Made by a program: the position numbers and the translations under genes | Origin: Ruminococcaceae bacterium UBA6353 | GTDB lineage: Bacteria; Bacillota; Clostridia; Oscillospirales; Acutalibacteraceae | DNA: 64,000 bases | Assembly (NCBI GenBank): GCA_002437905.1 | Contig: DJRT01000014.1 | Coordinates: 55,917 to 119,916, forward strand | Direction: 5' to 3' | Notes under the pieces: model-generated | The model's input: only the letters and a program-made list of their open reading frames with translations | Told to the model about the DNA's origin: nothing | Databases searched by the model: none | Shown here: positions 1 to 64,000 of the stretch, piece after piece | Layout: every line of letters starts with the position of its first letter | Position numbering within the stretch: the first letter of the stretch is position 1

Positions 1-143
1 AGAACCGCCGGTTGCGGCGCTTGGCGCCGCCGGGGGCGTTTTTGGCTTTTTGTACCGTCCCTTACGCATTTGCCGGCAGAGGCTTGCGCTTTTTCGCGCC
101 GGTGTGCTATGCTACGAAAAAATGCATCCGGAGGCTTGAAAGT

Positions 144-1652
144 ATGGAGAAAAATCGCGTGGTGAACCTGGTCAATTTTGTGCGCGGCTGTGAGCCGCGC
201 CCGGAGGCGGCCGGGCTGGACCTGTATCTGCCGGTGGTCAACCAGCTGGCGGTGGATAAGCAATATGGTCTGCCGCACACCTTCCTGCTGCAGTATGATG
301 CGATGCTGCGGGAGGATTTCCGCACCCTGTTCCAGGAGGAAAATGCCCGGCCGGACTGCGAGGTGGGGGTATGGCTGGAGCTCTGCCGGCCGCTGACGGA
401 AAAAGTGGGTATTCCGTGGCGCGGGCGGCCGGGGTACGATTGGGACTGGTATGTCGACCCCGGCTTTCTGATGGCCTATACACCGGCGCAGCGGGAACAG
501 CTGATTGATGAGATCTTCGGCAAATTCCGGGAGCTGTTCGGCAGCTATCCCCCTGTGGCCGGCTGCTGGCTGCTGGATGCCCATTCTATGCAGTATATGC
601 AGCAGCGCTATGGCGTCAAGGGCTTCTGCTGCTGCCGGGAGCAGTACGCGGTGGATGCATATACCCTCTGGGGCGGGTATTACAGCGGCGGCTACTACCC
701 CGCCAGGCGCAATGGGCTGTGCCCTGCGCAGACACCGGCGGAGCAGATTGATGCCCCGGTTTTCCGGATGCTGGGCATTGATCCGCTGTATGGATACGAT
801 GAGAAAAAATATCCTCATCCTCCGGTGGGATGCTGCACGCTGGAGCCGGTGTGGACCTTCGAGGAGCCGGTGGTGGATTGGTACCTGCGGGAGTGTTTTG
901 ATAACCCCTGTGTTGGCTTTGCGCAGCTGACCACCGGGCAGGAAAACAGCTTCGGCTGGCCGATGATGGCACAGGGATATCGCCTGCAGGCCGAGCGGCT
1001 GGCAGAGGCGGTGCAGGCGGGAAGGCTGCTGGTGGAGCACCTGGGCCGGACGGCCGAGCGCTTTCGGCAGGCGTTTGCCACAACCCCGGCTTCGGCGCTG
1101 ATGGCACGCACAGACTGGGCAGGCAACGGAAACCAATCCTACTGGTACAGCAGCCGGAACTACCGGGCCAATGTGTTTCTGGAGGGGGAGCAGCTGTTTT
1201 TCCGCGATATTTTCCTGTTTGACGATCGCTATGAGGAACGCTATCTGACCGAGCCGTGTCATGAGTGGAGCGCCACCTATGACAACCTCCCGCTGGTGGA
1301 TAACCGCCTTTGGTCGGCGGACGGACAGGAATGCCGTCTGCGTTTTTGCCGGCCGGTTGCAGCAGTTGAGCCGCAGGCGCAGGGGGAGGCGCTGTGTCTG
1401 CAGCTGCGCTTTGCCGATGGGAGGAGCGGCAGCCTGCGGCTGACGCCGGAACAGATCCTGCTGCAGGACTGCGGTGAGCTGCAGTTTACCGTCGGCACCC
1501 CGCAGGCGGAGATCGCCGCCGGAGAGGAGGGTCTCTCCTACCGGTATCGCGGGCAGGCGTACCGGCTGCTGCTGCCGCAGGCGGTCATCCGGGGGGAGGC
1601 GGCCGGCTGGCATCTGTCGCAGGTAACCGCGCTGCTCCCCACCCGTGGGTGA
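144..1652 (+). CDS. Hypothetical soluble protein, possibly carbohydrate-active (family not recognised)
   Basis: Long ORF 12..1652. The ATG at 144 (MEKNRVVNLVNFVRGCEPR...) is the first plausible start. GC3-rich coding texture matches neighbouring genes. The protein is Trp/Tyr/Gly-rich and has no signal peptide. I cannot name a diagnostic motif. Confidence 0.6.
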   Translation: MEKNRVVNLVNFVRGCEPRPEAAGLDLYLPVVNQLAVDKQYGLPHTFLLQYDAMLREDFRTLFQEENARPDCEVGVWLELCRPLTEKVGIPWRGRPGYDWDWYVDPGFLMAYTPAQREQLIDEIFGKFRELFGSYPPVAGCWLLDAHSMQYMQQRYGVKGFCCCREQYAVDAYTLWGGYYSGGYYPARRNGLCPAQTPAEQIDAPVFRMLGIDPLYGYDEKKYPHPPVGCCTLEPVWTFEEPVVDWYLRECFDNPCVGFAQLTTGQENSFGWPMMAQGYRLQAERLAEAVQAGRLLVEHLGRTAERFRQAFATTPASALMARTDWAGNGNQSYWYSSRNYRANVFLEGEQLFFRDIFLFDDRYEERYLTEPCHEWSATYDNLPLVDNRLWSADGQECRLRFCRPVAAVEPQAQGEALCLQLRFADGRSGSLRLTPEQILLQDCGELQFTVGTPQAEIAAGEEGLSYRYRGQAYRLLLPQAVIRGEAAGWHLSQVTALLPTRG

Positions 1653-1809
1653 GTTTCCGGGACAGAAGCGGGCCCGTCGCTGCACAGTATGCAGCGGCGG
1701 GTCTTTGGTTTGGCACGGTTTGTCCCGTTTTGTGGAAACTGTTGTAAAAGCGTCGGGCGTGCCGGAACAAATTTTTTGCGCTTTTTGCGCATTTCTCCCC
1801 GGCCGGGAC

Positions 1810-1838
1810 TTGCAAACGCGGCGCAATGCGGGTATAAT
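1810..1838 (+). promoter_or_regulatory. Sigma-70-type promoter for the NifU-like/GGGtGRT operon
   Basis: TTGCAA (1810-1815), 17-nt spacer, TATAAT (1833-1838), about 60 nt upstream of the ATG at 1898. Confidence 0.6.
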
Positions 1839-1897
1839 AACAAAGTACGGAAATGCGCCGCTTGGCGCGTACAGTAAAAACCGAAAGGAGTACCAAC

Positions 1898-2599
1898 ATG
1901 AACTATTCCCGTGAAGTTGAAAACATGTGTCCTATTGCTAAGGGCCCGCATCACGGTCCGGCTCCGATCCCCGAGGAAGGCAAGTGGGTGATGGCCAAGG
2001 AGATCACGGACATCTCCGCCTATACGCACGGCGTCGGCTGGTGTGCCCCGCAGCAGGGCGCCTGCAAGCTCTCCCTGAATGTCAAGAACGGCATCATTGA
2101 GGAGGCGCTGGTGGAGACCGTCGGCTGCTCCGGCATGACCCACTCGGCCGCCATGGCCGCCGAGATCCTGCCCGGCAAGACCATCCTGGAGGCGCTGAAC
2201 ACCGACCTGGTGTGTGACGCTATCAACACCGCCATGCGTGAGCTGTTCCTGCAGATCGTTTACGGCCGCAGCCAGTCCGCCTTCTCCGATGACGGTCTGG
2301 TCATCGGCGCCGGCATGGAGGATCTCGGCAAGGGCTTCCGTTCCATGGTGGGTACCATGTATGGCACCAAGGCCAAGGGCGTGCGCTACCTGGAGATGAC
2401 CGAGGGCTACTGCACCCGCATGGCACTGGATGAGAATGACGAAGTCATCGGCTACGAGTTTGTGTCCCTCGGCAAGATGACCGACCTGATCAAGGGCGGC
2501 ATGGAGCCGAATGAGGCCTATAAGAAGTCGATGGGTCACTATGGCCGCTTCACGGCGGAAGACGGTGCGGTCAAGTATATTGACCCCCGTAAGGAATAA
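1898..2599 (+). CDS. NifU-N-like iron-sulfur scaffold-type protein (usual partner of GGGtGRT proteins)
   Basis: ATG at 1898 preceded by AAAGGAG (1884-1890). Conserved Cys positions (GWCAPQQGACKLSL, VGCSGMTHSAAMAAE) resemble IscU/NifU N-domain scaffolds. An 18-nt gap separates it from the next gene. Confidence 0.75.
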   Translation: MNYSREVENMCPIAKGPHHGPAPIPEEGKWVMAKEITDISAYTHGVGWCAPQQGACKLSLNVKNGIIEEALVETVGCSGMTHSAAMAAEILPGKTILEALNTDLVCDAINTAMRELFLQIVYGRSQSAFSDDGLVIGAGMEDLGKGFRSMVGTMYGTKAKGVRYLEMTEGYCTRMALDENDEVIGYEFVSLGKMTDLIKGGMEPNEAYKKSMGHYGRFTAEDGAVKYIDPRKE

Positions 2600-2616
2600 G
2601 AAGGAGGCACAGAATA

Positions 2617-3627
2617 ATGGCACAGTTTGAAGGCTACGAGAGACGCGAATCCAAGATCCTGGGCGTCCTGAAGGAATACGGGATTGCCTCCATTGACGAG
2701 TGCAAGGCCATCTGTGAGCAGCACGGCATCGACCCCTACACCATCGTGCAGGAGACCCAGCCGATCTGCTTTGAGAATGCCAAGTGGGCATACACCGTCG
2801 GTTCCGCCATCGCGCTGAAGGCGGCGGAGAAGACCGGCGACAAATCGGCAGCGACCGCGGCGGCCAATATCGGTGTCGGTCTGCAGTCCTTCTGCATCAC
2901 CGGCTCTGTGGCAGAGAACCGCAAGGTCGGTCTTGGCCACGGCAACCTGGGCAAGATGCTGCTGTCCGAGGAGACCGAGTGCTTCTGCTTCCTGGCCGGC
3001 CATGAGTCCTTTGCTGCGGCGGAGGGCGCTATCAAGATCGCGCTGAACGCCAACAAGGTGCGTGTGAAGCCCCTGCGCGTGATCCTCAACGGTCTCGGCA
3101 AGGACGCGGCCTATATCATCAGCCGCATCAACGGCTTCACCTATGTGGAGACCTCGTTTGATCCCTATACCGAGGAGGTTACGGTTGTGGAGACCAAGGC
3201 CTTCTCCAACGGCCCCCGTGCGGCGGTCAAGTGCTATGGCGCGGACAATGTGCCGGAGGGCGTGGCCATCATGCGGCTGGAGAATGTGGGTGTTTCCATC
3301 ACCGGTAACTCCACCAACCCCACCCGCTTCCAGCATCCGGTCGCCGGCACCTACAAGAAGTGGTGCGGCGAGAACGGCAAAAAGTATTTCTCCGTGGCCT
3401 CCGGCGGCGGCACCGGCCGTACACTGCACCCGGATAATATGGGCGCCGGTCCTTCCTCTTACGGCATGACCGATACCATGGGCCGTATGCACTCCGATGC
3501 CCAGTTTGCCGGTTCCTCCTCCGTGCCCGCGCATGTGGAGATGATGGGTCTGATCGGCATGGGCAACAACCCCATGGTCGGTGCGACCGTTGCCTGCGCG
3601 GTGGCGGTGGCCGAGGCGCTGAAGTAA
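2617..3627 (+). CDS. GGGtGRT family protein (function unknown)
   Basis: Contains the eponymous SGGGTGRTLHPDNMGAG motif and a Gly/Met-rich C-terminus. RBS GAAGGAGG lies upstream, and a terminator follows immediately. Confidence 0.85.
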   Translation: MAQFEGYERRESKILGVLKEYGIASIDECKAICEQHGIDPYTIVQETQPICFENAKWAYTVGSAIALKAAEKTGDKSAATAAANIGVGLQSFCITGSVAENRKVGLGHGNLGKMLLSEETECFCFLAGHESFAAAEGAIKIALNANKVRVKPLRVILNGLGKDAAYIISRINGFTYVETSFDPYTEEVTVVETKAFSNGPRAAVKCYGADNVPEGVAIMRLENVGVSITGNSTNPTRFQHPVAGTYKKWCGENGKKYFSVASGGGTGRTLHPDNMGAGPSSYGMTDTMGRMHSDAQFAGSSSVPAHVEMMGLIGMGNNPMVGATVACAVAVAEALK

Positions 3628-3651
3628 GCGCGACCATTTCCAAAGCAGCCA

Positions 3652-3689
3652 AAGAGGCTGTCCCGAAAAGGGACAGCCTCTTTTTCTTT
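3652..3689 (+). terminator. Rho-independent terminator of the GGGtGRT operon
   Basis: 13-bp stem AAGAGGCTGTCCC / GGGACAGCCTCTT with GAAAA loop, followed by TTTTTCTTT. Confidence 0.8.
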
Positions 3690-3727
3690 CGGTGTACCGG
3701 AGCTGCCGCACCGCCAGGGAATGAAAG

Positions 3728-3770
3728 AATCCCCCCGGCGTCCGTCCGCAGGACAGACACCGGGGGGATT
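3728..3770 (-). terminator. Terminator for the minus-strand membrane-protein gene
   Basis: AATCCCCCCGG ... CCGGGGGGATT inverted repeat directly after the stop at 3774. On the minus strand it is followed by a T-rich tract. Confidence 0.55.
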
Positions 3771-3773
3771 TTC

Positions 3774-5600
3774 CTACTGATGGGTCTCCGCAGCGGCAGA
3801 GCGCTCATAATCGGTGATGCCGGCGCCGGCATTCGGGTGATGGGAGGAATACGCCTGATCACCGACAAAAACGGCCAGCAGCACGGCGCACAGGGGGATA
3901 GCCACCGCCGGTTTCAGCCGCCGCAGGCGGTTATCCAGCACCGGCGCCAGCAGGTAGACGATCGCCATGCCGCCCACGCCGAATACAAACAGTCCCTCGG
4001 CACAGATGCGGCCGTTCAGATTGAGAAAATATCCGCTGTAATCCCACCAGCGCATCCCATTGAAGGCCTTTTCGAGGAAAAACGAGGTAAAGTATTCCAC
4101 TATGCCGCACAGCAGAACGGTGGCGCCGAATTCCAGCGCCGGCCGCCGCCGCAGCCGGTAGAGGAAAAGGAGGATCAGCACGCCGCCAAACCCGTAGATC
4201 GGCAGCCACGGGCCGTGCATGGTGCCGCGGTTGACAAATCGGCCATCATTGAGCAGGTGCAGACCGACCTCCCAGGCCCAGCCGATGAATGAAAAAATGA
4301 AAAACAGCAGGATCAGCGAGGTAACGGAGTAGCGCCGCAGGTAGTGCAGCCGGATCAGCCGGCTGTTTTTGCGGTGGATGGGGCTGGGGGAGAGCCGGTC
4401 GGGATAGCTGCGCCCCTCCACGGCGTCCTCTGCGGCGGCGATCAGCAGCTCACGCTCCTTGCAGACACGGAATTTTTCCTCGTCTGCGCGGTTGCGCAGG
4501 GTGACGCCGAAATTCTGCTCGATAAAGGCCAGCACGCGGCCGGTCTGCGGCTGGGGCAGCGGAGCTTCCTCCTTCAGCCGGATGATGTCGCGGTATTCCT
4601 GCTGCAGCAGGGGCGGATCCGCCTTTTCGAACAGATAGCGGTCACACAGCTGCCCGCTGCCCTCCAGCCCGTTTTCCAGCGCGCGCTGCCGCAGCCCGGC
4701 ATAGTATTCGGTGAAGAACGCGGTTCTGTAAGCATTGGTATACAGGGTATCCGTCAGGCCGAGGGTGACGATCCCCAGCAGCCACCAGCCGAGGTAGGTC
4801 AGCTCCAGCACAAAGCACTCCCACTTATGGCCGTTCATCATACGGCGGGAGAGGGTGATGCATTCCCGCCAGCCGATCTCCGGGTTTTCGGCGGTGATGT
4901 ACGGCACAAGGAAGTAGGAATAGTGCTTGATTATGCCGCCGACGATGGTCAGCGACCATAAAAAGCGGAATATATACAGCATCAGCATATTGCGGCAGAC
5001 ATTCAGCCACCTGCGCGCCCGCAGGAAGAACAGGAACCGCTGCGGCGTGACCTTTTCATAGGTGCGGCATTCCAGAAACATCCGGCGGGAGACGGCTGCG
5101 TACATGTTTTTGATCAGGAACCAATAGGCCAAGATGAGCAGCAGCAGCAGAAACACCACGATCCCCACCACCACATTTTTGGACAGGCCGAGGCGGCAGA
5201 GCGCGTTGGTCACCTGCAGGAGAAACAGTCCGCCGGTGAGGCCGTTGACCACCTTGGCCAGCACGCCGCGCCGCCGCCCAAGCACGGCGTGTTCCGGCGC
5301 CTCGCCTGCCGGTGTTTCACTGCTGCCGGCGGTTTCGTCGCTGTCCCCGGCCACGATGGAAAGCACCGCCGAAACACTGTTCCAGAAGCCGCTGTTTTCC
5401 AGCTCCACCGAGCCGATATAGTTTTTCACCTGTGTTTGTATCCCCTGCGGCGTGGGCAGGCTGGCAAAGGCCAGGCTGCCGGCAAACTCATTGCCGAGGA
5501 AGACCGCGACCAGGCATACGGCTAACAGCAGCACATAGTGCCGCCGGACGACCTGCCGGGCGCGTTTTTTCATCGCTTTTCGGACGGTTTTTGTCTGCAT
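3774..5600 (-). CDS. Polytopic membrane protein, apparent fusion of a DUF975-like N-half and a PF06541-like (putative ABC-transporter type IV / CmpB-like) C-half
   Basis: 608-aa ORF with RBS GGGAGAA before the ATG at 5600. Multiple hydrophobic helices in both halves are separated by a soluble linker of about 110 aa. The C-half motif SFIGWAWEVGLHLLNDGRFVNRGTMHGPWLPIYGFG is typical of the PF06541 family (from memory). Confidence 0.7.
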   Translation of the reverse strand: MQTKTVRKAMKKRARQVVRRHYVLLLAVCLVAVFLGNEFAGSLAFASLPTPQGIQTQVKNYIGSVELENSGFWNSVSAVLSIVAGDSDETAGSSETPAGEAPEHAVLGRRRGVLAKVVNGLTGGLFLLQVTNALCRLGLSKNVVVGIVVFLLLLLILAYWFLIKNMYAAVSRRMFLECRTYEKVTPQRFLFFLRARRWLNVCRNMLMLYIFRFLWSLTIVGGIIKHYSYFLVPYITAENPEIGWRECITLSRRMMNGHKWECFVLELTYLGWWLLGIVTLGLTDTLYTNAYRTAFFTEYYAGLRQRALENGLEGSGQLCDRYLFEKADPPLLQQEYRDIIRLKEEAPLPQPQTGRVLAFIEQNFGVTLRNRADEEKFRVCKERELLIAAAEDAVEGRSYPDRLSPSPIHRKNSRLIRLHYLRRYSVTSLILLFFIFSFIGWAWEVGLHLLNDGRFVNRGTMHGPWLPIYGFGGVLILLFLYRLRRRPALEFGATVLLCGIVEYFTSFFLEKAFNGMRWWDYSGYFLNLNGRICAEGLFVFGVGGMAIVYLLAPVLDNRLRRLKPAVAIPLCAVLLAVFVGDQAYSSHHPNAGAGITDYERSAAAETHQ

Positions 5601-5684
5601 GTTGTTTCTCCCTATGTGTTTTCCGGCGGTTTGTGCCGACTTTATGTCGATTTTATGCCGGCTTCGTGCCGAATTGCGCCGGTT

Positions 5685-6875
5685 TTACCCGGCAAAGCGC
5701 AGGGTGATCGGGCAGATCTCCGCTTTGGTGCCCACCCGCATATTCGGCCCGAACAGGCCGACGCCGGAGGTAACGATGACCTGCATCGCGTCTTTCCGGG
5801 AGTATCCGTAGGCGTTTTCCCAGAACAGCTGGATGGTCAGGTTGCCGGGGAACAGCTGCCCGTCGTGGGTGTGGCCGCACAGATCCACATCCACCCCGGC
5901 GTCCGCCAGCTCAGCCAGCTCGGACGGCTCATGATCCAGCACCAGAATCGGCTTGTCCGTGCCCAGCTGCTCTGTGATCTGCTGCGGGGTGCGGCGGGTC
6001 GCGATCCCACGGCCGGGCTTTTTGGCGTCCGGGCGGCCGTACAGCCACACCTGCCCATTGATGAGCACAGCCTCGTCCTGCAGCAGCTGTATGCCGGCCT
6101 CGGTCAGAAAAGCGTCCATCTCCGGGCTGCTGGCTTTCTCCCGGCCGCCGCCGAAGGTGAAGCCGGCCAGGATGGGTTCCTCGATATCGTGGTTGCCGTA
6201 GCAGGCGTACACCCCGTAGGTGGAACGGATGCCCCGCAGCGTGGCGGCCAGCTGCTCCGGCTGGTCGACGGCCTCCCATTCATTATCGAAAATATCGCCG
6301 GCGATGACCACCAGATCCGGCTGCTGGGCGTTCACCTTTTCCACCATCTGCTGCATCTGCCGCAGACCGATATTGTAGCCAAGGTGCAGATCGGCCAGCA
6401 GCACCACCTGCATTTCCTGCATATCTCCGGCGCGCTTATCCACCGTGACGGTGTAGGGGGTTACCTGGATATTGCCTGCGTTGACCACCCCCAGCACGGT
6501 CACGGCCAGGATGGCAGCGGCGCACAGGCCGCCCACCGTGCGGTGCACCCACGGCCGGCACACCCGTTCGCGCAGGTGCAGCAGATGCACAAAAAGCAGC
6601 CGCAGCAGATCGGCCAGGGCAACGGCCAGCAGCATATACAGCAGCACCCCCAGCCAGTAGTTGCCGATCAGCTTCATCCAGCGGCGCAGCTGGCCGGCCG
6701 GCAGGAAAAACGCCACCAGAAAGGATAGGGCAAAAAAGGCGTAAATGATGACCGGGATCAGCCAGCGCCGCTTCTTTTCGAAGGACGGGAACCACACCCG
6801 TATCCAGCCAAAAATCCGCCAAAACAAGTATAAATTGACCAAAATATACAGAGGGGATAAAATGATTGCCAGCAT
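5685..6875 (-). CDS. Membrane-anchored metallophosphoesterase (YkuE/YaeI-like)
   Basis: Calcineurin-like motifs DLHLG, AGDIFD, GNHD and GHTHDG. The N-terminus has TM helices. The ATG at 6875 is preceded by AGGAGAA, and the longer ORF start at 6947 lacks an RBS. Confidence 0.85.
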   Translation of the reverse strand: MLAIILSPLYILVNLYLFWRIFGWIRVWFPSFEKKRRWLIPVIIYAFFALSFLVAFFLPAGQLRRWMKLIGNYWLGVLLYMLLAVALADLLRLLFVHLLHLRERVCRPWVHRTVGGLCAAAILAVTVLGVVNAGNIQVTPYTVTVDKRAGDMQEMQVVLLADLHLGYNIGLRQMQQMVEKVNAQQPDLVVIAGDIFDNEWEAVDQPEQLAATLRGIRSTYGVYACYGNHDIEEPILAGFTFGGGREKASSPEMDAFLTEAGIQLLQDEAVLINGQVWLYGRPDAKKPGRGIATRRTPQQITEQLGTDKPILVLDHEPSELAELADAGVDVDLCGHTHDGQLFPGNLTIQLFWENAYGYSRKDAMQVIVTSGVGLFGPNMRVGTKAEICPITLRFAG

Positions 6876-6960
6876 GAAGCATTTTCTCCTGTAAAACCAC
6901 GGATAGCGTACGCCGGTATTGTAGCACAGATCGGCCGAAAAAGCCACCCCCTATGCGCAG

Positions 6961-6996
6961 AAAAAAGCAGCCGTCCGCCATATGGCGGACGGCTGC
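6961..6996 (-). terminator. Rho-independent terminator of the GH78-like gene
   Basis: GCAGCCGTCCGCC ATAT GGCGGACGGCTGC hairpin, followed on the minus strand by TTTTTT. It lies 9 nt after the stop at 7005. Confidence 0.8.
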
Positions 6997-7004
6997 GGGC
7001 AGAA

Positions 7005-8450
7005 TTACGGCTGCGCGTATCGGCGGATGAAATAGGCCGGTGTGCTGCTCCAAGCGTGGCAGGCACTGTTCAGCTTGCGGTCCCACACAGCGGAGAAGTC
7101 GGGATCGCCCGGCACATAGACTTCGCGGAAGGTATCGGCATCCGCCATGCCGCCCCAGATTTTCCGGACATAGGCCAGAGCACCGGCGGTGTCGCCGGTC
7201 TTGGCGATCGCCTCGGCAATGTAGTGGTGCATATAGGGGGTAAAGGGCTGCAGCGCCCCCGCGGTATGGCTGACCGTTTCCAGCACCCGGCGCGCCTGCT
7301 CCCCGGCCGCCACACCGCCGAGGATCATCCACACCTGTGAATGAACGCTGATCTGCCGGCCGTCCCGCTCACACAGGAACAGCCCCTTTTCGGGATCAAA
7401 GCAGGTATCCTGCAGCGTGCGGCGGCGTGTGGCCAGCTCAGTGTTCAGCGCGGCGGCGCGCGGCGGGTCGAAATGCGCCAGCACAGCCGCATATTTTTCC
7501 AGCGCATACAGGTAGATGCCGGCCAGTGACAGCCACTTCTGCAGCCCTTCGCACCAATCCACAAAGCAGCTGGGGCAGCCCTCGCCGTCGATCAGCTCTG
7601 CTGTGCCCGCCAGCTGATTATCGCAGACGGGCAGCAGCTTTTCCACTGTTTCAGTGTCGCCGGTGTGGGTGAAGTATTCGCACACGGTGACCACATAAAA
7701 GAGGGCATAGTCCACATGGTTGCTGTCCCCGTCCAGCACATACTCAAACACATCGGAGGGCACCAGTCCCTGCGCGCTGGTGCGGCAGGCGGCGAACAGG
7801 AACAGGCACTTTTTGACCAGCTCACGGTTATCAAAGGTGTAATAGTTGGTCAGTGCCTGCAGCCGCAGATCGCCGCTCCACAGCCGCCGGTCGCGCTTGG
7901 GGCCGTCCTCGAATACCCCCTGCATACAGTTTTTCAGCGTATTCACGGCGATGCTGTCCAGCTGCCGCAGCTGTGCATCCGCTGTGTGCAGCGGCCGGAG
8001 GGCGGCGGTATCCGCCGAGGAGACCGCCCGGAAGCAGCAGTCGCGCAGCAGCAGCTTCTGCGGGGTGGCCTCCACGGTGATGCGGATGTAGCGGCACGCA
8101 TACCGCCGCGGCAAAGCAAACTGGCCGGGGCGGTCGACATGGATGACCTCCTCCTGCAGCCATGAGCGGCAGATCCATGCCGCGCTGACGGAGAAGTCCT
8201 GTTCCAGCTCCCACGCCGTTTCGCAGAATTTGATCCGCAGGCGCACCGGAGCATCCAGGTAGCGGTCGGCATGCCACAGGTGGAAGGACAGATGCCCGAC
8301 ATAGTAATTGCCAAGATCCAGTGTGATGCTGTCGCCGTTGTCCAGCGGTGCCTCCGGGCAGGCCGGGTGCAGCAGCTGCTCATGCAGCGGCACATGGCAG
8401 GCTGCGGCCAGGTCGGCGAAGGTCTGCCGGTCATAGTGTTTTTGTTCCAT
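7005..8450 (-). CDS. (alpha/alpha)6 six-hairpin glycoside hydrolase-like protein, GH78 (rhamnosidase)-related, paralogue 1
   Basis: 481 aa with RBS GAGGTGA before the ATG. FEDGPKRDRRLWSGDLRLQAL resembles the DxPxRDERxGWxGD segment of GH78 catalytic domains. It is clearly paralogous to 19321..20823. Confidence 0.6.
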   Translation of the reverse strand: MEQKHYDRQTFADLAAACHVPLHEQLLHPACPEAPLDNGDSITLDLGNYYVGHLSFHLWHADRYLDAPVRLRIKFCETAWELEQDFSVSAAWICRSWLQEEVIHVDRPGQFALPRRYACRYIRITVEATPQKLLLRDCCFRAVSSADTAALRPLHTADAQLRQLDSIAVNTLKNCMQGVFEDGPKRDRRLWSGDLRLQALTNYYTFDNRELVKKCLFLFAACRTSAQGLVPSDVFEYVLDGDSNHVDYALFYVVTVCEYFTHTGDTETVEKLLPVCDNQLAGTAELIDGEGCPSCFVDWCEGLQKWLSLAGIYLYALEKYAAVLAHFDPPRAAALNTELATRRRTLQDTCFDPEKGLFLCERDGRQISVHSQVWMILGGVAAGEQARRVLETVSHTAGALQPFTPYMHHYIAEAIAKTGDTAGALAYVRKIWGGMADADTFREVYVPGDPDFSAVWDRKLNSACHAWSSTPAYFIRRYAQP

Positions 8451-8707
8451 ACGGTCACCTCATCTTTTGCTGCGGCGGCGCCCGGCCGCGCAGCCGATAT
8501 CCAGTAGGAGAATACTACATCCGGTGGCGGAAAGTCAAGTCTTTTGCCCGCGGCAGCCGAAAGAGGACAAAAACGGTATGCCCTGGGCAAAAATGCGAAA
8601 ATGGACATTTTTACAGAAAATAAGACAATCGACCATAGACGGCGGCCGACAGATAGCAGTATAATGCTGTGGAATGACTATAAAAAGCAAAGGATGCGTG
8701 AACAGAA

Positions 8708-10333
8708 ATGCTCAAGCTTTTACAGACCTCCTCGCTGGAGAAGGTGCTGCCGCAGACGACCTGCCCGGCAGCGGAGATCACGGGGCTTTCTGCCCTGCGG
8801 GGGGAAACGGTCTTTTATCAGGTGGCCTACTGCGCAAATGAGCCGAAGGAATATACGGTCAGCGTGCAATCGGCGGTGGCCGAGCATGTGCGGCTGTATG
8901 CGGTGCGCTGCGTGCCGGTGTATCTGGCTACCTTCAGCTTTGCCATGGACGACCCAAACTACATCAGCCACAACGGCGGGCTGTACCCGGATCACCTGCA
9001 GCCGCTGGTGCAGCCCACGGTGAAGGCCTATTCCGGCTATGAGGCGCTGTGGGTGGAGCTGTCCGGCGATCTGCCGGCCGGCGACCATACGGTTACGCTG
9101 GTGTTTTCGGCGGCCGATGGCGAGCGGCAGGAGACCACCTTCTGCCTGCACACCATAGATGCCGCGCTGCCGCCGCAGGAGCTGCAGTACACCCAGTGGT
9201 TCCACACCGATTGCATCAGCACCTATTACGGGGTGGAGGCTTTCTCTGAGGAGCACTGGGTGCTGATTGAAAAATTCATCCGCATGGCGGCGGAAAACGG
9301 GGTGAACATGCTGCTGACCCCCATCTTCACCCCGCCGCTGGATACGGCTGTGGGCGGTGAGCGCCCGACGGTGCAGCTGGTCGGCATTTCCCGGCGGAAC
9401 GGGCAGTACACATTTGATTTTACCGCCCTGCGGCGCTGGATCGCGCTGGGGGAGCGCTGCGGTATCCGGTATTTTGAGATGGCGCACCTGTTTACCCAGT
9501 GGGGGGCGGAGTACACCCCGAAGATCATGGTGGAGGAGGACGGGGTGCTGCACCGCGCCTTTGGCTGGGATGTGGCGGCGACCGACCCGCGCTATGAGGC
9601 GTTTCTGGATGCTTTCTTGCCGGCGCTGACGGCGGAGCTGCGGGCAGCCGGTGTGGCTGAACGCACGGTTTTTCACATCTCCGATGAGCCGGAGGAAGGG
9701 CACCTGGAAAGCTATACGGCGGCCAAGCGCCTGGCCGAAAAGCATCTGCAGGGCTTCCGGATGATGGATGCCCTGTCCTCCTATGCCTTTTATTCCCGTG
9801 GGCTGGTGGCGCACCCGGTTGTGGCCACCACGGCCATCGGCACCTTTATTGAGCATGATGTGCGGCCGCTGTGGGCGTACTATTGCTGCGGGCAGGTGGC
9901 TGGCTGCTCCAACCGCCTGATGGCCATGCCCTCCTGGCGTACCCGGTTTATCGCCTATCCGCTGTTCAAATTTGCGGCGGAGGGCTTCCTGCAGTGGGGC
10001 TACAATTTCTATTATACGCAGTTTTCTACGCGGCCGGTGGATCCCTTTACCGAAACGGATGCCGGCCACGCTTTCCCGGCTGGCGATGCCTTCTCGGTGT
10101 ATCCCGGCCCGCAGGGGCCGGAGCCGTCGCTGCGGCTGTTTGTGTTCCGCGAGGCGCTGCAGGATCTGCGGGCTATGCGTCTGCTGGAGGGAATGATGGG
10201 GCATGAGGCTCTGGTGAAGCTGCTGGAGGAGATTGCCGGGGAGACGATCACCTTTGGCCACTGTGCGCAGGAAGCGGCAACGGTGCTGGCCATGCGTGCC
10301 CGCGTGAATGCGGAAATTGAAAAGCGGCTGTGA
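8708..10333 (+). CDS. DUF4091-type protein (putative glycoside hydrolase-like)
   Basis: 541 aa. The N-terminus MLKLLQTSSLEKVLPQ... and overall Trp/Phe-rich pattern match my memory of DUF4091 proteins. Divergent from the GH78-like gene. No signal peptide. Confidence 0.6.
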   Translation: MLKLLQTSSLEKVLPQTTCPAAEITGLSALRGETVFYQVAYCANEPKEYTVSVQSAVAEHVRLYAVRCVPVYLATFSFAMDDPNYISHNGGLYPDHLQPLVQPTVKAYSGYEALWVELSGDLPAGDHTVTLVFSAADGERQETTFCLHTIDAALPPQELQYTQWFHTDCISTYYGVEAFSEEHWVLIEKFIRMAAENGVNMLLTPIFTPPLDTAVGGERPTVQLVGISRRNGQYTFDFTALRRWIALGERCGIRYFEMAHLFTQWGAEYTPKIMVEEDGVLHRAFGWDVAATDPRYEAFLDAFLPALTAELRAAGVAERTVFHISDEPEEGHLESYTAAKRLAEKHLQGFRMMDALSSYAFYSRGLVAHPVVATTAIGTFIEHDVRPLWAYYCCGQVAGCSNRLMAMPSWRTRFIAYPLFKFAAEGFLQWGYNFYYTQFSTRPVDPFTETDAGHAFPAGDAFSVYPGPQGPEPSLRLFVFREALQDLRAMRLLEGMMGHEALVKLLEEIAGETITFGHCAQEAATVLAMRARVNAEIEKRL

Positions 10334-10356
10334 CCGCTGCTGCGGCGAAAGGAAAA

Positions 10357-10429
10357 AGGGGGAGCGCCCGTATGGGTGCTCCCCCTTTGTTTGCCGGTGG
10401 GAGGCGGGGTGATTTGCCCCGCCGTTTTT
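10357..10429. terminator. Tandem hairpin terminators between convergent genes
   Basis: AGGGGGAGCGCCC GTAT GGGTGCTCCCCCT (10357-10386) is flanked by an A-run and TTTGTTTG, so it can act bidirectionally. A second hairpin GGCGGGG...CCCCGCC is followed by GTTTTT (10403-10429). Confidence 0.7.
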
Positions 10430-10560
10430 CTTGTGGATACAGTGTTTTGGTTACACCTGTCCGGTGGGGCTTTTGGTTGGGATGAAGACCTTTGTTATGG
10501 CCGCTGCGGCGATCAGCACTACCGGAAAGAGGCTGCCGGCCAGCAAGCCGGCATGCATGG

Positions 10561-11436
10561 CTATTGCCCCTTGCCGATGTCCTCTGCCAGCTTCCGGGCG
10601 GTGGGGGTGGCGGCCAGGCCGCCCAGCCCGGTTTCCCGCAGGCCGGCGGGCAGCGCGTCGCCGATCTCGCCCATGGCGTCGATCACCTCATCGGGCGGGA
10701 TGCGGCTTTCGATGCCGGCCAGTGCCATATTGGCGGCGCTCACGGCGCCCACGGCGCCGATCACATTGCGGCGTACGCAGGGCAGCTCCACCAGGCCGGC
10801 CACCGGGTCGCATACAAGCCCCAGCAGATTGCTCATGGCCAGGGCAAAGGCGTGCGCACACTGGGTGGCCGAGCCCCCCAGCACATGGGTCAGCGCGGCA
10901 GCAGCCATGGCGCTGGCCGTGCCGATCTCTGCCTGACAGCCGCCCTCGGCGCCGGAGACATTGGCGCGGGCGGCTGTGACCTGCCCAAAGCCGGCGGCAA
11001 TGTACAGCGCCTGCAGGATGGTTTCTTCCTCCACGCTGCCGTCTTCGGCCAGGGGCAGCAGTACGGCCGGCAGCACGCCGCAGCTTCCGGCTGTGGGGGC
11101 GGCGACGATCCGCTTCATGCAGGCGTTGCACTCGGCAATCTTCAGTGCCTCCTCCGTTACCCGCAGCAGGTAGCTGCCGCCCAGCAGCCGCCCCGCCTGC
11201 GCCGCCTGCCGCAGCCGGTCGGCATCGCCGCCGCTCAGCCCGCTGACAGAGCGGTCATCGGCGCGGTATTGCTGGCTGGATTGCTGCATGGCCGCCCACA
11301 GCGCCGCCATGCGTTCGCGGGAGTGGGCCGGCGTATAGCCGTTCTCGGCGCAATCGTCCGCGCAGATTACGGCGTAAAGGGGCTGCCCTGCCGCTTTGGC
11401 CGCCTCCAGCATGGCGGCAATGGCCGTGTAACTCAT
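10561..11436 (-). CDS. sdaAA: L-serine ammonia-lyase (iron-sulfur type), alpha subunit
   Basis: Begins MSYTAIAAMLEAAKA..., and the Gly/Ala-rich core with CxxxxC segments is typical of SdaAA. RBS GGAGGAG precedes the ATG at 11436. Overlaps the sdaAB stop by 4 nt. Confidence 0.85.
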   Translation of the reverse strand: MSYTAIAAMLEAAKAAGQPLYAVICADDCAENGYTPAHSRERMAALWAAMQQSSQQYRADDRSVSGLSGGDADRLRQAAQAGRLLGGSYLLRVTEEALKIAECNACMKRIVAAPTAGSCGVLPAVLLPLAEDGSVEEETILQALYIAAGFGQVTAARANVSGAEGGCQAEIGTASAMAAAALTHVLGGSATQCAHAFALAMSNLLGLVCDPVAGLVELPCVRRNVIGAVGAVSAANMALAGIESRIPPDEVIDAMGEIGDALPAGLRETGLGGLAATPTARKLAEDIGKGQ

Positions 11437-12101
11437 AGGCTCTCCTCCTGATTGAATATCGTGATCTTGCGGATGCCGGGGATGTGGGAGAGCCACTGCC
11501 CGATATCCGTCGGGATGGGCTGGTCACACTCCAGGATCATCACTGCATAGCCGCCCTGCCGGCTGCGGTAGAGCTGCATGGTGGCAATATTCACCTGCCG
11601 CTGCATCAGGGCGGCGGTTACGGCCGCCACATGCCCCGGCTCGTCCTGGTTGTGGACGATAAGGGTGTTGTGCTCACCGGAAAAGTTGGCATCAATGCCG
11701 TCAATGCTGCGGATGTGGATGCGGCCGCCGCCGATGCTCTCCGCCACCACATCCAGTGTGCGGCCGGTGCGGCCGGTCAGCTGCAGGCGGGCGGTATTGG
11801 GGTGTGCGCCGCGCAGCTGGATCGTTTCAAAGGTGTAGTGCAGCCCCTGTTCGGCTGCCAGCGCGAGGCTGTGCGGTATGCGGAGATCATCCGGCTGCAT
11901 CCCCAGCAGGCCGGCGATCAGAGCGCAATCGGTGCCGTGGCCGTGCCCGGTCAGGGCAAAGCTGCCGTGCAGCCCGATGGCGGCCTGCACCGGCGGCTCC
12001 CCCAGCAGCTTGCGTGCTGCCAGCCCAATGCGCACGGCGCCGGCCGTGTGGCTGCTGGAGGGGCCGACCATCACCGGCCCCAGAATATCAAACAGGCGCA
12101 T
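11433..12101 (-). CDS. sdaAB: L-serine ammonia-lyase, beta subunit (with ACT-like C-domain)
   Basis: MRLFDILGPVMVGPSSSHTAGAVRIG is the hallmark SdaAB N-terminus. RBS AAGGAGAG precedes the ATG at 12101. The longer ORF to 12362 has no RBS and runs into the pfkA terminator. Confidence 0.88.
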   Translation of the reverse strand: MRLFDILGPVMVGPSSSHTAGAVRIGLAARKLLGEPPVQAAIGLHGSFALTGHGHGTDCALIAGLLGMQPDDLRIPHSLALAAEQGLHYTFETIQLRGAHPNTARLQLTGRTGRTLDVVAESIGGGRIHIRSIDGIDANFSGEHNTLIVHNQDEPGHVAAVTAALMQRQVNIATMQLYRSRQGGYAVMILECDQPIPTDIGQWLSHIPGIRKITIFNQEESL

Positions 12102-12253
12102 ATGCTCACTCTCCTTGTTTGCCGCCCGGTTTTGAAAAGGCTTGTTTTCAGCAGTATAGCACGACTTTGCTCCGCATGCAACTGCTGCACAGGGGGAAGA
12201 GCGTATTTTTTTGCCGGCGGGCAATGGAACGGTGCCGCAGGGGGAAGGCTTCG

Positions 12254-12297
12254 AGAAAAAAACGGAAAACTCCCCGCTGCCTGCCGGCAACGGGGAG
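12254..12297 (-). terminator. Terminator of pfkA
   Basis: CTCCCCG...CGGGGAG hairpin 22 nt past the pfkA stop, followed on the minus strand by TTTTCCGTTTTTTT. Confidence 0.65.
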
Positions 12298-12318
12298 CTT
12301 TTTTCTCCTGTTTTATGC

Positions 12319-13281
12319 TCAGATAGAAATATCGTAGGCCATCCGATACATATCCATATCAAAGGGCTTCTTCATTTCCAGCGCCTCAGTGATGTCGAAA
12401 TCGCACACATGGTTGTTCTGGATCGCCACGATGCGGTTGCTCTTGCCCTGCTGCAGCAGCTGCACGGCATAGTGCCCCATCTGGCTGGCCAGAATGCGGT
12501 CGCGGGCCGAGGGGCTGCCGCCGCGCTGCACATGCCCCAGCACGGTTGCACGGGATTCCACGCCGGTGGCCTCCTCGATCTTCTCGGCGATCTCGCCGAC
12601 ATGGCCTACGCCCTCAGCCACGATGATGATGAAGTGGTGCTTGCCGGTGGCGGCGGTGGCCTGCATGCGATCCACGATGTCCCGCTGGAAATCGTAGGGC
12701 ACCTCCGGTACGAGGATGCTGGTGGCGCCCACGGCGATGCCGGCGCTCAGTGCCAGCCAGCCGGCGCGGCGGCCCATTACCTCGACCACGCTGCAGCGGT
12801 CGTGGGACTGGGAGGTGTCGCGCAGCTTATCGACCATCTCCACCACGGTGTTGGTGGCGGTATCGTAGCCGATGGTGGACTCGCAGCAGGAAATATCGTT
12901 ATCAATGGTGCCGGGCAGGCCAATGCAGGGCACGCCGTGCGCGGTCAGATCGCGGGCGCCGCGGAAGGAGCCGTCGCCGCCGATCACCACCACGCCCTCG
13001 ATGCCATGGCGTGCGCAGGTATCCACTGCCTTCTGCATACCCTCTTCCGTGCAGAATTCGGGGCTGCGGGCGGTGTACAGCACTGTGCCGCCGCGGTGGA
13101 TGGTGTCGGAAACCGAGCGCAGATCCATGGGGATCAGCTCGTCCCGGATCAGGCCGTTGTAGCCGCGTACCACGCCGAATACCTCCATGCCGTCATGCAG
13201 GCCGGTGCGGACAACGGCGCGCACGGCTGCGTTCATGCCGGGGGCGTCGCCGCCGCTGGTCAGAACCGCGATCTTTTTCAT
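12319..13281 (-). CDS. pfkA: ATP-dependent 6-phosphofructokinase
   Basis: MKKIAVLTSGGDAPGMNAAVRAVV plus GGDGS, TIDND and PRIVAIQNN-like motifs. RBS AAGGAGAG. Confidence 0.95.
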   Translation of the reverse strand: MKKIAVLTSGGDAPGMNAAVRAVVRTGLHDGMEVFGVVRGYNGLIRDELIPMDLRSVSDTIHRGGTVLYTARSPEFCTEEGMQKAVDTCARHGIEGVVVIGGDGSFRGARDLTAHGVPCIGLPGTIDNDISCCESTIGYDTATNTVVEMVDKLRDTSQSHDRCSVVEVMGRRAGWLALSAGIAVGATSILVPEVPYDFQRDIVDRMQATAATGKHHFIIIVAEGVGHVGEIAEKIEEATGVESRATVLGHVQRGGSPSARDRILASQMGHYAVQLLQQGKSNRIVAIQNNHVCDFDITEALEMKKPFDMDMYRMAYDISI

Positions 13282-13535
13282 AGTGATCTCTCCTTAAAAA
13301 TGATAGAGCCTGAAAAAATGCTTCAGGCGAGGGGGCGTGCCCGGCCCGCAGGCCGGCCTTGTCCCACCCGTTCATCCTTATTCTATCCTGCCGTCCGGGG
13401 TTTGACAATGGATTTTTAGGTCGGCCGGATGGATTTTTGTTGCACCGCCAGGAGGCCGGAAAGCGGCTGCAAAAGATGGTAAAGCGCACACAAAGAAAAA
13501 ATTCACCATATTTTATATTTCTTGCCCAAAAAAGC

Positions 13536-13564
13536 TGTACAAACCGGAAATTTTTTGCTATAAT
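13536..13564 (+). promoter_or_regulatory. Extended -10 promoter for the cytidylate-kinase-like gene
   Basis: TGTACA (-35-like), 17-nt spacer, then TGcTATAAT (13556-13564), within an AT-rich divergent intergenic region. Confidence 0.5.
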
Positions 13565-13629
13565 ATACCACAGAAAGACCGGAGGACCCTTTCGTAACGG
13601 GTCATCCAGAATATAAGGAGGTCATTGGG

Positions 13630-14268
13630 ATGAAACATGGAACGATTATCACGATCGGGCGGCAGTGCGGCAGCGGCGGCCATGAGATCGGCCGCAAGCT
13701 GGCGGAAAAGCTGGGGGTGCCCTGCTATGATAAGGAGCTGCTGCGGCTGGCTGCGGAGCACAGCGGCCTGGCACCGGAGAATTTTGAGCTGTACGACGAG
13801 GTGCCGACCAACAGCCTGTTGTATTCCCTCTCGCTCGGCAACTACGGCATGGCGATGGGGCAGTACGATATGCCCATCCACCAGAAGATCTTTCTGGCGC
13901 AGTTTGATACCATCCAGAAGCTGGCGGATAAGGGCGAAAGCTGCGTGATCATCGGCCGGTGTGCCGACTATGCGCTGGCCAAGCGGCAGCAGGTCATCAA
14001 TGTCTTTCTGCGTGCTGACCCCAAGGCACGCACCAAGCGGCTGGTGGAGCAGTATGCCGACCTGACCGAGAAGAAAGCAGCCGATCAGATGGTGAAGACC
14101 GATAAGCGCCGCGCCAGCTACCACAATTTCTATGCCGATACCCGCTGGGGCAACAGCGAAAGCTACGATCTGGTGCTGGACAGCCTGAAGCTGGGCATCG
14201 ACCAGACGGTGGACCTGCTGGCGGCCTACGCCGAGCTGCGTTTCCCCTCGGAAGAAGAAGAAAAATAA
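13630..14268 (+). CDS. Cytidylate kinase-like family protein
   Basis: MKHGTIITIGRQCGSGGHEIGRKLAEKLGVPCYDKELL matches the P-loop-like start of this family. RBS AAGGAGG. Confidence 0.8.
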   Translation: MKHGTIITIGRQCGSGGHEIGRKLAEKLGVPCYDKELLRLAAEHSGLAPENFELYDEVPTNSLLYSLSLGNYGMAMGQYDMPIHQKIFLAQFDTIQKLADKGESCVIIGRCADYALAKRQQVINVFLRADPKARTKRLVEQYADLTEKKAADQMVKTDKRRASYHNFYADTRWGNSESYDLVLDSLKLGIDQTVDLLAAYAELRFPSEEEEK

Positions 14269-14298
14269 GCCTTCCTCGCAATACCAATATACAGAAAC

Positions 14299-14350
14299 AA
14301 AACCGCGGCGGTGTGTCCGGATAGGACGCGCCGCCGCGGTTTTTGGTTTT
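14299..14350. terminator. Bidirectional terminator between convergent genes
   Basis: AAAACCGCGGCGG ... CCGCCGCGGTTTTT inverted repeat with A-run and T-run flanks, lying between the stops at 14268 (+) and 14356 (-). Confidence 0.75.
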
Positions 14351-14355
14351 GGCTC

Positions 14356-17300
14356 TTATTCGGTACGCAGGGCGACCACCGGATCCTTGCGGGCGGCGCT
14401 GCGGGAGGGAATGATGCCGGAGATGAGCGTCAGGCCGACGCTGATCGCGATCAGCACCAGCGCATCCGGCAGGGGCAGGTAGGCGCTGAGGTTGCTGATG
14501 CCGGTGAGATGGTGGATCAGCAGATTGATCGGGATGCACAGCAGATAGGTCAGCAGCACGCCGATGCCGCCGGCAGTGAAGCCGATGATGATGGTCTCGG
14601 CATTGAACATGCCGGACACATCCCGTTTGGAGGCACCGATCGCCCGCAGAATGCCGATCTCCTTGGTGCGCTCCTGCACCGAAATGAGGGTGATGACCCC
14701 AATCATGATGGAGGAAACGATCAGCGAGATGGCCACAAAGGCGATCAGCACATAGGTGATGGCGTTGATGATGGTGGTCACGGAGGACATCATGATCCCC
14801 ACATAGTCGGTGTACGCAATGCGGGAAAGCTCGCCCACCTGCTCATTGTAGGCGGCGATGGCGTCCTCGATGGCATCTTTGTCGGCAAAGGCGGCGGCGT
14901 ACAGGTTGATGGCTGTCGGCTTGTCGGCGTCCGCCTTGCCCAGCTTGACCAGATTTTCCTCATAGGTGGAATCGGAGAACTGCAGCACAGCGTCGTAGTA
15001 GGCGGCGCACTGTGCCGGGGTGTAGGTGTCCAGCGCGGCGGTCATGGCGGCGGCCAGCTGGGCATTGCTCATGCCGGCCAGCTGGGCTTTGACCCCAGCG
15101 GCATACTGCGCCTTGACCTGCTCCTCGACCGCGGTGCGGAAGGTAGCGGCCAGATCCTCGTCACTCATGGAGCTGAGGTAGCTTTTCAGTGTATCGCTGT
15201 TCACGCTCATCTGCTGGCTCATAGCGGTCAGCATGGCCTCCTCCATGGCGGCCCTGTCCGCAGAGCCGGCGGTCTGGGCAACGGCGGCATCCAGCTGCTC
15301 CTGTGAGGGGATGCTCATGATGGCGGTGTAGGTGGCAGCCTTGCCGGCCTCATCCTGCGCCTGTACGGTCTGTTGGAAAATGGTCTGCTTTTCCTCGTCC
15401 GTGAGGGCAGCGGAGGCATCCTTGAAGCGCAGGCCGGTGAAAATATCGGTGGCCGGATCGGCCTGCTGCGCTTTCACGGCGGCCGAATCGTTCGCCTGCG
15501 CAATAATGTAGTCGGTCAGCGCCGTGGTGTAGCCGATCGAGCCGGTCAGCATGGCGGAAACCGCCTCCTCGCTGGGGCGGATGATGCCGACCACCTTAAG
15601 GGTCAGGCCGTTATCGTAGAGGTACTTCATCCCGGCCTCGCTTTCCCGCAGGTCGGTGTAGGTGCCGGAGGCGCCGTCGGCTGTGTAGCAGACCGCGGCC
15701 GGCACGGTGCGCAGCGGGGTGGCGCAGATCTCCTCATAGCTCCAGTGACGGTCACTCTTCTCCAGCGGGGTCTTATCCACGGCCGCCTTCATGATGGCGT
15801 CGATATCCTCGCGGCTTTTCAGACCCAGCGCGTACAGCGTCATATCGTCCAGCTCGTTGTTTTCATCCACCACCAGCACGACCTCATCATATGCCTGCGG
15901 CCAGCTGCCGTAAATGACATCATACTGCTTTTTCAGCAGGGGGCTGACTGCGGAACCGTCCTCGCCGGGCAGCATCTCCTGCCACATGCCGGTCGACTGC
16001 CCCATGCCGCCGAACAGGCTGCTCAGGGAGCCGCTTTGGCTGGCGGCGGTGCGGTTGGCCATGTCGGTGCCCATGTATTGGGCAATCAGCTCCTGCATCA
16101 GCTCGGTGGTGTCCGAGCGCACAACGCTGCCGTCCGGGGACTTGGTGTATACCTGCAGCTGCAGGTCATAGCTGTACTGCACGCCGCTGACCGCTGCACG
16201 CAGGCCGGTGGCGTCGTTTTCATCCGCCAGGTGCTGCTCCAGATAGCTTTTGAAGGAGGCCAGGTCATTTTTGTCTTCCTCCAGCTGGTTAAGGGAGTTG
16301 ATCAGATCGTAGATGACGGCCTTTTGGTAAACGGCATCGTTTTCATGGGTGCTGTCGGCCTTGGCGCTGTTGACAAAAATGTTCAGCAGCGAGGTGGCAT
16401 CCACATGGGTGGCCTCCAGCGTGAGCGGGTAGGAGGCCAGTGTGTCCTCCTGCAGGGCGCTGATGTAGGCGTTCATCCCACGGGAAACCGACAGGATCAG
16501 GGCAATGCCGATGATGCCGATGCTGCCGGCGAAGCTGGTCAGGATCGTGCGGCCCTTTTTGGTAAACAGGTTCTTCAATGACAGGCCGAAGGAGGTAAAG
16601 AAGGACATGGAGGGCTTCTTCTCCTTCTTTTTGCCACGCTTGGCCGCCTTTTCCTGTTCCAGGGCCTGTTCGGCGGCCAGCTCCTGCTCGGTCAGCGGGG
16701 CGCTGTCGCCGGTTACCTGCCCGTCCAGCATACGCACAATGCGGGTGGAATACTGCTCTGCCAGCGCTGGGTTGTGCGTGACCATAATGACCAGGCGATC
16801 CTTTGCTACCTGCTTGAGCAGCTCCATCACCTGCACGCTGGTCTCGGTATCCAGCGCACCGGTCGGCTCGTCCGCCAGGATGATATCCGGGTTATTGACC
16901 AGCGCGCGGGCAATGGCCACCCGCTGCATCTGGCCGCCGGACATCTGCCCCGGCTTTTTGCGCAGCTGGGAGCCGAGCCCCACCTGCTCCAGCGCCGCTT
17001 TGGCGCGCCGGCGGCGTTCCGCCTTGGATACGCCGGAAAGGGTCAGCGCCAGCTCCACATTCTGCAGCACCGTCTGGTGGGGAATGAGATTGTAGCTCTG
17101 GAAAACAAAGCCGATGGTGTGGTTGCGGTAGGTATCCCAATCCCGGCTGCCAAAATCGCGGGTGGAGCGGCCGTTGATGATCAGATCACCGCTGGTGTAG
17201 CGGTCCAGCCCACCCACAATGTTCAGCAGGGTGGTCTTGCCGCAGCCGGATTGGCCGAGGATAGAGACAAACTCATTGTGGCGGAAGGCGATGCTGACAC

Positions 17301-17367
17301 CGCGCAGCGCCGGCACCGCCATATCGCCGCTGCCGTAGGTTTTGACAATATTGCAAAGCTGCAGCAC
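14356..17367 (-). CDS. Fused ABC transporter ATP-binding protein/FtsX-type permease (MacB-like) with a very large extracytoplasmic domain
   Basis: Walker A GQSGCGKTT, signature MSGGQMQRVAIARAL and Walker B ILADEPTGALD, then TM1, about 580 aa of extracytoplasmic sequence, and a C-terminal FtsX domain. I prefer the GTG at 17367 (RBS AAAGGAAAGGAAG) over the ATG at 17391, which has no RBS. Confidence 0.88.
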   Translation of the reverse strand: MLQLCNIVKTYGSGDMAVPALRGVSIAFRHNEFVSILGQSGCGKTTLLNIVGGLDRYTSGDLIINGRSTRDFGSRDWDTYRNHTIGFVFQSYNLIPHQTVLQNVELALTLSGVSKAERRRRAKAALEQVGLGSQLRKKPGQMSGGQMQRVAIARALVNNPDIILADEPTGALDTETSVQVMELLKQVAKDRLVIMVTHNPALAEQYSTRIVRMLDGQVTGDSAPLTEQELAAEQALEQEKAAKRGKKKEKKPSMSFFTSFGLSLKNLFTKKGRTILTSFAGSIGIIGIALILSVSRGMNAYISALQEDTLASYPLTLEATHVDATSLLNIFVNSAKADSTHENDAVYQKAVIYDLINSLNQLEEDKNDLASFKSYLEQHLADENDATGLRAAVSGVQYSYDLQLQVYTKSPDGSVVRSDTTELMQELIAQYMGTDMANRTAASQSGSLSSLFGGMGQSTGMWQEMLPGEDGSAVSPLLKKQYDVIYGSWPQAYDEVVLVVDENNELDDMTLYALGLKSREDIDAIMKAAVDKTPLEKSDRHWSYEEICATPLRTVPAAVCYTADGASGTYTDLRESEAGMKYLYDNGLTLKVVGIIRPSEEAVSAMLTGSIGYTTALTDYIIAQANDSAAVKAQQADPATDIFTGLRFKDASAALTDEEKQTIFQQTVQAQDEAGKAATYTAIMSIPSQEQLDAAVAQTAGSADRAAMEEAMLTAMSQQMSVNSDTLKSYLSSMSDEDLAATFRTAVEEQVKAQYAAGVKAQLAGMSNAQLAAAMTAALDTYTPAQCAAYYDAVLQFSDSTYEENLVKLGKADADKPTAINLYAAAFADKDAIEDAIAAYNEQVGELSRIAYTDYVGIMMSSVTTIINAITYVLIAFVAISLIVSSIMIGVITLISVQERTKEIGILRAIGASKRDVSGMFNAETIIIGFTAGGIGVLLTYLLCIPINLLIHHLTGISNLSAYLPLPDALVLIAISVGLTLISGIIPSRSAARKDPVVALRTE

Positions 17368-17465
17368 AGGGAATCTTCCTTTCCTTTGCATAAACTGAAT
17401 GGCTCTATTCTATCAGGTGCTTGTGAACAGGCTATTAACAGGTTGAAAACAAATGCGGTTTTTCA

Positions 17466-17495
17466 TTGACAAATACCGCCCTTTTCCTCTATAAT
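17466..17495 (+). promoter_or_regulatory. Near-consensus sigma-70 promoter for the small membrane-protein gene
   Basis: TTGACA (17466-17471), 18-nt spacer, TATAAT (17490-17495). Confidence 0.6.
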
Positions 17496-17547
17496 GAGCC
17501 TGTAGGGTCGGCGCGTGCCGGCCAAAACGGAAAGGACGGGAGAAACA

Positions 17548-17751
17548 ATGAAGAATACCACCTGCAATAACAGCAGCCGCAGCGTATGGCAGCTTCTGAT
17601 CGTGCTGCTGGCTGTGCTGGCGGCGCTGGTGGCCGCCCTTGTCAGCGTCCGGCGGCTGACGGTACGGCTGCACCGGCTGTGCCGCGAGCTTAGCTCCCGC
17701 CTGCGGGTGACACCGCGCCCGCTGACGATGGAGTGGGAAGATACCAAATAA
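17548..17751 (+). CDS. Small single-pass membrane protein (67 aa), function unknown
   Basis: ATG at 17548 after GGACGGGAG. One hydrophobic helix (WQLLIVLLAVLAALVAALV) is followed by an Arg-rich tail. The gene is bracketed by a consensus promoter and a strong terminator. Confidence 0.55.
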   Translation: MKNTTCNNSSRSVWQLLIVLLAVLAALVAALVSVRRLTVRLHRLCRELSSRLRVTPRPLTMEWEDTK

Positions 17752-17767
17752 AATGAAAACGGAAAAA

Positions 17768-17816
17768 GCCCTGACCGCTGTACGGCGCGTTCGTACAGCG
17801 GTCAGGGCTTTTTTGT
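17768..17816 (+). terminator. Rho-independent terminator
   Basis: 16-bp stem GCCCTGACCGCTGTAC / GTACAGCGGTCAGGGC followed by TTTTTTG. Confidence 0.85.
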
Positions 17817-17920
17817 TTGCGCCGGCATTTTTGCACGGCGGATTTTTCCAGCGTTTTTGCCGGCTATATGCGACAAACTAAGCCCGGATAATGAAAAAAC
17901 AGGGAGAGGGCGCAGGCGAT

Positions 17921-19177
17921 ATGACAAAACAGGGGCGCGGCCGTGCAGCCGGCTGTGTAATGGGAAAAATGCTGTGGTGGCTGCTGGCGGCGGCGTGTCT
18001 GTGCCTGCTCGGCGCGGTCGGCTACCTGCAGCAGACGCTGCCGGATCGCTATACCATCACCCGCGGCAGTGCACTGGTGATCAGCCGGCTGGTGGAAAGC
18101 CGGCCGGTGGCCGGCGGCCACACGGTGGCACTGGTGGGGCGCCAGAGCGGCGAGGAAAGCTATGTGACCAGCCTGCGCCTGCTGGGAGCCGTGCCGATCA
18201 AGCAGGCGACGGTCACGGTGGTGGATGCCCCGGTGGTGACCGTCTGCGGCACTCCCTTTGGCATTAAGCTGTATACCGACGGGGTGCTGATCGTCGGCAT
18301 GGATGATGTGCGCACGGCGGCCGGCAAGGTGAACCCGGCCGCGGCGGCCGGCATCCGCGTGGGGGATACCATCGTCTCTATCGACGGCCGCGCAGTGACG
18401 ACGAATGAGCAGGTGGCGGCCGCCATCAACGCGGCCGGCGGGCACAGTGTGACCATGCTCATCCGGCGGGAGGGGATCACCTTTTCCGCCGCCTTCACCC
18501 CGGCGCGGGCGGCCGAGGGGGAGGGCTACAAGGCCGGCCTATGGGTGCGGGACAGCACCGCCGGCATCGGCATGCTGACCTTCTATGAGCCGGAGAGCCG
18601 GGCGTTTGGCGGGCTGGGGCATGCCGTCAGCGATGCCGATACCGGCGAGACGCTGAGCGTGGGCAGCGGCGAGGTGGTGCCGGCGCGCATATTCGGTGTG
18701 GAAAAAGGGGAAGAGGGCACGCCGGGCGAGCTGTGCGGCAGCTTTGAGCCGGGGACGCTGGGACGCCTGCAGGTGAATGCAGCGGACGGCCTGTACGGCT
18801 GTCTGACCCACCTGCCGGCGGGCGGTGTGAGCATGCCGGTGGCAATGAAGCAGGAGGTGCAGACCGGAGCGGTGCAGATCCTGACGACGGTCAGCGGCAC
18901 CACGCCGGAGCTGTACGATGCCGAGATCGTGCAGGTGCGCTACCATGCCTCGGCGGCCACCCGGCACCTGGTGCTGCGGGTGACCGACAGCCGCCTGCTG
19001 GCGCTGACCGGCGGCATTGTGCAGGGGATGTCCGGCAGCCCGATCATCCAGAACGGCAAGCTGGTGGGGGCGGTGACCCATGTGCTGGTGGACGACCCGA
19101 CCGCCGGGTACGGCATATTTGCCGAGACCATGCTGGAGGAGGCGGAGCAGGCGGCACAGACGGCGCCGGCCGCCTGA
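17921..19177 (+). CDS. spoIVB: SpoIVB peptidase (stage IV sporulation signalling serine protease, S55)
   Basis: N-terminal TM segment, PDZ-like segment (GDTIVSIDGRAVTTNEQV), and S55 motifs GGLGHAV and GMSGSPIIQNGKLVGAVTHV. The start is uncertain: the ATG at 17921 follows GGGAGAGG, and the ORF opens at 17891. Confidence 0.88.
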   Translation: MTKQGRGRAAGCVMGKMLWWLLAAACLCLLGAVGYLQQTLPDRYTITRGSALVISRLVESRPVAGGHTVALVGRQSGEESYVTSLRLLGAVPIKQATVTVVDAPVVTVCGTPFGIKLYTDGVLIVGMDDVRTAAGKVNPAAAAGIRVGDTIVSIDGRAVTTNEQVAAAINAAGGHSVTMLIRREGITFSAAFTPARAAEGEGYKAGLWVRDSTAGIGMLTFYEPESRAFGGLGHAVSDADTGETLSVGSGEVVPARIFGVEKGEEGTPGELCGSFEPGTLGRLQVNAADGLYGCLTHLPAGGVSMPVAMKQEVQTGAVQILTTVSGTTPELYDAEIVQVRYHASAATRHLVLRVTDSRLLALTGGIVQGMSGSPIIQNGKLVGAVTHVLVDDPTAGYGIFAETMLEEAEQAAQTAPAA

Positions 19178-19259
19178 CCGGCGGCAGCAAAAATGGCCGC
19201 CGCGCACCGAGAGCCGATGCGGGGCGGCCATTGTGTCAGCCCGAAGGCGGCTGTGCTAT

Positions 19260-19299
19260 AAAAAATCGGGCGCACCCCCTGCACGGTGGAGGTGCGCCC
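19260..19299 (-). terminator. Terminator of GH78-like paralogue 2
   Basis: GGGCGCACC ... GGTGCGCCC hairpin 22 nt past the stop at 19321, followed on the minus strand by GATTTTTT. Confidence 0.65.
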
Positions 19300-19320
19300 G
19301 CCGGTATATCTTGCGGAAGC

Positions 19321-20823
19321 TTATTCGGCCTTGTTGTGATATTTGCGCAGCCAGTACGAGGGCGTGCAGCTCCAGGCGTGGCAGGCGCTGTTCAGGGCCG
19401 GCTGCCCATAGGGCGACAGCCGCTCATTGCGCGGGTCGAAGCATTCCGGGCAGCAATCAAAGCCGGCATCGGCAATGGCGCCCCAATAGGTGCGGATGCA
19501 CTGCAGCGCCTTTTCCGACAGGCCGCAGGTGTACAGCGCCTCCAGATAGTAGTGCATCATGAACGGGGAGGAGCAGCGGATGGACGGGTCGGCCGCCTCG
19601 GTGCGCTCCAGCAGCTTTTGTCCTTCCTCCGGGCTGAGGGCGCCGGAAAGCGCTGCCCAGATCTGCGACTGCCAGGAGACCTCGCCCTGGGCGGTCATAA
19701 ACAGCCCGGTTTCGGCATCGTAATAGTGCAGCAGCGCCTGCTCCACCTCCGCCAGCAGCGAGGTCAGGCAGTTATAGGTGCGGCGCAGGCACTTGGCCAG
19801 CTCGATCATCTGCCGCAGGATGTAGGCCAGATACCCCAGCCCGGCCACGGCGCGGTCGTAGTTGCCGTGGTCGATAAACAGCGGCGCGCGCAGCTGCTGC
19901 GTTTTGCGGTCAAAAACCGTGTCCGCATACCGGATCTGGTGCAGCGCCACATCGTACAGCTCGTTGGCCAGCGTCAGATCGCCGCTGTACTGCACATAAT
20001 CGTACAGGCACGGGACCATGCACAGCGAATAGTCCAGGTAGATCCACTGATCCACATAGGGGCTGGTATCCGGGAAGACGCACGGGGCGATCAGGCCGCT
20101 TTTGTTGCGGTGGTCGGCAAAAAGGTGCAGGCAGCGGCGGATCAGCGCCGTATTGTGGAAGGTGACCGAGTCCACCAGCGCCTGCAGCCGCAGATCGCCG
20201 ATCCACAGCCGCCGGTCACGCTTGGGGCCGTCCTCGAACACATCCTGCTCGCATTCCTTCAGCGTTTTTACGCACATGGTGTCAATGCGCTGCAGCTGCT
20301 CATCGGGGGCGGTGTACGGGTCGGCGTCCTCCAGCCGCACGGCGGAAACGCTGTCCACATACAGGTCGGTCAGGGCCACCGGGAAGCGGAAGGTGCCGGG
20401 ACGCTCCAGCTTGAGGTACCGGAAGGAATACCGCCGCTCCAGGCTGCCGGTATAGGGCACGAAGGGCACGGTCTTGAAATCCAGCTGCGCCCATGTGGCG
20501 GAAAGGCAATTGGGCTGATCCTCGATCGACTCCATCAGCTCGATCGGCATCTCGGCAAAGGAAAAGCTGAAATTGGTCGGGGAATCCGGAATGTGGTCTG
20601 CGCTGCCGCAATCCAGCGACAGGTGCAGATAGCCGGTATAGTGGTCGCCGAAATCCAGGATGATCGGCTCCTTTTCCAGTATCAGCGGGAAAGTGACATC
20701 CCGCAGCCGGTGTATCGCATAGCCCTGAAAGCTGCGTCTGTCGGCTGTGACCTCCACGAGGGCTGCCGGCCGGACAGCCGTGTGCTGCAGCTCCCGCTTG
20801 CGTCGGTCATGCTTGCTTCTCAT
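19321..20823 (-). CDS. (alpha/alpha)6 six-hairpin glycoside hydrolase-like protein, GH78-related, paralogue 2
   Basis: 500 aa. Shares FEDGPKRDRRLWIGDLRLQAL, LNSACHAWS.TP.Y and the overall order of segments with 7005..8450. Confidence 0.6.
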   Translation of the reverse strand: MRSKHDRRKRELQHTAVRPAALVEVTADRRSFQGYAIHRLRDVTFPLILEKEPIILDFGDHYTGYLHLSLDCGSADHIPDSPTNFSFSFAEMPIELMESIEDQPNCLSATWAQLDFKTVPFVPYTGSLERRYSFRYLKLERPGTFRFPVALTDLYVDSVSAVRLEDADPYTAPDEQLQRIDTMCVKTLKECEQDVFEDGPKRDRRLWIGDLRLQALVDSVTFHNTALIRRCLHLFADHRNKSGLIAPCVFPDTSPYVDQWIYLDYSLCMVPCLYDYVQYSGDLTLANELYDVALHQIRYADTVFDRKTQQLRAPLFIDHGNYDRAVAGLGYLAYILRQMIELAKCLRRTYNCLTSLLAEVEQALLHYYDAETGLFMTAQGEVSWQSQIWAALSGALSPEEGQKLLERTEAADPSIRCSSPFMMHYYLEALYTCGLSEKALQCIRTYWGAIADAGFDCCPECFDPRNERLSPYGQPALNSACHAWSCTPSYWLRKYHNKAE

Positions 20824-21205
20824 TGTGGTATATCATTCCTTCCTGTTTGTGTGCGGCCGATCATCGGCTTATAGTAACATACTTGATATAATACCATATC
20901 AGCGATTGCTTTGGCTATGAGGATATTGCTGAATATGTGTGGTTTCTTTACCCTTTTTGGCCTTAGTTTGCCGAAAGCGTCGATTTTTCTATGGCGCCGA
21001 TGGCGTTTGTTGGCAATATATTGAAAAAAGCGCCGGAAAAATTGGCTATTTTCATTCTTTCCGGCAGAATGGCCGTTTTCGGCACTTTTCGGCGGGAAAC
21101 GGGAAAGTATCCATAGTATAGCATGAAGCTGAAGAAAAAAGAATGGAGAGTTTCGCTTTTTCTTTGTACTTTTCATTCATTATACGGTAAATTTCTTTCA
21201 AGCGA

Positions 21206-21235
21206 TTGACAGATATTTTTTGTCAATGCTACAAT
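21206..21235 (+). promoter_or_regulatory. Promoter of the AraC regulator, with an overlapping 6-bp inverted repeat
   Basis: TTGACA (21206-21211), 18-nt spacer, TGcTACAAT (21227-21235). TTGACA and TGTCAA (21221-21226) form a perfect inverted repeat across the spacer. Confidence 0.55.
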
Positions 21236-21299
21236 ATTACTGGTTTTACGCCGAAAAAATTGGACGAATTAACCATTCTGTGAGCAGGGAGGCAGCCGG

Positions 21300-22076
21300 A
21301 TGGAGATTGTCAAGAAGATTGTCTTCGGTGATTCGGACGACAAACCGGTCGCCTGGGGACCCGGTGTGCGCAGCGAGCACATTATCCATTATGTCACCAA
21401 GGGGCGAGGCCGGATCTATTGCAACGGCCGGGAATATACCGTCACCGCCGGGGAGAGCTTTGTGGTGCAGCCGTACCGGATGATCCGGTATGTGCCGGAC
21501 ACCGACGACCCGTGGGGATACGCCTGGTGCATCATTGATGCCCAATCGGTGGAGATGATGATGGAGCAGCTGGTGTTTAAGCAGGACGATGTTACGATCG
21601 GCTATGTGGAGCCTGCCAAGATCGTGCCGCTGTACCGGATGCTGGACGAGGTGGGCAATTTCCCGGAGGCGGCCATGACCCGGTACGGATTGGCGCACGC
21701 CATTGTGGGGGTGTACCTGGATGCCTACCCGCAGCACCGGCTGACCGCCTCGGAGGCGCTGTATGAGCGGGCGGTGCAGATCGTTGAAAGAAAATTCCAT
21801 TCGGACAAGTATTCGGTGGCCGATATTGCCGCGGATCTGAACATCAGCGGCGCCACCCTATACCGCCTTTTTGTGACAAAAAGCGGCCTGTCGCCGAACA
21901 CCTATCTGCAGAGCTACCGCATCCAGCAGGCACAGAAAATGCTGAAGGCCGGCCTGACGATCAAGGAAACCGCGCTTTCCTGCGGGTTTTCCGACCAGTT
22001 CTACTTTTCCAAGGCGTTCAAAAAGATTGCCGGGCTGACGCCGACCGAGTACAAGCAGCGCGAAGCACGCCGGTAA
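21300..22076 (+). CDS. AraC family transcriptional regulator (cupin sensor + HTH)
   Basis: N-terminal cupin-like segment (HYVTKGRGRIYCNGREYTVTAGESFVV) and C-terminal AraC HTH (SPNTYLQSYRIQQAQKMLKAGLTIKETALSCGFSDQFYFSKAFKK). RBS AGGGAGG. Confidence 0.9.
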   Translation: MEIVKKIVFGDSDDKPVAWGPGVRSEHIIHYVTKGRGRIYCNGREYTVTAGESFVVQPYRMIRYVPDTDDPWGYAWCIIDAQSVEMMMEQLVFKQDDVTIGYVEPAKIVPLYRMLDEVGNFPEAAMTRYGLAHAIVGVYLDAYPQHRLTASEALYERAVQIVERKFHSDKYSVADIAADLNISGATLYRLFVTKSGLSPNTYLQSYRIQQAQKMLKAGLTIKETALSCGFSDQFYFSKAFKKIAGLTPTEYKQREARR

Positions 22077-22093
22077 TATAAGGTAATATATCC

Positions 22094-22151
22094 AATAGTT
22101 GTGTGGTACAAATGGCAGGGTGTTCCATTTGTGCTATACAACTATTTTTTT
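22094..22151 (+). terminator. Terminator after the AraC gene
   Basis: Long imperfect hairpin AATAGTTGT..ACAAATGG...CCATTTGT..ACAACTATT followed by TTTTTT. Confidence 0.65.
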
Positions 22152-22267
22152 CGCACGGCCAAGAATGATTTTGACATATCATTGAAGAAAATGTCCATGG
22201 CAAAGAACCGGGGGGTACGATAAAATTTGAATAGTGAAGTATTGACGACATAAGGAGGACGCCCACA

Positions 22268-23593
22268 GTGAGAAAGAAAATTGCCTGTCTGGCTATCGCA
22301 CTTTCCATGATCTTTGTCGCTTCCTGCGGAAATTCCGGGAAGCAGGACACGACTTCCGGCAATAAAACAACCAATCCGACAACCACGACCACTGCGCCCG
22401 AGCAGATCGGAACGACCACCGCACCCAGCGGTACCACCACCGCCGGCCGCAAGGATGGCACCACCACCTCGCAGCGGCTTGTCCGCGTGACGGTGACCAG
22501 CCAGGTGGCGGAGAGCGACCCCACCCGCCGCTCCGACCGGGACAGCAATGCCGGTGAGGATGCCGGCAACCGCGTATCGCAGGATCCGGTCAACCGGGAC
22601 GACGCGCCGCCGCTGACCGAATGGAAGCAGGGCACGCTGGGCTCGTACAAGCTGGTGTGGAACGACGAATTCGACAAGGACGGCATCGACTATAACAAGT
22701 GGTGCTACGGCTCGGAGAACCCGGACACCTACGACAACATGCTGCTGCTGACCGAGGATGAGGACCCCAGCATCATCACGGCTGAGGACGGCCTGCTGAA
22801 GATGAATGCCCGCCGCTATGTCAGCAAGACAAATTCGAAGATCGAATACGCGACCAACAAATCCTTCAGCACCCGCGAGACGATGAACTTCCGCTACGGC
22901 TATGTGGAGATGCGCGCCATGGTGCCGATGCGCGCCGGCAGCTTCTCCGCCTTCTGGGCGATCGGTAAGCCGGGCTTGGTCTCCAAGCTGCCGAACGGCT
23001 ACTACACCGAGATCGACTTCTTTGAGGAATTCGGCAGTGACTACGAGCTGGTGCCGAACTTCCACAAGTGGTACGACGATTACAGCCACAGCAACTTTGA
23101 TCTGAGCTGGTCGAAGAAGCAGGGCAATACCGGTATCGGCAAAACGCAGTACGGCATCTACCGTTTCAAGGATATCCGCACGCTGCCGTATGAATTCCAT
23201 CTGTACGGTGTGGAGTGGACCAAGGAATACATCAAGACCTATGTGGACGGCGAGTGCTACTGCACCTTTGATGTCAACTATGCCTACGATAAGGATTGGG
23301 ACTACGGCCCCAATGTAAATGCCACCCAGCCGCTCAGCCCCCAGAAGAAGGATATGAGTGGTTACCACGATTACATCTACCTGCTGCTGCAGAACCTGAT
23401 CTATGCCAATGCGGACAGCGGCGTGGGAGAGAACGGCAGCGTGATCACGCAGCACATCATTGATGAAAACACGATCTTCCCGTTCCAGTACTGGGTGGAT
23501 TATGTGCGGCTGTATCAGGATCCCACCAACCCCGACAACGGCCTGTACTATCTCAACGAGAATGGACAGAAGGTCAACTACTACAACAACTAA
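22268..23593 (+). CDS. Glycoside hydrolase family 16 lipoprotein (endo-beta-glycanase)
   Basis: GTG start after AAGGAGG. Lipobox LSMIFVASC. A Thr-rich linker (TTTTTAPEQIGTTTAPSGTTTAG) precedes the catalytic domain. GH16 catalytic motif EIDFFE (ExDxxE) and concanavalin-like Trp/Tyr pattern. Confidence 0.85.
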   Translation: MRKKIACLAIALSMIFVASCGNSGKQDTTSGNKTTNPTTTTTAPEQIGTTTAPSGTTTAGRKDGTTTSQRLVRVTVTSQVAESDPTRRSDRDSNAGEDAGNRVSQDPVNRDDAPPLTEWKQGTLGSYKLVWNDEFDKDGIDYNKWCYGSENPDTYDNMLLLTEDEDPSIITAEDGLLKMNARRYVSKTNSKIEYATNKSFSTRETMNFRYGYVEMRAMVPMRAGSFSAFWAIGKPGLVSKLPNGYYTEIDFFEEFGSDYELVPNFHKWYDDYSHSNFDLSWSKKQGNTGIGKTQYGIYRFKDIRTLPYEFHLYGVEWTKEYIKTYVDGECYCTFDVNYAYDKDWDYGPNVNATQPLSPQKKDMSGYHDYIYLLLQNLIYANADSGVGENGSVITQHIIDENTIFPFQYWVDYVRLYQDPTNPDNGLYYLNENGQKVNYYNN

Positions 23594-23614
23594 CAGCGGA
23601 AAGGGTTACAGAGA

Positions 23615-26503
23615 ATGAAGCTTGTCAGGAGATTATGTGCGGCCGCAGCCTGCATGGCGGTGACCTTTGGCGCCGTTGGCGCCGCGCTGCCGCCGGCGGC
23701 AGCGGAGACCCTGCCGGCTGCGGCGGCGGATACCGTCACAGCGGCAGCGGATGGCTATGCGGTGTACGCGGCGGCGCTGACGGATTGCCCGGACGCGGCG
23801 CAGGCGATCACGCTGGCCGGCGGCGCTTACATACAGGCAACGGACGGACTGCAGCGCAGCGCCGACTATGAAACGGCACCGGACGCCGTGCTGCTGCCGC
23901 AGGGCACCGGCACCCTGACATATGAGCTGGAGGTGCCGCAGACAGCGCTGTACGCGCTCAGCCTGCGGTACGCCTCGCTGGAGGGCAATGGCCTGGATAT
24001 CCGCGTGGGCCTGCGCATTGACGGGGAGTACCCGTTCAGCGAGGCAGCGGAGCTGAGCTTTCCGCGCATGTGGCATAATGAGAGCGAGACCTGGAAGCAG
24101 GACAAGGACGGCAACGACCTGACCCCGGAGCAGACGGAATACCGCGATATGGTGGATCAGCCGGCGCGGGACAGCCTGGGCGTGGAGGTGGAGCCGTATG
24201 TTTTCCGGCTGACCGCCGGCCGCCACACCATCACGGTGGAGGGCGGCGGCGAGGCCTTTGCCCTGGGACAGCTGCGTTTCCTGCCGCCGGAGCGGCCGGC
24301 CGCCTATACGGCGCCGACGGATCTGACGGACGCGCAGGGGGTGCAGCCCATCCTGCTGCAGGGCGAGTCCGCGACCTATAAGTCCTCCTCGGCCATGGTG
24401 CCGAAAGGGGATAATACCGACGCAGCAATGACCCCGGCCAGCGCGGAGAATGTGCGCCTGAACTATATCGGCGGCTCCTCCTGGGCGAAGCCGAATGCCT
24501 CGGCCACCTGGAGCTTCCGCGTGGAGCAGGCCGGCTACTATAAGCTGGCTTTCCGCTTCAAGCAGGATCAGATCATCAATGCCAAGACCTACCGCCGCCT
24601 GAAGATCGACGGGGTGACCCCCTTTGCCGAGGCGGCGTGCATCGCCTTTCCGTATGCCACCAAATGGCAGGCGCAGGTGCTGACCAATGCCGCCGGCGAG
24701 GAGTGCCTGGTGTGGCTGGATGCGGGCGACCATACCGTCACGATGGAGTCCACCCTGGGCGCCGCGGCGGCGGTCTACGGCAAGCTGCAGACCATTGTGC
24801 AGAGCCTTGGCGACACCTACACCTCCGTGGTGATGGTGACCGGGGAATCCCCCGACGCCGGCCGCGATTATGAGCTTTTTCGCTCCATCCCGGGCTTTGA
24901 GGACACGCTGCGCACCAATATGGAGGCGCTGGATGCCCTGGTGCAGGAGCTGCAGACGCTCTCCGGTAAGAAGAGCACGCAGGCCATTGCCTCCATGCAG
25001 AATATGCGCCGGGTGCTGCGCCTAATGCTGGAGCGCCCCTATATCGCGCACCAGTACCTTTCGGATTATTATTCCAACTACTGCTCCGTCAGCGCATGGA
25101 TGAACGATATGTCCTCCATGCCGCTGGCGCTGGATGAGCTGCGTATCGTGTACCACTCGCAGGAGGCGGAGATGCAATCGGTCGGGGTGCTTGACCGGCT
25201 GCTGTTTTCCCTGCGGCGGTTCATCAATTCCTTCCGCCAGAATGACGGCAGCCAGGCCACGGCGAAGAGCGACACCAAGCTGCGCCTGTGGGTGAACTGG
25301 GGCCGCGATCAGACGCGTGCCCTGAGCAGCCTGATCCAGGACTCCTTCACGGCCGGCACCGGCATTGAGGTGGATGTGCAGATGGTCAACGCCACGCTGG
25401 TGCAGGGTATCATGTCCGGCAATGCGCCGGATCTGGCGCTGCAGATGTCGCGTGCGGAGCCGGTAAACCTCGGTATCCGCAATGCTCTGATGGATCTGAA
25501 GAGCTTTCCGGACTATGAGGAGGTGCTGCAGCGCTTCCAGCCGGGCGCCGAGGTGCCCTACTGCTACAACGGCCGCTGTTATGCCCTGCCGGATACCCAG
25601 AGCTACATGGTCATGTTCTACCGCACGGATATCCTGGAGAAGCTGGAGCTGGAGGTGCCGAACACCTGGGAGGACTTTATCCGTGCCTCCACGGTGATCC
25701 AGCGGCACAATATGCAGGTGTACCTGCCGTATACCCGCATCACCTCCGGCACCACGGTCAATGCCGGTATCGGCAGCCTGAACCTCTATCCGACGCTGAT
25801 GCTGCAGAACAAGCTGCCGCTGTATAACGATGAGCAGACGGCGACGGTGATCGGCAGCGAGCAGTCGGTCTCGGTGTTCGACAGCTGGACGCGGATGTAC
25901 ACCGATTATCAATTCTTGAAAGAGGCGGATTTCTACAACCGCTTCCGTACCGGCTCCATGCCCCTGGGCATTGCCGGCTATACCACCTGCCTGACGCTTT
26001 CGCAAACGGCGGCCGAGATCGATGGCCGCTGGGCAATGGCGCCGGTGCCGGCGGCGGACGGGGAGCACCACACCGTGGCCGGCAGCGGCACCGGCTGTGC
26101 GATCCTCTCCACCACCGACAAGGCGGAGCAGGCATGGGAATTCCTGAAATGGTGGACGAGTGCCGAGACCCAGGAGCGGTATTCCAAGAATGTGGAGTCC
26201 GTGCTGGGAACCGTCGGCCGTGTGGCGACCTCCAATGTGGAGGCATTCAAGAAGCTTTCCTGGAGTGCGACGGAGCGCGAGCAGCTGCTGGCGCAGTGGT
26301 CGCAGGTGCAGGAGATCCCGGAGATCCCCGGCAGCTATTATCTTTCCCGTGCGCTGGATCAGGCGTACTGGGAAGTCCTTAACGGCGTATCCAACAGCAT
26401 GGACGCCGTAAACAAGTGGAGCGATATCGCCAATGAGGAGATCTCGCGCAAGGTGCAGGAGTATGAGTACCTGGAGGAGGGCAGACGCAATGCCAAGAAT
26501 TAA
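23615..26503 (+). CDS. Extracellular solute-binding protein (ABC sugar importer 1) with two N-terminal CBM-like beta-sandwich domains
   Basis: 962 aa with a signal peptide (AVGAALPPAAAE). The first 400 aa or so contain two related modules (see findings). The C-terminal 520 aa or so look like a family-1 sugar-binding protein. It overlaps the first permease gene by 14 nt. Confidence 0.8.
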   Translation: MKLVRRLCAAAACMAVTFGAVGAALPPAAAETLPAAAADTVTAAADGYAVYAAALTDCPDAAQAITLAGGAYIQATDGLQRSADYETAPDAVLLPQGTGTLTYELEVPQTALYALSLRYASLEGNGLDIRVGLRIDGEYPFSEAAELSFPRMWHNESETWKQDKDGNDLTPEQTEYRDMVDQPARDSLGVEVEPYVFRLTAGRHTITVEGGGEAFALGQLRFLPPERPAAYTAPTDLTDAQGVQPILLQGESATYKSSSAMVPKGDNTDAAMTPASAENVRLNYIGGSSWAKPNASATWSFRVEQAGYYKLAFRFKQDQIINAKTYRRLKIDGVTPFAEAACIAFPYATKWQAQVLTNAAGEECLVWLDAGDHTVTMESTLGAAAAVYGKLQTIVQSLGDTYTSVVMVTGESPDAGRDYELFRSIPGFEDTLRTNMEALDALVQELQTLSGKKSTQAIASMQNMRRVLRLMLERPYIAHQYLSDYYSNYCSVSAWMNDMSSMPLALDELRIVYHSQEAEMQSVGVLDRLLFSLRRFINSFRQNDGSQATAKSDTKLRLWVNWGRDQTRALSSLIQDSFTAGTGIEVDVQMVNATLVQGIMSGNAPDLALQMSRAEPVNLGIRNALMDLKSFPDYEEVLQRFQPGAEVPYCYNGRCYALPDTQSYMVMFYRTDILEKLELEVPNTWEDFIRASTVIQRHNMQVYLPYTRITSGTTVNAGIGSLNLYPTLMLQNKLPLYNDEQTATVIGSEQSVSVFDSWTRMYTDYQFLKEADFYNRFRTGSMPLGIAGYTTCLTLSQTAAEIDGRWAMAPVPAADGEHHTVAGSGTGCAILSTTDKAEQAWEFLKWWTSAETQERYSKNVESVLGTVGRVATSNVEAFKKLSWSATEREQLLAQWSQVQEIPEIPGSYYLSRALDQAYWEVLNGVSNSMDAVNKWSDIANEEISRKVQEYEYLEEGRRNAKN

Positions 26504-27401
26504 GCGACCCGGCAGCACGCGGGCGCTGCTGCGCGAGCAGTGGCCGATGCTGGTGATGATGCTGCCCTTTTTCCTGTTGTTCACGGTGATGACGGTCATC
26601 CCCATCATCTGCTCGCTGGTGCTCAGCCTGACCTCGTATGATACGCTCAACCCGACCTATTTTGTCGGCATTGACAACTATCTGCGGCTGTTTGTCAGCG
26701 ACGCCTCCTTTCTGGTGGTGCTGAAAAACACGCTGGTGATCGTGCTGCTGACCGGGCCGGTGGGCTTCCTGCTGGCATTCCTGCTGGCGTGGCTGGTCAA
26801 TGAGTTTTCCCCGATGATGCGCACGCTGCTGTCCTTCATGTTCTATGCCCCGTCGCTGGCCGGCAATGCCTTCTTCGTGTGGAAGATCCTGTTCAGCGGC
26901 GACAGCTATGGCTACCTGAACAGCTTCCTGTTGAACCTGGGCATGATCACGGAGCCGGTGACCTGGCTGAGCGATGCCCGGTACCTGATGCCGATCATCG
27001 TGCTGGTGCAGCTGTGGCAGTGCATGGGTATTTCGTTCCTGTCCAATATTGCCGGTCTGCAGAATGTCAACCGCGACCTGTATGAGGCCGGCGCGATTGA
27101 CGGTGTGCGCAACCGCTGGCAGGAGCTGTGGTACATCACGCTGCCCTCCATGCAGCACATGATCCTGTTCAGCGTGGTTATGCAGATCCAGAGCAGCTTT
27201 TCGGTCAGCGCGATCACGACCGAGCTGGCCGGCTATCCCAGTGTGGGGCAGTCGGTGGATACCATTGTGTCCCACATGATCGATGTGGGCACGGTGCGGT
27301 ATGAGATGGGATACGCCTCAGCAGTGGCTGTGGTGTTGTTTTTACTGATGGCAGGGACGCGGATCATCCTCGGCAAATTCCTGCAGATGATCGGAAGGTG
27401 A
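26490..27401 (+). CDS. Carbohydrate ABC transporter permease (MalF/UgpA-like), importer 1
   Basis: Six predicted TM helices and the EAA loop LYEAGAIDGVRNRWQELWYITLP. ATG at 26490 lies inside the end of the binding-protein gene. Confidence 0.88.
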   Translation: MPRIKRPGSTRALLREQWPMLVMMLPFFLLFTVMTVIPIICSLVLSLTSYDTLNPTYFVGIDNYLRLFVSDASFLVVLKNTLVIVLLTGPVGFLLAFLLAWLVNEFSPMMRTLLSFMFYAPSLAGNAFFVWKILFSGDSYGYLNSFLLNLGMITEPVTWLSDARYLMPIIVLVQLWQCMGISFLSNIAGLQNVNRDLYEAGAIDGVRNRWQELWYITLPSMQHMILFSVVMQIQSSFSVSAITTELAGYPSVGQSVDTIVSHMIDVGTVRYEMGYASAVAVVLFLLMAGTRIILGKFLQMIGR

Positions 27402-27411
27402 CGGACGCGAC

Positions 27412-28323
27412 ATGAAAACTGCTACCCTACATAAGCTGCGGCGCCTGCGGCTGGGCCATGCGCCCGGCAGCCTGAGCAGCCGCCGCTTTACCCGCTCGCG
27501 CTTCGGCAACTTCCTGTGCCTGCTGGTGATCGTGCTGGCCGGCCTGTTTACCATGCTGCCGCTGATCTACGCGGTGGCGACTTCCTTTAAGCCGCTGGAT
27601 GAGCTGCTGCTGTTTCCGCCGCGCTTTTTTGTGCGGCGTCCCACGATTGAAAACTACACAGCGCTGTCCGGGCTGCTGTCGGATCAGTTTATCCCCCTGG
27701 GACGGTATCTGTTTAACAGCCTGTCCATCAGTGCCGTGACCACGGCGGTCTACATTCTGATCTCGGCTATGGCGGCCTTTGGCCTGTGCAAATCCCGGTT
27801 CCGCTTCTGCGGGCCGCTGTTCATGATCGTGCAGTTTGCACTGCTGTTTAACCCCTATACGCTGGCGGTGCCGCAGTATCTGATCCTGGCCCGCCTGCAT
27901 GTGATCGATACCTATTGGGCCTACATACTGCCGCAGCTTTCGGCTACGCTGGGTGTTTTCCTGCTCAAGCAGTATATGGAGGGCGCCCTGCCGGACGCTC
28001 TGCTGGAGGCGGCGCGCATCGACGGCGCGGGGCTGTTCCGGGTGTTTTTCCAGATCGCCCTGCCGCTGGTGAAGCCGGCGCTGCTGACGCTGATGCTTTT
28101 CTGCTTCCGCGATTCCTGGGCGATGGTGCCGCAGGGCACCATCTTCCGCGAGCAGCTGAAAACGCTGCCGATGGTCATGTCCCAGATCGCCGCCGGCGGC
28201 ATTGCCCGTTCCGGCAGCGCCATGGCGGTAACGGTCATTCTGATGATCCCGCCGGTGATCGTGTATCTGATCTCGCAGAGCAATGTGATCGAGTCGATGA
28301 GCAGTGTCGGCATTAAGGAATAA
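27412..28323 (+). CDS. Carbohydrate ABC transporter permease (MalG/UgpE-like), importer 1
   Basis: EAA loop LLEAARIDGAGLFRVFFQIALP. RBS GGAAGGTGA. Confidence 0.88.
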   Translation: MKTATLHKLRRLRLGHAPGSLSSRRFTRSRFGNFLCLLVIVLAGLFTMLPLIYAVATSFKPLDELLLFPPRFFVRRPTIENYTALSGLLSDQFIPLGRYLFNSLSISAVTTAVYILISAMAAFGLCKSRFRFCGPLFMIVQFALLFNPYTLAVPQYLILARLHVIDTYWAYILPQLSATLGVFLLKQYMEGALPDALLEAARIDGAGLFRVFFQIALPLVKPALLTLMLFCFRDSWAMVPQGTIFREQLKTLPMVMSQIAAGGIARSGSAMAVTVILMIPPVIVYLISQSNVIESMSSVGIKE

Positions 28324-28349
28324 GACAGCACCGTTGGGAGGATGGCAAG

Positions 28350-30464
28350 TTGAAACATTTGAAAAGGATCGTAGCGTTGGCAGCGGTGCTGTGCCTGCTG
28401 GCTGCACCGCTGACAGTGGCTGCGCAGTCAACCTACGGTGACATTCCGGTCGAAAGCTATACCTATTGGGAAAAGGTCGGCTCCGGCAGCCGCAAGGCGG
28501 TCTATTCGCAGCCGATGTATCAGGTGAAGGCCATGGTGACGGCCGAAACGCTGGGCGTTGCGGACTTCAACAGCCTTTCGGCGGTGTGCACCGATACGCA
28601 GGGGAATATCTACCTGCTGGACGGGGCGGCATCGCGCCTGGTGATCACCGACAGCCAGTACACCGTTCTCCGGGAGCTGACGACGGTGGACGATAACGGC
28701 ACGCCGCTGGACTTTACCGGGGCGCGGGATGTGTATGTGCGTGCGGACGGCACGATCTACCTGTGTGATACGGACCACGCCCGTGTGCTGAAGTGCGACG
28801 CCGAGGGACGGCTGACCGGCATGCTGACGCTGCCGGAGTCCACGCTGATCCCGGAGGGCTTCAATTACGCCCCCATTGCCGTGGCGGTGGACTCCGCCGG
28901 CTATGCCTATGTGCTGTGCGACGGCTCCTACTACGGCGCAATTCTCTATACCCCGGAGGAGACCTTCGGCGGCTTCTATGGCGCCAATAAGGTCCGCAAG
29001 ACGGTGGTGCAGGCGTTTTCCACCATGCTCAGCCGGGTGTTTGTAAACAATGCGAAAAAATCCGTCAGCCAGAGCGAGCTGCCCTTCTGCTTTGTCGATA
29101 TCAGCATCGACCGGGAGGATTTTGTCTATACCGCCACCGGCTATACCGATATTTCCGGTATGAAGGGGCAGGTGAAGAAGCTCAGCCCCGGCAACGGCAC
29201 CAATATTCTGGATTCGGACAGCGTCAACTTTGCCGATGACGGCTCCAACTGGACCTTCCGTGTGGGTGAGCTGCTGCGGCAGGATATCACGGCGCTGACG
29301 GTGGATGACCAGGGCTTTATCTACTGCCTGGACAGCACCTATGGGCGCGTGTACCTGTATGACCAGGAGTGCCACCTGCTGTCCGCCTTTGGCGGCGGTA
29401 TGGGCACCGGCACGCAGGAGGGCGTGTTCCAGAAGGCGGTCGGCCTGACCCTGAACGGCAGTGACTTGCTGGTCTGTGACGGTACAAAAAACGCGCTGAC
29501 CGTGCTGGCGCTGACGCCGTTCGGCGAACAATTCAAGCAGGCGCGGGCGCTGACCATCGGCGGCAAGTACCTGGAGGCGAAGCCCCTGTGGCAGGAGGTG
29601 CTGCGGCAGGATAGCAACTGCCAGCTGGCCTACAACGGCCTGGCCCGTGCCAGCCTGGCGGAGGAGGACTATGACGCGGCAATGGCCTATGCGCGCAAGG
29701 GCTATGACCGGGACACCTATGACCTGGCCTTCAGCGAGGTGCGCACTGCCTTTATCAGCCGCAATTTCTCCTGGCTGCTGGCGCTGGCGATCCTGGTGAT
29801 CGGCGGTCTGCTGGTGCTGATGGTGGTTTCCATGCGCCGCCAGTTCAATCTGATCAAAAATCCCCGGCTGCGTCTGCTGTTCCATATGCTGGCTCACCCG
29901 TTTGACGCATTCGGCACAATCAAGGATAAAAAGCAGGGCTCGGTGCTGATCGGTACGGTGCTGCTGGTGCTCTATTATATCGGCACCGTGCTGTCGGATC
30001 TGTGCGGTGGCTTCTCCTTCACCTATGTGGATCTGGCCAGCTACAATTCCCTGTTCGTGTTCCTGCGCAGCGTCGGCGTGGTGCTGCTGTGGGTCATCTG
30101 CAATAAGGCAGTGACGGCGCTGATGGACGGCAAGGGCACCGGCAAGGAGATCTATATCGTCACCACCTACAGTCTGGTGCCGATGATCCTTTCCCGCTTT
30201 GTATATCTCGCCCTGTCCAATGCCCTGCGCTCGGACGAGGCGGAATTCCTGAATATCTTCTGCGGTGTGATGCTGGTGTGGACGCTGCTGCTGATCGTGG
30301 TCGGCACCATCCGCATCCACGATTACGGCATGGGCAAATTCCTCGGCACCACGGTGCTGAGCGTCGCCGGCATGGCGATCGTGCTGTTCCTGCTGATTAT
30401 GGTGTTCATCCTCTCCCAGCAGTTTATCGGCTTTTTGACGACGCTGTTTTTGGAGATCGTGTAA
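28350..30464 (+). CDS. Secreted NHL-repeat-like beta-propeller / TPR / C-terminal Yip1-type polytopic membrane protein
   Basis: TTG start 7 nt after GGGAGGA. Signal peptide (LAAPLTVAAQS). Repeated GxIYxxD/YVLCDG propeller-like blades, a TPR-like stretch (LEAKPLWQEVLRQDSNCQLAYNGLARASLAEEDYDAAMAYARKGY), then five hydrophobic helices of Yip1 type. Confidence 0.75.
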   Translation: MKHLKRIVALAAVLCLLAAPLTVAAQSTYGDIPVESYTYWEKVGSGSRKAVYSQPMYQVKAMVTAETLGVADFNSLSAVCTDTQGNIYLLDGAASRLVITDSQYTVLRELTTVDDNGTPLDFTGARDVYVRADGTIYLCDTDHARVLKCDAEGRLTGMLTLPESTLIPEGFNYAPIAVAVDSAGYAYVLCDGSYYGAILYTPEETFGGFYGANKVRKTVVQAFSTMLSRVFVNNAKKSVSQSELPFCFVDISIDREDFVYTATGYTDISGMKGQVKKLSPGNGTNILDSDSVNFADDGSNWTFRVGELLRQDITALTVDDQGFIYCLDSTYGRVYLYDQECHLLSAFGGGMGTGTQEGVFQKAVGLTLNGSDLLVCDGTKNALTVLALTPFGEQFKQARALTIGGKYLEAKPLWQEVLRQDSNCQLAYNGLARASLAEEDYDAAMAYARKGYDRDTYDLAFSEVRTAFISRNFSWLLALAILVIGGLLVLMVVSMRRQFNLIKNPRLRLLFHMLAHPFDAFGTIKDKKQGSVLIGTVLLVLYYIGTVLSDLCGGFSFTYVDLASYNSLFVFLRSVGVVLLWVICNKAVTALMDGKGTGKEIYIVTTYSLVPMILSRFVYLALSNALRSDEAEFLNIFCGVMLVWTLLLIVVGTIRIHDYGMGKFLGTTVLSVAGMAIVLFLLIMVFILSQQFIGFLTTLFLEIV

Positions 30465-32740
30465 TGGCGCATGGTAGACGAGGAGGTCTGGTTGCTCTGA
30501 AAAAGATACGAATTGTGGCGGCGGTGGCCGCCGGCTGCCTGCTGCTGACCGGCCTGACGGGCTGCAGCGCACAGCCGACCGGTATCCGGCCGGCCGCGTT
30601 TGACACCACGGCTGTGTCGCAGGCTCCGGAGGGCGGCATCGTGGCGGAAAACAGCCGCTACCGGCTGGAGTGGGACGACGCCAAAAAGACGGTCGCCCTG
30701 ACGGATATACAGCGCGGTACGCGCTTTTCCACCGATCCTGCGGCCTCGGCCGAGCCGGAATATGACGAGCTTGGTATGCCGGTGAAGAGCAATCCGCTGC
30801 TCTCCTCGGCACTGCAGCTGAAATACATTGACGCCGTTTCCGGCCATGAGGTATCCGCCAACTCCTATAATGGGGCGGTGCGCAATGGCCGTGTGCTGGC
30901 GACCACGCTGGAGGACGGCCTGCTGGTGACCTACTATTTTGATGAGATCCAGGTGGCCGTGCCGGTGGAGTACCGCCTGCGGGAGACCGGGCTGGCGGTG
31001 ACGGTGCGCACCAAGCAGCTGCAGGAGGGCGAGAACCGCGTCACTGAGCTGTCCCTGCTGCCCTTTATGTGTGCGGTGGAGAACACGGCGCAGGATGCCT
31101 ATCTGTTCCTGCCCTCCGGCTCCGGCGCGCTGGTGTATCCCAAGACCCTGTCGGCTACCGGCGTCAGCTACCGCCAGTCGATCTACGGCGATGACCCGAT
31201 GATCGAAGTGTTCGATTCGCCCTCTGTGGAGGCGCCGGTGCGGCTGCCGGTCTACGGCGCGAAAAACGGCGATACCGCCCTGTGCGCAGTCGTGGAGGAG
31301 GGCGCTGAGTCCGCGATGCTGGACGCCCTGATCGGCGGCAGCTCCTACCGCTATTCCGCGGCGTATGCCACACTGCGGCTGCGCGGCTATGCCAACCTGC
31401 GCGTGAAGGCGTACACCGGCAATATCATCCAAAGCGATTACTATACCGAGGATATCGTGGACACCACCCTGACGGTCGCCTACACGCCTCTGTATGATGC
31501 ACAGGCGGATTACATCGGCATGGCGGGTGTCTACCGCAGCTATCTGCAGACGGCCGGCCTGCTGACCGGGACGGACAGCGCGGCGGCCCCCTATACGCTG
31601 TATATCTACGGCGGCCTGATGAGCAAGCAGTCCTTCCTCGGTATCCCGCACAGCACCATGACCGTGCTGACGGATACCAAACAGGCCGAAACCATGCTGC
31701 GTGAGCTGAGCGAGGCTACCGGGCAGCAGCCGGCCGTGTATCTGAAGGGCTTCGGCGGCACCGGACTGACCACCGGCAAGCTGGCCGGCGGCTATACGGT
31801 AAACAGCCGGCTGGGCGGTGTGAAGGGCCTGAACACCCTGTCGGCCTACTGCCGGGAAAGCAGCATCCCGCTGTATTTCAATGTGGATCTGCTGCGCTTC
31901 AGAAAGAGCAGCGGCGGCTGGAATAAGCTGACCAGCTCGGCGCAGGCAGCCAATATGAAGAATTACTACCCGGTGCGGTACTATGTTTCCCTGCGCAGCA
32001 AGAATACAGGCACCAAGTACGCGCTGCTGACCCGCGAGAAGCTGGCGGATGCCACGGCGCGCCTGCTGAAGAAGACCGCCGGCTGGCAGGTGGAGGGTCT
32101 GGCCTTTGATACGCTGGCCGATACCGCCTATTCGGATTACGGCACCGGCTACTACTGCCAGCAGGGCATGGCGCAGACCGTGACCGATGCCCTGGCCGCC
32201 GTGCAGAATAGCGGCCGCCGGGTGGCCGTGAGTGAGGCCAACGGGTACGCCGCCGCGGCAGCGGAGCAGGTGTTCAATGTGCCGCTCAGCTCGGCCAAAT
32301 ACGATGTTTTTGATGAGGATGTGCCGTTCTATGCGGCCGTCTTTAAGGGGCACACCGCCCTGTCCACCCCCGCGATCGACCTGGCCACCCGCCCGCAGGA
32401 TGCCCTGCTGGCGGCTATGGAGGCCGGCTGTGCGCCGACCTGGTCGCTGATGTACCGGTACGATACCGCCGTGCTGAACTGCACCACGGCGGAGCTGCAC
32501 GCCGGCGTCTATGCGGAGTGGAAGGATGCGATCGTGCAGACGGTCAAGGAGGTCGCACCGTTCTACACCGCCATTGCCGGAGCCGAGATCACGGCGCACC
32601 GGCTGCTGGAGGGCGGCGTGCGGGTGACCGAATTCAGTAACGGTGTGCAGGTGGCGGTCAACCGCAGCGATACGGCGCAGCCGTCGCCGCTGGGTACCGT
32701 GGAGGCCTGGAGCTATCGGATCGGAGGGATCACCGGATGA
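30464..32740 (+). CDS. Large lipoprotein of unknown function (DUF5696-like from memory of the operon context)
   Basis: Its ATG overlaps the upstream stop (TAATG at 30462-30466). Lipobox LLLTGLTGC. 758 aa, soluble, rich in aromatic and Gly residues. Its stop overlaps the next start (ATGA at 32737-32740). Confidence 0.7.
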   Translation: MAHGRRGGLVALKKIRIVAAVAAGCLLLTGLTGCSAQPTGIRPAAFDTTAVSQAPEGGIVAENSRYRLEWDDAKKTVALTDIQRGTRFSTDPAASAEPEYDELGMPVKSNPLLSSALQLKYIDAVSGHEVSANSYNGAVRNGRVLATTLEDGLLVTYYFDEIQVAVPVEYRLRETGLAVTVRTKQLQEGENRVTELSLLPFMCAVENTAQDAYLFLPSGSGALVYPKTLSATGVSYRQSIYGDDPMIEVFDSPSVEAPVRLPVYGAKNGDTALCAVVEEGAESAMLDALIGGSSYRYSAAYATLRLRGYANLRVKAYTGNIIQSDYYTEDIVDTTLTVAYTPLYDAQADYIGMAGVYRSYLQTAGLLTGTDSAAAPYTLYIYGGLMSKQSFLGIPHSTMTVLTDTKQAETMLRELSEATGQQPAVYLKGFGGTGLTTGKLAGGYTVNSRLGGVKGLNTLSAYCRESSIPLYFNVDLLRFRKSSGGWNKLTSSAQAANMKNYYPVRYYVSLRSKNTGTKYALLTREKLADATARLLKKTAGWQVEGLAFDTLADTAYSDYGTGYYCQQGMAQTVTDALAAVQNSGRRVAVSEANGYAAAAAEQVFNVPLSSAKYDVFDEDVPFYAAVFKGHTALSTPAIDLATRPQDALLAAMEAGCAPTWSLMYRYDTAVLNCTTAELHAGVYAEWKDAIVQTVKEVAPFYTAIAGAEITAHRLLEGGVRVTEFSNGVQVAVNRSDTAQPSPLGTVEAWSYRIGGITG

Positions 32741-33624
32741 AAAAGAAGAAGCTGCGCGGCATTGATTCGCTGAAAAGCCGCTACGGGCTGATGTTCGTCT
32801 CCATCTGGGTGGTCGGCTTTGTGCTGTTTTTCCTTGTACCGCTGTGCCAGTCCTTTACCTACGCGTTCTGCGATGTGGTGTTTGGCAGCGACAAGGGCGG
32901 CAATACCTTTGTGGGAATCAAGCACTTCCGCACGCTGCTGCTGGAGGACCCCAGCTATACCGATAACCTGCGCTCGGCGGTCAGCTCCATGCTGTACTCG
33001 CTGCCGCTGATCCTGATTGTCAGCCTGGTGCTGGCACTGATCCTCAACCAGAAATTCCGCGGCCGTCTGTTCTTCCGGGCAGTGTATTTTCTGCCGGTCA
33101 TCATCGCCTCCGGCGTGGTGATGCAGCTGATCAGCGGCCAGCTTAATTCCTCCGATCAGCTGTCCTCCTCCGTCACGGAGAATATGTTTTCCGTTGCGGA
33201 TATCATGAATGTGCTGAACCTGCCGACGGCAGTGGCCACCTATGTGCAGAAGATCATCAGCAGCATTTTCTCGCTGCTGTGGCAGTGCGGTATCCAGATC
33301 GTGCTGTTTATCGCCGGCCTGCAGTCCATCCCGTCCAGCCTGTATGAGGCCAGCCGGGTGGAGGGCGCCTCCCGGTGGGAGGATTTCTGGTTCATCACCT
33401 TCCCCATGCTTTCGCGCGTGACGCTGCTGGTGGGGGTGTTCACCATGATCGAGCTGTTCACCGCCACCACCAGTCCGGTCATCCGGACGGCGTACTCCAA
33501 GATGGGCGTGGGTATCTATGATGTATCCTCGGCCATGCTGTGGATGTACTTTGCGGTGGTCGGCGCGGTAATGGGTCTTGTGATCCTGCTGTATACGCGG
33601 CTGCTGATGAAGCGGTGGGAATGA
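32737..33624 (+). CDS. Carbohydrate ABC transporter permease, importer 2
   Basis: EAA loop LYEASRVEGASRWEDFWFITFP and six TM helices. Translationally coupled to the upstream gene. Confidence 0.88.
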   Translation: MKKKKLRGIDSLKSRYGLMFVSIWVVGFVLFFLVPLCQSFTYAFCDVVFGSDKGGNTFVGIKHFRTLLLEDPSYTDNLRSAVSSMLYSLPLILIVSLVLALILNQKFRGRLFFRAVYFLPVIIASGVVMQLISGQLNSSDQLSSSVTENMFSVADIMNVLNLPTAVATYVQKIISSIFSLLWQCGIQIVLFIAGLQSIPSSLYEASRVEGASRWEDFWFITFPMLSRVTLLVGVFTMIELFTATTSPVIRTAYSKMGVGIYDVSSAMLWMYFAVVGAVMGLVILLYTRLLMKRWE

Positions 33625-33634
33625 GAGGTGTGCC

Positions 33635-34612
33635 ATGAACGATAAAAAACTCGGCGGCGGACTTTCCGCCTGCCCAAAGGCGGCACGCAAAACGGCCGAT
33701 GTCGTGGTCGCCGTGGTGCGGTGGTTCATCCTGCTGGCCATCGGCTATATTGTCATCTATCCGCTGTTTTATATGATCACCTCCTCCCTGAGCTCCCGCA
33801 GCTCGCTGCTGGATCCCACCAGCGTGTGGATCCCGAAGGAGCTGACGCTGGATAACTTCAAATTCATGTGGGAGGTCATGGACTACGGCAAGGCATTCCT
33901 GTCCACCGTGCGGGTGGAACTGGTCAGTGCGCTGATCGAGGTGCTGACCTGTGCCATCGTCGCCTATGGCTTTGCCCGCTTCCGCTTTCCCGGCAAGCGG
34001 CTGATGACCGCGGCGCTGTTCCTTACCATTCTGATCCCGGCGCCGATGATTATTATTCCGCTGATGATCAACTTTTCCCACCTGGATCTGTTCGGCATCC
34101 TGTCGCTGGTCAAGACGCTGGGAGGCCCGGATCTGCGGCTGGATCTGCTGGGCACGCCGTGGACCTTCTGGCTGCCCTCGCTGTTCGCCAACGGCCTGCG
34201 TGCCGGCATCATGATCTACATATACATCCAGTTTTTCAAGGGCCTGCCCGGTGAGCTGGAGGAGGCTGCCTGGATGGACGGCGCCGGCCCCATCCGCACC
34301 TTCTTCTCCATCGCGGTGCCCTCCTCCAGCGTGGTTATTCTCACGGTCACGGTGTTCTCCATCATCTGGCACTGGAACGATTCCTTCCTGGCCACCATGT
34401 ACATGGATACCGACTATCCCCTGAGCGTGACCATGAGCAAGCTGGTGGAACTGCTGACCTACAAGAATGTCTACCTGTCTCCGGACCGGCCGGAGGGACT
34501 GGCCTATATCATGGCCGCCTGCCTGATGTTCATTCTGCCGCCGCTGGTATTCTACCTGATCGTGCAGCACTGGTTTGTGGAGAGCATCGACCGGGTGGGT
34601 ATCACCGGCTAA
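33635..34612 (+). CDS. Carbohydrate ABC transporter permease, importer 2
   Basis: EAA loop LEEAAWMDGAGPIRTFFSIAVP. RBS GAGAGG. Confidence 0.88.
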   Translation: MNDKKLGGGLSACPKAARKTADVVVAVVRWFILLAIGYIVIYPLFYMITSSLSSRSSLLDPTSVWIPKELTLDNFKFMWEVMDYGKAFLSTVRVELVSALIEVLTCAIVAYGFARFRFPGKRLMTAALFLTILIPAPMIIIPLMINFSHLDLFGILSLVKTLGGPDLRLDLLGTPWTFWLPSLFANGLRAGIMIYIYIQFFKGLPGELEEAAWMDGAGPIRTFFSIAVPSSSVVILTVTVFSIIWHWNDSFLATMYMDTDYPLSVTMSKLVELLTYKNVYLSPDRPEGLAYIMAACLMFILPPLVFYLIVQHWFVESIDRVGITG

Positions 34613-34785
34613 GCCGGCAGCAAGAGAGCCTTTTCCCCTGCGGCGGGCGCCCTGCATACGGGCGCTGTGGCCGCATTGCATAGCGAAAAAAGACGAAAAG
34701 CGCGTTTAGAGGAAAGAGGAGGTGGCGCAGCCCTACAATGTGTCCACGCAAATACCCCATAACACACAGAAAGGATGGAACAAGT

Positions 34786-36237
34786 ATGAACGGCAAGACT
34801 TTTGTAAAGCTGCTGGCACTGCTGTGCGTTTTTGTGATGCTGCTGACGGTCACCACCGCCTGCGGCAAGGGCAAAAACGAGAGTGACGAATACAGCGTTA
34901 TCTGGGAGGAGGTCAGCGGCGACGGAACCTCCACCGGTGAAAGCAATGCTCCCGGCGGCCAGGATACCTCCGACGGCCAGGGTGGCAGCCAGGGCGGCAG
35001 CCACGGCAATACCAGCGGCGGCCAGGCCAACACCAGCGGTGGGAAGAACAACACCAGCGGCTCCGGCACCAGCACCAGCGTGGATGCCAGCAAGTACCGC
35101 GGCACCGTGGTGAAGTACGCCACCTGGAAGGATCCCAAGCTGAATGAGGACGGCAGCGTGGTGGAGGCCTTCCAGAAGCGCTACGGCATCACCGTGCAGG
35201 TGGTCAGCGTGCCGCAGGGCGGCTATATCCAGAAGATCATGGGTTACATCGCCTCCGGCGATGCCCCGGATGTGTACATTGATACCGCCGAATGGCCGGC
35301 TACCCTCGGCATTGCCGCGCCGATCACCGACGCGCAGATCGATATGTCCGACCCCATCTGGGATCAGGCTACCTTCAAGACCACGACCATCAACGGCAAG
35401 GTCTACGGCTGCAATACCCTCGGCAATGTGTGGTCGGAGGCGGACTGCGTCTTCTTCAACAAGAAGCTGATGGAGGACAACAATATCACCACCCCCGCCG
35501 AGTACTATGCCGCGGGCAAGTGGGATCTGGACGCCATGGAGAAGTGCCTGCGGGATGTGAAGAACGCCGGCTACAAGGGCGGCTTCACGCGGCCGGAGTC
35601 CCTGGCGGCCTGCTACGACGGCGACTGGGTGAAGATGCAGGACGGCAAGATGGTGAACAACAGCGGCAGCTCCATGCTGACCAATGTGTACAAGCGCATT
35701 GCCAAGTGGTATGAGGAGGGCCTGCTGGTAACGGCGGACAGCTACTTCAATGACGGCAATGTGGGCCTGTGCATCGACCCCGCATTCGGCCTCAAGCGCA
35801 CCGGCACCTTCGCCAAGATGAACCAGGACTATGTCGGCTATACCTTCATGCCCGATTATGACAAGAACACCAAAGCACAGCCCTGCGGCATCGACCGCTT
35901 CTACGGCGTGTGCAAGAAGGCGCCCAACCCGGTGGCGGCCGGCATCTTCCTGCGCTATTACCTCGATTCCGCCAACTATGACCTGAACAAGACCTTCATC
36001 TCCACCGATGCCGCCACCTTCTTCTTCAAGGTGACCAGCGCCGCCGTGGAAAAGAAGAACATCTACTACATGAACGGTGTGGCGGATGTGGTCGGTACCT
36101 TTACCTGGTTCAAGTATTGCGATATGCCCTATAGCTACTCCTCGCAGCAGATCGGCACGGCTATCCAGGCCGAGAACAATGTGATCGAGGGCTACTGCAA
36201 GACGGTGAACGAGTACATCAAGACCCAGACCCAATAA
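34786..36237 (+). CDS. Extracellular solute-binding lipoprotein, importer 2
   Basis: ATG at 34786 after AAAGGATGG. Lipobox LTVTTAC. A long Gly/Ser/Thr linker is followed by a family-1 sugar-binding-protein-like body (YATWKDPK..., GKVYGC...). Confidence 0.85.
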   Translation: MNGKTFVKLLALLCVFVMLLTVTTACGKGKNESDEYSVIWEEVSGDGTSTGESNAPGGQDTSDGQGGSQGGSHGNTSGGQANTSGGKNNTSGSGTSTSVDASKYRGTVVKYATWKDPKLNEDGSVVEAFQKRYGITVQVVSVPQGGYIQKIMGYIASGDAPDVYIDTAEWPATLGIAAPITDAQIDMSDPIWDQATFKTTTINGKVYGCNTLGNVWSEADCVFFNKKLMEDNNITTPAEYYAAGKWDLDAMEKCLRDVKNAGYKGGFTRPESLAACYDGDWVKMQDGKMVNNSGSSMLTNVYKRIAKWYEEGLLVTADSYFNDGNVGLCIDPAFGLKRTGTFAKMNQDYVGYTFMPDYDKNTKAQPCGIDRFYGVCKKAPNPVAAGIFLRYYLDSANYDLNKTFISTDAATFFFKVTSAAVEKKNIYYMNGVADVVGTFTWFKYCDMPYSYSSQQIGTAIQAENNVIEGYCKTVNEYIKTQTQ

Positions 36238-36258
36238 GGGTACGGACGGATGAGCAGA

Positions 36259-36297
36259 ACCCCGGACAGCCCCGCCAGCCGGGGCGGTCCGGGTTTA
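36259..36297 (+). terminator. Strong intra-operon hairpin after the binding-protein gene (attenuator or mRNA-stabilising element)
   Basis: CCCGGACAGCCCCG / CGGGGCGGTCCGGG pairs at 13 of 14 positions, with a CCAGC loop. Only TTT follows, so termination is probably partial. Confidence 0.45.
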
Positions 36298-36346
36298 CCC
36301 CCAAGCAGGACCCAAAGACCAAAATGAAGAAAGGTGGAAAGAAACA

Positions 36347-38905
36347 ATGAAAAAGAGCATGTTCCGGCTTCTCTCTCTTCTTGGCACGGTTGCCATTTTG
36401 GTTGGTTCGCTGTCCATCGGTGCACTGTTCACCGGTGTTTCTGCAGCCACAACAACTGTATGGGATGGTCAGGCGGCAGCGATCACCGAGGGTGATGGCT
36501 CTGCGGAGAATCCCTACCTGATCACAAACGGCGGTCAGCTGTATACTATGGTGACCACCGGGGCGGATACCGCCGGCCAGTATTACAAGCTGACACAGGA
36601 TATTTATCTGAATGATGTATCCAATGCAGACTGGAAAAATGGCACGGTAAATTCCTGGCCGAGCTGGAAAACCTTCTATGGCAATGTGGATGGTGACGGC
36701 CATGTGGTGTACGGCCTGTATTCTGTTGGCGATCAGCGTGTCGGTCTGATCCCGCAGATCTCCGGCACGGTGAGCATCACCAACCTCGGCCTGGAGAATT
36801 CCTATCTGGGAATCACCGGCTGGGGCTATGTCGGCGGTTTGGTGGGCCTTGCGTTTTCTGGCACAAGCTTTACCGTAAACTATTGCTATGCCGGGGCGGA
36901 TGTGGAGATCGCTAATCCCAATGGCGGCACGGGTCAAGGCGGCCTGGTAGGCTATGTGGAGAGTGGCTGCGCCGGCATCGAGATGAACCACTGCTATTCG
37001 CTGGCCTCGCTGACCGGCAAGGCCAACAACACCGGTACGCTGATCGGCTTCGTTGGTGATGCGCCGGCCGGAAAGGGCGCGTGGGATGTTTTCCACCTGC
37101 GCCGCAGCTACGGCGTGGCGCTGAATGCGCCGGAAACCTATGCCTTGGTTTCCCCGACGACCTATCCAGCCACCATGATCGATTATTGGCATGTCTATGC
37201 CCCCACCAATGGCGGCGCGGCGACCACCACCCATGCGTATACCCGCATCGCCGTGCTGACGGTTGATCAGATGCAGGGCACAGCGGCCAAGACCAACATG
37301 AGCGGCCTGGACGAATGGACGAATGTTTGGAAAGTGAACAAAAATGGCTATCCCACTCTGCGGGTGTTCATGTCCGCCGAGGAGATCGCCTATGAGAATT
37401 CCCTTTGGAACGGCCAGGCGGCAGATATCACCGAGGGTGATGGCTCTGCGGAGAATCCCTATCTGATCGAAAACGGCGGTCAGCTGTATACCATGGTGAC
37501 CACCGGGGCGGCTACCGCCGGCAAGTACTATAAGATCACCAAGGATATCTATCTGAACGATGTGCGCGACAGCGATTGGGCTACCGACACAAGTAACAAC
37601 AACTGGCCGAACAGGAAGACTTTCTATGGCAATCTGGATGGTGACGGCCATGTGGTGTATGGTCTGTATTCCGTGCGCGATGAGCAGATGGGTCTGCTTC
37701 CGCATGTGAGCGGCACCGTTTCCGTGAAAAATCTTGGCGTGGATAAGGCGTATTTGGCAAGCAATAACGCTCCCTCCTGGATCCAGACAGCTACACTGGT
37801 GGGCGTAGTTGATGCGAACACCACTTTAACCGTAGAGCAGTGCTATGCCGGCCAGGATGTTGAAATCCATTGCCTGAGCTCTGTGGTTGGTCTTGGCGGC
37901 TTGATCGGCAATGCCGGTAATAGCACTGCAGTAGTCAAACTGAACTATTGCTACTCCCTCGCCAAGATCACCGGTGAGAGTGTGACGGCAGAAACAAGCT
38001 ATGACAGCTGGGGCCTGCTGGTGGGCAGTATGGGCAGTGCAGGACAGGTGCGCTACAGCTACGCAGTGAACACCGATACCTCTGAAACGGCGCTGAAGGT
38101 TCCGGTCCTTTCGGCTACATGGGCCGCGGCAACTTCTGATGCTTACTTTATCTATGGAACCGATATAGCGGCGACTTACGCATCCGGTGGCAATTACAGC
38201 GGGACTAACGCTGCAAAGAACACCCATGTTCTGACCGCGGACAAAATGCAGGGCGCGGCGGCCAAGACCAACATGGGCGGCCTCGATTTCAACACGGTAT
38301 TCTACACCACTGATAGCTACCCGGCGCTGCGGGTGTTCCAGGTCGGCAAGCTCTCCCTGCCGGATTCCACGGCTGCGGTCTACCGCGAAAAGGCGACCGG
38401 CAAAACCTATAAGACCGATGCGGATAAGGGCAACTACGGTGTGTTCCGTCTGCTGGGCAGCTATGCCACCGCGGATGGCGATGCGGCCAAGATCATCCCG
38501 GAGGGTGCGGACGGCACGGCCTATACGGTCGTGGAGCGCGGCATCATCATGGGCAAGGGCACCCGCACCGAAATGGATCTGTCCAAGGCGGTCGGCTATG
38601 TGAACCTGAAGCAGGCCGGGAAGGATACATCCGCTGCCACCTGCTACTATATCCTCAGCAAAACGGACGGTTTCGATAACTGCTGGACGCTGGACGAGAA
38701 CGGCAAGCTGCAGTACAGCCTGCTGGTGAACCGGGTGTTCAAGACCGCTTTTGATACCGAGATCACCTTCCGTCCCTATGTGAAGGTGCGGGTCGGCGGC
38801 GCAGATTACACCCTGTATGCCGAGACGCGTACGGTCACCTACCGTCAGCTGGTCGGATTGGCACAGGAGCAGGAGCCTACGCTCGACTTTGGCTGGATGA
38901 ACTAA
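36347..38905 (+). CDS. Secreted GLUG-motif repeat protein A (two modules + C-terminal beta-rich domain)
   Basis: Signal peptide (LFTGVSAATT). Two 315-aa modules each carry ENPYLIxNGGQLYTMV, GNxDGDGHVVYGLYSV and three GGL(V/I)G..CY units, and end in YP(T/A)LRVF. No anchor is visible. Confidence 0.85.
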   Translation: MKKSMFRLLSLLGTVAILVGSLSIGALFTGVSAATTTVWDGQAAAITEGDGSAENPYLITNGGQLYTMVTTGADTAGQYYKLTQDIYLNDVSNADWKNGTVNSWPSWKTFYGNVDGDGHVVYGLYSVGDQRVGLIPQISGTVSITNLGLENSYLGITGWGYVGGLVGLAFSGTSFTVNYCYAGADVEIANPNGGTGQGGLVGYVESGCAGIEMNHCYSLASLTGKANNTGTLIGFVGDAPAGKGAWDVFHLRRSYGVALNAPETYALVSPTTYPATMIDYWHVYAPTNGGAATTTHAYTRIAVLTVDQMQGTAAKTNMSGLDEWTNVWKVNKNGYPTLRVFMSAEEIAYENSLWNGQAADITEGDGSAENPYLIENGGQLYTMVTTGAATAGKYYKITKDIYLNDVRDSDWATDTSNNNWPNRKTFYGNLDGDGHVVYGLYSVRDEQMGLLPHVSGTVSVKNLGVDKAYLASNNAPSWIQTATLVGVVDANTTLTVEQCYAGQDVEIHCLSSVVGLGGLIGNAGNSTAVVKLNYCYSLAKITGESVTAETSYDSWGLLVGSMGSAGQVRYSYAVNTDTSETALKVPVLSATWAAATSDAYFIYGTDIAATYASGGNYSGTNAAKNTHVLTADKMQGAAAKTNMGGLDFNTVFYTTDSYPALRVFQVGKLSLPDSTAAVYREKATGKTYKTDADKGNYGVFRLLGSYATADGDAAKIIPEGADGTAYTVVERGIIMGKGTRTEMDLSKAVGYVNLKQAGKDTSAATCYYILSKTDGFDNCWTLDENGKLQYSLLVNRVFKTAFDTEITFRPYVKVRVGGADYTLYAETRTVTYRQLVGLAQEQEPTLDFGWMN
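36458..38343 (+). repeat. Two tandem GLUG-type coding modules with a 945-nt period
   Basis: 36481-36580 and 37426-37525 (offset 945 nt) are identical at 93 of 100 positions by my count. Confidence 0.8.
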
Positions 38906-38923
38906 ACGGAAAGGGGTAAGGAA

Positions 38924-39046
38924 ATGATGAACACGAAAAAGCAGTACAATGACCCCTGTATGGAGCTCTATCGGCTGGAGCAGACCGAGCAGCTGGCGAA
39001 AACGACCAGCGATGATGGCTGGGTCGATATAGGCGAGGATGAATAA
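38924..39046 (+). CDS. 40-aa acidic micro-protein (hypothetical)
   Basis: Not in the ORF track because it is under 60 aa. Translates as MMNTKKQYNDPCMELYRLEQTEQLAKTTSDDGWVDIGEDE. The ATG lies 18 nt after the upstream stop and is preceded by AAGGGGTAAGGAA. The next gene starts 17 nt after its stop. Confidence 0.45.
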   Translation: MMNTKKQYNDPCMELYRLEQTEQLAKTTSDDGWVDIGEDE

Positions 39047-39063
39047 AAACGGAGGGTACGGCC

Positions 39064-39570
39064 ATGAAGCGTCCGTGTGATTTTTCTGCACAGGCACTCC
39101 GGCGGCCGGCCGCTCTGCTGGCAGCGGGGCTGCTGGCAGCACTGCTGCTGGCCGGCTGTCCGCGGCGCAAGCCCGCCGCGGACAGCAGCACCCCGCCGCC
39201 GGCGGATACGGCGGCAACCACCACCTCCCCGCTGCCGGAGGGCGGCGGGGAGGCCACCGGCACCACCACTGCCCCGGATGGGGCGGCGGCTGCGCCGGGC
39301 ACCAGACCCGGCAAACAGCCGGCAAGCCCGGCCACGCCGGGAAAGGCGGACGGACAGGTGCCGCTGGGGGAGGATGAAGCCCCCGCCACCACCACCGCCG
39401 GAACGGCGGCGCCGACCACCACGGCGGCGCAGCCGCAGGGCACCACCACGGCGCCGAGCAAGGCGCACACCACCACGACCAAAAAGCAAACCACCACCAC
39501 GGCGGACCCCAAGCAGGCGGTGGAGGACCCCAATAACTATGTAGAGGTTCCGCTGCCCAAGCGGCACTGA
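39064..39570 (+). CDS. Thr/Pro/Ala-rich lipoprotein (low complexity, stalk-like)
   Basis: Lipobox LLLAGC. The rest is almost entirely low-complexity sequence with repeated GTTTAP(D/S) units and a short C-terminal DPNNYVEVPLPKRH tail. Confidence 0.7.
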   Translation: MKRPCDFSAQALRRPAALLAAGLLAALLLAGCPRRKPAADSSTPPPADTAATTTSPLPEGGGEATGTTTAPDGAAAAPGTRPGKQPASPATPGKADGQVPLGEDEAPATTTAGTAAPTTTAAQPQGTTTAPSKAHTTTTKKQTTTTADPKQAVEDPNNYVEVPLPKRH

Positions 39571-39671
39571 GCGCGGGCAGCCCTCCGCATGGAGAAAAGA
39601 CACCCCGGCAGGAGCCGGTCAACGGCTGGCTTTCTGCCAGCGATCCACCGACACTATGGAAAGGTGAAAGC

Positions 39672-42600
39672 GTGAAAGCTATGAAAATGAGATTACCGAA
39701 AATCGTCTCCGTTCTCAGCGCGCTGGCCATACTGGTCGGTTCGCTGTCGACCGGGATGTTTTTTGCCGGCAGCGTTTCCGCCGAGGCAGCAAACATCTGG
39801 GACGGCCAGGCGGCGGCAATCACCCAGGGCAGCGGCACCAAGGAGGATCCCTACCGGATCCAGAACGGAGGCCAGCTGTACACGATGGTGACAGCCGGAG
39901 CGGAGGAAACCGCCGGCAAGTATTATAAGCTGACAAAGGACATTTATCTGAATGATGTTTCTGCCCCCGGCTGGCAGAACGGCACGGTGAACAGCTGGCC
40001 GAATCGCCAGGTGTTCGCGGGCAATCTGGATGGCGACGGCCATGTGGTATACGGCCTGTACTCCGTCAATGACGAGCGCGTTGGCCTGATCCCGCAGGTC
40101 AAGGGCACGGTCAGCTTGACCAACCTTGGCCTGGAGAGCTCTTATTTGAAGATCACCGGCTGGGGCTATATCGGCGGCCTGATCGGCTTTGTCGAGAGCA
40201 ACACCAGCTTTACCGTGAACCAGTGCTATGTGGGGGCGGGTGTGGAGATCGCCAACCCCGGCAGCAAAATGGGCCAGGGCGGCCTGGTGGGCTATGTGGA
40301 CGATGGCTGCGTCGGCATTGAGATGAACAATTGCTACTCGCTGGCCTCGCTGACCGGCCCCACCGCCGTCAGCGATACCCGCAGCACACTGATCGGCCGC
40401 GTGGGCGGTGCAGCCGCCGGGCGGTATCCGTGGGATCACTTCCATGTGCGGTACAGCTACGGCGTGGCGCCGAACGCCCCCGAGCTGTTCCCGCTGGCCT
40501 CCTACACCTGGCAGGGTGCGCGCATGGACTACTGGCAGATCTACGCCCCCACCAAGGGCGGCGCGGAGTCCGGCACCAACTCTGACCGCATCAAGGTGCT
40601 GACCCCGGAGCAGATGCAGGGCACCGAGGCAAAGAACAACATGGGCGGCCTGGATTTCGCGGTGACCTGGGCGGTCGGCGAGGCCGGCCAGTACCCCACG
40701 CTGCGCGTGTTCCAGCATGACGATACCCCGTCGGGGAACGACAAGATCTGGGACGGTGCGGCGGCGGCCATCACCGAGGGTGACGGCACCGCGGAAAACC
40801 CCTACCTGATCACAAACGGCGGTCAGCTGTATACCATGGTGACCGCCGGGCAGACGGCTACCGCCGGCAAGTACTATAAGATCACGCAGGATATTTACCT
40901 CAATGATGCCACCTTCGCCGGCTGGGAGACCGGCACGGTGAACGCCTGGCCGAACCGCCGGGTGTTTGCCGGTAATCTGGATGGCGATGGCCATGTGATC
41001 TACGGCCTGTATGCCGTCGGCGATGAGCGCGTCGGCCTGCTGCCGGAGATCGCCGGCACGGTCAGCGTGACCAACCTCGGCCTGGAGAATTCCTATCTGA
41101 AGATCACCGGCTGGGGCTATGTCGGCGGCTTGATCGGCCTGGTGAATGAGAACACCAGCTTCACCGTGAACCACTGCTATGCCGGGGCGGGCGTGGAGAT
41201 TGCCAACCCCAACGGCGGCATGGGTCAGGGCGGCCTGGTGGGCTTTGTGAGCAACAACAGCGCCGGCATCGAGATGAACTATTGCTACTCGCTGGCCTCG
41301 CTGACCGGCACGGCCAACAACACCGGTACGCTGATTGGGCGTGTGGGCTCGGCGGCGGCCGGAAAGGCCCCGTGGGACGATTTCCACCTGCGCTACAGCT
41401 ACGGCGTGGCGCTGAATGCACCGGATAGCTATGCACTGGTGCACACGACCTATGAAGGCACCATGATGGACTACTGGTGCGTCTATGCCCCCACCAAGGG
41501 CGGCGCGGAGTCCGGCACCCATGCGGATACCCGCATCACCGTGGTGACCACGGAGCAGATGCAGGGCGCGGCAGCCCGGGAGAACATGGGCGGTCTCGGC
41601 TTTGGCAATGCGTGGATCGCCGGCGGAGATGGGGTATACCCCACGCTGAAGGTTTTCCGCCGCCTGGACGGCGATGTGTGGAACGGCCGTGAGGCCGCCA
41701 GCTTTGCCGGCGGCACCGGCACCGAGGCTGACCCCTATCTGATCGAGAACGGCGGGCAGCTGTACAAGATGCTGGTCAACGGCAACACCACGACCGCAGG
41801 CAAATACTATAAGATCACGCAGAATATCTATCTGAACGATATATCGGATCCGGATTGGCAGAAAAACAGCCCGAACCAGTGGATCTCCTTCTCCTGGAGT
41901 GGCGATGGCTGGTTCGCCGGCCACCTGGATGGCGACGGCCACAAGGTTTTCGGCCTGTACTACGGGCACGATTCGGTGCGTGAACGCGCCGCGCTGATCC
42001 CCACGGTGAATACCGACCAGGATGTGGAGATCAAAAACCTGGGCATCGAAAACGCCTACCTGGCAGACCGCATTTATGCAGCCGGTCTGGTGGCGATGGT
42101 GCAGGGCAGCGGCAGCGTAACAATATCCCATTGCTATGTAGGCAGTGATGTGGAGATCAAGTCCAACGACTTCCAGGGCGGTCTGATCTGCTTCCTGCAT
42201 ATTCCCAAGCTGACGATGGAAAATTGCTATTCTCTGGCTTCTCTTACCGGCGCTGTGGCGGCGGATCACAGTGGTGCACTGATCGGATTTTCTTCCGATA
42301 ATGCTGTCGGTTCAACCATCCGGAAGTGCTACGGTGTGGTCACAAACGATACGACCCTGCCGGTGACCTCCATCACCTGGCCGGGCACCCGTCTGAACTA
42401 CAACGCCGTTTTCGGCACCAGTAAGGGCGGCGTGAACCACAACAATTTCCCGGCAGTGGTCGAGATGGAAGTGGAAAAGCTGCAGGGAGCCGCTGCCGAA
42501 AGCTTCCTGGTCGGCTTCGACTTTGAAAATGAGTGGCTGGTGAACCGGAGCACCTACCCGACGCTGCTGATCTTCGGCGGCGCTGCCGGCGGCGAGGAGG

Positions 42601-45479
42601 ACCTGGCCGACCAGATGGACGGCGGTACCGGTACCGAGGCGGATCCCTACCGCATCCGCACCCCGGAGCAGCTGCAGGCGGTGCGCACGGCCATGAGCCG
42701 GCAGACCCGCGGCAAGTACTTCAAGCTGATGAACGATATTGCCGTAAATGATGTGAGCAAGGCCAACTGGAAGGCCTCCGCCGTGAAGTGGGATACCGAT
42801 CCCTATGCGCTGTTCTGCGGCTACTTCAATGGCGACGGCCATGTGGTGCGCGGCCTGTACCTGGATGCCGGCGACGGCGTCGGTGCGGCACTGTTCAGCC
42901 GCCTGGGCAAGGGCGCTGTGGTGGAAAAGGTCGGCGTGGAAAGCTCCTATTTCAAAGCACAGCAGGCTGCGGCGATCGCCATCGGTGTTTCCGGCGAGGG
43001 CGTAACGGTGCGCCAGTGCTATGCGGACGAGACCGTGGAGATCGAGGGCAGCGTATACTGCGCCGGCCTGATCTCTGATGTGCGCGCCAACCGCTTTACC
43101 CTGAACAATTGCTTCTTTACCGGTAAGCTGACCGGCGGCACCGATGAAGTGCCGAAGTCCGGCTTTGTGGCGACCTTTACCGGCATCAGCAGCAAAATCT
43201 CCATCACCATCAGCGGCTGCTATACGGCCACAGCGGATGATGACTGGACCGTGCGGCCGGACGGCCCCGTGATGGGGAATATGCACATTATCAATGTGTA
43301 CGGCACGAAGGAACAGACCTTCCGCGATGACTGGGCGGCGGCCAGCTACACCAAGCTGGGCGATTATTACCGCGTGGATAAGGCGGATATGCTGGGTGAT
43401 AAGGCCAAAACGACCATGAAGGAGCTGGATTTCACCGCCGCCTACATCACCAAGCCCGGCAAGACCCCGCGTCTGCGGGTGTTCACCGGCGATGTGGAGG
43501 CCAACACCGGCACGGTGGGGGCGATCTGGTCCGGCGCCATTGCGGCCGCCTATGCCGGCGGTACCGGCACCGAGGCGGATCCGTACCTGATCGAAACAGC
43601 GGAGCAGCTGGCTCTGCTGGTCAATACCATGGTGGAGCAGCCCTACCTGACCACGGATAAGCACTATGCGCTGCTGCACGATATCCGTCTGAACGATACC
43701 TCCGCAGAGGAATGGTATAAGAAGGACGGTCTGAACGATTGGTTCGATGACTTCGTTTACCGCGGCCCCGGCTTCCAGGGACACTTTGACGGTCGCGGTC
43801 ATACGGTGGACGGCATCTGGTTCACGGTAGTGGACGGTGACCGCCGCCTGAAGGACGACTGGCACTCCTATGCGCTGTTCCCGACCCTCGGTTCCGGCGC
43901 ACAGATTGAAAATGTGGCAGTGGCCAACTTCTATTCTTCGCCCAGATGCACCCATGTGGGCGGTATTGCCGGCGGTATGACTCTGCTGACGCTGGAGAAG
44001 CCGGTGTCTATCCAGCGGTGCATTGCAGCCAGCACCTGCCAGCTCAACGGTTCGAACTCCGGCGGTATGATCGCCCATGTTCCTCAGGCTATCAGCATTA
44101 TCGACTGCATCACCCAGAGCCAGGGCGAGGGCATCCATTCCCGCGGTACCCTGGTGGGTATGATGGATTCGCCTGTTCCCGTGGTGGTGACCAACTGCCT
44201 GTCGGTGGATGTCGGCCGTCAGCCGATGCTGTGGTACAGCAGCGATAACGGCCGCCCGCAGCCGATCCTGACCAATGTCTATTCCACCTACGGCTCCACC
44301 GGCATCAAGACCGTCGGTCTGAGCGAGCTGATGGGGGATAAGGCGAAGGAGACCCTCAAGGGCTTCGACTTTGACCATGTGTGGCTGGCTGTGGAGGACG
44401 GTACGCCCACGCTGCGGGTGTTCGGCGGCAATGCCTATTCCCGCCCGAAGCGCAAGGTGACCATTTCCTTCTACACCTTTGGCGGTTCCTCTGTGCCGGA
44501 GGTCAGCGGCTACCCGGGTGAAAAGATCCCGTGGCCGGATACCAGCACCGTGACCCGCAATGGCGACAGCTTTGTCGGCTGGTACATGGAGGATACCTGT
44601 GTACGCCCGTACCCGGGGGATACCTTCTTGGAGTACGATATAGTGCTGTATGCCAAGTGGACGGTCAAGAGCTTTACGCAGAATTTTGAGACCTATCCCT
44701 ATGGCACCGCCGGGCTGGAAGGCCTTGGCGAGGACTACGAGCGGTATCGTCCCGGCGTGCTTGGTTATCAGATGGGACACACCCACGACGGCCTGGCCTC
44801 CCTGCACCGCCTTGGTCGGGATGCCGATGCCGGCGAGCAGGACTTCCAGCTGTTCGAATATGGCTGGGGCACCCTGGAGAACGGCCGCGAGTACACCATG
44901 ACCTTCTGGATCTATCCGGAGACGGTCAATGATGCCAAGGACTTCATCAAGCTGGTCCATACCGACTATCTGGATGTAAGCCAGCCGTCCTACTATGTGG
45001 AGAACATCTGCAGCCTTGGCGGGCTGAAGGTGGGCGAATGGCAGCAGGTCAAGTTTACCTTTAGGGCCTACACAGACTTCTTGGCCATTCGCACCCCGGC
45101 ACTGTCCAGCCTGTATTTCGACTCCTTTGTGATCGCCCCCAGCGGCACGATCCAGAAGGATCTGCCGGTGCCGAGCGGCGGCAGCAAGACCACCGTGACG
45201 GAGGAGTGGCGGTACGAGACGGTGTACGAGGATGATGTACAGCCCGGCGGCACGCAGACGGATATACAGCCGGGTGCGGACGATGGCGATGACAACAGCC
45301 AGTCGACGGTGAAAAAGTATCAGAAAAAGTATGTCAAGAAGAAAAACAGCGCCAATGGCGAGGCTACCGTGATGTGGATCTGGATTCTGGTAGCGGCCGG
45401 TGTGGTGGTTGTCGGCGGCGGTGTGTGCATCTTCCTGCTGCTGCGCCGCAAGAAGAACAAGCAGAAACAGCCGGAGTAA
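39672..45479 (+). CDS. Giant membrane-anchored GLUG-motif repeat protein B (five modules + Listeria-Bacteroides repeat + CBM-like domain + C-terminal TM anchor)
   Basis: GTG at 39672 lies 5 nt after GGAAAGGTG, with alternative ATGs at 39681 and 39687. Signal peptide (FFAGSVSAEAA). Five modules are followed by VTISFYTFGGSSVPEVSGYPGEKIPWP..FVGWY (Flg_new-type repeat), a beta-sandwich domain, and the TM helix VMWIWILVAAGVVVVGGGVCIFLLL + RRKKNKQKQPE. Confidence 0.85.
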   Translation: MKAMKMRLPKIVSVLSALAILVGSLSTGMFFAGSVSAEAANIWDGQAAAITQGSGTKEDPYRIQNGGQLYTMVTAGAEETAGKYYKLTKDIYLNDVSAPGWQNGTVNSWPNRQVFAGNLDGDGHVVYGLYSVNDERVGLIPQVKGTVSLTNLGLESSYLKITGWGYIGGLIGFVESNTSFTVNQCYVGAGVEIANPGSKMGQGGLVGYVDDGCVGIEMNNCYSLASLTGPTAVSDTRSTLIGRVGGAAAGRYPWDHFHVRYSYGVAPNAPELFPLASYTWQGARMDYWQIYAPTKGGAESGTNSDRIKVLTPEQMQGTEAKNNMGGLDFAVTWAVGEAGQYPTLRVFQHDDTPSGNDKIWDGAAAAITEGDGTAENPYLITNGGQLYTMVTAGQTATAGKYYKITQDIYLNDATFAGWETGTVNAWPNRRVFAGNLDGDGHVIYGLYAVGDERVGLLPEIAGTVSVTNLGLENSYLKITGWGYVGGLIGLVNENTSFTVNHCYAGAGVEIANPNGGMGQGGLVGFVSNNSAGIEMNYCYSLASLTGTANNTGTLIGRVGSAAAGKAPWDDFHLRYSYGVALNAPDSYALVHTTYEGTMMDYWCVYAPTKGGAESGTHADTRITVVTTEQMQGAAARENMGGLGFGNAWIAGGDGVYPTLKVFRRLDGDVWNGREAASFAGGTGTEADPYLIENGGQLYKMLVNGNTTTAGKYYKITQNIYLNDISDPDWQKNSPNQWISFSWSGDGWFAGHLDGDGHKVFGLYYGHDSVRERAALIPTVNTDQDVEIKNLGIENAYLADRIYAAGLVAMVQGSGSVTISHCYVGSDVEIKSNDFQGGLICFLHIPKLTMENCYSLASLTGAVAADHSGALIGFSSDNAVGSTIRKCYGVVTNDTTLPVTSITWPGTRLNYNAVFGTSKGGVNHNNFPAVVEMEVEKLQGAAAESFLVGFDFENEWLVNRSTYPTLLIFGGAAGGEEDLADQMDGGTGTEADPYRIRTPEQLQAVRTAMSRQTRGKYFKLMNDIAVNDVSKANWKASAVKWDTDPYALFCGYFNGDGHVVRGLYLDAGDGVGAALFSRLGKGAVVEKVGVESSYFKAQQAAAIAIGVSGEGVTVRQCYADETVEIEGSVYCAGLISDVRANRFTLNNCFFTGKLTGGTDEVPKSGFVATFTGISSKISITISGCYTATADDDWTVRPDGPVMGNMHIINVYGTKEQTFRDDWAAASYTKLGDYYRVDKADMLGDKAKTTMKELDFTAAYITKPGKTPRLRVFTGDVEANTGTVGAIWSGAIAAAYAGGTGTEADPYLIETAEQLALLVNTMVEQPYLTTDKHYALLHDIRLNDTSAEEWYKKDGLNDWFDDFVYRGPGFQGHFDGRGHTVDGIWFTVVDGDRRLKDDWHSYALFPTLGSGAQIENVAVANFYSSPRCTHVGGIAGGMTLLTLEKPVSIQRCIAASTCQLNGSNSGGMIAHVPQAISIIDCITQSQGEGIHSRGTLVGMMDSPVPVVVTNCLSVDVGRQPMLWYSSDNGRPQPILTNVYSTYGSTGIKTVGLSELMGDKAKETLKGFDFDHVWLAVEDGTPTLRVFGGNAYSRPKRKVTISFYTFGGSSVPEVSGYPGEKIPWPDTSTVTRNGDSFVGWYMEDTCVRPYPGDTFLEYDIVLYAKWTVKSFTQNFETYPYGTAGLEGLGEDYERYRPGVLGYQMGHTHDGLASLHRLGRDADAGEQDFQLFEYGWGTLENGREYTMTFWIYPETVNDAKDFIKLVHTDYLDVSQPSYYVENICSLGGLKVGEWQQVKFTFRAYTDFLAIRTPALSSLYFDSFVIAPSGTIQKDLPVPSGGSKTTVTEEWRYETVYEDDVQPGGTQTDIQPGADDGDDNSQSTVKKYQKKYVKKKNSANGEATVMWIWILVAAGVVVVGGGVCIFLLLRRKKNKQKQPE
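39790..44430 (+). repeat. Five tandem GLUG-type coding modules (about 0.9-1.0 kb each)
   Basis: Module boundaries are marked by YPTL(R/K/L)(V/I)F endings near 40716, 41660, 42580, 43490 and 44430. Modules 1-2 are close to the modules of protein A at the DNA level, and modules 3-5 are progressively more diverged. Confidence 0.75.
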
Positions 45480-45510
45480 ACTGACCGGCACCGGATCGGA
45501 GAATTTTTGC

Positions 45511-45545
45511 GGGGGCATCCGCACAGCGATGCTGCGGATGCCCCC
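45511..45545 (+). terminator. Hairpin after GLUG-B (weak terminator or processing site)
   Basis: 13-bp stem GGGGGCATCCGCA / TGCGGATGCCCCC with a 9-nt loop. There is no T-run, so read-through into the GH36 gene is likely. Confidence 0.4.
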
Positions 45546-45597
45546 GACCGGTCTGCCTATATCATATGTTTTATTGTCATGTGGAGGATATGGAACG

Positions 45598-47784
45598 ATG
45601 TCCATAACACATATGCCGCAGGAGCAGCGCTTTTTGCTGCAAACGGAGAATACGGCATACAGCTTTTGCGTGGAGGGCGGGGATTTCCTGCGCCACGAAT
45701 ACTATGGTGAAAAGACGGCCTTTCAGCCGTGCAAGATCAAATGCCGCTCCTTTTCGCCCTATCAGGAACGACTTGGCGGCATCTTTTCCCAGAATACGGA
45801 TCTTCTGGAATTCCCCTTTTTCGGGAGCGGCGATTACCGCTGCAGCGCGCTGAAGCTGCGCGGCATACACGGGGATTGCTGCACCCTCTTTACCTATGAG
45901 AATTATCGCATCTTCCGCGGGCGCGAGACGATCCCCGGTCTGCCGTATGCACGGCCGTCGGCGCAGTGTGAAACACTGGAGCTGGCGCTGCGGGATCCGG
46001 TAAACGCCTGCCGGCTGCTGCTGTACTATACTGTCTTTCCGGAATACGACCTGATCACCCGGCACTTCTGCCTGGAAAACCGCGGAGAGGCCTCTGTTAA
46101 GCTGGAGAAGGCGATGTGCCTGAGCCTGGATCTGCCCGGCCATGCCTATTCGCTGGTATCGCTGCCCGGCGCGTACGCCTATGAGCGCAGTGTGCAGAAG
46201 ATGCCGCTGGGCTTCGGCACGCAGCAGATCACCAGCCGGCGGGGGATGATCGGCCACCAGCAGAACCCCTTTATGGCGCTGGTAGCCGACGGCGCCGATG
46301 AGGAGCATGGTTGTGCCTACGGCTTCAATCTGGTATACAGCGGCTCATTCCTGGATGAGGTGGAGGTCGATTTTCTCGGCAATACGCGGGTGAACATCGG
46401 CCTGGGTGAGGAATGCTTTGCCTGGCTGCTGGGGCCGGGCGAGCGCTTCTGCTCCCCGGAGGCCTACATGGTCTGCTCGGTCGAGGGCCTTGGCGGGATG
46501 TCCCGCCGGATGCACGCCTTTATCCGGGAGCAGATCTCGCCGCCGGAGCCGTTTGAACACCGGCCGGTGGTGCTGAACCCGTGGGAGTCCTGCGCCTTTG
46601 ATATCGATGAGCAAAAGCTGCTGGAGTTTGCCCGGCAGGGGAAAGCCTGCGGGGCGGATATGCTGGTGGTGGACGACGGCTGGTTCGGCGAGCGCAATAT
46701 GGATAATGCCGCCCTTGGCGACTGGTACGCCAACCGCAGAAAATTCCCGGATGGTCTGGCGAGCTTTGCGCACAAGGTGGTGCGCTGCGGCCTGCGCTTC
46801 GGCATTTGGATCGAGCCGGAGATGATCAATCCGGACAGCGACCTGTACCGGGCGCACCCGGACTGGTGCCTTTCCTGCCAGGGGCGCACAAACTCCCTTT
46901 CGCGCAACCAGCTGGTGCTGGATCTGTGCAATCCGGCGGTGCTGGAGTGCCTGAAGGAGCAATTCACGGCGGTGTTTGACGGCGTGCCGCTGTCGTATAT
47001 CAAATGGGACTGCAACCGCAACCTGTCGGAGGTTGGTTCGCCCTATCTGCCGCCGCAGCGGCAGGATGAGGCCTACTACCGTTACCAGCTGGGCGTATAC
47101 GCGCTGATGAACTGGTTCCGTGAGCGGTATCCGGGCGTGATGATCGAGAACTGCAGCGGCGGCGGCGGCCGGTATGACCCGGCCATGATGGCGTATTCCA
47201 CCCAGATATGGACCAGCGATAATACCGAGGTCGAGCCCCGTGTCCGGATCCAGTACGGCACCTCTCTGGCCTATCCGGCCAGCACCATGTCCTGCCATGT
47301 ATCCGACCCGTTCCGCGGCGATATGGAACCCCACCGCCGCCTGCAGAACAAATATGATGTGTCGCTGGCCGGTATGCTTGGCTATGAGCTGGATCTGCCG
47401 AAGATGCCGGAATGGGTGCAGCAGGAGATCCGGCAGCAGATCATCCGCTACCGGCAGATAGAGGAGCTGGTCAAGAGGGGAGATCTTTACCGGCTGGTAT
47501 CGCCGTTTGAAAACAGCCAGGATGTGGCGGCCTATTATTACACCGGCTCCCGCAGCCTGGGGGAGCCGGCCGGCCAGCGGATACTGCTGTCCTTCCTGCA
47601 GCCAATGGCGGCAGGAGGCGTGCAGAGCTTCCCGCTGCCGGTAAGCGTGGCACAGCCCGATGCGATATACCGCGACGCCTTCAGCGGCGAGACGGTCACC
47701 GGCGCGGTGCTGCGTGATGGCTATACCGTGCAGACGGATGCGGAAAATTCGGCCACCCGCGTATGGCTGTGGGAAAAGCAATGA
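45598..47784 (+). CDS. Alpha-galactosidase, glycoside hydrolase family 36
   Basis: ATG at 45598 after GGAGGA. GH36 hallmarks YIKWDCNRN, ENCSGGGGRYD and NPFMALV. 728 aa. Confidence 0.9.
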   Translation: MSITHMPQEQRFLLQTENTAYSFCVEGGDFLRHEYYGEKTAFQPCKIKCRSFSPYQERLGGIFSQNTDLLEFPFFGSGDYRCSALKLRGIHGDCCTLFTYENYRIFRGRETIPGLPYARPSAQCETLELALRDPVNACRLLLYYTVFPEYDLITRHFCLENRGEASVKLEKAMCLSLDLPGHAYSLVSLPGAYAYERSVQKMPLGFGTQQITSRRGMIGHQQNPFMALVADGADEEHGCAYGFNLVYSGSFLDEVEVDFLGNTRVNIGLGEECFAWLLGPGERFCSPEAYMVCSVEGLGGMSRRMHAFIREQISPPEPFEHRPVVLNPWESCAFDIDEQKLLEFARQGKACGADMLVVDDGWFGERNMDNAALGDWYANRRKFPDGLASFAHKVVRCGLRFGIWIEPEMINPDSDLYRAHPDWCLSCQGRTNSLSRNQLVLDLCNPAVLECLKEQFTAVFDGVPLSYIKWDCNRNLSEVGSPYLPPQRQDEAYYRYQLGVYALMNWFRERYPGVMIENCSGGGGRYDPAMMAYSTQIWTSDNTEVEPRVRIQYGTSLAYPASTMSCHVSDPFRGDMEPHRRLQNKYDVSLAGMLGYELDLPKMPEWVQQEIRQQIIRYRQIEELVKRGDLYRLVSPFENSQDVAAYYYTGSRSLGEPAGQRILLSFLQPMAAGGVQSFPLPVSVAQPDAIYRDAFSGETVTGAVLRDGYTVQTDAENSATRVWLWEKQ

Positions 47785-47811
47785 GACCGTAAAATCTGCG
47801 CAGATGAATAA

Positions 47812-47862
47812 AGCACGCCCCGTCGGCACCGGCGAAAGCCGGCCGACGGGGCGTGCTTTTTG
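47812..47862. terminator. Bidirectional terminator between convergent GH36 and GH28-like genes
   Basis: 16-bp stem AGCACGCCCCGTCGGC / GCCGACGGGGCGTGCT followed by TTTTTG, with an A-rich tract on the other side. Confidence 0.85.
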
Positions 47863-47911
47863 CTTTGCAGGGGTATCCCGGCGGACACCGGGAAGAAAGC
47901 ATTGGACGGAA

Positions 47912-49189
47912 TTATTGCGGATCGCCGGCCTGCACCCGGATAGGGGTGCCGCCCTCCACGCAGATCTCTCCCTCGCTCAGGCGCACAAAGTGCGGATCGC
48001 GGAAGCCCTCGATGGTGACATGCTCAAAGTCGATCCGGTCAAAGTTTTTCAGCTGTGCCAGGGCTATGTCGGCGCTGTCCTCCCGCGCGGCCAGCAGGCT
48101 GTCCTTCACCCGCAGGGTGATGCGCTCCTTCTCGTCGCCCCAGACGGTCATGGGGCGGCACAGGCCGGTCACCCGGCAATTCTCAAAGGTGATGTCCGCA
48201 AGGGAGCGGTTGAGGCACCAGCAGTCCTTGCCATTGAAGCACAGGTCAAACAGGTTGTCGGCATTTTCAAAGGTGCAGTTGCGGATGACGATATCACCGG
48301 GGGTGTGCCGGATCTCTGCCCGGAAATCGCAGTAGTACAGGAAGACATTGAGCGTATTGTGCCGGCAGCCCTCATTGGCCTGCACGCCCGCTGCCTTTTG
48401 CTCCCGGCTCAGATCGCCGCGGAAGCCGAAGGCCGCCGGCGCCCAGCCGCGGCAATCCTCCACCAGCACCTTGGTGCCGCCAAAGCGCAGGGCGCTGCAG
48501 GCGGTATTGAACAGGCAGCGGCGCACGGTCACATCGTAGTTGTCAAAGCCGGCCACGCCGTCGTCGCCGGTGTAAAAGGCGCAGTCTTCCACCAGTACCC
48601 GGTCGCAGGTGCGCACATCAAAGCCGTCGTGCCCGCCGTAGACCGTCACATGGCGGATGGTGATATCCTCGGCAATAAAAATGGCGTGTGCCCAGTTGCT
48701 GCTGTTGTAGATGGTGTAGCCCTCCAGGCGGATGTTTTTGCAGCGCTGCATATTGATGGCGTGCGGGCCGCGGTATTCCTCCTCGCCGGTGGGGTCAAAG
48801 CAGTTCATGCCGTTGATATAGGAACCGGGCTCGCCGATGATGGCAATATTCTCCGCATCGATCGCGCGGATCAGCGCGTTATTCCAGCGGCTGCAGGGGT
48901 CCACGGAGCGCTGTTGATCCGCTGTGGCGGCGGCGTCGACCGGCTCGAGGGTATCCTCCAGAAAGGCCAGATACTGCTCCGGGTCGCGGCTGCCCTCCAG
49001 GATGGCACCGGTCTCCAGGTAGAGGGTGGTATTGGAGCGCAGGCGCAGCCCGCCGGTGCGCCAGATGCCCCGCGGTATCCGCACCGTGCCGCCGCCGGCC
49101 AGAAAAACGGCATCCAGCGCCTGCTGGATGGCAGCGGTCTGCAGATCGCCGCCGATATAGGCACCGTAATCGGTGATGGAAACATTCAT
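47912..49189 (-). CDS. Right-handed beta-helix glycoside hydrolase, GH28 (polygalacturonase)-like
   Basis: MNVSITDYGAYIGGDLQTAAIQQALDAVFLAGGGTVRIPRGIW is a typical pectate-lyase-fold N-terminus. GHDGFDV and TGDDGVAG resemble the GH28 NTDG/GDD motifs. The ATG at 49189 follows GGGAGAG. Confidence 0.75.
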   Translation of the reverse strand: MNVSITDYGAYIGGDLQTAAIQQALDAVFLAGGGTVRIPRGIWRTGGLRLRSNTTLYLETGAILEGSRDPEQYLAFLEDTLEPVDAAATADQQRSVDPCSRWNNALIRAIDAENIAIIGEPGSYINGMNCFDPTGEEEYRGPHAINMQRCKNIRLEGYTIYNSSNWAHAIFIAEDITIRHVTVYGGHDGFDVRTCDRVLVEDCAFYTGDDGVAGFDNYDVTVRRCLFNTACSALRFGGTKVLVEDCRGWAPAAFGFRGDLSREQKAAGVQANEGCRHNTLNVFLYYCDFRAEIRHTPGDIVIRNCTFENADNLFDLCFNGKDCWCLNRSLADITFENCRVTGLCRPMTVWGDEKERITLRVKDSLLAAREDSADIALAQLKNFDRIDFEHVTIEGFRDPHFVRLSEGEICVEGGTPIRVQAGDPQ

Positions 49190-49362
49190 AGGTACACTCT
49201 CCCTTTGCTTTTTTCTCATTGTAGCATAGGCGTTTTTTCGCTGTCAACCGCTGCGGGGGAACGAAATTTTTCGTCCTGTGCGGGCACGCTGCGGCAGAGC
49301 CCCGGGCAGTTGACAGCCGTGCGAAAAGACGCTATACTAATGAGCAGGGGAGGAGGAGAGCC

Positions 49363-49842
49363 GTGGAACAGACGAAATGGCACCGCATCGGCAGCTGGGT
49401 GTGGCCGGTGCTGCTGGTGCTGACAACAGCCGCTATCTGGGGGCAATCCCTGATGAGCGGCGAAAGCTCCTCCAACGAAAGCGGTGCCGTGCGGGAGCTG
49501 CTGGTGCGCCTGTTCGGCGAGGGTTTTGTCGGCAGCTTTCTGTACACCTATATCCGCAAGGCGGCGCATTTTACGGAATATATGGTGCTGGGGGCGGAGT
49601 GGACCGCCTTCCGCCTGCACCGCCGTCCCGGCCGGGGTACGGCGTGGCTGTTCTGGGTGGCGGGGCCGCTGACGGCTGTTTGTGATGAGCTGCTGCAGTT
49701 TCTTTCGCCCGGCCGCGGTCCGGCGGTGCGGGATGTGCTGCTGGATTGCAGCGGGTGTGTGTGCGGCTGGCTGGCGGTGTGGCTGCTCTGCCGTTTGCTG
49801 CGGGCTGCTGCCGCCCGCCGAAAAAAACGCCGCGGCAGCTAA
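49363..49842 (+). CDS. VanZ family membrane protein
   Basis: GTG at 49363 after GGAGGAGGAGAG. IRKAAHFTEYMVLGAEW and a C-terminal ELLQFLSPGRGPAVRDVLLD segment are typical of the VanZ-like family. Four TM helices. Confidence 0.8.
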   Translation: MEQTKWHRIGSWVWPVLLVLTTAAIWGQSLMSGESSSNESGAVRELLVRLFGEGFVGSFLYTYIRKAAHFTEYMVLGAEWTAFRLHRRPGRGTAWLFWVAGPLTAVCDELLQFLSPGRGPAVRDVLLDCSGCVCGWLAVWLLCRLLRAAAARRKKRRGS

Positions 49843-49849
49843 AAAAGGC

Positions 49850-49878
49850 TTGCTTTTTCACGCGGTATACAGTATAAT
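49850..49878 (+). promoter_or_regulatory. Promoter of tRNA-Leu
   Basis: TTGCTT (49850-49855), 17-nt spacer, TATAAT (49873-49878), 65 nt upstream of the tRNA. Confidence 0.55.
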
Positions 49879-49942
49879 ACGGGGTAGGCTGCGGCGGCCG
49901 CAGCCCCCCAAAAAATGGCGCAGGAGACGGCGCCGTATATTC

Positions 49943-50029
49943 GCCGGTGTGTTGGAATTGGCAGACGAGACGGACTCAAAATCCGTTGCTGGCAACAGCG
50001 TGCGGGTTCGACCCCCGCCACCGGCACCA
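49943..50029 (+). tRNA. tRNA-Leu (anticodon CAA), class II with long variable arm, CCA encoded
   Basis: Acceptor GCCGGTG/CACCGGC. Anticodon stem ACGGA/TCCGT with loop CTCAAAA. Variable arm TGCTGGCAACAGCGT. T-arm GCGGG TTCGACC CCCGC. Discriminator A followed by CCA. Confidence 0.92.
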
Positions 50030-50035
50030 AAAAGC

Positions 50036-50072
50036 GAGGCTGCGCCCGTCCAGGGCGCGGTCTTGTTTTTTT
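50036..50072 (+). terminator. Terminator of tRNA-Leu
   Basis: CTGCGCCC GTCCA GGGCGCGG hairpin followed by TCTTGTTTTTTT. Confidence 0.75.
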
Positions 50073-50100
50073 GCCATTTGCCGTTCGGGGGTCGAACCGA

Positions 50101-50166
50101 TTCGACACCCCGCCACCGGCACCAAAAAGCAAGGCTGCGCCCGTCCAGGGCGCGGTCTTGTTTTTT
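50101..50166 (+). repeat. Direct repeat of the tRNA-Leu 3' end (T-arm half, acceptor, CCA) plus its terminator
   Basis: 50007-50072 and 50101-50166 are 66-nt copies. They differ by one inserted A, one G/A substitution and one fewer T in the T-run. The second copy lacks the 5' two-thirds of a tRNA. Confidence 0.85.
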
Positions 50167-50194
50167 GCTTCCAACACAGCAATGCATAAAACAT

Positions 50195-50232
50195 AAAATC
50201 CCGGCTGCCGGATATCCGGCTGCCGGGATTTT
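50195..50232. terminator. Strong bidirectional hairpin terminating the orphan minus-strand gene
   Basis: AAAATCCCGGCTGCCGGA / TCCGGCTGCCGGGATTTT pairs at 17 of 18 positions and is flanked by an A-run and a T-run. Confidence 0.75.
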
Positions 50233-50291
50233 GCGGGTTGGCTACAGCAATGGTGTCTTCGCTCCGGCCATGCGGAGCGAATGACGGCTGA

Positions 50292-51536
50292 TCAGGTCGT
50301 GCTTTGCGCTGTGGAGAATTCTTTGCTGAATAGCGGATACCGCTCGGGAGAGGCCACCTTGACTCTCTCCAGGCACGCAAGGTATTCGGGCAAAGCGTCT
50401 TCAAAAGAAAAGTCCTCTGAAGCTGTCTTTTCCAGAAGGGCGGTGATTTCATCGATAGACAGCCGTAATTCCTCGACATTCAGCTTGGAATTCTTAATAT
50501 AGTCCTTGCCATATCCTTTTCCGCGGGATTTGCTGCATCCCAGATCGACTTTCAGTAGATGCAGAAGGCGGTTCATGGAATCTACCAGCTGCTTTTTCTC
50601 TTGGCCGGGTTCCAGACTGCTCAATTGAAATAGCAAATTTACCAGATGTTTTTTATGAGCGATCATCTCATCGTATGTCATCGTCTTCCAAAGCAAACTG
50701 TCTACATAGTCACGGTATTCCTGCTGCAAGGCGTCTTTGCGGGCGATCAGTTCATCCTCCTCCGGGTTGTCACCAGTGGTGGACTCACCCTTGAGCGCAT
50801 CCGCATAGCCAAGGAAACTATTCACATCCTTGAGCTCAAAGGATACAAGACGCTCCCCCCCTTTGGCGAGCTCTTCATATACGCTGTCGTAGTCGTACAG
50901 GAAAGAAACGGCTATTTTGGCCCGTTCCAGATATCCAGGGCATTCGGTCCGTATTTCTTCAAAAGTCATTCCTTCCGAGTCTATTCTTTCCAAAAAGGCA
51001 CTTATTTCATCAATGCAGGCCTTTAGCTCCGGGACATTCACACCATTGCTTGCGATAGCTTCTTCGTATCCCTCCGCTTTGAGATCGTCAATAGAACGCT
51101 GTTTCTCTATCAAATCGGATAAAAGAGATTTCATGCAGTTTTCCAGCAGTTTCTCCGGCGTCGGCCCCGGATCCAATCTCTCCAATTTTTGGTATAAATC
51201 TACCAAATAATTATCATGGGTATACAGTTCGCCGCCCGGCGCGGCTCGGCCGCACAGTGCATCCACATAGTCGCGGTATTCCTGCATCAAGGCGTTTTTG
51301 TAGGCGATTCGCTCGGCCTCCACCGGGTCTTCGTTGCCGGTGATGGTTTCCTCCCGGAAGTCCTTTAGCCTTGCAAGGCTAGTGGCCTTGTCTGCATCGG
51401 TATATAAATAAAACTCAGCGGGTGGAAAAAAGTGGTTGTATACGATAGGGTATACTACAAGACCGGCGTAAACCAGCAATGGGGTTATTAAGACAATGCA
51501 CAGTGCGATAATGATCCACTTTTTCTTTCGGGTCAT
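50292..51536 (-). CDS. Orphan N-terminally anchored protein with an internal tandem duplication of about 175 aa (function unknown)
   Basis: 414-aa ORF in a markedly AT-richer segment. TM anchor WIIIALCIVLITPLLVYAGLVVYPIVY. Two repeats share IA.K.AL.QEYRDYVD.L, LEPG...K.L, NV.EL...IDEI.A.LE and FE....EYL. No family recognised. Confidence 0.7.
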   Translation of the reverse strand: MTRKKKWIIIALCIVLITPLLVYAGLVVYPIVYNHFFPPAEFYLYTDADKATSLARLKDFREETITGNEDPVEAERIAYKNALMQEYRDYVDALCGRAAPGGELYTHDNYLVDLYQKLERLDPGPTPEKLLENCMKSLLSDLIEKQRSIDDLKAEGYEEAIASNGVNVPELKACIDEISAFLERIDSEGMTFEEIRTECPGYLERAKIAVSFLYDYDSVYEELAKGGERLVSFELKDVNSFLGYADALKGESTTGDNPEEDELIARKDALQQEYRDYVDSLLWKTMTYDEMIAHKKHLVNLLFQLSSLEPGQEKKQLVDSMNRLLHLLKVDLGCSKSRGKGYGKDYIKNSKLNVEELRLSIDEITALLEKTASEDFSFEDALPEYLACLERVKVASPERYPLFSKEFSTAQSTT

Positions 51537-51832
51537 TGTTTCAATCCTCCGTTCATGTTAGTTAGTGGGAACCAATGGCTGGCTTTATACATCCTTTTGC
51601 AGCATCTCCTCCTCGCATTATCGCACATGATGCGACAGAGACATAATAAACCCAAAAATATTTTACCACATGGCAGTTCAAGTGTCAATATATGGAATTT
51701 ATTACAATTTTGTAACCAGTGTTGAAAAAACGGAAAGACGGTCGGTGCCGGATAAATCTGCTGATCCCGACGATCGGCAAAGAGCGCCGAAAGCCGGTTT
51801 CTTCCGAGGGCGTACTGCGTGCTTTTATGTGG

Positions 51833-52636
51833 CTATTCCGCGGAGCGATCCCGGTTGTCCGGGTGGCTGATACGCTGCCGGTATTGGCTGGGGGTGCAAT
51901 CCTCTGCCTCCCGGAAGCGCTGGCTGAAATAGGCCTGGGAGGAAAAGCCGCATGCCTGCGCTACCTCGGCCAGCGGCAGATCGGTGGTGCGCAGCAGGGA
52001 GCGGGCGGCCTCCAGACGCCGTCGCTGCAGATAGGTATGCGGAGTTTCGCCGGTCAGGGCAGTGTAGCGGCGGTGAAAATATACGCCGCTGAGGTGGCAG
52101 GCGTCGGCTATGGCCTGCAGGGAGAGGCGGTCGGCATAGTGGTGCTCCATGTACTCCCGCGCCGTACGCACCAGCGGGTCCAGTGGGACACGGCGGTACT
52201 GCTGCTCCTGCAGCAGCAGGCGCAGGCAGGAAAGGATGCCGGCGGCCGTGGCCAGCTCATTTTCCGGGCTTTCGGTGTAGTATTTGTCGCACAGCGCCAG
52301 CATCTGTCGGTACAGCGGCTGCGGGTCGGCCGGCTGCAATACACAGCGGCAGCCGGACAGGCGCTGCTGCAGTGGCCGGTCGTGGAAGCGGAAATGCAGG
52401 AACAATGCCTTGAAATGCAGCTCACTGCAGCGCGTATCCCCCGGCTGCGCCAGCAGCACCATCCCCGCGCGGATGGGGTGTGCTTCGCCGTTGATATAGC
52501 TGACGCCCCCATCCTCCAGAAAAAGCTCCAGCTCATAGTTGGCCACGGTACGCGGCGCGGTCTTTTGCTGATGGGGAAAGTGGCTGCGGGAGCTGAAGAT
52601 GCCGCAGCCGGTCAGAACAGGCAGGTTTTCCAGCAT
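51833..52636 (-). CDS. AraC family transcriptional regulator
   Basis: Only the C-terminal 267 codons of track ORF 51833..53371 are plausible. The ATG at 52636 follows GGAGG. Cupin-like N-domain (YELELFLEDGGVSYINGEAHPIRAGMVLLAQPGD) and AraC HTH (TPHTYLQRRRLEAARSLLRTTDLPLAEVAQACGFSSQAYFSQRFRE). Confidence 0.88.
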   Translation of the reverse strand: MLENLPVLTGCGIFSSRSHFPHQQKTAPRTVANYELELFLEDGGVSYINGEAHPIRAGMVLLAQPGDTRCSELHFKALFLHFRFHDRPLQQRLSGCRCVLQPADPQPLYRQMLALCDKYYTESPENELATAAGILSCLRLLLQEQQYRRVPLDPLVRTAREYMEHHYADRLSLQAIADACHLSGVYFHRRYTALTGETPHTYLQRRRLEAARSLLRTTDLPLAEVAQACGFSSQAYFSQRFREAEDCTPSQYRQRISHPDNRDRSAE

Positions 52637-52780
52637 GAAAAGAGCCTCCAAAAGATAAGATTTTGATAAAACGGCATAGGTTTTTGATAGACATAAGCAA
52701 CCTTTATCCGTATGATAAAATAGTAGCATGGATGCAAAGGAAAGTAAAGCAGAAAAACAAGAAATTGAAAAGGAGCAACA

Positions 52781-53458
52781 ATGAAGATTACTTGGCTTGG
52801 GCAGGCGGGGCTTTTGCTGCAGGGGGCGGGGATCACGGTGATGATTGACCCGTATCTTTCCGACAGTGTGGCGGCGCTGCAGCCGGAAAATCACCGGCGC
52901 CAGCCGGTGGATGAGCGGTTCTTCGCCGTGCAGCCGGATGTGCTGGTGCTGACGCACGACCACCGCGACCACTATGATCCGGAAACGGTGGCCCGCTTCG
53001 TTGGCGCGGACACGGCGGTGACGGTGCTGGCGCCGTCCTCCGTCTGGCCGCAGGTGCGCCGTATCGGCGGCGCCGGGAACAACTATGTGCTGTTTGACCG
53101 GCAGACCGTGTGGAGTGAACGGGGATGGCGGTTTACGGCGGTGCCGGCACAGCACAGCGATCCTGCGGCGATCGGTGTGGTGATTGAGGCGGAGGGCAGA
53201 ACCCTGTATGTGACCGGCGATACACTGTACAGCCACGCCATCTTCGGCGCACTGCCGGAGAAGATCGACGCGGTGTTTCTGCCGATCAACGGGCGCGGAA
53301 ACAATATGAACATCCCGGATGCGGAGGCATTTATCCGGCGGTGCGGCGCGGCGAAGGCGGTGCCGCTGCACTTCGGCCTGTTTGATGAGGTGCGGGGGGA
53401 GGACCTTTCGGGTGAAAATGTCGTTGTACCGAAAATCTGGCAGGAGGTCAAGCTATGA
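52781..53458 (+). CDS. MBL-fold metallo-hydrolase (UlaG-like, candidate lactonase)
   Basis: MKITWLGQAGLLLQ...VLTHDHRDHYD (HxHxDH) and further His/Asp ligand positions. RBS AAAGGAG. Overlaps the next gene by 4 nt (ATGA). Confidence 0.82.
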   Translation: MKITWLGQAGLLLQGAGITVMIDPYLSDSVAALQPENHRRQPVDERFFAVQPDVLVLTHDHRDHYDPETVARFVGADTAVTVLAPSSVWPQVRRIGGAGNNYVLFDRQTVWSERGWRFTAVPAQHSDPAAIGVVIEAEGRTLYVTGDTLYSHAIFGALPEKIDAVFLPINGRGNNMNIPDAEAFIRRCGAAKAVPLHFGLFDEVRGEDLSGENVVVPKIWQEVKL

Positions 53459-54615
53459 AAGTAACGGATATCAAAACCTTTGCGGTAGATTGCTTCCGCA
53501 CAAACTGGGTGTTTGTGAAGGTATACACCGATGAGGGGGTGACCGGCGTGGGGGAGGCCACGCTGGAATATAAGGAAAAGGCGCTGATCGGGGCGGTGGA
53601 GCATATCCGGGAATACCTGATCGGGCAGAACCCGCTGGATGTGGAAAAGCACACCCACGCCATCTACCGCGATGCCTACTGGCGGGGCGGTGCAGTGCTG
53701 ATGAGCGCACTGTCCGCGGTCGAGTGTGCACTGTGGGATATTCTCGGCAAAACGCTTGGCGTGCCGGTGTACCAGTTGCTTGGCGGGCGGGTGAATGACC
53801 GGGTGCGGATCTATGTGAACGGCTGGTTCGCCGGGGCGAAAACGCCGGAGCAATTCGCCGAAAAGGCCCGGCAGGCAATGCAGCGAGGCGTAACGGCCAT
53901 GAAATGGGATCCATTTGGCAAGAGCTATCTGCAGATCAGCAACCGGGACCTGGATACGGCGCTGCGCTGCGTGGCGGCCGTGCGGGAAGCGGTGGGCGAT
54001 GAGGTGGACCTGCTGATCGAGGGGCACGGGCGCTTTGATGTGCCCACCAGCATCCGCATCGCGCGGGAGCTGGAGCCATTCAAGCCGCTGTTTTTTGAGG
54101 AGCCGACGCCGCCGGACAATCTGGAGGCGCTGCGCGCCGTGCGGGATAAGTCCCCGGTGGCAATCGCCGCAGGTGAGCGGCTGTATACCCTGCGCGGCTA
54201 CCGGCAGCTGTTTGCGCTGCGGGCGGCGGATTACATCCAGCCGGATGTGAGCCATGCCGGCGGCATTATGGAGCTGAAAAAGATCGCGGCGGCGGCCGAG
54301 GCCTGCTATATTCCCTTTGCGCCGCACAACCCCTCCGGGCCGGTGGCCAATGCCGCGACCCTGCAGCTGGCGGCCTGCTGCCCGAATTTCTGTATTCTGG
54401 AGATTATGTACAGTGATGTGTCCTGGCGGTCGGCTGTGACCAATGAGCAGCTGGACTATCAGGACGGCTATATCACCATTCCGTCCAAGCCGGGGCTGGG
54501 GATCGAGATTGATGAAGCGGCCTGCCTGGCGCACCCCTATCAGCCGCACACCCTGCGGCACTATACCGGCGCGCTGACCGATATCCGTCCGGCGGAAACG
54601 GCATTCTATTTCTGA
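53455..54615 (+). CDS. Enolase-superfamily sugar-acid dehydratase (D-galactonate dehydratase-like)
   Basis: MKVTDIKTFAV..NWVFVKVYTDEGVTGVGEATL...LWDILGKTLGVPVYQLLGG closely parallels the DgoD N-terminus. Metal-ligand region DLLIEGHGRF...FFEEP...AAGE. Confidence 0.85.
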   Translation: MKVTDIKTFAVDCFRTNWVFVKVYTDEGVTGVGEATLEYKEKALIGAVEHIREYLIGQNPLDVEKHTHAIYRDAYWRGGAVLMSALSAVECALWDILGKTLGVPVYQLLGGRVNDRVRIYVNGWFAGAKTPEQFAEKARQAMQRGVTAMKWDPFGKSYLQISNRDLDTALRCVAAVREAVGDEVDLLIEGHGRFDVPTSIRIARELEPFKPLFFEEPTPPDNLEALRAVRDKSPVAIAAGERLYTLRGYRQLFALRAADYIQPDVSHAGGIMELKKIAAAAEACYIPFAPHNPSGPVANAATLQLAACCPNFCILEIMYSDVSWRSAVTNEQLDYQDGYITIPSKPGLGIEIDEAACLAHPYQPHTLRHYTGALTDIRPAETAFYF

Positions 54616-54627
54616 GGAGGAAAAACT

Positions 54628-55443
54628 GTGAGCACAGAGAAAAAAGCGGTGTTTGTTACCGGCGGCACGGTCGGCAGTGGGCTGGCTACGGCGAAGCGGT
54701 TTGCACGGGAGGGCTATGCCGTATTCATCACCTCCCGCGATGCCGCCCGCGCGCAGCAGGCGGCAGAAGAGGTGGCGGCGGAGAATGGGGTGTTTGCCCG
54801 TGGCTATGGCCTGGATATCGGCGATGAGGAGGCGGTAAAGGCCGTGTTCGCGGATATCGACGCGACCGGCTGTTTGGTGCGCACGGTGGTGCTGAACGCG
54901 GCCAATATGGGCTTTGGCAGCGACCCGGCAAAGGGGCAGCCGGTATTTTCGGTCGCCATAGAGGATTTCCGTAGCGTGTTTGAAACCAATCTGGTATGGA
55001 ATTTCATGATCGTCCGGCAGGCGGCGCTGCGCATGCGCCAGCACGGCGGCGGAGCCATCGTCTTCATCAGCTCGAATACGGCCTACCGGGCTATCCCCAA
55101 CCGCTGTGCCTATTCCGCCTCCAAGGGCGGCATCAATGCCATGTCCCGTGCGCTGGCGGTGGATCTTGGTCCCTACGGTATCCGCAGCAATGTGGTGCTG
55201 CCCGGCACCATCAAGACGGCGCGCTGGGAGGCTATGGGGGACCGGCAGATTGTGAATGGCAGCCTGACGCCGATCGGCGACATTTCCGATTTTGAGGACA
55301 TTGCCAATGCGGCGTGGTATCTTGGCAGCGAGGCATCCAAAAATGTGACTGGCACCGAGCTGACGGTGGATGGCGGTATGAGCTGCCAGCTCTATCCGCA
55401 GCTGCTGAATCGTCTGAAGCAGCAGCTGACTGAAGCAGACTGA
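54628..55443 (+). CDS. SDR family oxidoreductase
   Basis: GTG start 7 nt after GAGGAGG. Rossmann motif VTGGTVGSGLA, NAA, and catalytic YSASK. Confidence 0.88.
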   Translation: MSTEKKAVFVTGGTVGSGLATAKRFAREGYAVFITSRDAARAQQAAEEVAAENGVFARGYGLDIGDEEAVKAVFADIDATGCLVRTVVLNAANMGFGSDPAKGQPVFSVAIEDFRSVFETNLVWNFMIVRQAALRMRQHGGGAIVFISSNTAYRAIPNRCAYSASKGGINAMSRALAVDLGPYGIRSNVVLPGTIKTARWEAMGDRQIVNGSLTPIGDISDFEDIANAAWYLGSEASKNVTGTELTVDGGMSCQLYPQLLNRLKQQLTEAD

Positions 55444-55460
55444 GGCCATATATGGCAGAA

Positions 55461-55518
55461 AAAGAGCCGTTCTCCCGGCTGTATCCGCCTGGGGAGAACG
55501 GCTCTTTTTATTTTTTTT
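55461..55518. terminator. Bidirectional rho-independent terminator
   Basis: 16-bp stem AAAGAGCCGTTCTCCC / GGGAGAACGGCTCTTT followed by TTATTTTTTTT. It lies between the convergent stops at 55443 and 55537. Confidence 0.88.
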
Positions 55519-55536
55519 GCGGAGAACTGTGTGGAA

Positions 55537-57741
55537 TTATTCCAGCTCGTACAGGTGATCCACCCGGCCGGTCTTATCAAACAGCAGGTTATAGCCCACC
55601 TTTTCGTAGCCCTTGAGCAGCGGGGTGTAGACAGAGGTTTGTCCGTTATCGTAGCAGCGGCCGTCTGCCCCGATGTACCCGACGGGGGTGATGACCGGCA
55701 CCTGGTGGCTGAGCGCCAGCAGATAGCGGTTGTAGGTGGGCATATCTAGCCCGGCGATCTGCAGCAGATAGGAGGAAAGGTAGTTGACGCTGAGCTTGTC
55801 GATGGTCTGCTCCGGAATATCGTAGTTTGCCCAGATCACAAATGGGGTGATGTACTGTTTCAGCGTCTGCTCGGTGGACATGGTATAGAGCGAATCCACC
55901 CCCAGCAGCCGCCGGATGTAGTCGGTCTCGACATTCGGCTGGTGGTCGCCGAACATGCAAATGACGGTTGGCGCTGTCTGCCGGCTGAAGTAGTCGATCA
56001 GCTCGGCGAAGGCGTCGTCCGAGCGCTTGACCAGCGAAAGGTACTGGTTGACCCGCGGCCAGGCGGCCACCGTTTCGCCGGGCAGCCCGGAGGCGGCCGC
56101 GCGGGCGGCCATTTGCCCGGCAGCGTCGGTTACATAGACCTCCTGGGTGAAGTTTTCGGCCTGCTCGGTGTAGCCGCCGTGGTTCTGCATGGTCACATTG
56201 AACAGGAAGAACGGCTGGTCGGGATCCCGCTGCTCGTACATCTCGATCACCTTTTTATAGTCCCAGCTGTCGCTGACATAGCGGCGCAGCAGTACGGTCT
56301 GTCCGGGGTAGAATTCCTCTGCGGCCTGCTCCAGCACCTTGGTATCAAAGCCGCTGCTCTGGTAGCGCTGCAGCACCTCCGCATCCAGGGCGGTGCCGAT
56401 GGAGGAAAAGCGCTGGAAGCCCAATGCCTCGTAAACCTTTATGCGGTTCCAGCCGCTGGGGTAGTAGGGGTGGAAGGCGATGCGGGAATACCCCTGCGCG
56501 CCGAGGGTGGAGACCAGCGACTGCAGCGGATCCTTGATATACAAGGTATAGGCGTTGCTGCCGGCCGGGAAAAAGGCGGTGGACAGCCCGGTAAGGAATT
56601 CAAACTCGGTATTGCTGGTGCCGGAGCCGACCACCGGCACATACAGATTGCCGCGCACGGTGTTCTCGGTCAGGCTGCGCAGGAAGGGCATATAGTCGAT
56701 GTTGGTCTGCACATCCCCCAGCACCTGCAGATCGGACAGCGATTCGTTCATGATGCAGAGAATAACGGGTTTCTCTTCCGGCGCGTCCGCGTCCGTGCTG
56801 ATAGAAGTATCCGCGGCGTCGGCATCCAGTGCCTCCTGCACAATCCGCTCGATATCCCCGGCATTGTAGCCGGACGGCTTGGAGAAGTGCAGGTATTTGG
56901 TGTTCAGGCAAAAATTCATCACCACGCCGGTGTTGCGGTAGCCGCGCGATTGCATCCAGAAGTCCGGCTTCAGCCCGGCCTCGGCATACAGGTCGGTGAA
57001 GGCGTAGATGCCAACGATGCAGACGATCAGCGTGCCGAAAAAGGTGCGGGTGGCGACCTTGCCGATCAGCTGCATCCGCGGGGTGCGCAGCTTATAGGCG
57101 GCCACCTGCAGGAAGGCCAGCAGCAGCAGGGAAATCACGACCTGGTAATTGAAAGAAAAATCGTAGGCGACGGCCACATTGGCCGCGGTGCCGGCACTGA
57201 AGAGATCCAGCGGCACAAAGGGAGTGCCGCGGAACTCCATAACATAGAAATTGGTCAGCCCCAGCAGGAACAGCAGCGGATTGACGATCAGCATGGGCAG
57301 CCGCAGGCTGCCGGAAAACACATACACCAGCCCGTAGAAAAGAAAATACAGGATGTAATTGAGCAGCAGGGTATCCGGCGACCAGTCCCAGGTGAACACC
57401 CCATTGAGGCACTCCACCATGGTCATGGCGACCACCGGCAGCAGGCAGAAGACCACGATGCTGAGCACGGTGCCGGCCCGGCCGGGAAGCTGCCAGCGCA
57501 GCACGGTCAGTGCTCCCAGCACCAGGCAGGCGGCCAGCGAAAGCCCCAGCAGCAGCCCGCCGTAGGTAGGGCAATCCTGCAGAAAGGAGCCGGCGTGCCA
57601 CAGGGTCAGTGCCAGCAGCAGCAGGGTGAATATGCCGCCGGCGACGGCCTGCCGCGGGATAAGGCTGACGGTCAGCCTGCCCCACAGCGTTTTTTGCCAC
57701 ACGGGGGTGGGCTGCCGGCGGGGCTTTTCTTTATGCTGCAC
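55537..57741 (-). CDS. LTA synthase family protein (sulfatase-fold phosphoglycerol transferase)
   Basis: N-terminal polytopic membrane domain, then an extracellular sulfatase domain with IMNESLSDL, GTSNTEFEFLTG and FGDHQP. The GTG at 57741 is preceded by AAAGGAGG, and the upstream part of the track ORF lacks an RBS. Confidence 0.85.
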   Translation of the reverse strand: MQHKEKPRRQPTPVWQKTLWGRLTVSLIPRQAVAGGIFTLLLLALTLWHAGSFLQDCPTYGGLLLGLSLAACLVLGALTVLRWQLPGRAGTVLSIVVFCLLPVVAMTMVECLNGVFTWDWSPDTLLLNYILYFLFYGLVYVFSGSLRLPMLIVNPLLFLLGLTNFYVMEFRGTPFVPLDLFSAGTAANVAVAYDFSFNYQVVISLLLLAFLQVAAYKLRTPRMQLIGKVATRTFFGTLIVCIVGIYAFTDLYAEAGLKPDFWMQSRGYRNTGVVMNFCLNTKYLHFSKPSGYNAGDIERIVQEALDADAADTSISTDADAPEEKPVILCIMNESLSDLQVLGDVQTNIDYMPFLRSLTENTVRGNLYVPVVGSGTSNTEFEFLTGLSTAFFPAGSNAYTLYIKDPLQSLVSTLGAQGYSRIAFHPYYPSGWNRIKVYEALGFQRFSSIGTALDAEVLQRYQSSGFDTKVLEQAAEEFYPGQTVLLRRYVSDSWDYKKVIEMYEQRDPDQPFFLFNVTMQNHGGYTEQAENFTQEVYVTDAAGQMAARAAASGLPGETVAAWPRVNQYLSLVKRSDDAFAELIDYFSRQTAPTVICMFGDHQPNVETDYIRRLLGVDSLYTMSTEQTLKQYITPFVIWANYDIPEQTIDKLSVNYLSSYLLQIAGLDMPTYNRYLLALSHQVPVITPVGYIGADGRCYDNGQTSVYTPLLKGYEKVGYNLLFDKTGRVDHLYELE

Positions 57742-57860
57742 GGCAATGCCTCCTTTCTGCTTTTCCGAAATAAACAATAGCAGTATACCAGCATTTTGTG
57801 ACAAATGTGTGAATAGGGGAAAATTCCCACGAAAAAATTCCGAAAACCCCGAAAAGGGCA

Positions 57861-57889
57861 TTGCAATTTGTTCCTGCGCGGTGTATAAT
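57861..57889 (+). promoter_or_regulatory. Consensus-like sigma-70 promoter for the oadG/oadB-type operon
   Basis: TTGCAA (57861-57866), 17-nt spacer, TATAAT (57884-57889). Confidence 0.6.
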
Positions 57890-57968
57890 GGGAGCATAAA
57901 ATTATACTGGGTGAGGATGTGGCTTTTTCCATAGCGCTGACCCGGATTATAGTGCAAACGGAGGTTTG

Positions 57969-58337
57969 ATGGCAATGATTCTGTTAGCAAAAGAGACGGC
58001 CGGCGCCATTCTCGGCGATGCCGGGCTGACGATCCTGACCGGCCTGGTCGTGGTATTTGCTGTGCTGCTGCTGCTCATCGGTGTGTTCAAGCTTTTTGGC
58101 CTGATCTTCGCCGACAAGGGCGGGGAGACCCAGCCGGAGGCTGCGGTACCGGCGGTGCCGGCAGCCCCTGCGGCAGCGGCCGCCGCGCCGATCGTCGGCA
58201 ATACCCAGCCGGTGACCACCCAGCCGGCGGTGCAGAACGGCATCCCGGAGGAGACGGTGGCGGCGATCTCGGCTGCGGTGGCGGCCGTGGCCCCGGCCGG
58301 CAAGCAATACGCGGTTTCCGGCATCCGCAAGAAATAA
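57969..58337 (+). CDS. OadG family protein (gamma subunit of Na+-translocating decarboxylase)
   Basis: One N-terminal TM helix (LTILTGLVVVFAVLLLLIGVF), an Ala/Pro-rich linker, and a C-terminal EETVAAISAAVAAV motif typical of OadG. RBS ACGGAGG. The start could be 57966, 57969 or 57975. Confidence 0.8.
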   Translation: MAMILLAKETAGAILGDAGLTILTGLVVVFAVLLLLIGVFKLFGLIFADKGGETQPEAAVPAVPAAPAAAAAAPIVGNTQPVTTQPAVQNGIPEETVAAISAAVAAVAPAGKQYAVSGIRKK

Positions 58338-58350
58338 GGAGAGAAAGAGT

Positions 58351-59781
58351 ATGCAAAAGTTTCTGGAAGCCATTGCCGACCTGTGGAACGGCTCCGGCCT
58401 TGCCCGTCTGCTGAACTTCGAGAACGGCGGATGGAAGAACCTGATCATGATTGTCATTGCCGGTGTGTTGCTGTATCTGGCGATCAAAAAGCAGTTTGAA
58501 CCGCTGCTGCTGCTGCCCATTGCGTTCGGTATGCTGCTGGTCAATCTGCCGCTGGGCGGCGTGATGGATCCGCAGCGCAACTCGCTGGTGGCGATGAGCG
58601 ACGCGGAGCTGCAATCCTATGTGGACGGCACCTATGAGCAGGTGTACCCGGTCTACGAGCAGCGTTCACAGATAAATTCCAATTATTATTCGCAGATTCA
58701 GACGATCACCAATGCCCAGGGGCAGCAGGTGCAGGTCATCCAGGTTGACACGGCCGTATATAAGGTCGAGGTGAACGAGGAGACCGGCACAGCCACGGCG
58801 GTGATCCCCTACTGGCAGCACTTTGAGCAGGGCGGCCTGCTGTGGTATCTGTATCAGGGAGTCAAATTCGGCATCTATCCGCCGCTGATCTTCCTGGGCA
58901 TCGGCGCCATGACCGATTTCGGCCCGCTGATCTCCAACCCCAAGAGCTTTCTGCTGGGTGCGGCGGCGCAGCTGGGTATTTTTACCACCTATTTCGGCGC
59001 GCGTTGCCTCAATCTGATCCCCAATGCCGAGGCGCTTGGCATTGGCTTTACACAGAAGCAGGCGGCCTCCATCGCGATTATCGGCGGTGCGGACGGCCCC
59101 ACGGCGATCTACCTGACCTCGAAGCTGGCGCCGGAGCTGCTGGGCGCGATCGCCATTGCAGCCTATTCCTACATGGCGCTGGTGCCGATCATCCAGCCGC
59201 CCATCATGCGGGCGCTGACCACCAAAAAGGAGCGCAGCGTGGTGATGACCCAGCTGCGCACCGTCTCCAAAACGGAGAAGATCCTCTTCCCCATCATTGT
59301 CACGGTGATCTGCGTGCTGCTGCTGCCCTCTGCGGCGCCGCTGATCGGTATGCTGATGCTCGGCAACCTTATGCGCGAGAGCGGTGTGGTGGATCGGATC
59401 AGCAAGACCGCACAGAATGAGCTGATGAACATTGTGACCATCTGCCTGGGCGTGACGGTTGGCGCGACCGCTAATGCTTACAGCTTCCTCAAGCCCACCA
59501 CCCTGCTGATCATCGTGCTCGGTCTGCTGGCCTTCTGCATGGGTACGGCCGGCGGTGTGCTGTTCGGCAAGCTGATGTACCTCTTCACCGGCGGTAAGGT
59601 GAACCCGCTGATCGGCTCGGCCGGTGTATCGGCTGTGCCGATGGCTGCCCGCGTATCCCAGAAGGTCGGGCAGCAGGAGAACCCCTCCAACTTCCTGCTG
59701 ATGCACGCCATGGGCCCGAATGTGTCCGGCGTGATCGGCTCGGCGGTGGCGGCCGGTGTGCTGCTGACGCTGTTCGGCTAA
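58351..59781 (+). CDS. Sodium ion-translocating decarboxylase, beta subunit (OadB/GcdB/MmdB family)
   Basis: FEPLLLLPIAFGMLLVNLP, GIYPPLIFLGIGAMTDFGPLISNP and GGADGPTAIY are hallmark segments of this family. RBS GGAGAGAAAGAG. Confidence 0.9.
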   Translation: MQKFLEAIADLWNGSGLARLLNFENGGWKNLIMIVIAGVLLYLAIKKQFEPLLLLPIAFGMLLVNLPLGGVMDPQRNSLVAMSDAELQSYVDGTYEQVYPVYEQRSQINSNYYSQIQTITNAQGQQVQVIQVDTAVYKVEVNEETGTATAVIPYWQHFEQGGLLWYLYQGVKFGIYPPLIFLGIGAMTDFGPLISNPKSFLLGAAAQLGIFTTYFGARCLNLIPNAEALGIGFTQKQAASIAIIGGADGPTAIYLTSKLAPELLGAIAIAAYSYMALVPIIQPPIMRALTTKKERSVVMTQLRTVSKTEKILFPIIVTVICVLLLPSAAPLIGMLMLGNLMRESGVVDRISKTAQNELMNIVTICLGVTVGATANAYSFLKPTTLLIIVLGLLAFCMGTAGGVLFGKLMYLFTGGKVNPLIGSAGVSAVPMAARVSQKVGQQENPSNFLLMHAMGPNVSGVIGSAVAAGVLLTLFG

Positions 59782-59801
59782 AAAAGAGTTTGGTCTTACT
59801 G

Positions 59802-59835
59802 CAGGGCCGGGCAACACTTGCCCGGCCCTGTTCTA
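59802..59835 (+). terminator. Hairpin terminator after the beta-subunit gene
   Basis: CAGGGCCGGGCA ACACT TGCCCGGCCCTG followed by TTCTAT (weak T tract). Confidence 0.55.
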
Positions 59836-59876
59836 TCCATGAAAAAATCGGACTACGGAATAAAGGCGGTATCGGG

Positions 59877-62366
59877 ATGCTTACTCCACAGGAAATTTGC
59901 GAAAAGCGGCAGGCGGTGCTGCGGCGCTGCTTCGCCCGCATGAATGCCCCGCAGCAGCAGGCGGTGTTCCAGACCGAGGGGCCGGTGCTGATTCTGGCCG
60001 GCGCCGGCAGCGGCAAGACCACGGTGCTGGTCAACCGCATTGCCAATCTGGTGCGGTTTGGCCGCGCCTACCACAGCACAGAGGTGCCGGTGCTGGATGC
60101 TGAACAGGAGCAGGCACTGCTGGACAGTGCCGCCGGCCTGCGTGAGCCGTCGCCGCAGCTGTGTGCGCTGCTGGCGGTGGAGCCATGTCCGGCGTGGCGC
60201 ATATTGGCCATTACCTTTACCAACAAGGCGGCCGGTGAGCTGAAGGAGCGGCTGTGCCGGATGCTGGGGGAGGAGGGCGACGAGGTTGCCGCCAGCACCT
60301 TCCACTCCTTCTGCGCCAAGATCCTGCGCCGGGAGGGGGAAGCGCTGGGGTATTCCCGCCACTTCACCATCTACGATACGGATGACAGCCGCCGGCTGAT
60401 GAAAAGCTGCATGAAGGAGCTGAATATCGACGAAAAGACGCTCGGGCACAAGGCCATTCTGGGGGAGATCAGCCGCGCCAAGGATGAGCTGCTTTCGCCG
60501 GAGGAATACGCCGCCGCCCACGCCAACAGCGGGGACATCCGTCTGCGGCTGACCGCCCGTGCCTATACGGTGTACCAGAAGCGGCTGCGGGAGGCGGACG
60601 CCATGGACTTTGACGATCTGCTGTGCTGTACGGTGCGGCTGTTTACCGAAAACCCTGCCGTGCTGGAACGGTATCAGAACCGTTTCCGGTATCTGATGGT
60701 GGACGAATACCAGGACACCAACCACGCGCAGTATAAGCTGATCAGCCTGCTGGCTGCCCGTGCGGGCAATCTGTGCGTGGTGGGGGATGATGACCAGAGC
60801 ATCTACAAATTCCGCGGGGCGACGATCGAGAACATCCTCGGTTTTGAGGAGGAATTCCGGAATTGCCGGGTGATCCGGCTGGAGCAGAACTACCGCTCCA
60901 CCAAGCGGATACTGGAGGCGGCCAACCATGTGATTGCCCGCAACACCGGCCGCAAGGGCAAGACCCTGTGGACAGACAACCCGCAGGGGGATCCGCTGCG
61001 GGTGGTAACGGTGGACAATGCCGAGGAGGAGGGCCGCTTTGTGGCGGATACCATCCTGGCGGGCGTAGCCGGCGGCCGGCGTTTCAGTGAATATGCCGTG
61101 CTGTACCGCGCCAATGCACAGTCCAATGCCATTGAGCAGGCGCTGGTGCGCAGCGGCGTACCCTACCGGGTGGTTGGCGGCCATCGCTTCAATGATACGC
61201 AGGAGGTGCGGGACGCCATGGCCTACCTGCGGCTGATCAACAACCCGGAGGATGAGGTGAGCCTGCGGCGGATCATCAACACCCCCGCCCGCGGCATCGG
61301 CACCACCACGCTGGAGCACGCGGCAGAGATTGCAGCCGGTACGGAGCAGAGCCTGTACAGCGTGCTGGAGCACGCGGCCGACTATCCGGCGATCAGCCGG
61401 GCGGCCGCTAAGATCGGCACCTTCATGGCCATGATGGGAGAGCTGCGCAGCGTAGCGGCCGACCCGGAGAATTCACTGCATGACCTGTACAATACCATGC
61501 TGGAGCGCACCGGCTATCGCCGGATGTGGCAGGAGGCGGGCGAGGCCGAAGCTGGCCGGGTAGAGAACCTGGAGGAGTTGTCCTCCTCCATCCGCCAGTA
61601 CGAAAAGAACAGCGAGGAGGAATATCCGGATCTGGCCGGCTTCCTGGAGGAGCAGGCGCTGATGACCGATATCGACAACTTTGATACCGATGCTGATGCA
61701 GCGGTGCTGATGACCATGCACGCCGCCAAGGGGTTGGAATTTCCGGTGGTGCTGCTGCCCGGCTTTGAGGATGGGATTTTCCCCGGCTATCAGACCATGT
61801 TTGACCCCACCGAGCTGGAGGAGGACCGCCGCCTGTGCTATGTGGCAATCACCCGCGCACGGGAGGAGCTGTATATCACCCACGCGCAAAGCCGCATGCT
61901 CTATGGGCAGACCACCCGCAATCCGGCCTCCCGGTTTCTGCAGGATATTCCGCAGGAGCTGACGGAGGAGATCAATAAAACCCATGCCCGCACGGATTTT
62001 GGCGGGGACTTTGGCGGCAGCCGCTACGGCGGCTTCGGCCGTGGCCGCAGCGAAGGCAGCTTCGCCGGTGAGCGCCGCAGCAGCGCGGCCTACACGCCCA
62101 CGGCGGCAGCTGGCAGCGCCCGTCCGTTCCCCTCCTCCGGTACGGCGCACACCATCGGTGTGCGGCAGCCGGCCGCCGGCGCCAAGGGCGCCCCGGCAGC
62201 GCAGTGGCATGTGGGGGATGCGGTAAGCCATGCCAGCTTTGGCAACGGCGTGATCGCCGCCATCACACCGATGGCCGGAGACACTCTGCTGGTGATCGAC
62301 TTTGACCGCGCCGGGCGAAAAAAGCTGATGGCGAACTACGCCCGCCTGACGGCGAAAAACGGATAA
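59877..62366 (+). CDS. pcrA: ATP-dependent DNA helicase PcrA (UvrD/Rep family, SF1)
   Basis: NAPQQQAV, Walker A AGAGSGKTT, MVDEYQDTN, VGDDDQSIYKFRGA, LEQNYRS and TMHAAKGLEFPVV, plus a Gly/Arg-rich linker and the C-terminal WHVGDAVSHASFGNGVI Tudor-like domain typical of PcrA. ATG at 59877. Confidence 0.92.
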   Translation: MLTPQEICEKRQAVLRRCFARMNAPQQQAVFQTEGPVLILAGAGSGKTTVLVNRIANLVRFGRAYHSTEVPVLDAEQEQALLDSAAGLREPSPQLCALLAVEPCPAWRILAITFTNKAAGELKERLCRMLGEEGDEVAASTFHSFCAKILRREGEALGYSRHFTIYDTDDSRRLMKSCMKELNIDEKTLGHKAILGEISRAKDELLSPEEYAAAHANSGDIRLRLTARAYTVYQKRLREADAMDFDDLLCCTVRLFTENPAVLERYQNRFRYLMVDEYQDTNHAQYKLISLLAARAGNLCVVGDDDQSIYKFRGATIENILGFEEEFRNCRVIRLEQNYRSTKRILEAANHVIARNTGRKGKTLWTDNPQGDPLRVVTVDNAEEEGRFVADTILAGVAGGRRFSEYAVLYRANAQSNAIEQALVRSGVPYRVVGGHRFNDTQEVRDAMAYLRLINNPEDEVSLRRIINTPARGIGTTTLEHAAEIAAGTEQSLYSVLEHAADYPAISRAAAKIGTFMAMMGELRSVAADPENSLHDLYNTMLERTGYRRMWQEAGEAEAGRVENLEELSSSIRQYEKNSEEEYPDLAGFLEEQALMTDIDNFDTDADAAVLMTMHAAKGLEFPVVLLPGFEDGIFPGYQTMFDPTELEEDRRLCYVAITRAREELYITHAQSRMLYGQTTRNPASRFLQDIPQELTEEINKTHARTDFGGDFGGSRYGGFGRGRSEGSFAGERRSSAAYTPTAAAGSARPFPSSGTAHTIGVRQPAAGAKGAPAAQWHVGDAVSHASFGNGVIAAITPMAGDTLLVIDFDRAGRKKLMANYARLTAKNG

Positions 62367-62374
62367 ATAAAAAG

Positions 62375-62408
62375 AGCGGGGCAATCACCTGAGGGTGATC
62401 GCCCCGCT
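62375..62408. terminator. Bidirectional hairpin between pcrA and the MBL remnant
   Basis: AGCGGGGCAATCACC TGAG GGTGATCGCCCCGCT. On the minus strand it is followed by CTTTTTATTTAT. Confidence 0.6.
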
Positions 62409-62440
62409 GACTTTATACTATATGGCTATATGGCAGGCGG

Positions 62441-63125
62441 TCAGTCGAAAACATAATCGCCGAAGGCGGCCGGAAAGCTTGCCTGCACGCCCAGCTGCTC
62501 CGCCCATTTGCGCGTTTCCACCGTGCGCCACGGGCCGGAATTAAACCCGCCGCCATTATCGTTGTTCCACAGCCAGTCCGGCGCGGGCCAGAGGCATATT
62601 TTGGGGGAGATCAGCCGGTACAGCGCGAAATTGACGCCCTGCTGGCCATGGTGCGCCATCTGCACGATATCGCAGCGCAGCCGGTCGGCGGCTCCGTCTG
62701 CCAGCGCTTTTTGGCCGGTCTCGGCCATGTCGCCCAGGAACAGCACATCTCGTTTCGGAAAGTGTGCCAGCAGAACCAGGCTGGTATCGTTAATGCTGGG
62801 CAATTGGGTGTAATCTCCCAGGGAATTCAGCACCTCGATGCCGACGCCCCAATCAAAGTGATCCCCTCGGCCGATCGGTGCGGTTTTCAGGCTGTGCCGG
62901 TCGATCTGTGCGAGAAAATCGGTCAGCGGCTGCGCGGTGCCGGCCTCGGCCTGTTCGCACCATTGTGCCGGGGGAAAATCGAAATACAGGCAATCAATGC
63001 GCAGACGCAGCTCCCCCCGTTCCAGCAGGCGCAGCAGGGCGCCATAATGGTCGTCGTGCGCATGGTTTATCCCTCCGTTTTTTGGTTCCGGCCATACTGC
63101 TGGTGCCGGAGGCAGGGTTTTCCAT
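62441..63125 (-). pseudogene. MBL-fold metallo-hydrolase (ComEC-C-terminal-like), apparently 5'-truncated and/or frameshifted
   Basis: The track ORF starts at an internal GTG (62833), but the same frame stays open up to 63124. That extension encodes the HxHxDH motif (GINHAHDDHYGAL), NDTSLVLL...FLGDMAE and QMAHHG. There is no in-frame start upstream. The only ATG (63125) is in another frame and would join at a T6/A6 homopolymer (63078-63083). About 50 N-terminal residues of a normal MBL fold are missing. Confidence 0.5.
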
Positions 63126-63280
63126 CAGTGTATCCTATCCCGCCCGGTTCGTCAAGTGGAATTTTCCTGCGCGGCGGCCGGGCGGTGTGCAAGCTTTTAC
63201 CGGATTTTTCTTGCAATGCGGGAGCGCTTCTGCTACAATAGAGCCAATGTCTGTATTTTGACTTTTCAGGAGGAATTTGT

Positions 63281-64000
63281 ATGCCGATTATTTATCATGA
63301 AGAAAAACAGCAGTTTTATCTGCATACCGCCAACAGCAGCTATATCATTGAGCTGCTGGACGGCCGCATCCCGATGCATGCCTATTGGGGCAAGCCGCTG
63401 CACAGCATGCCCATGCTGACGGAATGGGATATCACGCATTACCGCAGCATGGTGGCAATGGATACCGGTGTGGCCGGCGGCTATGGCAGCACGGCGGCGC
63501 TGCCGCTGGAGTACCCCACCTTTGGTGCGGATCTGCGTGCGCCGGCGCTGCACGCGCGCTATGCTGACGGCAGCCGGGTAACCCGGCTGGAATATGTGGG
63601 GCATCGCATTTTTGCCGGCAAGCCGGCGCTGGAGGGGCTGCCGGCCACCTACGGCACGGCGGACGAGGTGGAAACGCTGGAACTGACCCTGCGGGATGCC
63701 CTGACCGGGCTGGAGGCGGTGCTGCAGTATGCCGTATTTCCGGCGCAGGATGCCATTGCCCGCAGCGTGCGCCTGACAAACGGCGGTGAGCAGCCGATCG
63801 ACCTGCTGCAGGTGGCCAGTGCTTCGGTGGATTTTGCCGATGCACAGCTGGATATGCTGCACCTGGATGGCCACTGGGCGCGGGAGCGCCACATCCAGCG
63901 TGAGCCGGTGACCTATGCGGCGCATTCCATCCAGTCGCGCGGCGGCAACAGCAGCCACCTGCACAATCCCTTTATGGCGCTGCTGTCCCCGGATGCCACC
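63281..64000 (+). CDS. Alpha-galactosidase GH36, second copy (5' part; runs off the window)
   Basis: ATG at 63281 after CAGGAGGA. The frame is open to the window end. MPIIYHEEKQQFYLHTANSSYIIELLDGRIPMHAYWGK... and SRGGNSSHLHNPFMALL are typical of the GH36 N-terminal domain. It is absent from the ORF track because no stop lies in the window. Confidence 0.85.
   Translation, partial: MPIIYHEEKQQFYLHTANSSYIIELLDGRIPMHAYWGKPLHSMPMLTEWDITHYRSMVAMDTGVAGGYGSTAALPLEYPTFGADLRAPALHARYADGSRVTRLEYVGHRIFAGKPALEGLPATYGTADEVETLELTLRDALTGLEAVLQYAVFPAQDAIARSVRLTNGGEQPIDLLQVASASVDFADAQLDMLHLDGHWARERHIQREPVTYAAHSIQSRGGNSSHLHNPFMALLSPDAT

Follow-up and report, generated by a model that had tools for sequence, protein, structure and literature searches.

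A conserved seven-gene cassette as a candidate modular core for glycan import in Gram-positive bacteria

In the streptococcal raffinose and melibiose operons (msm/raf) an AraC-type regulator is encoded together with the GH36 enzyme Aga, a solute-binding protein (SBP) and two permeases, the ATPase MsmK being encoded within msm and elsewhere for raf. Several Firmicute CUT1 importers share an ATPase (MsmX of B. subtilis for AraNPQ, GanSPQ, MdxEFG and others; MsmK; MsiK) and combine MalF/MalG-type heterodimers carrying EAA loops with a MalE-like oligosaccharide-binding domain and an operon devoid of an ATPase gene; MsmX energises several such importers (PMC7658222, PMC5730181). Among larger loci, gpPULs (Sheridan et al. 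2016, PMC5320581) are loosely defined by an enzyme, a transporter and a regulator and have no invariant core. The Sus-like systems of Bacteroidota have an invariant SusC/SusD core ("utilisome") accompanied by variable CAZymes and surface lipoproteins, with paralogous expansion within genomes. In Bacillus the Yip1-family protein YknW is coupled genetically and physically to the YknXYZ ABC transporter, whose assembly it modulates (PMC4887032).

The 64-kb window (the whole stretch of DNA analysed here) contains a run of plus-strand genes from an AraC gene to a GH36 gene (21300-47784, 26.5 kb; Table 1), the next gene (47912-49219) lying on the minus strand. We count 14 ORFs, or 15 if an unconserved 40-codon ORF at 38924-39046 is included, and not the sixteen genes of the preliminary description. 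Its inventory otherwise holds: a GH16 lipoprotein, an SBP, two permease pairs, a Yip1 protein, a large lipoprotein (the DUF5696 protein), a second SBP, GH36 and a convergent GH28/beta-helix neighbour are all present. So are the gene junctions that it reported, namely a 14-nt SBP/permease overlap (ATG at 26490, stop at 26501-26503), TAATG at 30462-30466 (YIP/DUF5696) and ATGA at 32737-32740 (DUF5696/P2a). The "GLUG" label was dropped, since its Pfam score stays below threshold (12.8 bits, cut-off 20.5, E = 0.18). With its enzyme, transporter and regulator the region agrees with the gpPUL definition (PMC5320581) and thus with the earlier reading as a glycan utilisation locus, the substrate of which was, we agree, rightly left open.

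Table 1. Positions of the genes and signals of the locus and of its neighbours.
Feature	Position	Strand	Details
GH78-like six-hairpin glycosidase, short	19321..20823	-	500 aa; divergent upstream neighbour
Sigma-70-like promoter, putative	21206..21235	+	upstream of AraC gene; TTGACA, 18 nt, TACAAT, TG extension
AraC-family regulator	21300..22076	+	258 aa; HTH_18 E = 1.9e-23; cupin-type AraC_binding E = 1.1e-14
Intrinsic terminator after AraC gene	22094..22151	+	22-bp stem, then T7
GH16 lipoprotein	22268..23593	+	441 aa; lipobox VASC, Thr-rich linker, catalytic motif EIDFFE
SBPL (core gene 1)	23615..26503	+	962 aa; SBP_bac_8 and SBP_bac_1 at residues 566-858
P1a (core)	26490..27401	+	303 aa; MalF/UgpA-type; EAA loop EAGAIDG...ITLP
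P1b (core)	27412..28323	+	303 aa; MalG/UgpE-type; EAA loop
YIP (core)	28350..30464	+	704 aa; Yip1 41.9 bits (cut-off 28.6); also TPR, NHL
DUF5696 lipoprotein (core)	30464..32740	+	758 aa; DUF5696 E = 2.6e-123; lipobox LTGC
P2a (core)	32737..33624	+	295 aa; MalF/UgpA-type; EAA loop; start overlaps DUF5696 stop
P2b (core)	33635..34612	+	325 aa; MalG/UgpE-type; EAA loop
SBP2, lipoprotein SBP (accessory)	34738..36237	+	SBP_bac_1 E = 1.9e-12
GC-rich hairpin after SBP2 gene	36257..36296 (about)	+	UUUA next
Secreted protein	36347..38905	+	852 aa; two repeat modules, each about 320 aa
Small Pro/Thr/Ala-rich lipoprotein	39064..39570	+	168 aa; lipobox LAGC
Giant surface protein	39672..45479	+	1935 aa; signal peptide, C-terminal TM anchor
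Very stable GC hairpin	45510..45546	+	between 1935-aa gene and GH36; no U tract
GH36 alpha-galactosidase, AgaA-like	45598..47784	+	728 aa; Melibiase E = 2.8e-119
Strong canonical terminator 3' of GH36	about 47810..47870		closes locus; common to convergent gene
GH28-like right-handed beta-helix protein	47912..49219	-	435 aa; convergent; Beta_helix E = 1.5e-10

The centre of the locus (23615-34612) consists of seven genes in the order SBPL (for the long SBP), P1a, P1b, YIP, DUF5696, P2a and P2b, and this order on one strand was kept in all 70 related loci with long enough contigs. These loci span two Firmicutes classes, from gut MAGs of the Acutalibacteraceae to the Paenibacillaceae genus Cohnella. 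The same arrangement recurs in hundreds of gut Clostridia, and we could find no description of such a cassette in the searchable literature. Exceptions to the order were all contig ends, save one reduced locus (L007) that retains NHL, Yip1, DUF5696, P2a and P2b and lacks SBPL and the P1 pair. The arrangement is maintained at a DUF5696 identity of 24-28%; Cohnella thermotolerans has it too, as do loci found via DUF5696 alone. Gaps between called core genes are 46 nt or less in the loci inspected gene by gene, and in five of eight distinct loci DUF5696 overlaps P2a, four of these overlaps being 4 nt long. The seven proteins are correlated in their pairwise similarities (Spearman 0.61-0.89, with the maximum for YIP with DUF5696), a correlated divergence that is partly that of the common species phylogeny; nearest-neighbour loci of the core proteins agree in 48-67% of cases versus about 1.5% by chance.

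The preliminary description saw here two complete permease/binding-protein sets. On that reading two ordinary, independent CUT1 importers would lie side by side, each with its own SBP, and YIP and the DUF5696 lipoprotein would be unrelated passengers. Each permease pair indeed adjoins an SBP gene in this locus, both pairs look functional, and sugar ABC systems often occur in tandem in the glycan loci of Firmicutes (PMC5320581). However, the seven-gene collinearity, together with the finding of SBP2 directly 3' of P2b in just 35 of the 55 loci with enough downstream sequence, is at odds with the claim of two complete, separate sets; SBP2 is absent even from the closest relative found (L001, core proteins 60-83% identical). 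All seven genes are co-inherited, the supposed passengers form an unvarying centre and the most tightly linked pair of the system, and the DUF5696 stop overlaps the P2a start. Two independent importers are therefore improbable, being strongly disfavoured by the synteny. We favour instead, with somewhat more confidence than doubt, a single modular Gram-positive glycan-import core that would derive its specificity from the flanking enzymes. These differ by locus (GH16, GH36, GH2, GH28, GH5, GH42, GH63-like, GH78, GH13, GH38, or none), and single genomes carry several paralogous copies of the cassette, each with different enzymes. Its invariant core, exchangeable enzymes and multiple paralogues set the cassette apart from gpPULs. 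With Sus-like systems it shares the logic only: there is no homology, no locus protein matched a TonB-dependent transporter or SusD family, and the host is a monoderm in which uptake would proceed via ABC translocators.

The two translocators are far apart in sequence, with 25% identity both between P1a and P2a and between P1b and P2b, and across loci every permease has its own orthologue as best match (median identity of P1a to related loci, 63%). As already noted in the preliminary description, the locus has no ABC ATPase for either of them. An ABC ATPase ORF was likewise found in none of 88 related loci, and the window's sole Walker A in a genuine ABC domain is that of a MacB-like ABC_tran+FtsX fusion (14356-17391, minus strand). 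Since EAA coupling loops are retained in all four permeases, both translocators are probably powered by an MsmX-type ATPase encoded elsewhere, and the shared MsmX/MsiK-type enzyme invoked earlier was a sensible proposal. Unlike the described CUT1 systems, the cassette locks two anciently diverged translocators into one unit, its main SBP is a 962-aa unlipidated protein with CBM-like and helical modules, and its obligate members include a Yip1 membrane protein as well as a lipoprotein of predicted GH129 fold. A review of bacterial glycoside transporters from 2026 contains neither "Yip1" nor "MsmX" as a word.

The first binding protein does contain the SBP domain ascribed to it, but it is atypical in that this domain occupies only residues of about 555-930. 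In the AF2 model (pLDDT 87.9) this MalE-like oligosaccharide-binding domain is preceded by a pair of CBM35-like beta-sandwiches, at residues of about 60-225 and 245-380, and by a four-helix bundle (382-500), and is followed by a long C-terminal helix. The best Foldseek matches are oligosaccharide SBPs, and by model comparison the MalE-like domain is similar to binders of long oligosaccharides. Among 44 SBPL homologues 13 have a CBM_35 match and 14 a Golvesin_C match; SBPL itself has a Sec signal peptide that lacks a lipobox, the signal peptide is likewise plain in almost every homologue, and just five of the 44 contain even a loose lipobox pattern. SBP2 has a Gly/Ser/Thr-rich linker, and its start is more likely the ATG at 34786, giving 483 aa.

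YIP comprises a signal peptide, a six-bladed NHL beta-propeller (about 77-390), a TPR region (about 400-455) and a membrane domain of about six TM segments with the Yip1 domain inside (512-682). Its family profile gives matches to the propellers of TRIM-NHL, PknD and Pizza and to TPR proteins, and the family counts 353 clusters at E <= 1e-8 and 407 loci in representative genomes. A tethering role for YIP is suggested by the lack of a lipobox in SBPL, which is an argument and not a result. Like YknW, YIP is a Yip1-domain membrane protein that goes with an ABC transporter; YknW differs in being small, without an extracellular propeller or TPR, and in its partner, the MacB-type exporter YknYZ with YknX, which is another type of ABC transporter and serves toxin protection, not sugar import.

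NHL propellers are also the extracellular sensor domains of PknD-type kinases (PDB matches), and the four-helix bundle found in SBPL is a frequent module of sensors. The cassette might thus be mainly a sensor (transceptor), or else recycle envelope material or extracellular polysaccharide made by the cell itself, and not harvest external nutrients; one distant locus (L091) has no nearby CAZyme. We consider this very improbable, as we found no linked kinase, response regulator or anti-sigma module and the regulators are of classical cytoplasmic AraC/LacI types. Moreover, secreted glycosidases accompany a cytoplasmic one beside most loci, which is the pattern of nutrient harvest, and the multiple paralogues with different enzymes within one genome argue in the same direction.

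The DUF5696 protein, with a lipobox in 40 of 51 homologues, is confidently predicted to adopt a GH129/GH101-like fold of an N-terminal beta-sandwich, a (beta/alpha)8 barrel and a C-terminal beta-sandwich (model pLDDT 91.5). The best Foldseek match is 5opq (E = 2.8e-34), followed by GH129 NagBb, GH101, GH36 and GH31, and the family profile gives a significant match to the GH129-like DagB (5opq, E = 1.8e-10) and to 5wzn (E = 2.5e-4). Three acidic residues are conserved, D244, D558 and E653; D558 is kept in 96% and D244 in 92% of homologues, and by HMM anchor points they fall at the places of Asp486 and Asp202 of DagB, both essential to its activity (PMC5698469). The matched enzymes share the three-domain architecture, and the position of the conserved barrel Asp is compatible with theirs, but identity to these is 12-14% and the second catalytic residue of either is not recognisably conserved. 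No conserved residue aligns with Glu517 of DagB and no universally conserved second acid exists among the homologues, D619 being Asp in 69%, so that DUF5696 may not be an enzyme. Also unlike the matched enzymes, the family is listed in Pfam as DUF5696 and always lies inside the transporter cassette. With 6,926 clusters at 50% identity in this family, the system is widespread.

It is possible, though we think it rather doubtful, that within the same cassette DUF5696 is a catalytically dead GH129-fold lipoprotein that binds glycan outside the cell and serves translocator 2 as receptor or docking partner. The gene order does show two parallel units, [SBPL-P1a-P1b] and [DUF5696-P2a-P2b], the first junction being tight or overlapping in each. 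DUF5696 in the usual role of an SBP would explain why a second SBP is missing from roughly one locus in three, among them that of the closest relative, and the reduced locus keeps DUF5696 and the P2 pair, along with NHL and Yip1, without SBPL or the P1 pair. The lack of a universal acid/base residue points the same way, as does the constancy of DUF5696 beside variable enzymes; an enzyme that never changes would sit oddly among such varied flanking CAZymes unless its specificity drifts, and DUF5696 is the most divergent core protein (median identity 34%). Against a receptor speak the two retained aspartates, at positions compatible with essential residues of DagB, and one homologue (P0086) that is fused to GH2 domains. 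Furthermore, we know of no type I ABC importer in which a TIM-barrel protein serves as the receptor.

In the favoured reading as one import core we retain DUF5696 as a putative enzyme, and the model below postulates its catalysis, the physical contacts, the division of labour between translocators and the substrate. The AraC regulator, made from its own transcript, would turn on the operon upon intracellular sugar. A polymer would be gripped and cleaved outside the cell by the GH16 lipoprotein together with the giant repeat proteins. SBPL, secreted and not lipid-anchored, may bind polymer or long oligosaccharides through its two CBM35-like modules, and its MalE-like domain may hand oligosaccharides on to translocator 1 (P1a/P1b). 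The DUF5696 lipoprotein, as a distant GH129-type enzyme, could trim oligosaccharides at the membrane surface and its products would pass to translocator 2 (P2a/P2b), directly or via the optional SBP2. With its large extracellular propeller and TPR region, YIP might be the membrane scaffold that joins the unanchored SBPL, DUF5696 and both translocators, which a shared MsmX-type ATPase encoded elsewhere would energise. GH36 would finally strip alpha-galactose off the imported sugars in the cytoplasm. The exchangeable flanking enzymes would set the substrate, in this locus perhaps a beta-linked glycan with alpha-galactosyl groups.

Co-transcription and complex formation are suggested by gene order alone. 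The putative AraC promoter agrees with the consensus at 11 of 12 positions (a consensus match only). The strong terminator after AraC that had been reported as the only one inside the locus is confirmed, but additional stable GC-rich hairpins follow the SBP2 and 1935-aa genes, the first being a possible partial terminator or RNA-stabilising element; together they suggest that the 26.5 kb may not correspond to a single transcript. AraC-type genes lie beside 26 of 84 related loci.

The GH16 protein (Glyco_hydro_16 37.8 bits, cut-off 22) has GH16 laminarinases and beta-1,3(4)-glucanases as nearest solved structures (E about 1e-13), with the ExDxxE motif aligned. Directly 5' of the core, 33 of 52 loci have a member of a cluster uniting GH16 and giant surface proteins, and giant proteins related to the 1935-aa protein are found beside most related loci. 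The 1935-aa protein contains at least three copies of the ~320-aa module of the 852-aa protein and a Listeria-Bacteroides repeat; the 852-aa protein, for which a Pfam search gave no significant match, is 55% identical to its N-terminal modules. GH36 matches Geobacillus AgaA (E = 1.3e-176) and is predicted to be cytoplasmic as it has no signal peptide. The AraC-type regulator, this AgaA-like enzyme, the CUT1 permeases and the outside ATPase recall msm/raf, from which the locus differs in that GH36 is an optional end-piece, directly 3' of P2b in 8 of 55 related loci, and in that an extracellular GH16 with giant surface proteins implies a polymeric substrate and not free raffinose-family sugars. 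The convergent beta-helix protein scores 33.5 bits for Glyco_hydro_28 (cut-off 22.9).

The plus-strand genes between 21300 and 47784 form an uninterrupted run, as judged from the ORF listing and third-position GC, and the first gene past it lies on the minus strand (47912-49219). This agrees with the preliminary description, which had counted sixteen genes; we count 14 ORFs. The closely spaced junctions noted earlier are exact at the nucleotide level: the gene for the long binding protein SBPL overlaps that of permease P1a by 14 nt (SBPL stop 26501-26503, P1a ATG 26490), and the TAATG at 30462-30466 and the ATGA at 32737-32740 are both as described. The terminator placed after the regulator (22094-22151) has a 22-bp stem followed by T7, but its description as the only strong one inside the run has to be softened, because stable GC-rich hairpins are also present 3' of the gene for the second binding protein SBP2 and 3' of the 1935-aa gene. 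A strong terminator 3' of the GH36 gene ends the locus. Between the 852-aa gene and that of the small lipoprotein there is a 40-codon ORF, MMNTKKQYNDPCMELYRLEQTEQLAKTTSDDGWVDIGEDE (38924-39046, +), with a plausible ribosome binding site, which was considered as a fifteenth gene and not counted because none of 90 related loci has a counterpart.

Genes of the glycan locus, all on the plus strand
Gene product	Position	Strand	Remarks
AraC-type regulator	21300-22076	+	cupin domain and HTH
GH16 lipoprotein	22268-23593	+	ExDxxE motif intact (EIDFFE)
SBPL, long binding protein, 962 aa	23615-26503	+	
Permease P1a	26490-27401	+	
Permease P1b	27412-28323	+	
YIP, 704 aa	28350-30464	+	signal peptide, NHL beta-propeller, TPR, Yip1 membrane domain
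DUF5696 lipoprotein, 758 aa	30464-32740	+	
Permease P2a	32737-33624	+	
Permease P2b	33635-34612	+	
SBP2 lipoprotein	34738-36237	+	start at 34786 more likely
Secreted 852-aa protein	36347-38905	+	
168-aa Pro/Thr-rich lipoprotein	39064-39570	+	
1935-aa surface protein	39672-45479	+	membrane anchor at C-terminus
GH36 alpha-galactosidase	45598-47784	+	AgaA-like

To place this arrangement among its relatives, homologues of DUF5696 (87 clusters) and of YIP (353 clusters) were traced to their contigs, and the ORFs of 88 loci (84 after removal of duplicates) were compared with the window proteins by BLASTP. The order SBPL-P1a-P1b-YIP-DUF5696-P2a-P2b, on one strand, was found in 70 of the 70 loci with enough sequence, and was kept even where DUF5696 identity falls to 24-28%. 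Exceptions were contig ends, save for one reduced locus (L007) that retains NHL, Yip1, DUF5696, P2a and P2b and adjoins GH36, GH28 and AraC genes. The order is likewise kept in Cohnella thermotolerans (Paenibacillaceae), where the NHL and Yip1 parts are separate genes. Across loci the best match of every permease is its own orthologue, gaps between called core genes in the loci inspected individually do not exceed 46 nt, and in five of eight distinct loci DUF5696 overlaps P2a, four of these overlaps being 4 nt long. Similarity matrices of the seven core proteins correlate with Spearman coefficients of 0.61-0.89, the highest being that of YIP with DUF5696, and the values between the two permease pairs are as high as those inside a pair. 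Nearest-neighbour loci were concordant in 48-67% of cases, where chance would give about 1.5%, a signal that partly reflects shared phylogeny. The locus had been described as two separate permease/binding-protein sets, that is, two independent importers. This is not borne out, since the seven genes travel in a fixed order whereas SBP2 directly follows P2b in only 35 of 55 loci, and such strict synteny makes two independent importers a very unlikely reading.

The remaining genes vary around this core. Directly 3' of P2b, GH36 takes the place in 8 of 55 loci, and 5' of SBPL a gene from the cluster joining GH16 and giant surface proteins was present in 33 of 52. Enzymes found in the flanks comprise GH16, GH36, GH2, GH28, GH5, GH42, GH63-like MGH1, GH78, GH13 and GH38, and one locus has none. 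The closest relative found (L001; 60-83% identity) consists of an AraC gene and the seven core genes, SBP2 being absent. From this comparison the system is modular, built on an invariant core of seven genes, and the arrangement in the window is its commonest form. Paralogues of the cassette, two or three per genome, are found in several genomes. Three with unlike flank enzymes occur in each of JAZNJD01 (L031/L036/L044), URNB01 (L018/L023/L056) and SVPF01 (L050/L058/L082), a pattern that can be likened to PUL expansion in Bacteroides. In a 99% identical relative (L093, GCA_963635395.1, locus 4115-6115) DUF5696 was called as two products of 52 aa and 699 aa; a frameshift, a misassembly or another choice of start might each account for this. 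When one genome per GTDB species was scanned with an alignment of YIP, which is more conserved than DUF5696, 407 encoding loci emerged. Among the best 80 of these 407 nearly all belonged to Acutalibacteraceae, Oscillospiraceae or Ruminococcaceae gut MAGs, the closest at 70% identity, and almost all carriers of the cassette are uncultured.

All four permeases match BPD_transp_1 in Pfam, and an EAA coupling loop can be read in each of their sequences. P1a and P2a are UgpA/MalF-like and P1b and P2b UgpE/MalG-like, so that each pair holds one of each type; identity between P1a and P2a, and between P1b and P2b, is only 25%. On these sequence features both pairs qualify as translocators of CUT1 (type I) ABC carbohydrate importers. 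An ABC ATPase is missing from the locus, as previously stated: motif and Pfam scans were negative, on which grounds we rejected an ATPase hidden inside the locus, and no ORF with both Walker A and LSGGQ was found in any of the 88 related loci. Within the 64 kb a genuine ABC-domain Walker A occurs once, in a MacB-like ABC_tran+FtsX protein (14356-17391, -). We rejected it as energiser because it is a self-contained exporter-type fusion of 1011 aa, unrelated to the sugar importers. A shared MsmX-type ATPase would be the expected energiser (PMC7658222, PMC5730181).

SBP_bac_1 and SBP_bac_8 of Pfam match both SBPL and SBP2; the overall architecture of SBPL is atypical. In the SBPL model (pLDDT 87.9) the signal peptide is followed by two beta-sandwiches, a four-helix bundle and a MalE-like domain, with a long helix at the C-terminus. 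The C-terminal domain compares with oligosaccharide-binding proteins at target-normalised TM-scores of 0.70-0.81, and the MalE-like domain is similar to binders of long or cyclic oligosaccharides. Of 44 homologues, 13 match CBM_35 in the beta-sandwiches and 14 match Golvesin_C there. The lipobox that typical Gram-positive binding proteins carry is absent in nearly all SBPL homologues. In YIP, residues 512-682 match the Yip1 domain (PF04893) at 41.9 bits (cut-off 28.6), hydrophobic segments lie between residues 476 and 687, and the family profile matches six-bladed NHL propellers (TRIM-NHL, PknD, Pizza) as well as TPR proteins. A Yip1-family protein, YknW, modulates the assembly of an ABC transporter (PMC4887032).

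DUF5696 is the most divergent core protein (median identity 34%, against 53-64% for the permeases) and is a lipoprotein in 40 of 51 homologues. An AF2 model built with 51 sequences (pLDDT 91.5) showed a beta-sandwich, a (beta/alpha)8 barrel and a second beta-sandwich. Foldseek placed it closest to the 3,6-anhydro-D-galactosidase DagB (5opq; E = 2.8e-34) and to the GH129 enzyme NagBb (5wzn; E ~1e-27), with target-normalised TM-scores of 0.71-0.75, the next matches being GH101, GH36 and GH31. A single DUF5696 sequence had no match in the PDB; the family profile matched DagB (E = 1.8e-10) and NagBb (E = 2.5e-4) in patches outside the catalytic region only. DagB has a three-domain layout like that of DUF5696 and requires Asp202, Asp486 and Glu517 for activity; Asp486 is the only catalytic equivalent it has in common with NagBb, and its authors do not regard it as a true GH129 member (PMC5698469). 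The model places DUF5696 in the GH129/GH101 structural superfamily, membership of GH129 itself not being established.

Two residues of DUF5696 are well conserved among its homologues: D558 (96%), on the loop that follows barrel strand 4, and D244 (92%), which lies in the N-terminal domain. Judged by HMM anchor points, they are inside the intervals expected for Asp486 and Asp202 of DagB, respectively. A conserved counterpart of DagB Glu517 or NagBb Glu478 was not found among the homologues; D619 is Asp in 69% of them. The catalytic competence of DUF5696 rests on such positional arguments because a search of PDB sequences with a sub-alignment of the barrel region gave chance-level matches only and hence no residue-level catalytic alignment. 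We lean towards DUF5696 being an active glycosidase. A less likely alternative is that it is a non-catalytic receptor for translocator 2, the P2a/P2b pair. One homologue on a 2.6 kb contig (P0086) is fused to GH2 domains (Glyco_hydro_2_C, DUF4982), circumstantial backing for a role in glycoside hydrolysis. The DUF5696 profile reached 6,926 clusters at 50% identity, 4,051 of them at E <= 1e-30.

Among the flanking enzymes, the GH16 protein scores 37.8 bits for Glyco_hydro_16 (cut-off 22) and its EIDFFE lines up with EIDIME in a beta-1,3(4)-glucanase of solved structure, laminarinase-type GH16 enzymes being the closest solved structures at only E ~1e-13. The GH36 protein matches Melibiase (E = 2.8e-119), Glyco_hydro_36N (E = 9.4e-68) and Geobacillus AgaA (E = 1.3e-176); it has no signal peptide and is therefore cytoplasmic. 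The 852-aa and 1935-aa proteins have in common repeat modules of about 320 aa with 55% identity. They had been labelled as GLUG proteins, a name that we drop: the best match to GLUG (PF07581), present in one of the two only, scored 12.8 bits (E = 0.18), below the cut-off of 20.5. Sequence searches of the PDB gave no match for the 852-aa protein, and Pfam gave none of significance. Outside the cell, GH16 and the giant repeat proteins may attack a polymer whose alpha-galactose would be taken off in the cytoplasm by GH36, and on this view our guess for the substrate at this locus is a beta-linked glycan with alpha-galactosyl groups. The combination of GH16 with a DagB-like protein brings a red-algal galactan to mind, which is only remotely possible since the similarity is too distant and the hosts are gut bacteria. 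A role of the cassette in sensing or in the recycling of self-glycans is very unlikely, given the enzymes that flank it and the classical, cytoplasmic nature of its regulators.

We infer that the seven core genes make one machine. SBPL has no lipid anchor and would therefore need a tether, and YIP could act as a membrane scaffold because it is the sole core protein with a large extracellular protein-interaction surface and because of the YknW precedent. The existence of two parallel units, SBPL with P1a and P1b and DUF5696 with P2a and P2b, suggests a division of labour. Translocator 1 would be fed by SBPL, whereas for translocator 2 the substrate would be trimmed or presented by DUF5696, with the help of SBP2 in loci that have it; a shared MsmX-type ATPase would be expected to power both translocators. 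It is conceivable, if on balance doubtful, that the core is a stable supercomplex of surface and membrane, a monoderm 'utilisome' in which YIP, with an extracellular NHL propeller and TPR, tethers the non-lipidated, CBM-bearing SBPL and the GH129-fold DUF5696 over the two ABC translocators and physically couples capture, trimming and uptake of two product classes. Were this true, Firmicutes would have in these seven genes their functional equivalent of SusC/SusD, with DUF5696 as the first member of a new family of glycoside hydrolases or of a new class of ABC receptors.

With its GH16 enzyme, ABC permeases and binding proteins, and AraC regulator, the locus falls under the definition of a Gram-positive polysaccharide utilisation locus (gpPUL) as enzyme, transporter and regulator (Sheridan et al. 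2016, PMC5320581), and its translocators are of the type of CUT1 importers. It is not homologous to the Sus-like PULs of Bacteroidota, as no locus protein matches SusC, the TonB-dependent transporter, or SusD in Pfam. NCBIfam has no equivalog for any core protein, and we found no papers on 'DUF5696' or 'PF18952'. In the searchable literature there was nothing relevant on Yip1 together with ABC transporters or polysaccharide utilisation, on Acutalibacteraceae and CAZymes, or on GH129 and ABC transporters in Firmicutes, nor does Yip1 appear in a review of glycoside transporters from 2026. On the computational evidence gathered here, the seven genes are a widespread, apparently undescribed and invariant twin-translocator core of glycan uptake in Firmicutes.

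Oscillospirales and Acutalibacteraceae are abundant gut bacteria, mostly uncultured, whose glycan harvest is largely uncharted. To our knowledge Gram-positive glycan loci have no invariant core comparable to SusC/SusD, and they are hard to detect and classify for this reason. The cassette would supply a marker for them, the DUF5696 family alone having thousands of members, and would tie both a large DUF family and one bacterial Yip1 family to a function. It also raises a question of design, namely why two translocators share one giant unanchored binding protein, and Cohnella thermotolerans, a cultivable carrier, opens this question to experiment.

The surroundings of the locus hold further enzymes. 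The convergent neighbour (47912-49219) encodes a GH28-like beta-helix protein and the divergent neighbour (19321-20823, -) a short GH78-like protein, one of two GH78-like six-hairpin proteins of about 485-500 aa (the other at 7005-8459, -), and a GH123 catalytic domain (E = 7e-105) is encoded at 8702-10333 (+). Together the GH123, GH78-like and GH28-like genes suggest a glycan-degrading specialist. SpoIVB (17891-19177) and the GC content of about 61% point to a spore-forming Firmicute as host. Two other genes have no apparent relation to the locus, one for a GGGtGRT-family protein (2593-3627, +; E = 4e-187) and one for a perhaps LtaS-like membrane protein of 845 aa that carries a sulfatase domain (55537-58074, -). 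Between 50000 and 52000 GC drops to 0.51 from about 0.61. This patch, which may be foreign or intergenic repeat DNA, contains a 414-aa ORF (50292-51536, -) that matches nothing in Pfam. It also contains the terminator-like CAGGGCGCGGTCTTG, followed by a T run, twice at a spacing of about 95 nt (50051-50071 and 50146-50166, +). Downstream of the locus, at 51833-55443, lie genes for a second AraC-type regulator (-), an MBL-fold protein, an enolase-superfamily protein (MR_MLE) and an SDR. In related loci with GH36 3' of the core the next genes include an MBL-fold protein, a xylose-isomerase-like TIM barrel and an MGH1-like glycoside hydrolase, and some of the other relatives carry GFO/IDH/MocA oxidoreductase genes in their loci. 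The genes at 51833-55443, taken with the flanks of these relatives, hint at a linked sugar-acid or keto-sugar pathway.

What the first reader, a model, noticed from the sequence alone, without database searches (positions are those of the whole stretch)
28350..32740. NHL-propeller/TPR/Yip1 membrane protein translationally coupled to a 758-aa lipoprotein, wedged between the two importers
The 704-aa product combines three parts: a secreted beta-propeller-like region with NHL-type blades, a TPR-like stretch, and a five-helix Yip1-type membrane domain.
- Its stop overlaps the start of a large lipoprotein (TAATG), whose stop in turn overlaps the next permease start (ATGA). This implies fixed stoichiometry with the transport machinery.
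- Yip1-domain proteins have no assigned function in bacteria.
- From memory, this gene pair (YIP1 family + DUF5696) recurs beside large binding proteins in Paenibacillus and Clostridia, which I cannot verify here.
- It may be an extracytoplasmic glycan-processing or gating accessory of the importer.
Basis: partly seen in the sequence, partly recalled or inferred. Interest (0 to 1): 0.6.

Follow-up and report, generated by a model that had tools for sequence, protein, structure and literature searches.

The report
Accessory pair of twin sugar importer
Two real genes, a propeller/TPR/Yip1 membrane protein and a glycosidase-shaped lipoprotein (DUF5696), are fixed but unstudied parts of a widespread Gram-positive gene cassette that joins two ABC sugar importers, so they probably help capture or hand over complex-carbohydrate fragments for uptake.

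Summary
28350-30464 encodes a 704-aa protein: signal peptide, six-bladed NHL propeller, TPR-like hairpins, one tether helix and a five-helix Yip1 domain. Its stop overlaps (TAATG) the start of a 758-aa DUF5696 lipoprotein, whose stop overlaps (ATGA) the next permease gene.

The linkage is very strong.
- All 80 related genome loci show the order giant SBP, permease pair A, Yip protein, DUF5696, permease pair B.
- In 401 sampled Bacillota genomes, 32 carry DUF5696, and 31 of those carry the Yip protein.
- The window's own genome holds a second copy of the cassette.
- In many lineages the propeller/TPR part and the Yip1 part are separate genes.

DUF5696 has the GH129/GH101 fold, but the canonical catalytic positions are not conserved. 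A different polar set is invariant across cassettes that sit beside GH16, GH13, GH10, GH26, GH5 or pectinase genes.

Distance-matrix partial correlations place the Yip protein as a hub, linked to the giant SBP, DUF5696 and permease B1.

Function remains inferred: an accessory complex of a twin CUT1 importer.

I found no paper on DUF5696. This scan has already noted the same cassette on other DNA (339 notes, at least 273 genomes).

One reader claim is wrong: a bacterial Yip1 protein, YknW, does have an assigned role.

The parts
28350..30464 (+). Gene for the 704-aa NHL-propeller / TPR / tether helix / Yip1 membrane protein (TTG start, TAA stop)
   Evidence: It has 353 or more homologues at E<=1e-3.
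28350..28427 (+). Signal peptide (aa 1-26, ending VAAQ)
   Evidence: Hydropathy peak at residues 7-25 and sequence. The cleavage site is inferred.
28452..29516 (+). Six-bladed NHL-type beta-propeller (aa about 35-389). It contains a conserved insert with low model confidence at aa 212-246.
   Evidence: Solved-structure sequence hits. Foldseek matches to Thin, TRIM71 and Brat NHL domains, TM 0.72-0.79 on the target. Strand pattern of the model.
29517..29708 (+). TPR-like helical hairpins (aa 390-453)
   Evidence: TPR_16 at 25 bits and TPR_19 at 18 bits, both below their cut-offs. Helices 390-451 in the model. TPR families are recorded for many homologues.
29757..29840 (+). Tether transmembrane helix TM1 (aa 470-497). 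It is the least conserved part of the protein, and it marks where the gene is split in other lineages.
   Evidence: Split genes are seen.
29883..30395 (+). Yip1 domain with five transmembrane helices (aa 512-682; the helices run on to aa 703)
   Evidence: Pfam PF04893 at 41.9 bits against a cut-off of 28.6. Helices 532-703 in the model.
30464..32740 (+). Gene for the 758-aa DUF5696 lipoprotein with a GH129/GH101-like three-domain fold (N-terminal beta-sandwich, broken TIM barrel, C-terminal beta-sandwich)
   Evidence: Pfam at 413 bits. Model pLDDT 91. Foldseek 5opq E 7e-34, plus 5wzn and GH101. Profile against PDB 5opq E 8e-10. hhalign against Firmicute GH129 sequences, probability 97.5%.
30563..30565 (+). 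Lipobox cysteine Cys34 (LTGC)
   Evidence: Cys is present in 48 of 58 relatives.
32135..32137 (+). Asp558 of the YSDY motif. It is the only barrel Asp that is nearly invariant in the family (55 of 58).
32378..32380 (+). Asp639, at a position where nearly all relatives have Asn (56 of 58)
   Evidence: The same Asp occurs in an independent 99%-identical cluster.
23615..26503 (+). Giant solute-binding protein (962 aa; SBP domain at 566-858 after a long N-terminal extension). It belongs to importer A.
   Evidence: It is conserved in this position.
26433..28323 (+). Permease pair A (A1 to 27401; A2 at 27412-28323)
   Evidence: BPD_transp_1. Conserved order. The true A1 start is probably a later ATG.
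32737..34612 (+). Permease pair B (B1 at 32737-33624; B2 at 33635-34612)
   Evidence: BPD_transp_1. About 25% identical to pair A. It follows the Yip-DUF5696 pair in all 20 phylum-wide loci (directly in 19; three genes are inserted in L133).
34738..36237 (+). Ordinary-sized lipoprotein SBP (499 aa). It is the likely receptor of importer B.
   Evidence: SBP_bac_1 and SBP_bac_8. It is present after permease B2 in 36 of 54 testable loci and at other cassette edges elsewhere.
22268..23593 (+). GH16 glycanase gene at the head of the same gene string
   Evidence: Pfam GH16. It recurs in related loci.

Best explanation
SHOWN:
- The two genes are fixed members of an ancient, strictly syntenic cassette of Bacillota.
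- The cassette holds two CUT1-type ABC sugar importers: a giant SBP with permeases A1/A2, and permeases B1/B2 with an ordinary SBP.
- It also holds an NHL-propeller/TPR protein, a Yip1 membrane protein (fused into one gene here) and a membrane-tethered DUF5696 protein.
- It has no ATPase gene of its own. One MsmX-type ATPase gene lies elsewhere in the genome.
- The cassette sits beside different endo-glycanase genes in different genomes. Here it sits beside a GH16 gene.

INFERRED:
- The propeller and TPR face outward and the Yip1 helices lie in the membrane. The protein acts as the hub of an accessory complex. It holds the giant SBP, DUF5696 and permease pair B together, much as the Yip1 protein YknW organises the YknXYZ ABC transporter.
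- DUF5696 keeps the GH129/GH101/GH13-type barrel but not their catalytic pair. It most likely binds or gates oligosaccharides at the membrane surface and passes them to importer B, rather than acting as a classical glycosidase.
For: Synteny and co-occurrence:
- All 80 related loci have the same gene order.
- Yip-DUF5696 and B1-B2 lie together in 20 of 20 phylum-wide loci, adjacent in 19. Three of these are permuted loci in which the A block has moved to the other side.
- In 401 Bacillota genomes, 32 have DUF5696 and 31 of those have the Yip protein. Neither was found in the rest.
- The window's own genome has exactly two Yip1 genes and two DUF5696 genes, one pair per cassette.
- In 9 of the 20 loci the propeller/TPR/TM1 part and the Yip1 part are neighbouring separate genes. 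Their fusion here argues that they work together.
- The DUF5696 stop overlaps the permease B1 start in 42 of 70 loci.

Co-evolution (partial correlations of distance matrices, 71 loci):
- Yip-DUF5696 0.35, Yip-giant SBP 0.33, Yip-B1 0.27 and DUF5696-B2 0.26.
- Known partners give similar values: A1-A2 0.32, SBP-A2 0.39 and B1-B2 0.53.
- A-B permease cross pairs are about 0.

DUF5696 fold and residues:
- establish the fold and the remote homology.
- Canonical catalytic columns vary, while Y157, Y213, S220, D244, D558, N593, Y595, N639, E653, H712 and N733 are kept in nearly all cassettes. These cassettes sit beside GH16, GH13, GH26, GH10, GH5 or pectinase genes.

Precedent and energy source:
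- YknW is a bacterial Yip1 protein that acts as an ABC transporter accessory (PMC4887032).
- An MsmX-type ATPase gene lies unlinked at C3:51175-52368.
Against: - No direct evidence of physical contact, sugar binding or expression was obtainable.
- Distance-matrix correlations can reflect shared selective history rather than contact. Values of 0.2-0.3 fluctuated between subsets (DUF5696-A1 was 0.09, then 0.33).
- An invariant polar set that includes two Asp residues would also fit an unconventional active site.
- YknW belongs to an exporter of a different ABC class, so the analogy is loose.
Confidence: 0.45

Rival explanations
1. DUF5696 is an active, membrane-tethered glycosidase of a new family related to GH129. 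It trims the oligosaccharides released by the surface endo-glycanase to an importable size. Each cassette lineage has its own specificity. The Yip protein merely positions it next to importer B.
For: - GH129/GH101 fold at high confidence and remote sequence homology.
- Near-invariant D558 and D244. In the GH129-like enzyme DagB an N-domain Asp (D202) and a barrel Asp (D486) are both essential, and the NagBb acid/base is not conserved there either (PMC5698469).
- DUF5696 evolves as fast as the binding proteins: median 35% identity against 54-64% for the permeases. This fits a substrate-facing protein.
- The window copy has acidic residues at D549 and E591.
Against: - In the hhalign alignment the GH129 nucleophile falls in a six-residue segment that is missing from DUF5696. 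The acid/base column is S, N, D, E, T or Q.
- The GH13-type nucleophile column is mostly Arg or Ser.
- All relatives of this fold are alpha-retaining enzymes, yet cassettes accompany beta-glucan, xylan, mannan, pectin and alpha-glucan enzymes.
- The invariant residues do not change with the neighbouring enzyme family.
Confidence: 0.3
2. The pair never touches the sugar. It serves assembly, stability or placement of the two importers in the membrane and cell wall. This would be comparable to the glycosidase-like heavy chains 4F2hc/rBAT of eukaryotic amino-acid transporters.
For: - Substrate-independent invariant residues.
- YknW is described as modulating complex assembly.
- TPR and propeller domains are typical protein-protein modules.
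- A conserved propeller insert with low model confidence (aa 212-246) looks like a partner-binding segment.
- The 4F2hc analogy comes from my own knowledge and was not tested here.
Against: - The fast, SBP-like divergence of DUF5696 is unexpected for a pure scaffold.
- Tyr-rich invariant positions (Y157, Y213, Y350, Y357, Y595) are typical of sugar-binding surfaces.
Confidence: 0.15
3. The propeller/TPR/Yip1 protein is a sensor. It reports extracellular glycan to the neighbouring AraC-type regulator.
For: - Glycan-sensing hybrid two-component systems use extracellular propellers, and these appear as weak fold hits (4a2m, 3va6).
- An AraC gene lies at 21300-22076, and AraC genes flank many related loci.
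Against: - The protein has no cytoplasmic signalling domain. Its cytoplasmic parts are short loops.
- AraC genes are not a constant neighbour.
- The protein co-varies with transporter parts.
Confidence: 0.05

Closest known systems
CUT1-family ABC oligosaccharide importers of Gram-positive polysaccharide utilisation loci (MalEFGK2 / MsmEFGK type, sharing an MsmX/MsmK ATPase)
   Same: - Two-gene BPD_transp_1 permease pairs and SBP_bac_1 / SBP_bac_8 binding proteins.
- No ATPase gene in the locus, with a single MsmX-type ATPase gene elsewhere in the genome.
- Co-location with glycanase genes and an AraC regulator.
   Different: - Two permease pairs are always together.
- One binding protein is about 1000 aa long.
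- Three extra fixed components (propeller/TPR, Yip1, DUF5696) are not part of any described CUT1 system that I could find.
YknW of the B. subtilis YknWXYZ transporter (Yip1-family accessory protein)
   Same: A bacterial Yip1-domain membrane protein encoded with an ABC transporter. It is reported to modulate that transporter's assembly (PMC4887032).
   Different: - YknW is a bare Yip1 protein that serves a MacB-type exporter with a membrane-fusion protein.
- Here the Yip1 domain carries a propeller/TPR ectodomain and sits with type-I importers.
- One distant variant (L133) does have HlyD-like and MacB-like genes inside the cassette.
GH129 and GH129-like glycosidases (NagBb, PDB 5wzn; DagB/ZgGH129, PDB 5opq) and GH101
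   Same: - The same three-domain fold (Foldseek E 7e-34, TM 0.62/0.70).
- Detectable profile homology (E 8e-10 against the solved structure; hhalign probability 97.5%).
   Different: - Pfam GH129 (PF11308) did not appear among the matches at E <= 0.01.
- The nucleophile segment is absent and the acid/base column is variable.
- The protein is membrane-tethered and always encoded with permeases.
NHL-repeat beta-propellers (PknD sensor domain, TRIM-NHL proteins)
   Same: Six-bladed NHL fold, with significant sequence matches to solved NHL and PknD propellers.
   Different: It is joined to TPR hairpins and a Yip1 membrane domain. Its ligand is unknown.

Membership tests
Yip1 family (Pfam PF04893) | Match to the family profile above the curated cut-off over the whole domain | tested here: met
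   41.9 bits against a cut-off of 28.6, over profile positions 2-172 of 173. Confirmed in the genome search at 45.5 bits.
Yip1 family (Pfam PF04893) | Five transmembrane helices preceded by a cytoplasmic segment | tested here: met
   Model helices at 532-552, 567-591, 598-623, 632-657 and 661-703. They follow an Arg/Lys-rich linker after TM1. The topology is inferred from the positive-inside rule.
NHL-repeat beta-propeller | Six four-stranded blades with NHL sequence repeats | tested here: met
   The Pfam NHL repeat scores 19.8 bits against a cut-off of 20. Solved NHL, PknD and Pizza propellers match at E 8e-10 to 1e-6. The fold matches at TM 0.72-0.79 on the target.
TPR repeats | Profile match above the cut-off; paired-helix repeats | tested here: inconclusive
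   TPR_16 at 25 bits (cut-off 32.7) and TPR_19 at 18.4 bits (cut-off 25). Four helices at 390-451 in the model. TPR families are recorded for several homologues.
DUF5696 (Pfam PF18952) | Match to the family profile above the cut-off over its full length | tested here: met
   413 bits against a cut-off of 25.6, over profile positions 8-612 of 612.
GH129 glycoside hydrolases | Match to the family profile (PF11308) | tested here: not met
   No PF11308 match at E <= 0.01. A genuine Firmicute GH129 protein scores 404 bits with the same tool.
GH129 glycoside hydrolases | Three-domain fold: beta-sandwich, (beta/alpha) barrel, beta-sandwich | tested here: met
   Foldseek 5opq E 7e-34 and 5wzn E 2e-27. 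Domain layout as in PMC5698469.
GH129 glycoside hydrolases | Catalytic nucleophile Asp (NagBb Asp435 = DagB Asp486) | tested here: not met
   In the hhalign alignment the nucleophile segment of GH129 faces a six-residue gap in DUF5696. The conserved D558 aligns nine residues downstream, to a non-catalytic motif. Caveat: this is a sequence-profile alignment, not a structural superposition.
GH129 glycoside hydrolases | Acid/base Glu (NagBb Glu478; residue number from my own knowledge, consistent with the chain) | tested here: not met
   The aligned column 590 reads S/D/N/E/T (19/11/9/8/5 of 58) and is Ser in the window protein. The neighbouring column 591 is Glu here but Gly, Ser or Asn in many relatives.
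Bacterial lipoproteins | Signal peptide ending in a lipobox with an invariant Cys | tested here: met
   A positively charged N-region, a hydrophobic core and LTGC with Cys34. Cys is present in 48 of 58 relatives. More distant relatives use an N-terminal membrane helix instead. Lipidation itself was not testable.
CUT1 ABC importer (the system the pair is embedded in) | Two BPD_transp_1 permeases, an SBP_bac_1-type receptor and a MalK/MsmX-type ATPase | tested here: met
   Permeases and SBPs. The ATPase gene is not in the locus, but one orthologue lies at C3:51175-52368 (398.7 bits). Energisation by it is inferred.
YknWXYZ-type four-component exporter | Yip1 protein encoded with a membrane-fusion protein and a MacB-type ATPase/permease | tested here: not met
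   No HlyD or MacB genes occur in the cassette of the window. They occur only in the single variant locus L133.

The most novel reading that the evidence does not exclude
The cassette encodes a previously unrecognised kind of ABC import machine. A Yip1-anchored propeller/TPR hub ties two type-I importers, a giant binding protein and a catalytically disabled glycosidase-fold receptor into one supercomplex. This would be a Gram-positive counterpart of the Bacteroidetes 'utilisome'. It would also be the first case of dedicated accessory subunits for type-I ABC importers, with DUF5696 playing a role like the glycosidase-like heavy chains of eukaryotic amino-acid transporters.
Probability: 0.25. 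Interest if true: 0.8.

Novelty: new variant of a known kind. Interest (0 to 1): 0.6.

Why it matters
The cassette occurs in about 8% of sampled Bacillota genomes. Carriers include major fibre degraders of the gut, rumen, soil and hot springs: Acutalibacteraceae and Oscillospirales, Lachnospiraceae, Paenibacillus and Caldicellulosiruptor. Many genomes hold several copies, each beside a different glycanase gene.

DUF5696 alone comprises more than 4000 clusters at 50% identity, and no paper in the searched library mentions it.

If the three accessory proteins are needed for uptake, current models of Gram-positive polysaccharide utilisation (SBP plus two permeases plus a shared ATPase) lack a common component. 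The function of bacterial Yip1 proteins would also gain a second, much more widespread example. The question can be tested directly in genetically tractable carriers.

Tried and rejected
- A single-sequence search of DUF5696 against solved structures found nothing. Only the profile and the fold search revealed the GH129 link.
- I first read D558 (AYSD) as the equivalent of the NagBb nucleophile (AYLD) from motif likeness and residue offsets. The hhalign alignment against four Firmicute GH129 sequences does not support this, and the alignment with GH13 branching enzymes does not either. I dropped that reading.
- I considered whether the second permease pair lacks a binding protein and uses DUF5696 instead. 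An ordinary SBP is usually present at one edge of the cassette, although phmmer with the window's SBP missed it. I rejected this as the general case.
- Carrageenan specificity was suggested by the top fold hit DagB plus a weak kappa-carrageenase hit of the GH16 protein. I rejected it because the cassette accompanies many unrelated glycanase genes.
- Literature searches for DUF5696, for Yip1 with Caldicellulosiruptor, and for Yip1 with ABC and polysaccharide terms found nothing relevant.
- No domain fusions of DUF5696 appeared among the best 150 representatives.
- The terminator scan found only weak matches between 22268 and 36237, none of which I judged convincing (28 matches across the whole scan against 13.1 expected). 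This fits one transcription unit but does not prove it.

Full report
**Observation**

The region holds two long ORFs on the + strand.

- The first runs 28350-30464 and encodes 704 aa. It starts at TTG, seven bases after GGGAGGA.
- Its TAA stop shares one base with the ATG at 30464 of a 758-aa ORF that ends at 32740.
- The TGA of that second ORF overlaps the ATG at 32737 of the next gene as ATGA.

Pfam places a Yip1 domain at residues 512-682 of the first protein, at 41.9 bits against a cut-off of 28.6. It gives sub-threshold TPR and NHL matches. It assigns the second protein to DUF5696 at 413 bits.

Both proteins have many homologues. There are 353 or more for the first. The second family has 4074 clusters at 50% identity with E <= 1e-30.

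**Anatomy of the 704-aa protein**

An alignment-based AlphaFold model (pLDDT 83) shows these parts in order:

- a signal peptide;
- about 24 strands arranged as a six-bladed propeller (residues about 35-389);
- four helices of TPR type (390-451);
- a long helix that becomes a transmembrane tether (about 470-497);
- a short Arg/Lys-rich cytoplasmic linker;
- five further membrane helices, which are the Yip1 domain.

The propeller is of NHL type. Sequence comparison with solved NHL and PknD propellers gives E 8e-10 to 1e-6. Fold comparison gives TM 0.72-0.79 on the target.

The propeller, the TPR region and the Yip1 region are about equally conserved, near 50% identity to relatives. The tether helix is the least conserved, at 31%.

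A segment inside the propeller (aa 212-246) is modelled with low confidence. It nevertheless carries several invariant residues.

**Anatomy of the 758-aa protein**

It has a lipoprotein signal with Cys34 in an LTGC lipobox. That Cys is present in 48 of 58 relatives. More distant relatives carry an N-terminal membrane helix instead. The protein is therefore always tethered outside the membrane.

Its model (pLDDT 91) has an N-terminal beta-sandwich, a broken (beta/alpha) barrel and a C-terminal beta-sandwich.

- GH101, GH36 and GH31 enzymes follow.
- A family profile also finds 5opq (E 8e-10) and 5wzn (E 1.6e-4) by sequence.
- hhalign against four Firmicute GH129 proteins gives probability 97.5%.
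- The profile cross-hits GH13 branching enzymes and DUF6259 in the barrel.

**Is DUF5696 a GH129 enzyme?**

The chain numbering places NagBb Asp435 and Glu478 on an Asp and a Glu. PMC5698469 confirms Asp435 (DagB Asp486) as the conserved catalytic Asp. It also reports that the NagBb acid/base is not kept in DagB relatives.

In the hhalign alignment:

- The nucleophile segment of GH129 faces a six-residue gap in DUF5696.
- The acid/base column (590) reads S/D/N/E/T across the family.
- The GH13 nucleophile aligns with column 549, which is Asp in the window protein but mostly Arg or Ser elsewhere.

A different set is nearly invariant: Y157, Y213, S220, D244, Y350, Y357, D558, N593, Y595, N639, E653, H712 and N733. 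This holds even between cassettes whose neighbouring enzymes differ.

DUF5696 is therefore a relative of GH129 in fold and descent, but it fails the catalytic-residue tests for membership. Whether D558 and D244 form an unconventional active site could not be settled without a structural superposition.

The window protein has Asp at 639 where 56 of 58 relatives have Asn. An independent 99%-identical cluster shows the same residue, so it is not a sequencing error.

**Linkage**

A genome-collection scan with the Yip-protein alignment found 238 loci, of which 80 were fetched. Every one of the 80 shows the order giant SBP, permease A1, A2, Yip protein, DUF5696, permease B1, B2, as far as the contigs reach.

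The window's own genome (2.28 Mb, 98.9% complete) has exactly two Yip1 genes and two DUF5696 genes. The second pair lies in a second cassette of the same order on contig C8.

In an even sample of 401 Bacillota genomes:

- 32 have a strong DUF5696 match.
- 31 of these have the Yip protein.
- Neither was found in the other genomes.

These genomes are related to one another, so this is a tally and not a statistical test.

Twenty 20-kb stretches from 18 of these genomes (17 in the phylum sample) show Yip-DUF5696 followed by B1-B2 every time, directly adjacent in 19.

- In three of them the block giant SBP-A1-A2 has moved to the other side. The pair therefore travels with permease pair B.
- In nine of them the propeller/TPR/tether part (about 490-510 aa) and the Yip1 part (about 205-230 aa) are adjacent separate genes. 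The window gene is a fusion of two proteins that evidently work together.

Named carriers include Caldicellulosiruptor, Paenibacillus, Cohnella and Lederbergia.

**Second binding protein, ATPase and junctions**

- An ordinary SBP of 435-500 aa sits after B2 in 36 of 54 testable close loci.
- In more distant loci and in the C8 paralogue it sits at one or other edge of the cassette. Each permease pair can therefore have its own receptor.
- No ATPase gene lies in the cassette of the window. One MsmX/MalK-type gene lies elsewhere in the genome (C3:51175-52368). In one Paenibacillus-sized genome such an ATPase gene directly precedes the cassette.
- The DUF5696 stop and the B1 start overlap by 4 nt in 37 of 70 loci and by 1 nt in 5 more.
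- The Yip-to-DUF5696 overlap seen here is rare (6 of 77). The gap at that junction is always short, because the lipobox Cys lies 70-106 nt after the Yip stop in most loci.
- I judged none of the weak terminator matches between 22268 and 36237 convincing.

**Substrate**

The neighbouring enzyme genes differ from cassette to cassette:

| Cassette | Neighbouring enzyme genes |
|---|---|
| Window and its close relatives | GH16 |
| Own-genome C8 paralogue | two giant GH13 enzymes |
| L114 | GH26 |
| L124, L125 | GH10 |
| L123 | GH5 |
| L121 | PF10091 ("putative glucoamylase") |
| L119 | GH106 plus a pectate lyase |

The cassette is therefore a general uptake module, and the pair has a role that does not depend on one glycan.

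DUF5696 and the small SBP are the fastest-evolving parts (median 35% and 37% identity among the 80 loci). The permeases are the slowest (54-64%). The Yip protein (44%) and the giant SBP (46%) lie in between.

**Who works with whom**

I computed Kimura distance matrices for the seven components over 71 complete loci. I then took partial correlations, each pair controlled for the other five components.

| Pair | Partial r | Note |
|---|---|---|
| B1-B2 | 0.53 | known physical partners |
| giant SBP-A2 | 0.39 | known physical partners |
| A1-A2 | 0.32 | known physical partners |
| Yip-DUF5696 | 0.35 | 0 of 999 permutations reach it |
| Yip-giant SBP | 0.33 | 0 of 999 |
| Yip-B1 | 0.27 | 0 of 999 |
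| DUF5696-B2 | 0.26 | 0 of 999 |
| A-B permease cross pairs | -0.12 to 0.14 | no signal |
| DUF5696-B1 | 0.04 | no signal |
| DUF5696-giant SBP | 0.07 | no signal |

- Gene adjacency does not explain the pattern. The adjacent pairs A2-Yip and DUF5696-B1 are low. The non-adjacent pairs Yip-SBP, Yip-B1 and DUF5696-B2 are high.
- The three Yip links hold in the 62 close loci alone and in the 40 loci that have the small SBP. Other values near 0.2-0.3 fluctuate between subsets.
- This is suggestive evidence, not proof. Related sequences inflate permutation tests, and shared selective history can mimic contact.

**Most likely mechanism**

Shown: the pair belongs to a fixed two-importer cassette.

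Inferred:

- The Yip protein is a membrane hub. Its propeller and TPR ectodomain hold the giant SBP and DUF5696. Its Yip1 helices pack against permease pair B. The precedent is YknW, the Yip1 protein that modulates assembly of the YknXYZ ABC transporter (PMC4887032).
- DUF5696 is a glycosidase-fold protein without the canonical catalytic pair. It most likely binds or gates oligosaccharides next to importer B.

I give this reading 0.45. An active new-family glycosidase gets 0.30, a pure assembly or stability role 0.15, and a sensor role 0.05.

**Comparison with the known, and novelty**

The permeases, SBPs and shared ATPase are ordinary CUT1 parts. The three accessory proteins and the obligatory pairing of two importers are not part of any described system I could find. 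DUF5696 occurs in no paper of the searched library, and two further searches found nothing relevant. This does not prove that nothing has been published.

This scan has already noted the same cassette on other DNA: 339 notes in at least 273 genomes, several of them followed up. Those notes agree with what I found independently. I had established the cassette, the GH129 link and the split and fused forms before reading them.

I rate the finding as a new variant of a known kind.

**Limits**

- No multimer prediction and no model coordinates were available.
- The substrate of this particular locus is unknown. The locus has GH16 at its head, beta-helix surface proteins and a GH36 alpha-galactosidase downstream, and a GH78-like gene upstream.

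Noticed in passing
L133:6835-15991 (genome G350): A variant cassette. A propeller-Yip1 protein (635 aa) and DUF5696 are followed by a HlyD-like membrane-fusion protein and a MacB-like permease, then permeases B1/B2 and a GH16-like gene. No giant SBP or A pair lies nearby. This is the only locus seen that links the cassette to YknWXYZ-type parts.
   Followed up: partly
window 32378-32380: The DUF5696 of this species has Asp639 where 56 of 58 relatives and 20 of 21 other cassette proteins compared have Asn (one has Gln). The same Asp is present in an independent 99%-identical cluster. The position follows barrel strand 632-637, where an acid/base would sit in related enzymes.
   Followed up: partly
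window 28983-29087: A propeller insert (aa 212-246) is modelled with pLDDT below 50. It nevertheless carries invariant residues (N213, R229, F231, N234, K236, L244, P245). It may be a segment that folds only on a partner.
   Followed up: no
G000 contig C8:30297-69154 (loci L143, L144): The second cassette of the same genome is flanked by two very large multidomain GH13 enzymes (1351 and 1564 aa), a rhamnosidase-like six-hairpin protein, an 882-aa lectin-like protein and a GH43 gene. Its parts are only 28-48% identical to those of the window, so the duplication is ancient.
   Followed up: partly
window 45400-47784 and 19321-20823 (-): A GH36 alpha-galactosidase gene lies downstream of the beta-helix surface-protein genes. 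A GH78-like (alpha-rhamnosidase-type) gene lies divergently upstream of the AraC gene. Both may hint at the glycan this locus targets.
   Followed up: no
window 26433-26500: The longest ORF of permease A1 overlaps the end of the giant SBP gene by about 70 nt and begins with an Arg-rich stretch. The real start is probably the later ATG that gives MPRIKRP.
   Followed up: no
window 14356-17391 (-): A 1011-aa protein that fuses an ABC ATPase domain with an FtsX/MacB-type permease domain. It lies upstream of spoIVB and is not linked to the cassette.
   Followed up: no
L136, L138 (GH13 branching-enzyme genes of other genomes): The DUF5696 profile aligns its '...YSDY' motif with the '...YLDY' that follows conserved region II of GH13 branching enzymes. 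It also cross-hits DUF6259. This points to a common origin of these barrels.
   Followed up: partly

Follow-up and report, generated by a model that had tools for sequence, protein, structure and literature searches.

The locus studied here lies in a stretch of DNA of 64,000 nucleotides (the window, meaning the whole stretch that was analysed) and combines genes for sugar import with two genes for large secreted proteins, A and B, which are built from copies of one module of about 300 amino acids. The question it raises is what these proteins do for the cell: whether they hold a polysaccharide, cut it, or have a role to which the neighbouring sugar genes are incidental. The coordinates of the features are listed in Table 1.

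Both genes are found as plus-strand ORFs with a signal peptide at the N-terminus of each product, and A has the 852 amino acids given in the first-pass annotation. The 1935 amino acids given there for B are counted from a listed GTG at 39672; the ATG at 39681, with a GGAAAGGTGA ribosome-binding site upstream, gives 1932 amino acids, which is also the length of the orthologues and of an identical sequence in the public protein collection. An identical sequence is present there for A too, and the orthologues of A (n=7) show 64–86% identity. The two genes had been described as neighbours, but two small conserved genes separate them: one for an acidic protein (a gene of 40–42 amino acids is called in the related loci L001, L002 and L004) and one for a predicted lipoprotein which is 89–95% conserved in orthologous loci and absent from distant loci.

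Table 1. Features of the locus, with positions in the window
Feature	Position	Strand	Description
AraC-family regulator	21300..22076	+	head of locus; AraC recurs in related cassettes
GH16 endo-glycanase	22268..23593	+	predicted lipoprotein; Thr-rich linker; catalytic EIDFFEE motif; laminarinase-like
First ABC importer	23615..28323	+	962-aa SBP (~550-aa N-terminal extension) and two permeases
Yip1-domain membrane protein and DUF5696 protein	28350..32740	+	704 aa with TPR/NHL region; 758 aa
Second ABC importer	32737..36237	+	two permeases and SBP, immediately upstream of A
Protein A gene	36347..38905	+	852 aa; signal peptide, two beta-helix modules, 188-aa C-terminal domain
A module 1	36452..37369	+	aa 36-341; alignment
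A module 2	37397..38338	+	aa 351-664; alignment
A C-terminal domain	38339..38902	+	188 aa, mostly beta
Acidic small ORF between A and B	38924..39046	+	40 aa, conserved
Predicted lipoprotein between A and B	39064..39570	+	168 aa, Thr/Pro-rich, LLAGC lipobox
Protein B gene	39681..45479	+	1932 aa; signal peptide, five beta-helix modules, InlB B-repeat, CBM4/9-like beta-sandwich, acidic/basic linker, C-terminal TM anchor
B module 1	39789..40712	+	alignment
B module 2	40740..41657	+	alignment
B module 3	41670..42575	+	alignment
B module 4	42612..43484	+	membrane-proximal subtype; alignment
B module 5	43524..44423	+	membrane-proximal subtype; alignment
Listeria-Bacteroides (InlB B-) repeat, Flg_new	44460..44657	+	PF09479, E 1.4e-7, 32 bits vs cut-off 27
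CBM4/9/22-like beta-sandwich	44676..45158	+	Pfam-matched core 44769-45071
C-terminal TM anchor of B	45357..45449	+	aa 1893-1923, then basic tail RRKKNKQKQPE; hydropathy scan
GH36 (melibiase family)	45598..47784	+	downstream of B; present too in the locus of the relative P0111
GH28 (rhamnogalacturonidase/polygalacturonase-like)	47912..49219	-	convergent; syntenic in L001, L002, L004

Motif search and MAFFT alignment recover seven copies of the module, two in A and five in B, with the opening, GGLxG...CY and YPTLRVF motifs reported in the first-pass annotation. They are 291–314 amino acids long with pairwise identities of 27–73%; A module 1 is 68–73% identical to B modules 1 and 2. In 18 of 19 genomes the best match of B module 4 is the last module of the B-type protein, and in all 19 this also holds for B module 5. 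The AF2 model of A module 1 is a beta-helix of high confidence (pLDDT 93.8, pTM 0.93), in agreement with the fold suggested earlier. Its best Foldseek match is 3n6z (E 6.7e-6, probability 1.00, TM 0.53/0.49), and a profile of the seven modules finds the same entry at E 8.9e-12 over profile positions 5–214; this is the sole significant relative of the module in the PDB. The module is thus a homologue, by sequence and fold, of the GLUG-type domain of 3n6z (BACOVA_03286, a 'putative immunoglobulin A1 protease' of Bacteroides ovatus from structural genomics). Both have the N-terminal G-x-G-T...P-Y-x-I cap, the DGD-x-H rung and the GGxxG...NCY rungs. The B. ovatus protein differs in being a single domain outside any tandem array, Gram-negative, 18% identical and of no known function, and its aligned region shows no evident counterpart of the second conserved Trp (W69).

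Concerning the GLUG motif itself, the earlier assignment holds as homology to 3n6z and fails as formal membership of PF07581. This 28-residue model reaches 12.8 bits (E 0.17–0.18) in A module 1 alone, below the gathering threshold of 20.5, and the Pfam scan gives no match in the other six modules. It is an insensitive model, because the 276-residue stretch of 3n6z rebuilt from the alignment is also missed; three relatives of the module proteins carry precomputed PF07581 matches. No model in Pfam or NCBIfam covers the full module of about 300 amino acids, and in the literature searched GLUG has only four incidental mentions, with no function given. The modules are not rare cargo: the superfamily comprises about 100,000 protein clusters (~104,000 cluster representatives at E <= 1e-3), with up to 11 full modules in single proteins, and the scores of the module HMM in relatives (100–400 bits) are far above chance.

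The C-terminal regions of the two proteins show no similarity to each other. In B, the Listeria-Bacteroides-type repeat named in the first-pass annotation is confirmed by Pfam (aa 1597–1662 in the 1935-aa numbering, from GTG 39672); Flg_new matches all 22 orthologous tails, and the profile matches InlB B-repeat structures at E 3e-6. The CBM-like domain next to it is supported at the level of the family, with CBM_4_9 (PF02018) matching 19 of the 22 orthologous tails at E up to 1 (best E 1.6e-6), but the copy in the window stays under the cut-off (E 0.0036, 18.1 bits vs 25.9). Against the PDB, the profile of the B tail finds the CBM22 of Xyn10C (4xun) at E 0.0028; a homologue search with this tail gave one match. 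Hydropathy and motif scans agree with a membrane anchor and basic tail in B alone, and the sequence of A contains neither a TM segment nor LPXTG. The C-terminal domain of A has no Pfam or NCBIfam match, no credible match of its profile in the PDB, and no relative among 268 retrieved proteins or the ORFs of the locus. It is restricted to the A orthologues of this lineage (two matches in the homologue search), and its AF2 model, from a shallow alignment, has a pLDDT of 35. A GTDB scan with peptide patterns of protein A, which fall in its hypervariable parts, gave no match.

All the neighbouring genes that had been listed are found (AraC, GH16, two SBP/permease sets, Yip1, DUF5696 and GH36). A and B are not the distal genes, as had been stated: GH36 follows on the same strand, and GH28 lies beyond it on the minus strand. 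With a regulator, an extracellular GH16, SBP-dependent ABC importers and conserved synteny, the locus has the composition of a Gram-positive polysaccharide-utilisation locus. No terminator-like site is present on the plus strand in the SBP–A, A–B and B–GH36 gaps, and A and B may be co-expressed. The Rfam scan of the locus gives no regulatory RNA, and no phosphorylase is seen among the scanned genes. DUF5696 has no PDB homologue, and no paper on it was found in the literature searched. A comparable Gram-positive system is the MLG locus of Blautia producta, with a cell-anchored multimodular GH16 and an ABC importer (PMC10318527). Such loci share with ours the regulator, the surface GH16, SBP-dependent ABC uptake and accessory surface modules; ours, known here from sequence alone, differs in its two ABC systems, the Yip1/DUF5696 pair and the separate giant beta-helix proteins.

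The association of the modules with carbohydrate genes is strong and is seen in relatives as well. All of the 120 closest ones have 2–4 tandem modules, and fused domains include GH16 (~40 proteins), dockerins (15), GDSL/CE2 esterases (10) and DUF4886 (9), with single fusions to BNR sialidase-like, GDPD, metallophosphatase and CBM4_9 domains. A GTDB locus scan was run with the seven-module alignment. The B-type architecture (modules, InlB repeat, CBM4/9-like domain and anchor) is found in 19 GTDB loci, and also in 68 of 145 newly listed top cluster representatives. GH16 adjoins the B-type gene in 13 of the 19 genomes, and a DUF5696–permease–permease–SBP cassette lies directly upstream of it in six. 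The Yip1–DUF5696 pair is conserved in eight related loci, L001 and L002 among them; another of the eight, L084, has a 955-aa version of the long SBP. The Yip1–DUF5696–permease–SBP cassette recurs in distant Oscillospirales, and a protein of two modules plus GH16 (28% identical) has this cassette around it, together with GH36, AraC, the long SBP, Yip1 and DUF5696. The linkage to GH16 and the ABC cassette is kept across families at about 30% module identity. Since the beta-helix proteins are secreted or anchored, and since distant genomes keep their genes linked to those for CAZymes and transport, a link that gene fusions strengthen further, the association proposed in the first-pass annotation stands.

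Because the modules belong to an uncharacterised beta-helix superfamily and sit in a conserved cassette with GH16 and two sugar importers, A and B most likely hold polysaccharide at the cell surface and do not cut it. We give about an even chance to their being non-catalytic glycan-capture or scaffold proteins in a polysaccharide-utilisation locus of the Gram-positive, Oscillospirales type. In Bacteroides PULs, the functional counterpart is the SusE/F type of surface glycan-binding protein, and the binding region of the L. reuteri SRRP (5nxk/5ny0) is a precedent for a polysaccharide-binding beta-helix. In such a system, each module forms a capped beta-helix, and tandem modules would probably make up a rigid rod, to judge from the short linkers between them. 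B would be kept in the membrane by its C-terminal helix, with a charged linker of about 70 residues that could span the wall; the CBM4/9-like sandwich and the InlB repeat would lie at the wall surface, and the five modules could project outward by some 25–30 nm (an estimate that takes each module as ~10 rungs of 0.48 nm and its caps). A would be a secreted partner built from modules of this kind. Jointly, the two proteins would catch the target polymer or food particle beside the lipoprotein GH16, or provide a scaffold for catching it, and both SBP-dependent ABC importers would take up the resulting oligosaccharides. Membrane-proximal modules are conserved 'base' units, while the distal ones, those of A above all, are exchangeable cassettes that vary from strain to strain.

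The laminarinase-like GH16 and the CBM4/9-like domain suggest a substrate of the beta-glucan or beta-galactan type. The signals conflict: GH16 and CBM4/9 point to beta-glucan, GH36 and GH28 to galactoside or pectic material. Some observations also count against glycan capture: no aromatic binding platform was identified, the beta-helix is to our knowledge not a recognised CBM fold, and a membrane-proximal CBM-like domain fits poorly with a stalk for display. A bolder form of the capture reading, possible though doubtful, is that the module is an unclassified CBM-like carbohydrate-recognition unit, and that A and B together with Yip1, DUF5696, the two ABC importers and GH16 form an undescribed glycan-capture system of Oscillospirales. 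Its distal modules would be specificity cassettes exchanged by recombination, which might also dock anchorless module–enzyme fusions onto the anchored fibril.

Concerning variation among strains, the modules of A are hypervariable between near-identical strains, with dN/dS of 0.32–0.55 and dS of 0.25–0.78 vs ~0.08 in flanking genes. A module 1 has 85% nucleotide identity to L001 vs ~97% in flanking genes (dN/dS 0.55), and in L002 and L004 a B3-like module stands in its place; the most variable segment is A module 2 (70% nucleotide and 63% amino acid identity to L001, dS 0.78). The 90%-identity cluster of A has three members vs 17–39 for the neighbouring genes. B is under purifying selection (dN/dS 0.09–0.18; 0.15 for B module 3) and therefore functional; its modules 1 and 2 are merged by unequal crossover into one hybrid in L002 and L004. 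The raised dN/dS, imported alleles and cassette swaps of A, its small cluster and the changes of copy number in B also suit proteins with a general role as adhesins or coat, turned towards host mucus or IgA, other microbes or phages, with a position in the sugar locus that is incidental or due to co-regulation; coat proteins that are exposed to phages or the host, and have nothing to do with sugar capture, would be expected to be as hypervariable as A. The superfamily includes domains of IgA1 proteases, phage proteins have the same fold, and gut archaeal proteins with GLUG and Flg_new are read as putative adhesins (PMC9723798), a reading which also counts in favour of glycan capture; these proteins resemble A and B in the GGLxG-type rung motif, the co-occurrence of Flg_new, the membrane or surface location and the association with the gut. 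We nevertheless consider an adhesin or coat role unlikely: a linkage to GH16 and ABC genes that persists at such low module identity, together with covalent fusion to GH16 and esterases, is hard to call incidental, and the tail of B has a CBM-like domain.

A further explanation, which we find quite improbable, takes the modules as rigid spacers without a ligand of their own, which would only fix how far catalytic or binding domains stand from the cell. The conserved positions are indeed structural (the N- and C-terminal caps and the glycine/cysteine ladder, with a variable helix body), copy number ranges freely between 1 and 11, and the modules are placed like linkers, before GH16 or after esterases. 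In B, however, they are distal to the CBM-like domain, with nothing displayed at the tip, and A consists of modules and a small orphan domain only; the conserved positional subtypes and the purifying selection on every B module suggest more than spacing.

That the modules are enzymes, i.e. a new beta-helix lyase, hydrolase or esterase family that would make A and B multi-catalytic depolymerases, is very doubtful. PL1/3/6/9, GH28 and CE8 are the classic examples of enzymes with a beta-helix fold, the genes lie within a CAZyme locus, and a conserved polar cluster (K46, D50, N54, D55, D80 and H84, with W61 and W69) is found by the N-terminal rungs; this cluster could bind a ligand or a metal, or even act in catalysis, instead of serving as fold glue. 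Lyases, GH28 and CE8 stand low in the Foldseek list, however (E > 0.1, TM at most 0.3), and in a set of 96 diverse modules conservation at positions 120–250 is limited to Cys, Gly, Val and Tyr, with no conserved polar residue set in the helix body, where such enzymes have their active site. SRRP, PL1, PL9 and GH28 share the parallel beta-helix (Foldseek E 0.4–5, TM 0.2–0.3, not significant) but no sequence motif or catalytic residue set with the module. The lyase or hydrolase reading is rejected on these grounds. A protease is out: no HExxH occurs in A or B, and Peptidase_M26 gives no match at E up to 1 with whole proteins or up to 10 with single modules. Tandem arrays of 2–11 copies and fusion to true catalytic domains are the behaviour of accessory modules, and the modules of A tolerate wholesale swaps between strains. 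The sole characterised relative is also non-catalytic: NTD2 of M26 IgA1 metalloproteases is a beta-helix gating domain of ~319 amino acids (PMC9637739). NTD2 (S. pneumoniae 6xja/7jgj, G. haemolysans 7uvk/7uvl) is like the module in size, in lacking catalysis and in belonging to a Gram-positive surface protein, and the module model matches it with TMq 0.44–0.45 and a probability of at most 0.72 (E > 0.1, by itself not significant). It differs as a single copy which gates a Zn-protease active site and has no sequence match to the module, while A and B have no peptidase domain. The 'depolymerising' option of the first-pass annotation is accordingly not retained.

Finally, we see hardly any chance that the modules mediate protein–protein assembly, with anchorless partners (A, and module–GH16 fusions elsewhere) docking on the anchored B fibril in an enzyme complex free of cohesin and dockerin: in the window and in five other loci a module protein without an anchor does adjoin a B-type protein that has one, A module 1 is close to B modules 1 and 2, and these regions changed together in L002 and L004, but this co-variation comes from two lineages only, and several relatives have real dockerins and hence the standard system.

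The module belongs to one of the larger families of uncharacterised units from which bacterial surface proteins are built, represented in curated libraries only by a 28-residue motif and one unpublished structure. The locus and its relatives offer an experimental handle on it, with modules fused to or beside GH16 and a fixed transporter cassette in abundant uncultured Clostridia of the herbivore gut. The strain-level swapping of cassettes in A gives a clue to the way in which these surfaces become diverse. Learning the ligand of the module would annotate thousands of giant 'hypothetical' proteins, and it would clarify how polymers are held at the surface of Gram-positive gut fermenters.

Proteins A and B are built from seven copies of one module, two in A and five in B, and both ORFs are present as the first-pass annotation gave them; the motifs it quoted are common to all seven modules in the alignment. 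The modules vary from 291 to 314 aa in length, with a pairwise identity of 27-73%. In protein B a signal peptide precedes the five modules. Next come a repeat of the Listeria-Bacteroides (InlB B-) type and a beta-rich domain; a low-complexity stretch of charged residues links these to a C-terminal TM helix with the basic tail RRKKNKQKQPE. The repeat, the anchor with its basic tail and the CBM-like beta-sandwich had all been read from the sequence. The anchor is borne out, and the InlB B-repeat lies above the Pfam threshold. The beta-sandwich is CBM4/9/22-like at the level of the family: PF02018 matches the tails of 19 of the 22 orthologues, at E 1.6e-6 in the best case and at E 0.0036 in the copy of the window, which stays below the Pfam cut-off. 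The profile of the B tail also touches the CBM22 of Xyn10C. Protein A had been described as unanchored, and the sequence scan finds no TM segment and no LPXTG in it; its tail is an orphan domain in sequence comparison. The translation start of B is almost certainly the ATG behind the GGAAAGGTGA ribosome-binding site, because the resulting product has the length of the orthologues and an exact entry in a public protein collection.

Features of the locus and its surroundings (positions in the window)
Feature	Position	Strand	Remarks
SpoIVB peptidase gene	17891-19177		
GH16, predicted lipoprotein	22268-23593	+	FVASC lipobox; ~100-aa Thr-rich linker; motif EIDFFEE
First solute-binding protein (SBP), 962 aa	23615-26503	+	~550-aa N-terminal extension before SBP fold
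Yip1-domain membrane protein (704 aa, TPR/NHL-like region) and DUF5696 protein (758 aa)	28350-32740	+	
Protein A, 852 aa	36347-38905	+	Signal peptide; two modules (aa 36-341, 351-664); 188-aa C-terminal domain
Modules of A (A1, A2)	36452-38338		
40-aa acidic peptide MMNTKKQYNDPCMELYRLEQTEQLAKTTSDDGWVDIGEDE	38924-39046	+	ORF between A and B
168-aa Thr/Pro-rich lipoprotein	39064-39570	+	LLAGC lipobox; between A and B
Protein B	from 39672 (GTG) or 39681 (ATG)	+	Listed from GTG (1935 aa); 1932 aa from ATG
Modules 1 and 2 of B	39789-41657		
Modules B4 and B5	42612-44423		
tRNA-Leu(CAA)	49943-50029		Directly before low-GC stretch
Low-GC stretch	50001-52000		51% vs about 61% GC
414-aa ORF	50292-51536	-	No Pfam match; within low-GC stretch
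Metallo-beta-lactamase-fold, enolase-superfamily (MR/MLE) and SDR genes	52781-55443		

The earlier label ‘GLUG-type beta-helix’ holds as a statement of homology but not as formal Pfam membership. The Pfam GLUG model, a 28-residue motif with a cut-off of 20.5 bits, reaches at best 12.8 bits in the Pfam scan, in one module of the seven, and NCBIfam has no model for A or for the modules of B. Searched against solved structures, a profile of the seven modules gives one match (E 8.9e-12), the Bacteroides ovatus protein BACOVA_03286 (PDB 3n6z), a structural-genomics ‘putative IgA1 protease’. The AlphaFold2 model of module A1, based on an alignment of 33 diverse modules (pLDDT 93.8, pTM 0.93), shows a helical cap at the N terminus, stacked short strands and a cap at the C terminus; its sole significant Foldseek match in the PDB is again 3n6z (E 6.7e-6, TM about 0.5). 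The runner-up, with TMq 0.44-0.45 and E > 0.1, is NTD2 from the M26 IgA1 proteases of Gram-positive bacteria, a non-catalytic beta-helix of ~319 residues that acts as a gate to the active site of the protease (PMC9637739). These two are the closest protein relatives of the modules; unlike the M26 proteases, both A and B lack HExxH and a peptidase domain. The proposed search for folds of the beta-helix lyase type yielded nothing significant: pectate and rhamnogalacturonan lyases, pectin methylesterases and the L. reuteri SRRP solenoid all score below NTD2 in Foldseek. The label carries no information on activity.

The module family is very large: of 1.84 billion cluster representatives searched with the profile, 104,101 match at E <= 1e-3, 18,343 of them even at E <= 1e-30, and one protein can carry up to 11 full modules. 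All 120 closest relatives of A carry two to four modules in tandem. The Pfam annotation, which was precomputed, shows fusions to GH16 in about 40 of these relatives, to dockerins in 15, to Flg_new in 14, to GDSL/CE2 esterases in 10 and to DUF4886 in 9, with single cases of a BNR sialidase-like domain, GDPD, a metallophosphatase and CBM4_9. The full layout of B, from a variable number of modules through the InlB repeat and the beta-sandwich to the C-terminal TM and its basic tail, is found in 68 of 145 newly listed top representatives. The module is also present in phages, as three predicted phage proteins in BFVD have its fold (H9YQW5, A0A8S5TTR3 and A0A8S5VQE1; E 3e-8 to 3e-4); A0A8S5TTR3 is a ‘putative IgA1 protease’ of a siphovirus.

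In the window the gene order is AraC, GH16, the 962-aa SBP with two permeases, Yip1, DUF5696, two permeases with an SBP, A, the 40-aa ORF, the lipoprotein, B and GH36; beyond GH36 lie GH28 on the minus strand, then VanZ and tRNA-Leu. The gaps that flank A and B on the plus strand contain no terminator-like site. The nearest solved relatives of the GH16 are laminarinases and beta-1,3(4)-glucanases, at an E of only about 1e-13, and the GH36 has a weak, beta-L-arabinopyranosidase-like NCBIfam match. The extension of the long SBP apparently holds two similar beta-rich, CBM-like segments. Yip1 and DUF5696 are always paired and lie between two permease pairs, here and in L010, L016, L024, L028, L042 and L084, loci from other genomes; within the transporter cassette they are a conserved, uncharacterised unit. 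The PDB has no homologue of DUF5696, and a literature search returned no paper on it or on the Yip1-DUF5696-permease-SBP cassette.

Relatives of the module genes are clearly linked to CAZyme and transport genes, contrary to the outcome that the first-pass annotation said would refute its reading. The whole arrangement is kept in three same-species metagenomic loci, including the 40-aa ORF and the 168-aa lipoprotein; the latter was not found in distant cassettes. Among GTDB genomes, GH16 adjoins the B-type gene in 13 of 19 cases, at a module identity of only about 30%, and DUF5696-permease-permease-SBP lies directly upstream in 6 of 19, four of these with Yip1. In three loci (L011, L016 and L024) the position of A is held by a protein of two to three modules that is either fused to a GH16 ORF or lies right beside one. 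The 973-aa relative P0111 (two modules plus GH16; L084) lies in the order GH36-AraC-GH16-[modules-GH16]-long SBP-permeases-Yip1-DUF5696; a 955-aa counterpart of the long SBP is found in this cassette. The esterase-fused relative P0053 lies outside such a cassette, near GH38 and GH16 genes. The relatives belong to Acutalibacteraceae, Oscillospiraceae and unclassified Clostridia MAGs in GTDB, many from herbivore guts.

We give about an even chance to A and B being non-catalytic surface proteins with a role in polymer capture or scaffolding. In this reading, B would form a fibril anchored to the cell, and A would be secreted as its partner; the pair would serve to capture or scaffold the polymer on which the lipoprotein GH16 acts, before uptake through the two ABC systems. 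The rod would be some 25-30 nm long by our own estimate. Concerning the substrate, GH16 and CBM4/9 suggest beta-glucan, and GH36 and GH28 suggest a galactoside, arabinogalactan or pectic material.

The distribution of variation differs between the two proteins. Compared with L001, one of the same-species loci, DNA identity is 85% in A1, 70% in A2 and 94% in the A tail, vs 97-98% in the flanking genes; dS rises from about 0.08 in the flanks to 0.25 (A1) and 0.78 (A2), and dN/dS from 0.04-0.17 to 0.55 (A1) and 0.32 (A2). This elevation is confined to A and indicates, at the sequence level, that its modules are alleles which were imported and on which constraint is weak or diversifying; purifying selection acts on the modules of B (dN/dS 0.09-0.18). 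Across all three same-species loci the A modules have 62-86% protein identity or are replaced by another module type, and flanking genes have 97-99%. In two of them (L002 and L004) the first module of A is swapped for a B3-like module, and B is one module shorter through unequal crossover between its modules 1 and 2. The 90%-identity cluster of A has 3 members, those of its neighbours 17-39. This hypervariability supports an adhesin or coat protein without relation to the substrate, a reading we consider rather unlikely. B4 has its best match in the last, membrane-proximal module of the B-type protein in 18 of 19 other genomes, and B5 in all 19; the distal modules have no fixed counterpart there; judged by these matches, B4 and B5 form a membrane-proximal positional subtype. 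That the modules are pure spacers is unlikely.

Modules acting as enzymes are quite improbable. Beta-helix lyases and hydrolases have their sites on the faces of the helix body. In 96 modules of mutual identity below 55% these faces are variable, which argues against a conserved catalytic groove. Conservation is found in the N-terminal cap and first rungs (W4, G6, G14, G16, P21, I24, L30, K46, D50, I51, N54, D55, W61, W69, F75, G77, D80, G81, G83, H84 and G88), in the C-terminal cap (M274, G276 and P301) and at ladder positions of the body (C145, G164, G167, C181, G199 and Y249); the N-terminal polar/aromatic cluster remains a candidate site. A scaffold for protein-protein docking is the least probable role, and a very improbable one.

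Around the locus, the SpoIVB peptidase gene marks the host as a spore-forming Firmicute. The GC content of the window is about 61%, and the low-GC stretch at tRNA-Leu(CAA) may be an integrated element. The metallo-beta-lactamase-fold, enolase-superfamily and SDR genes further downstream possibly serve sugar-acid catabolism.

The closest known system is the MLG locus of Blautia producta, which combines a multimodular GH16 anchored to the cell with an ABC importer (PMC10318527); GLUG/Flg_new proteins have been termed putative adhesins in a gut methanogen (PMC9723798). The locus is a variation on two known things, the utilisation loci of Gram-positive bacteria and surface proteins of GLUG type, and not a new category; its worth is that it offers a context in which the function of a very large, uncharacterised family of modules can be tested.
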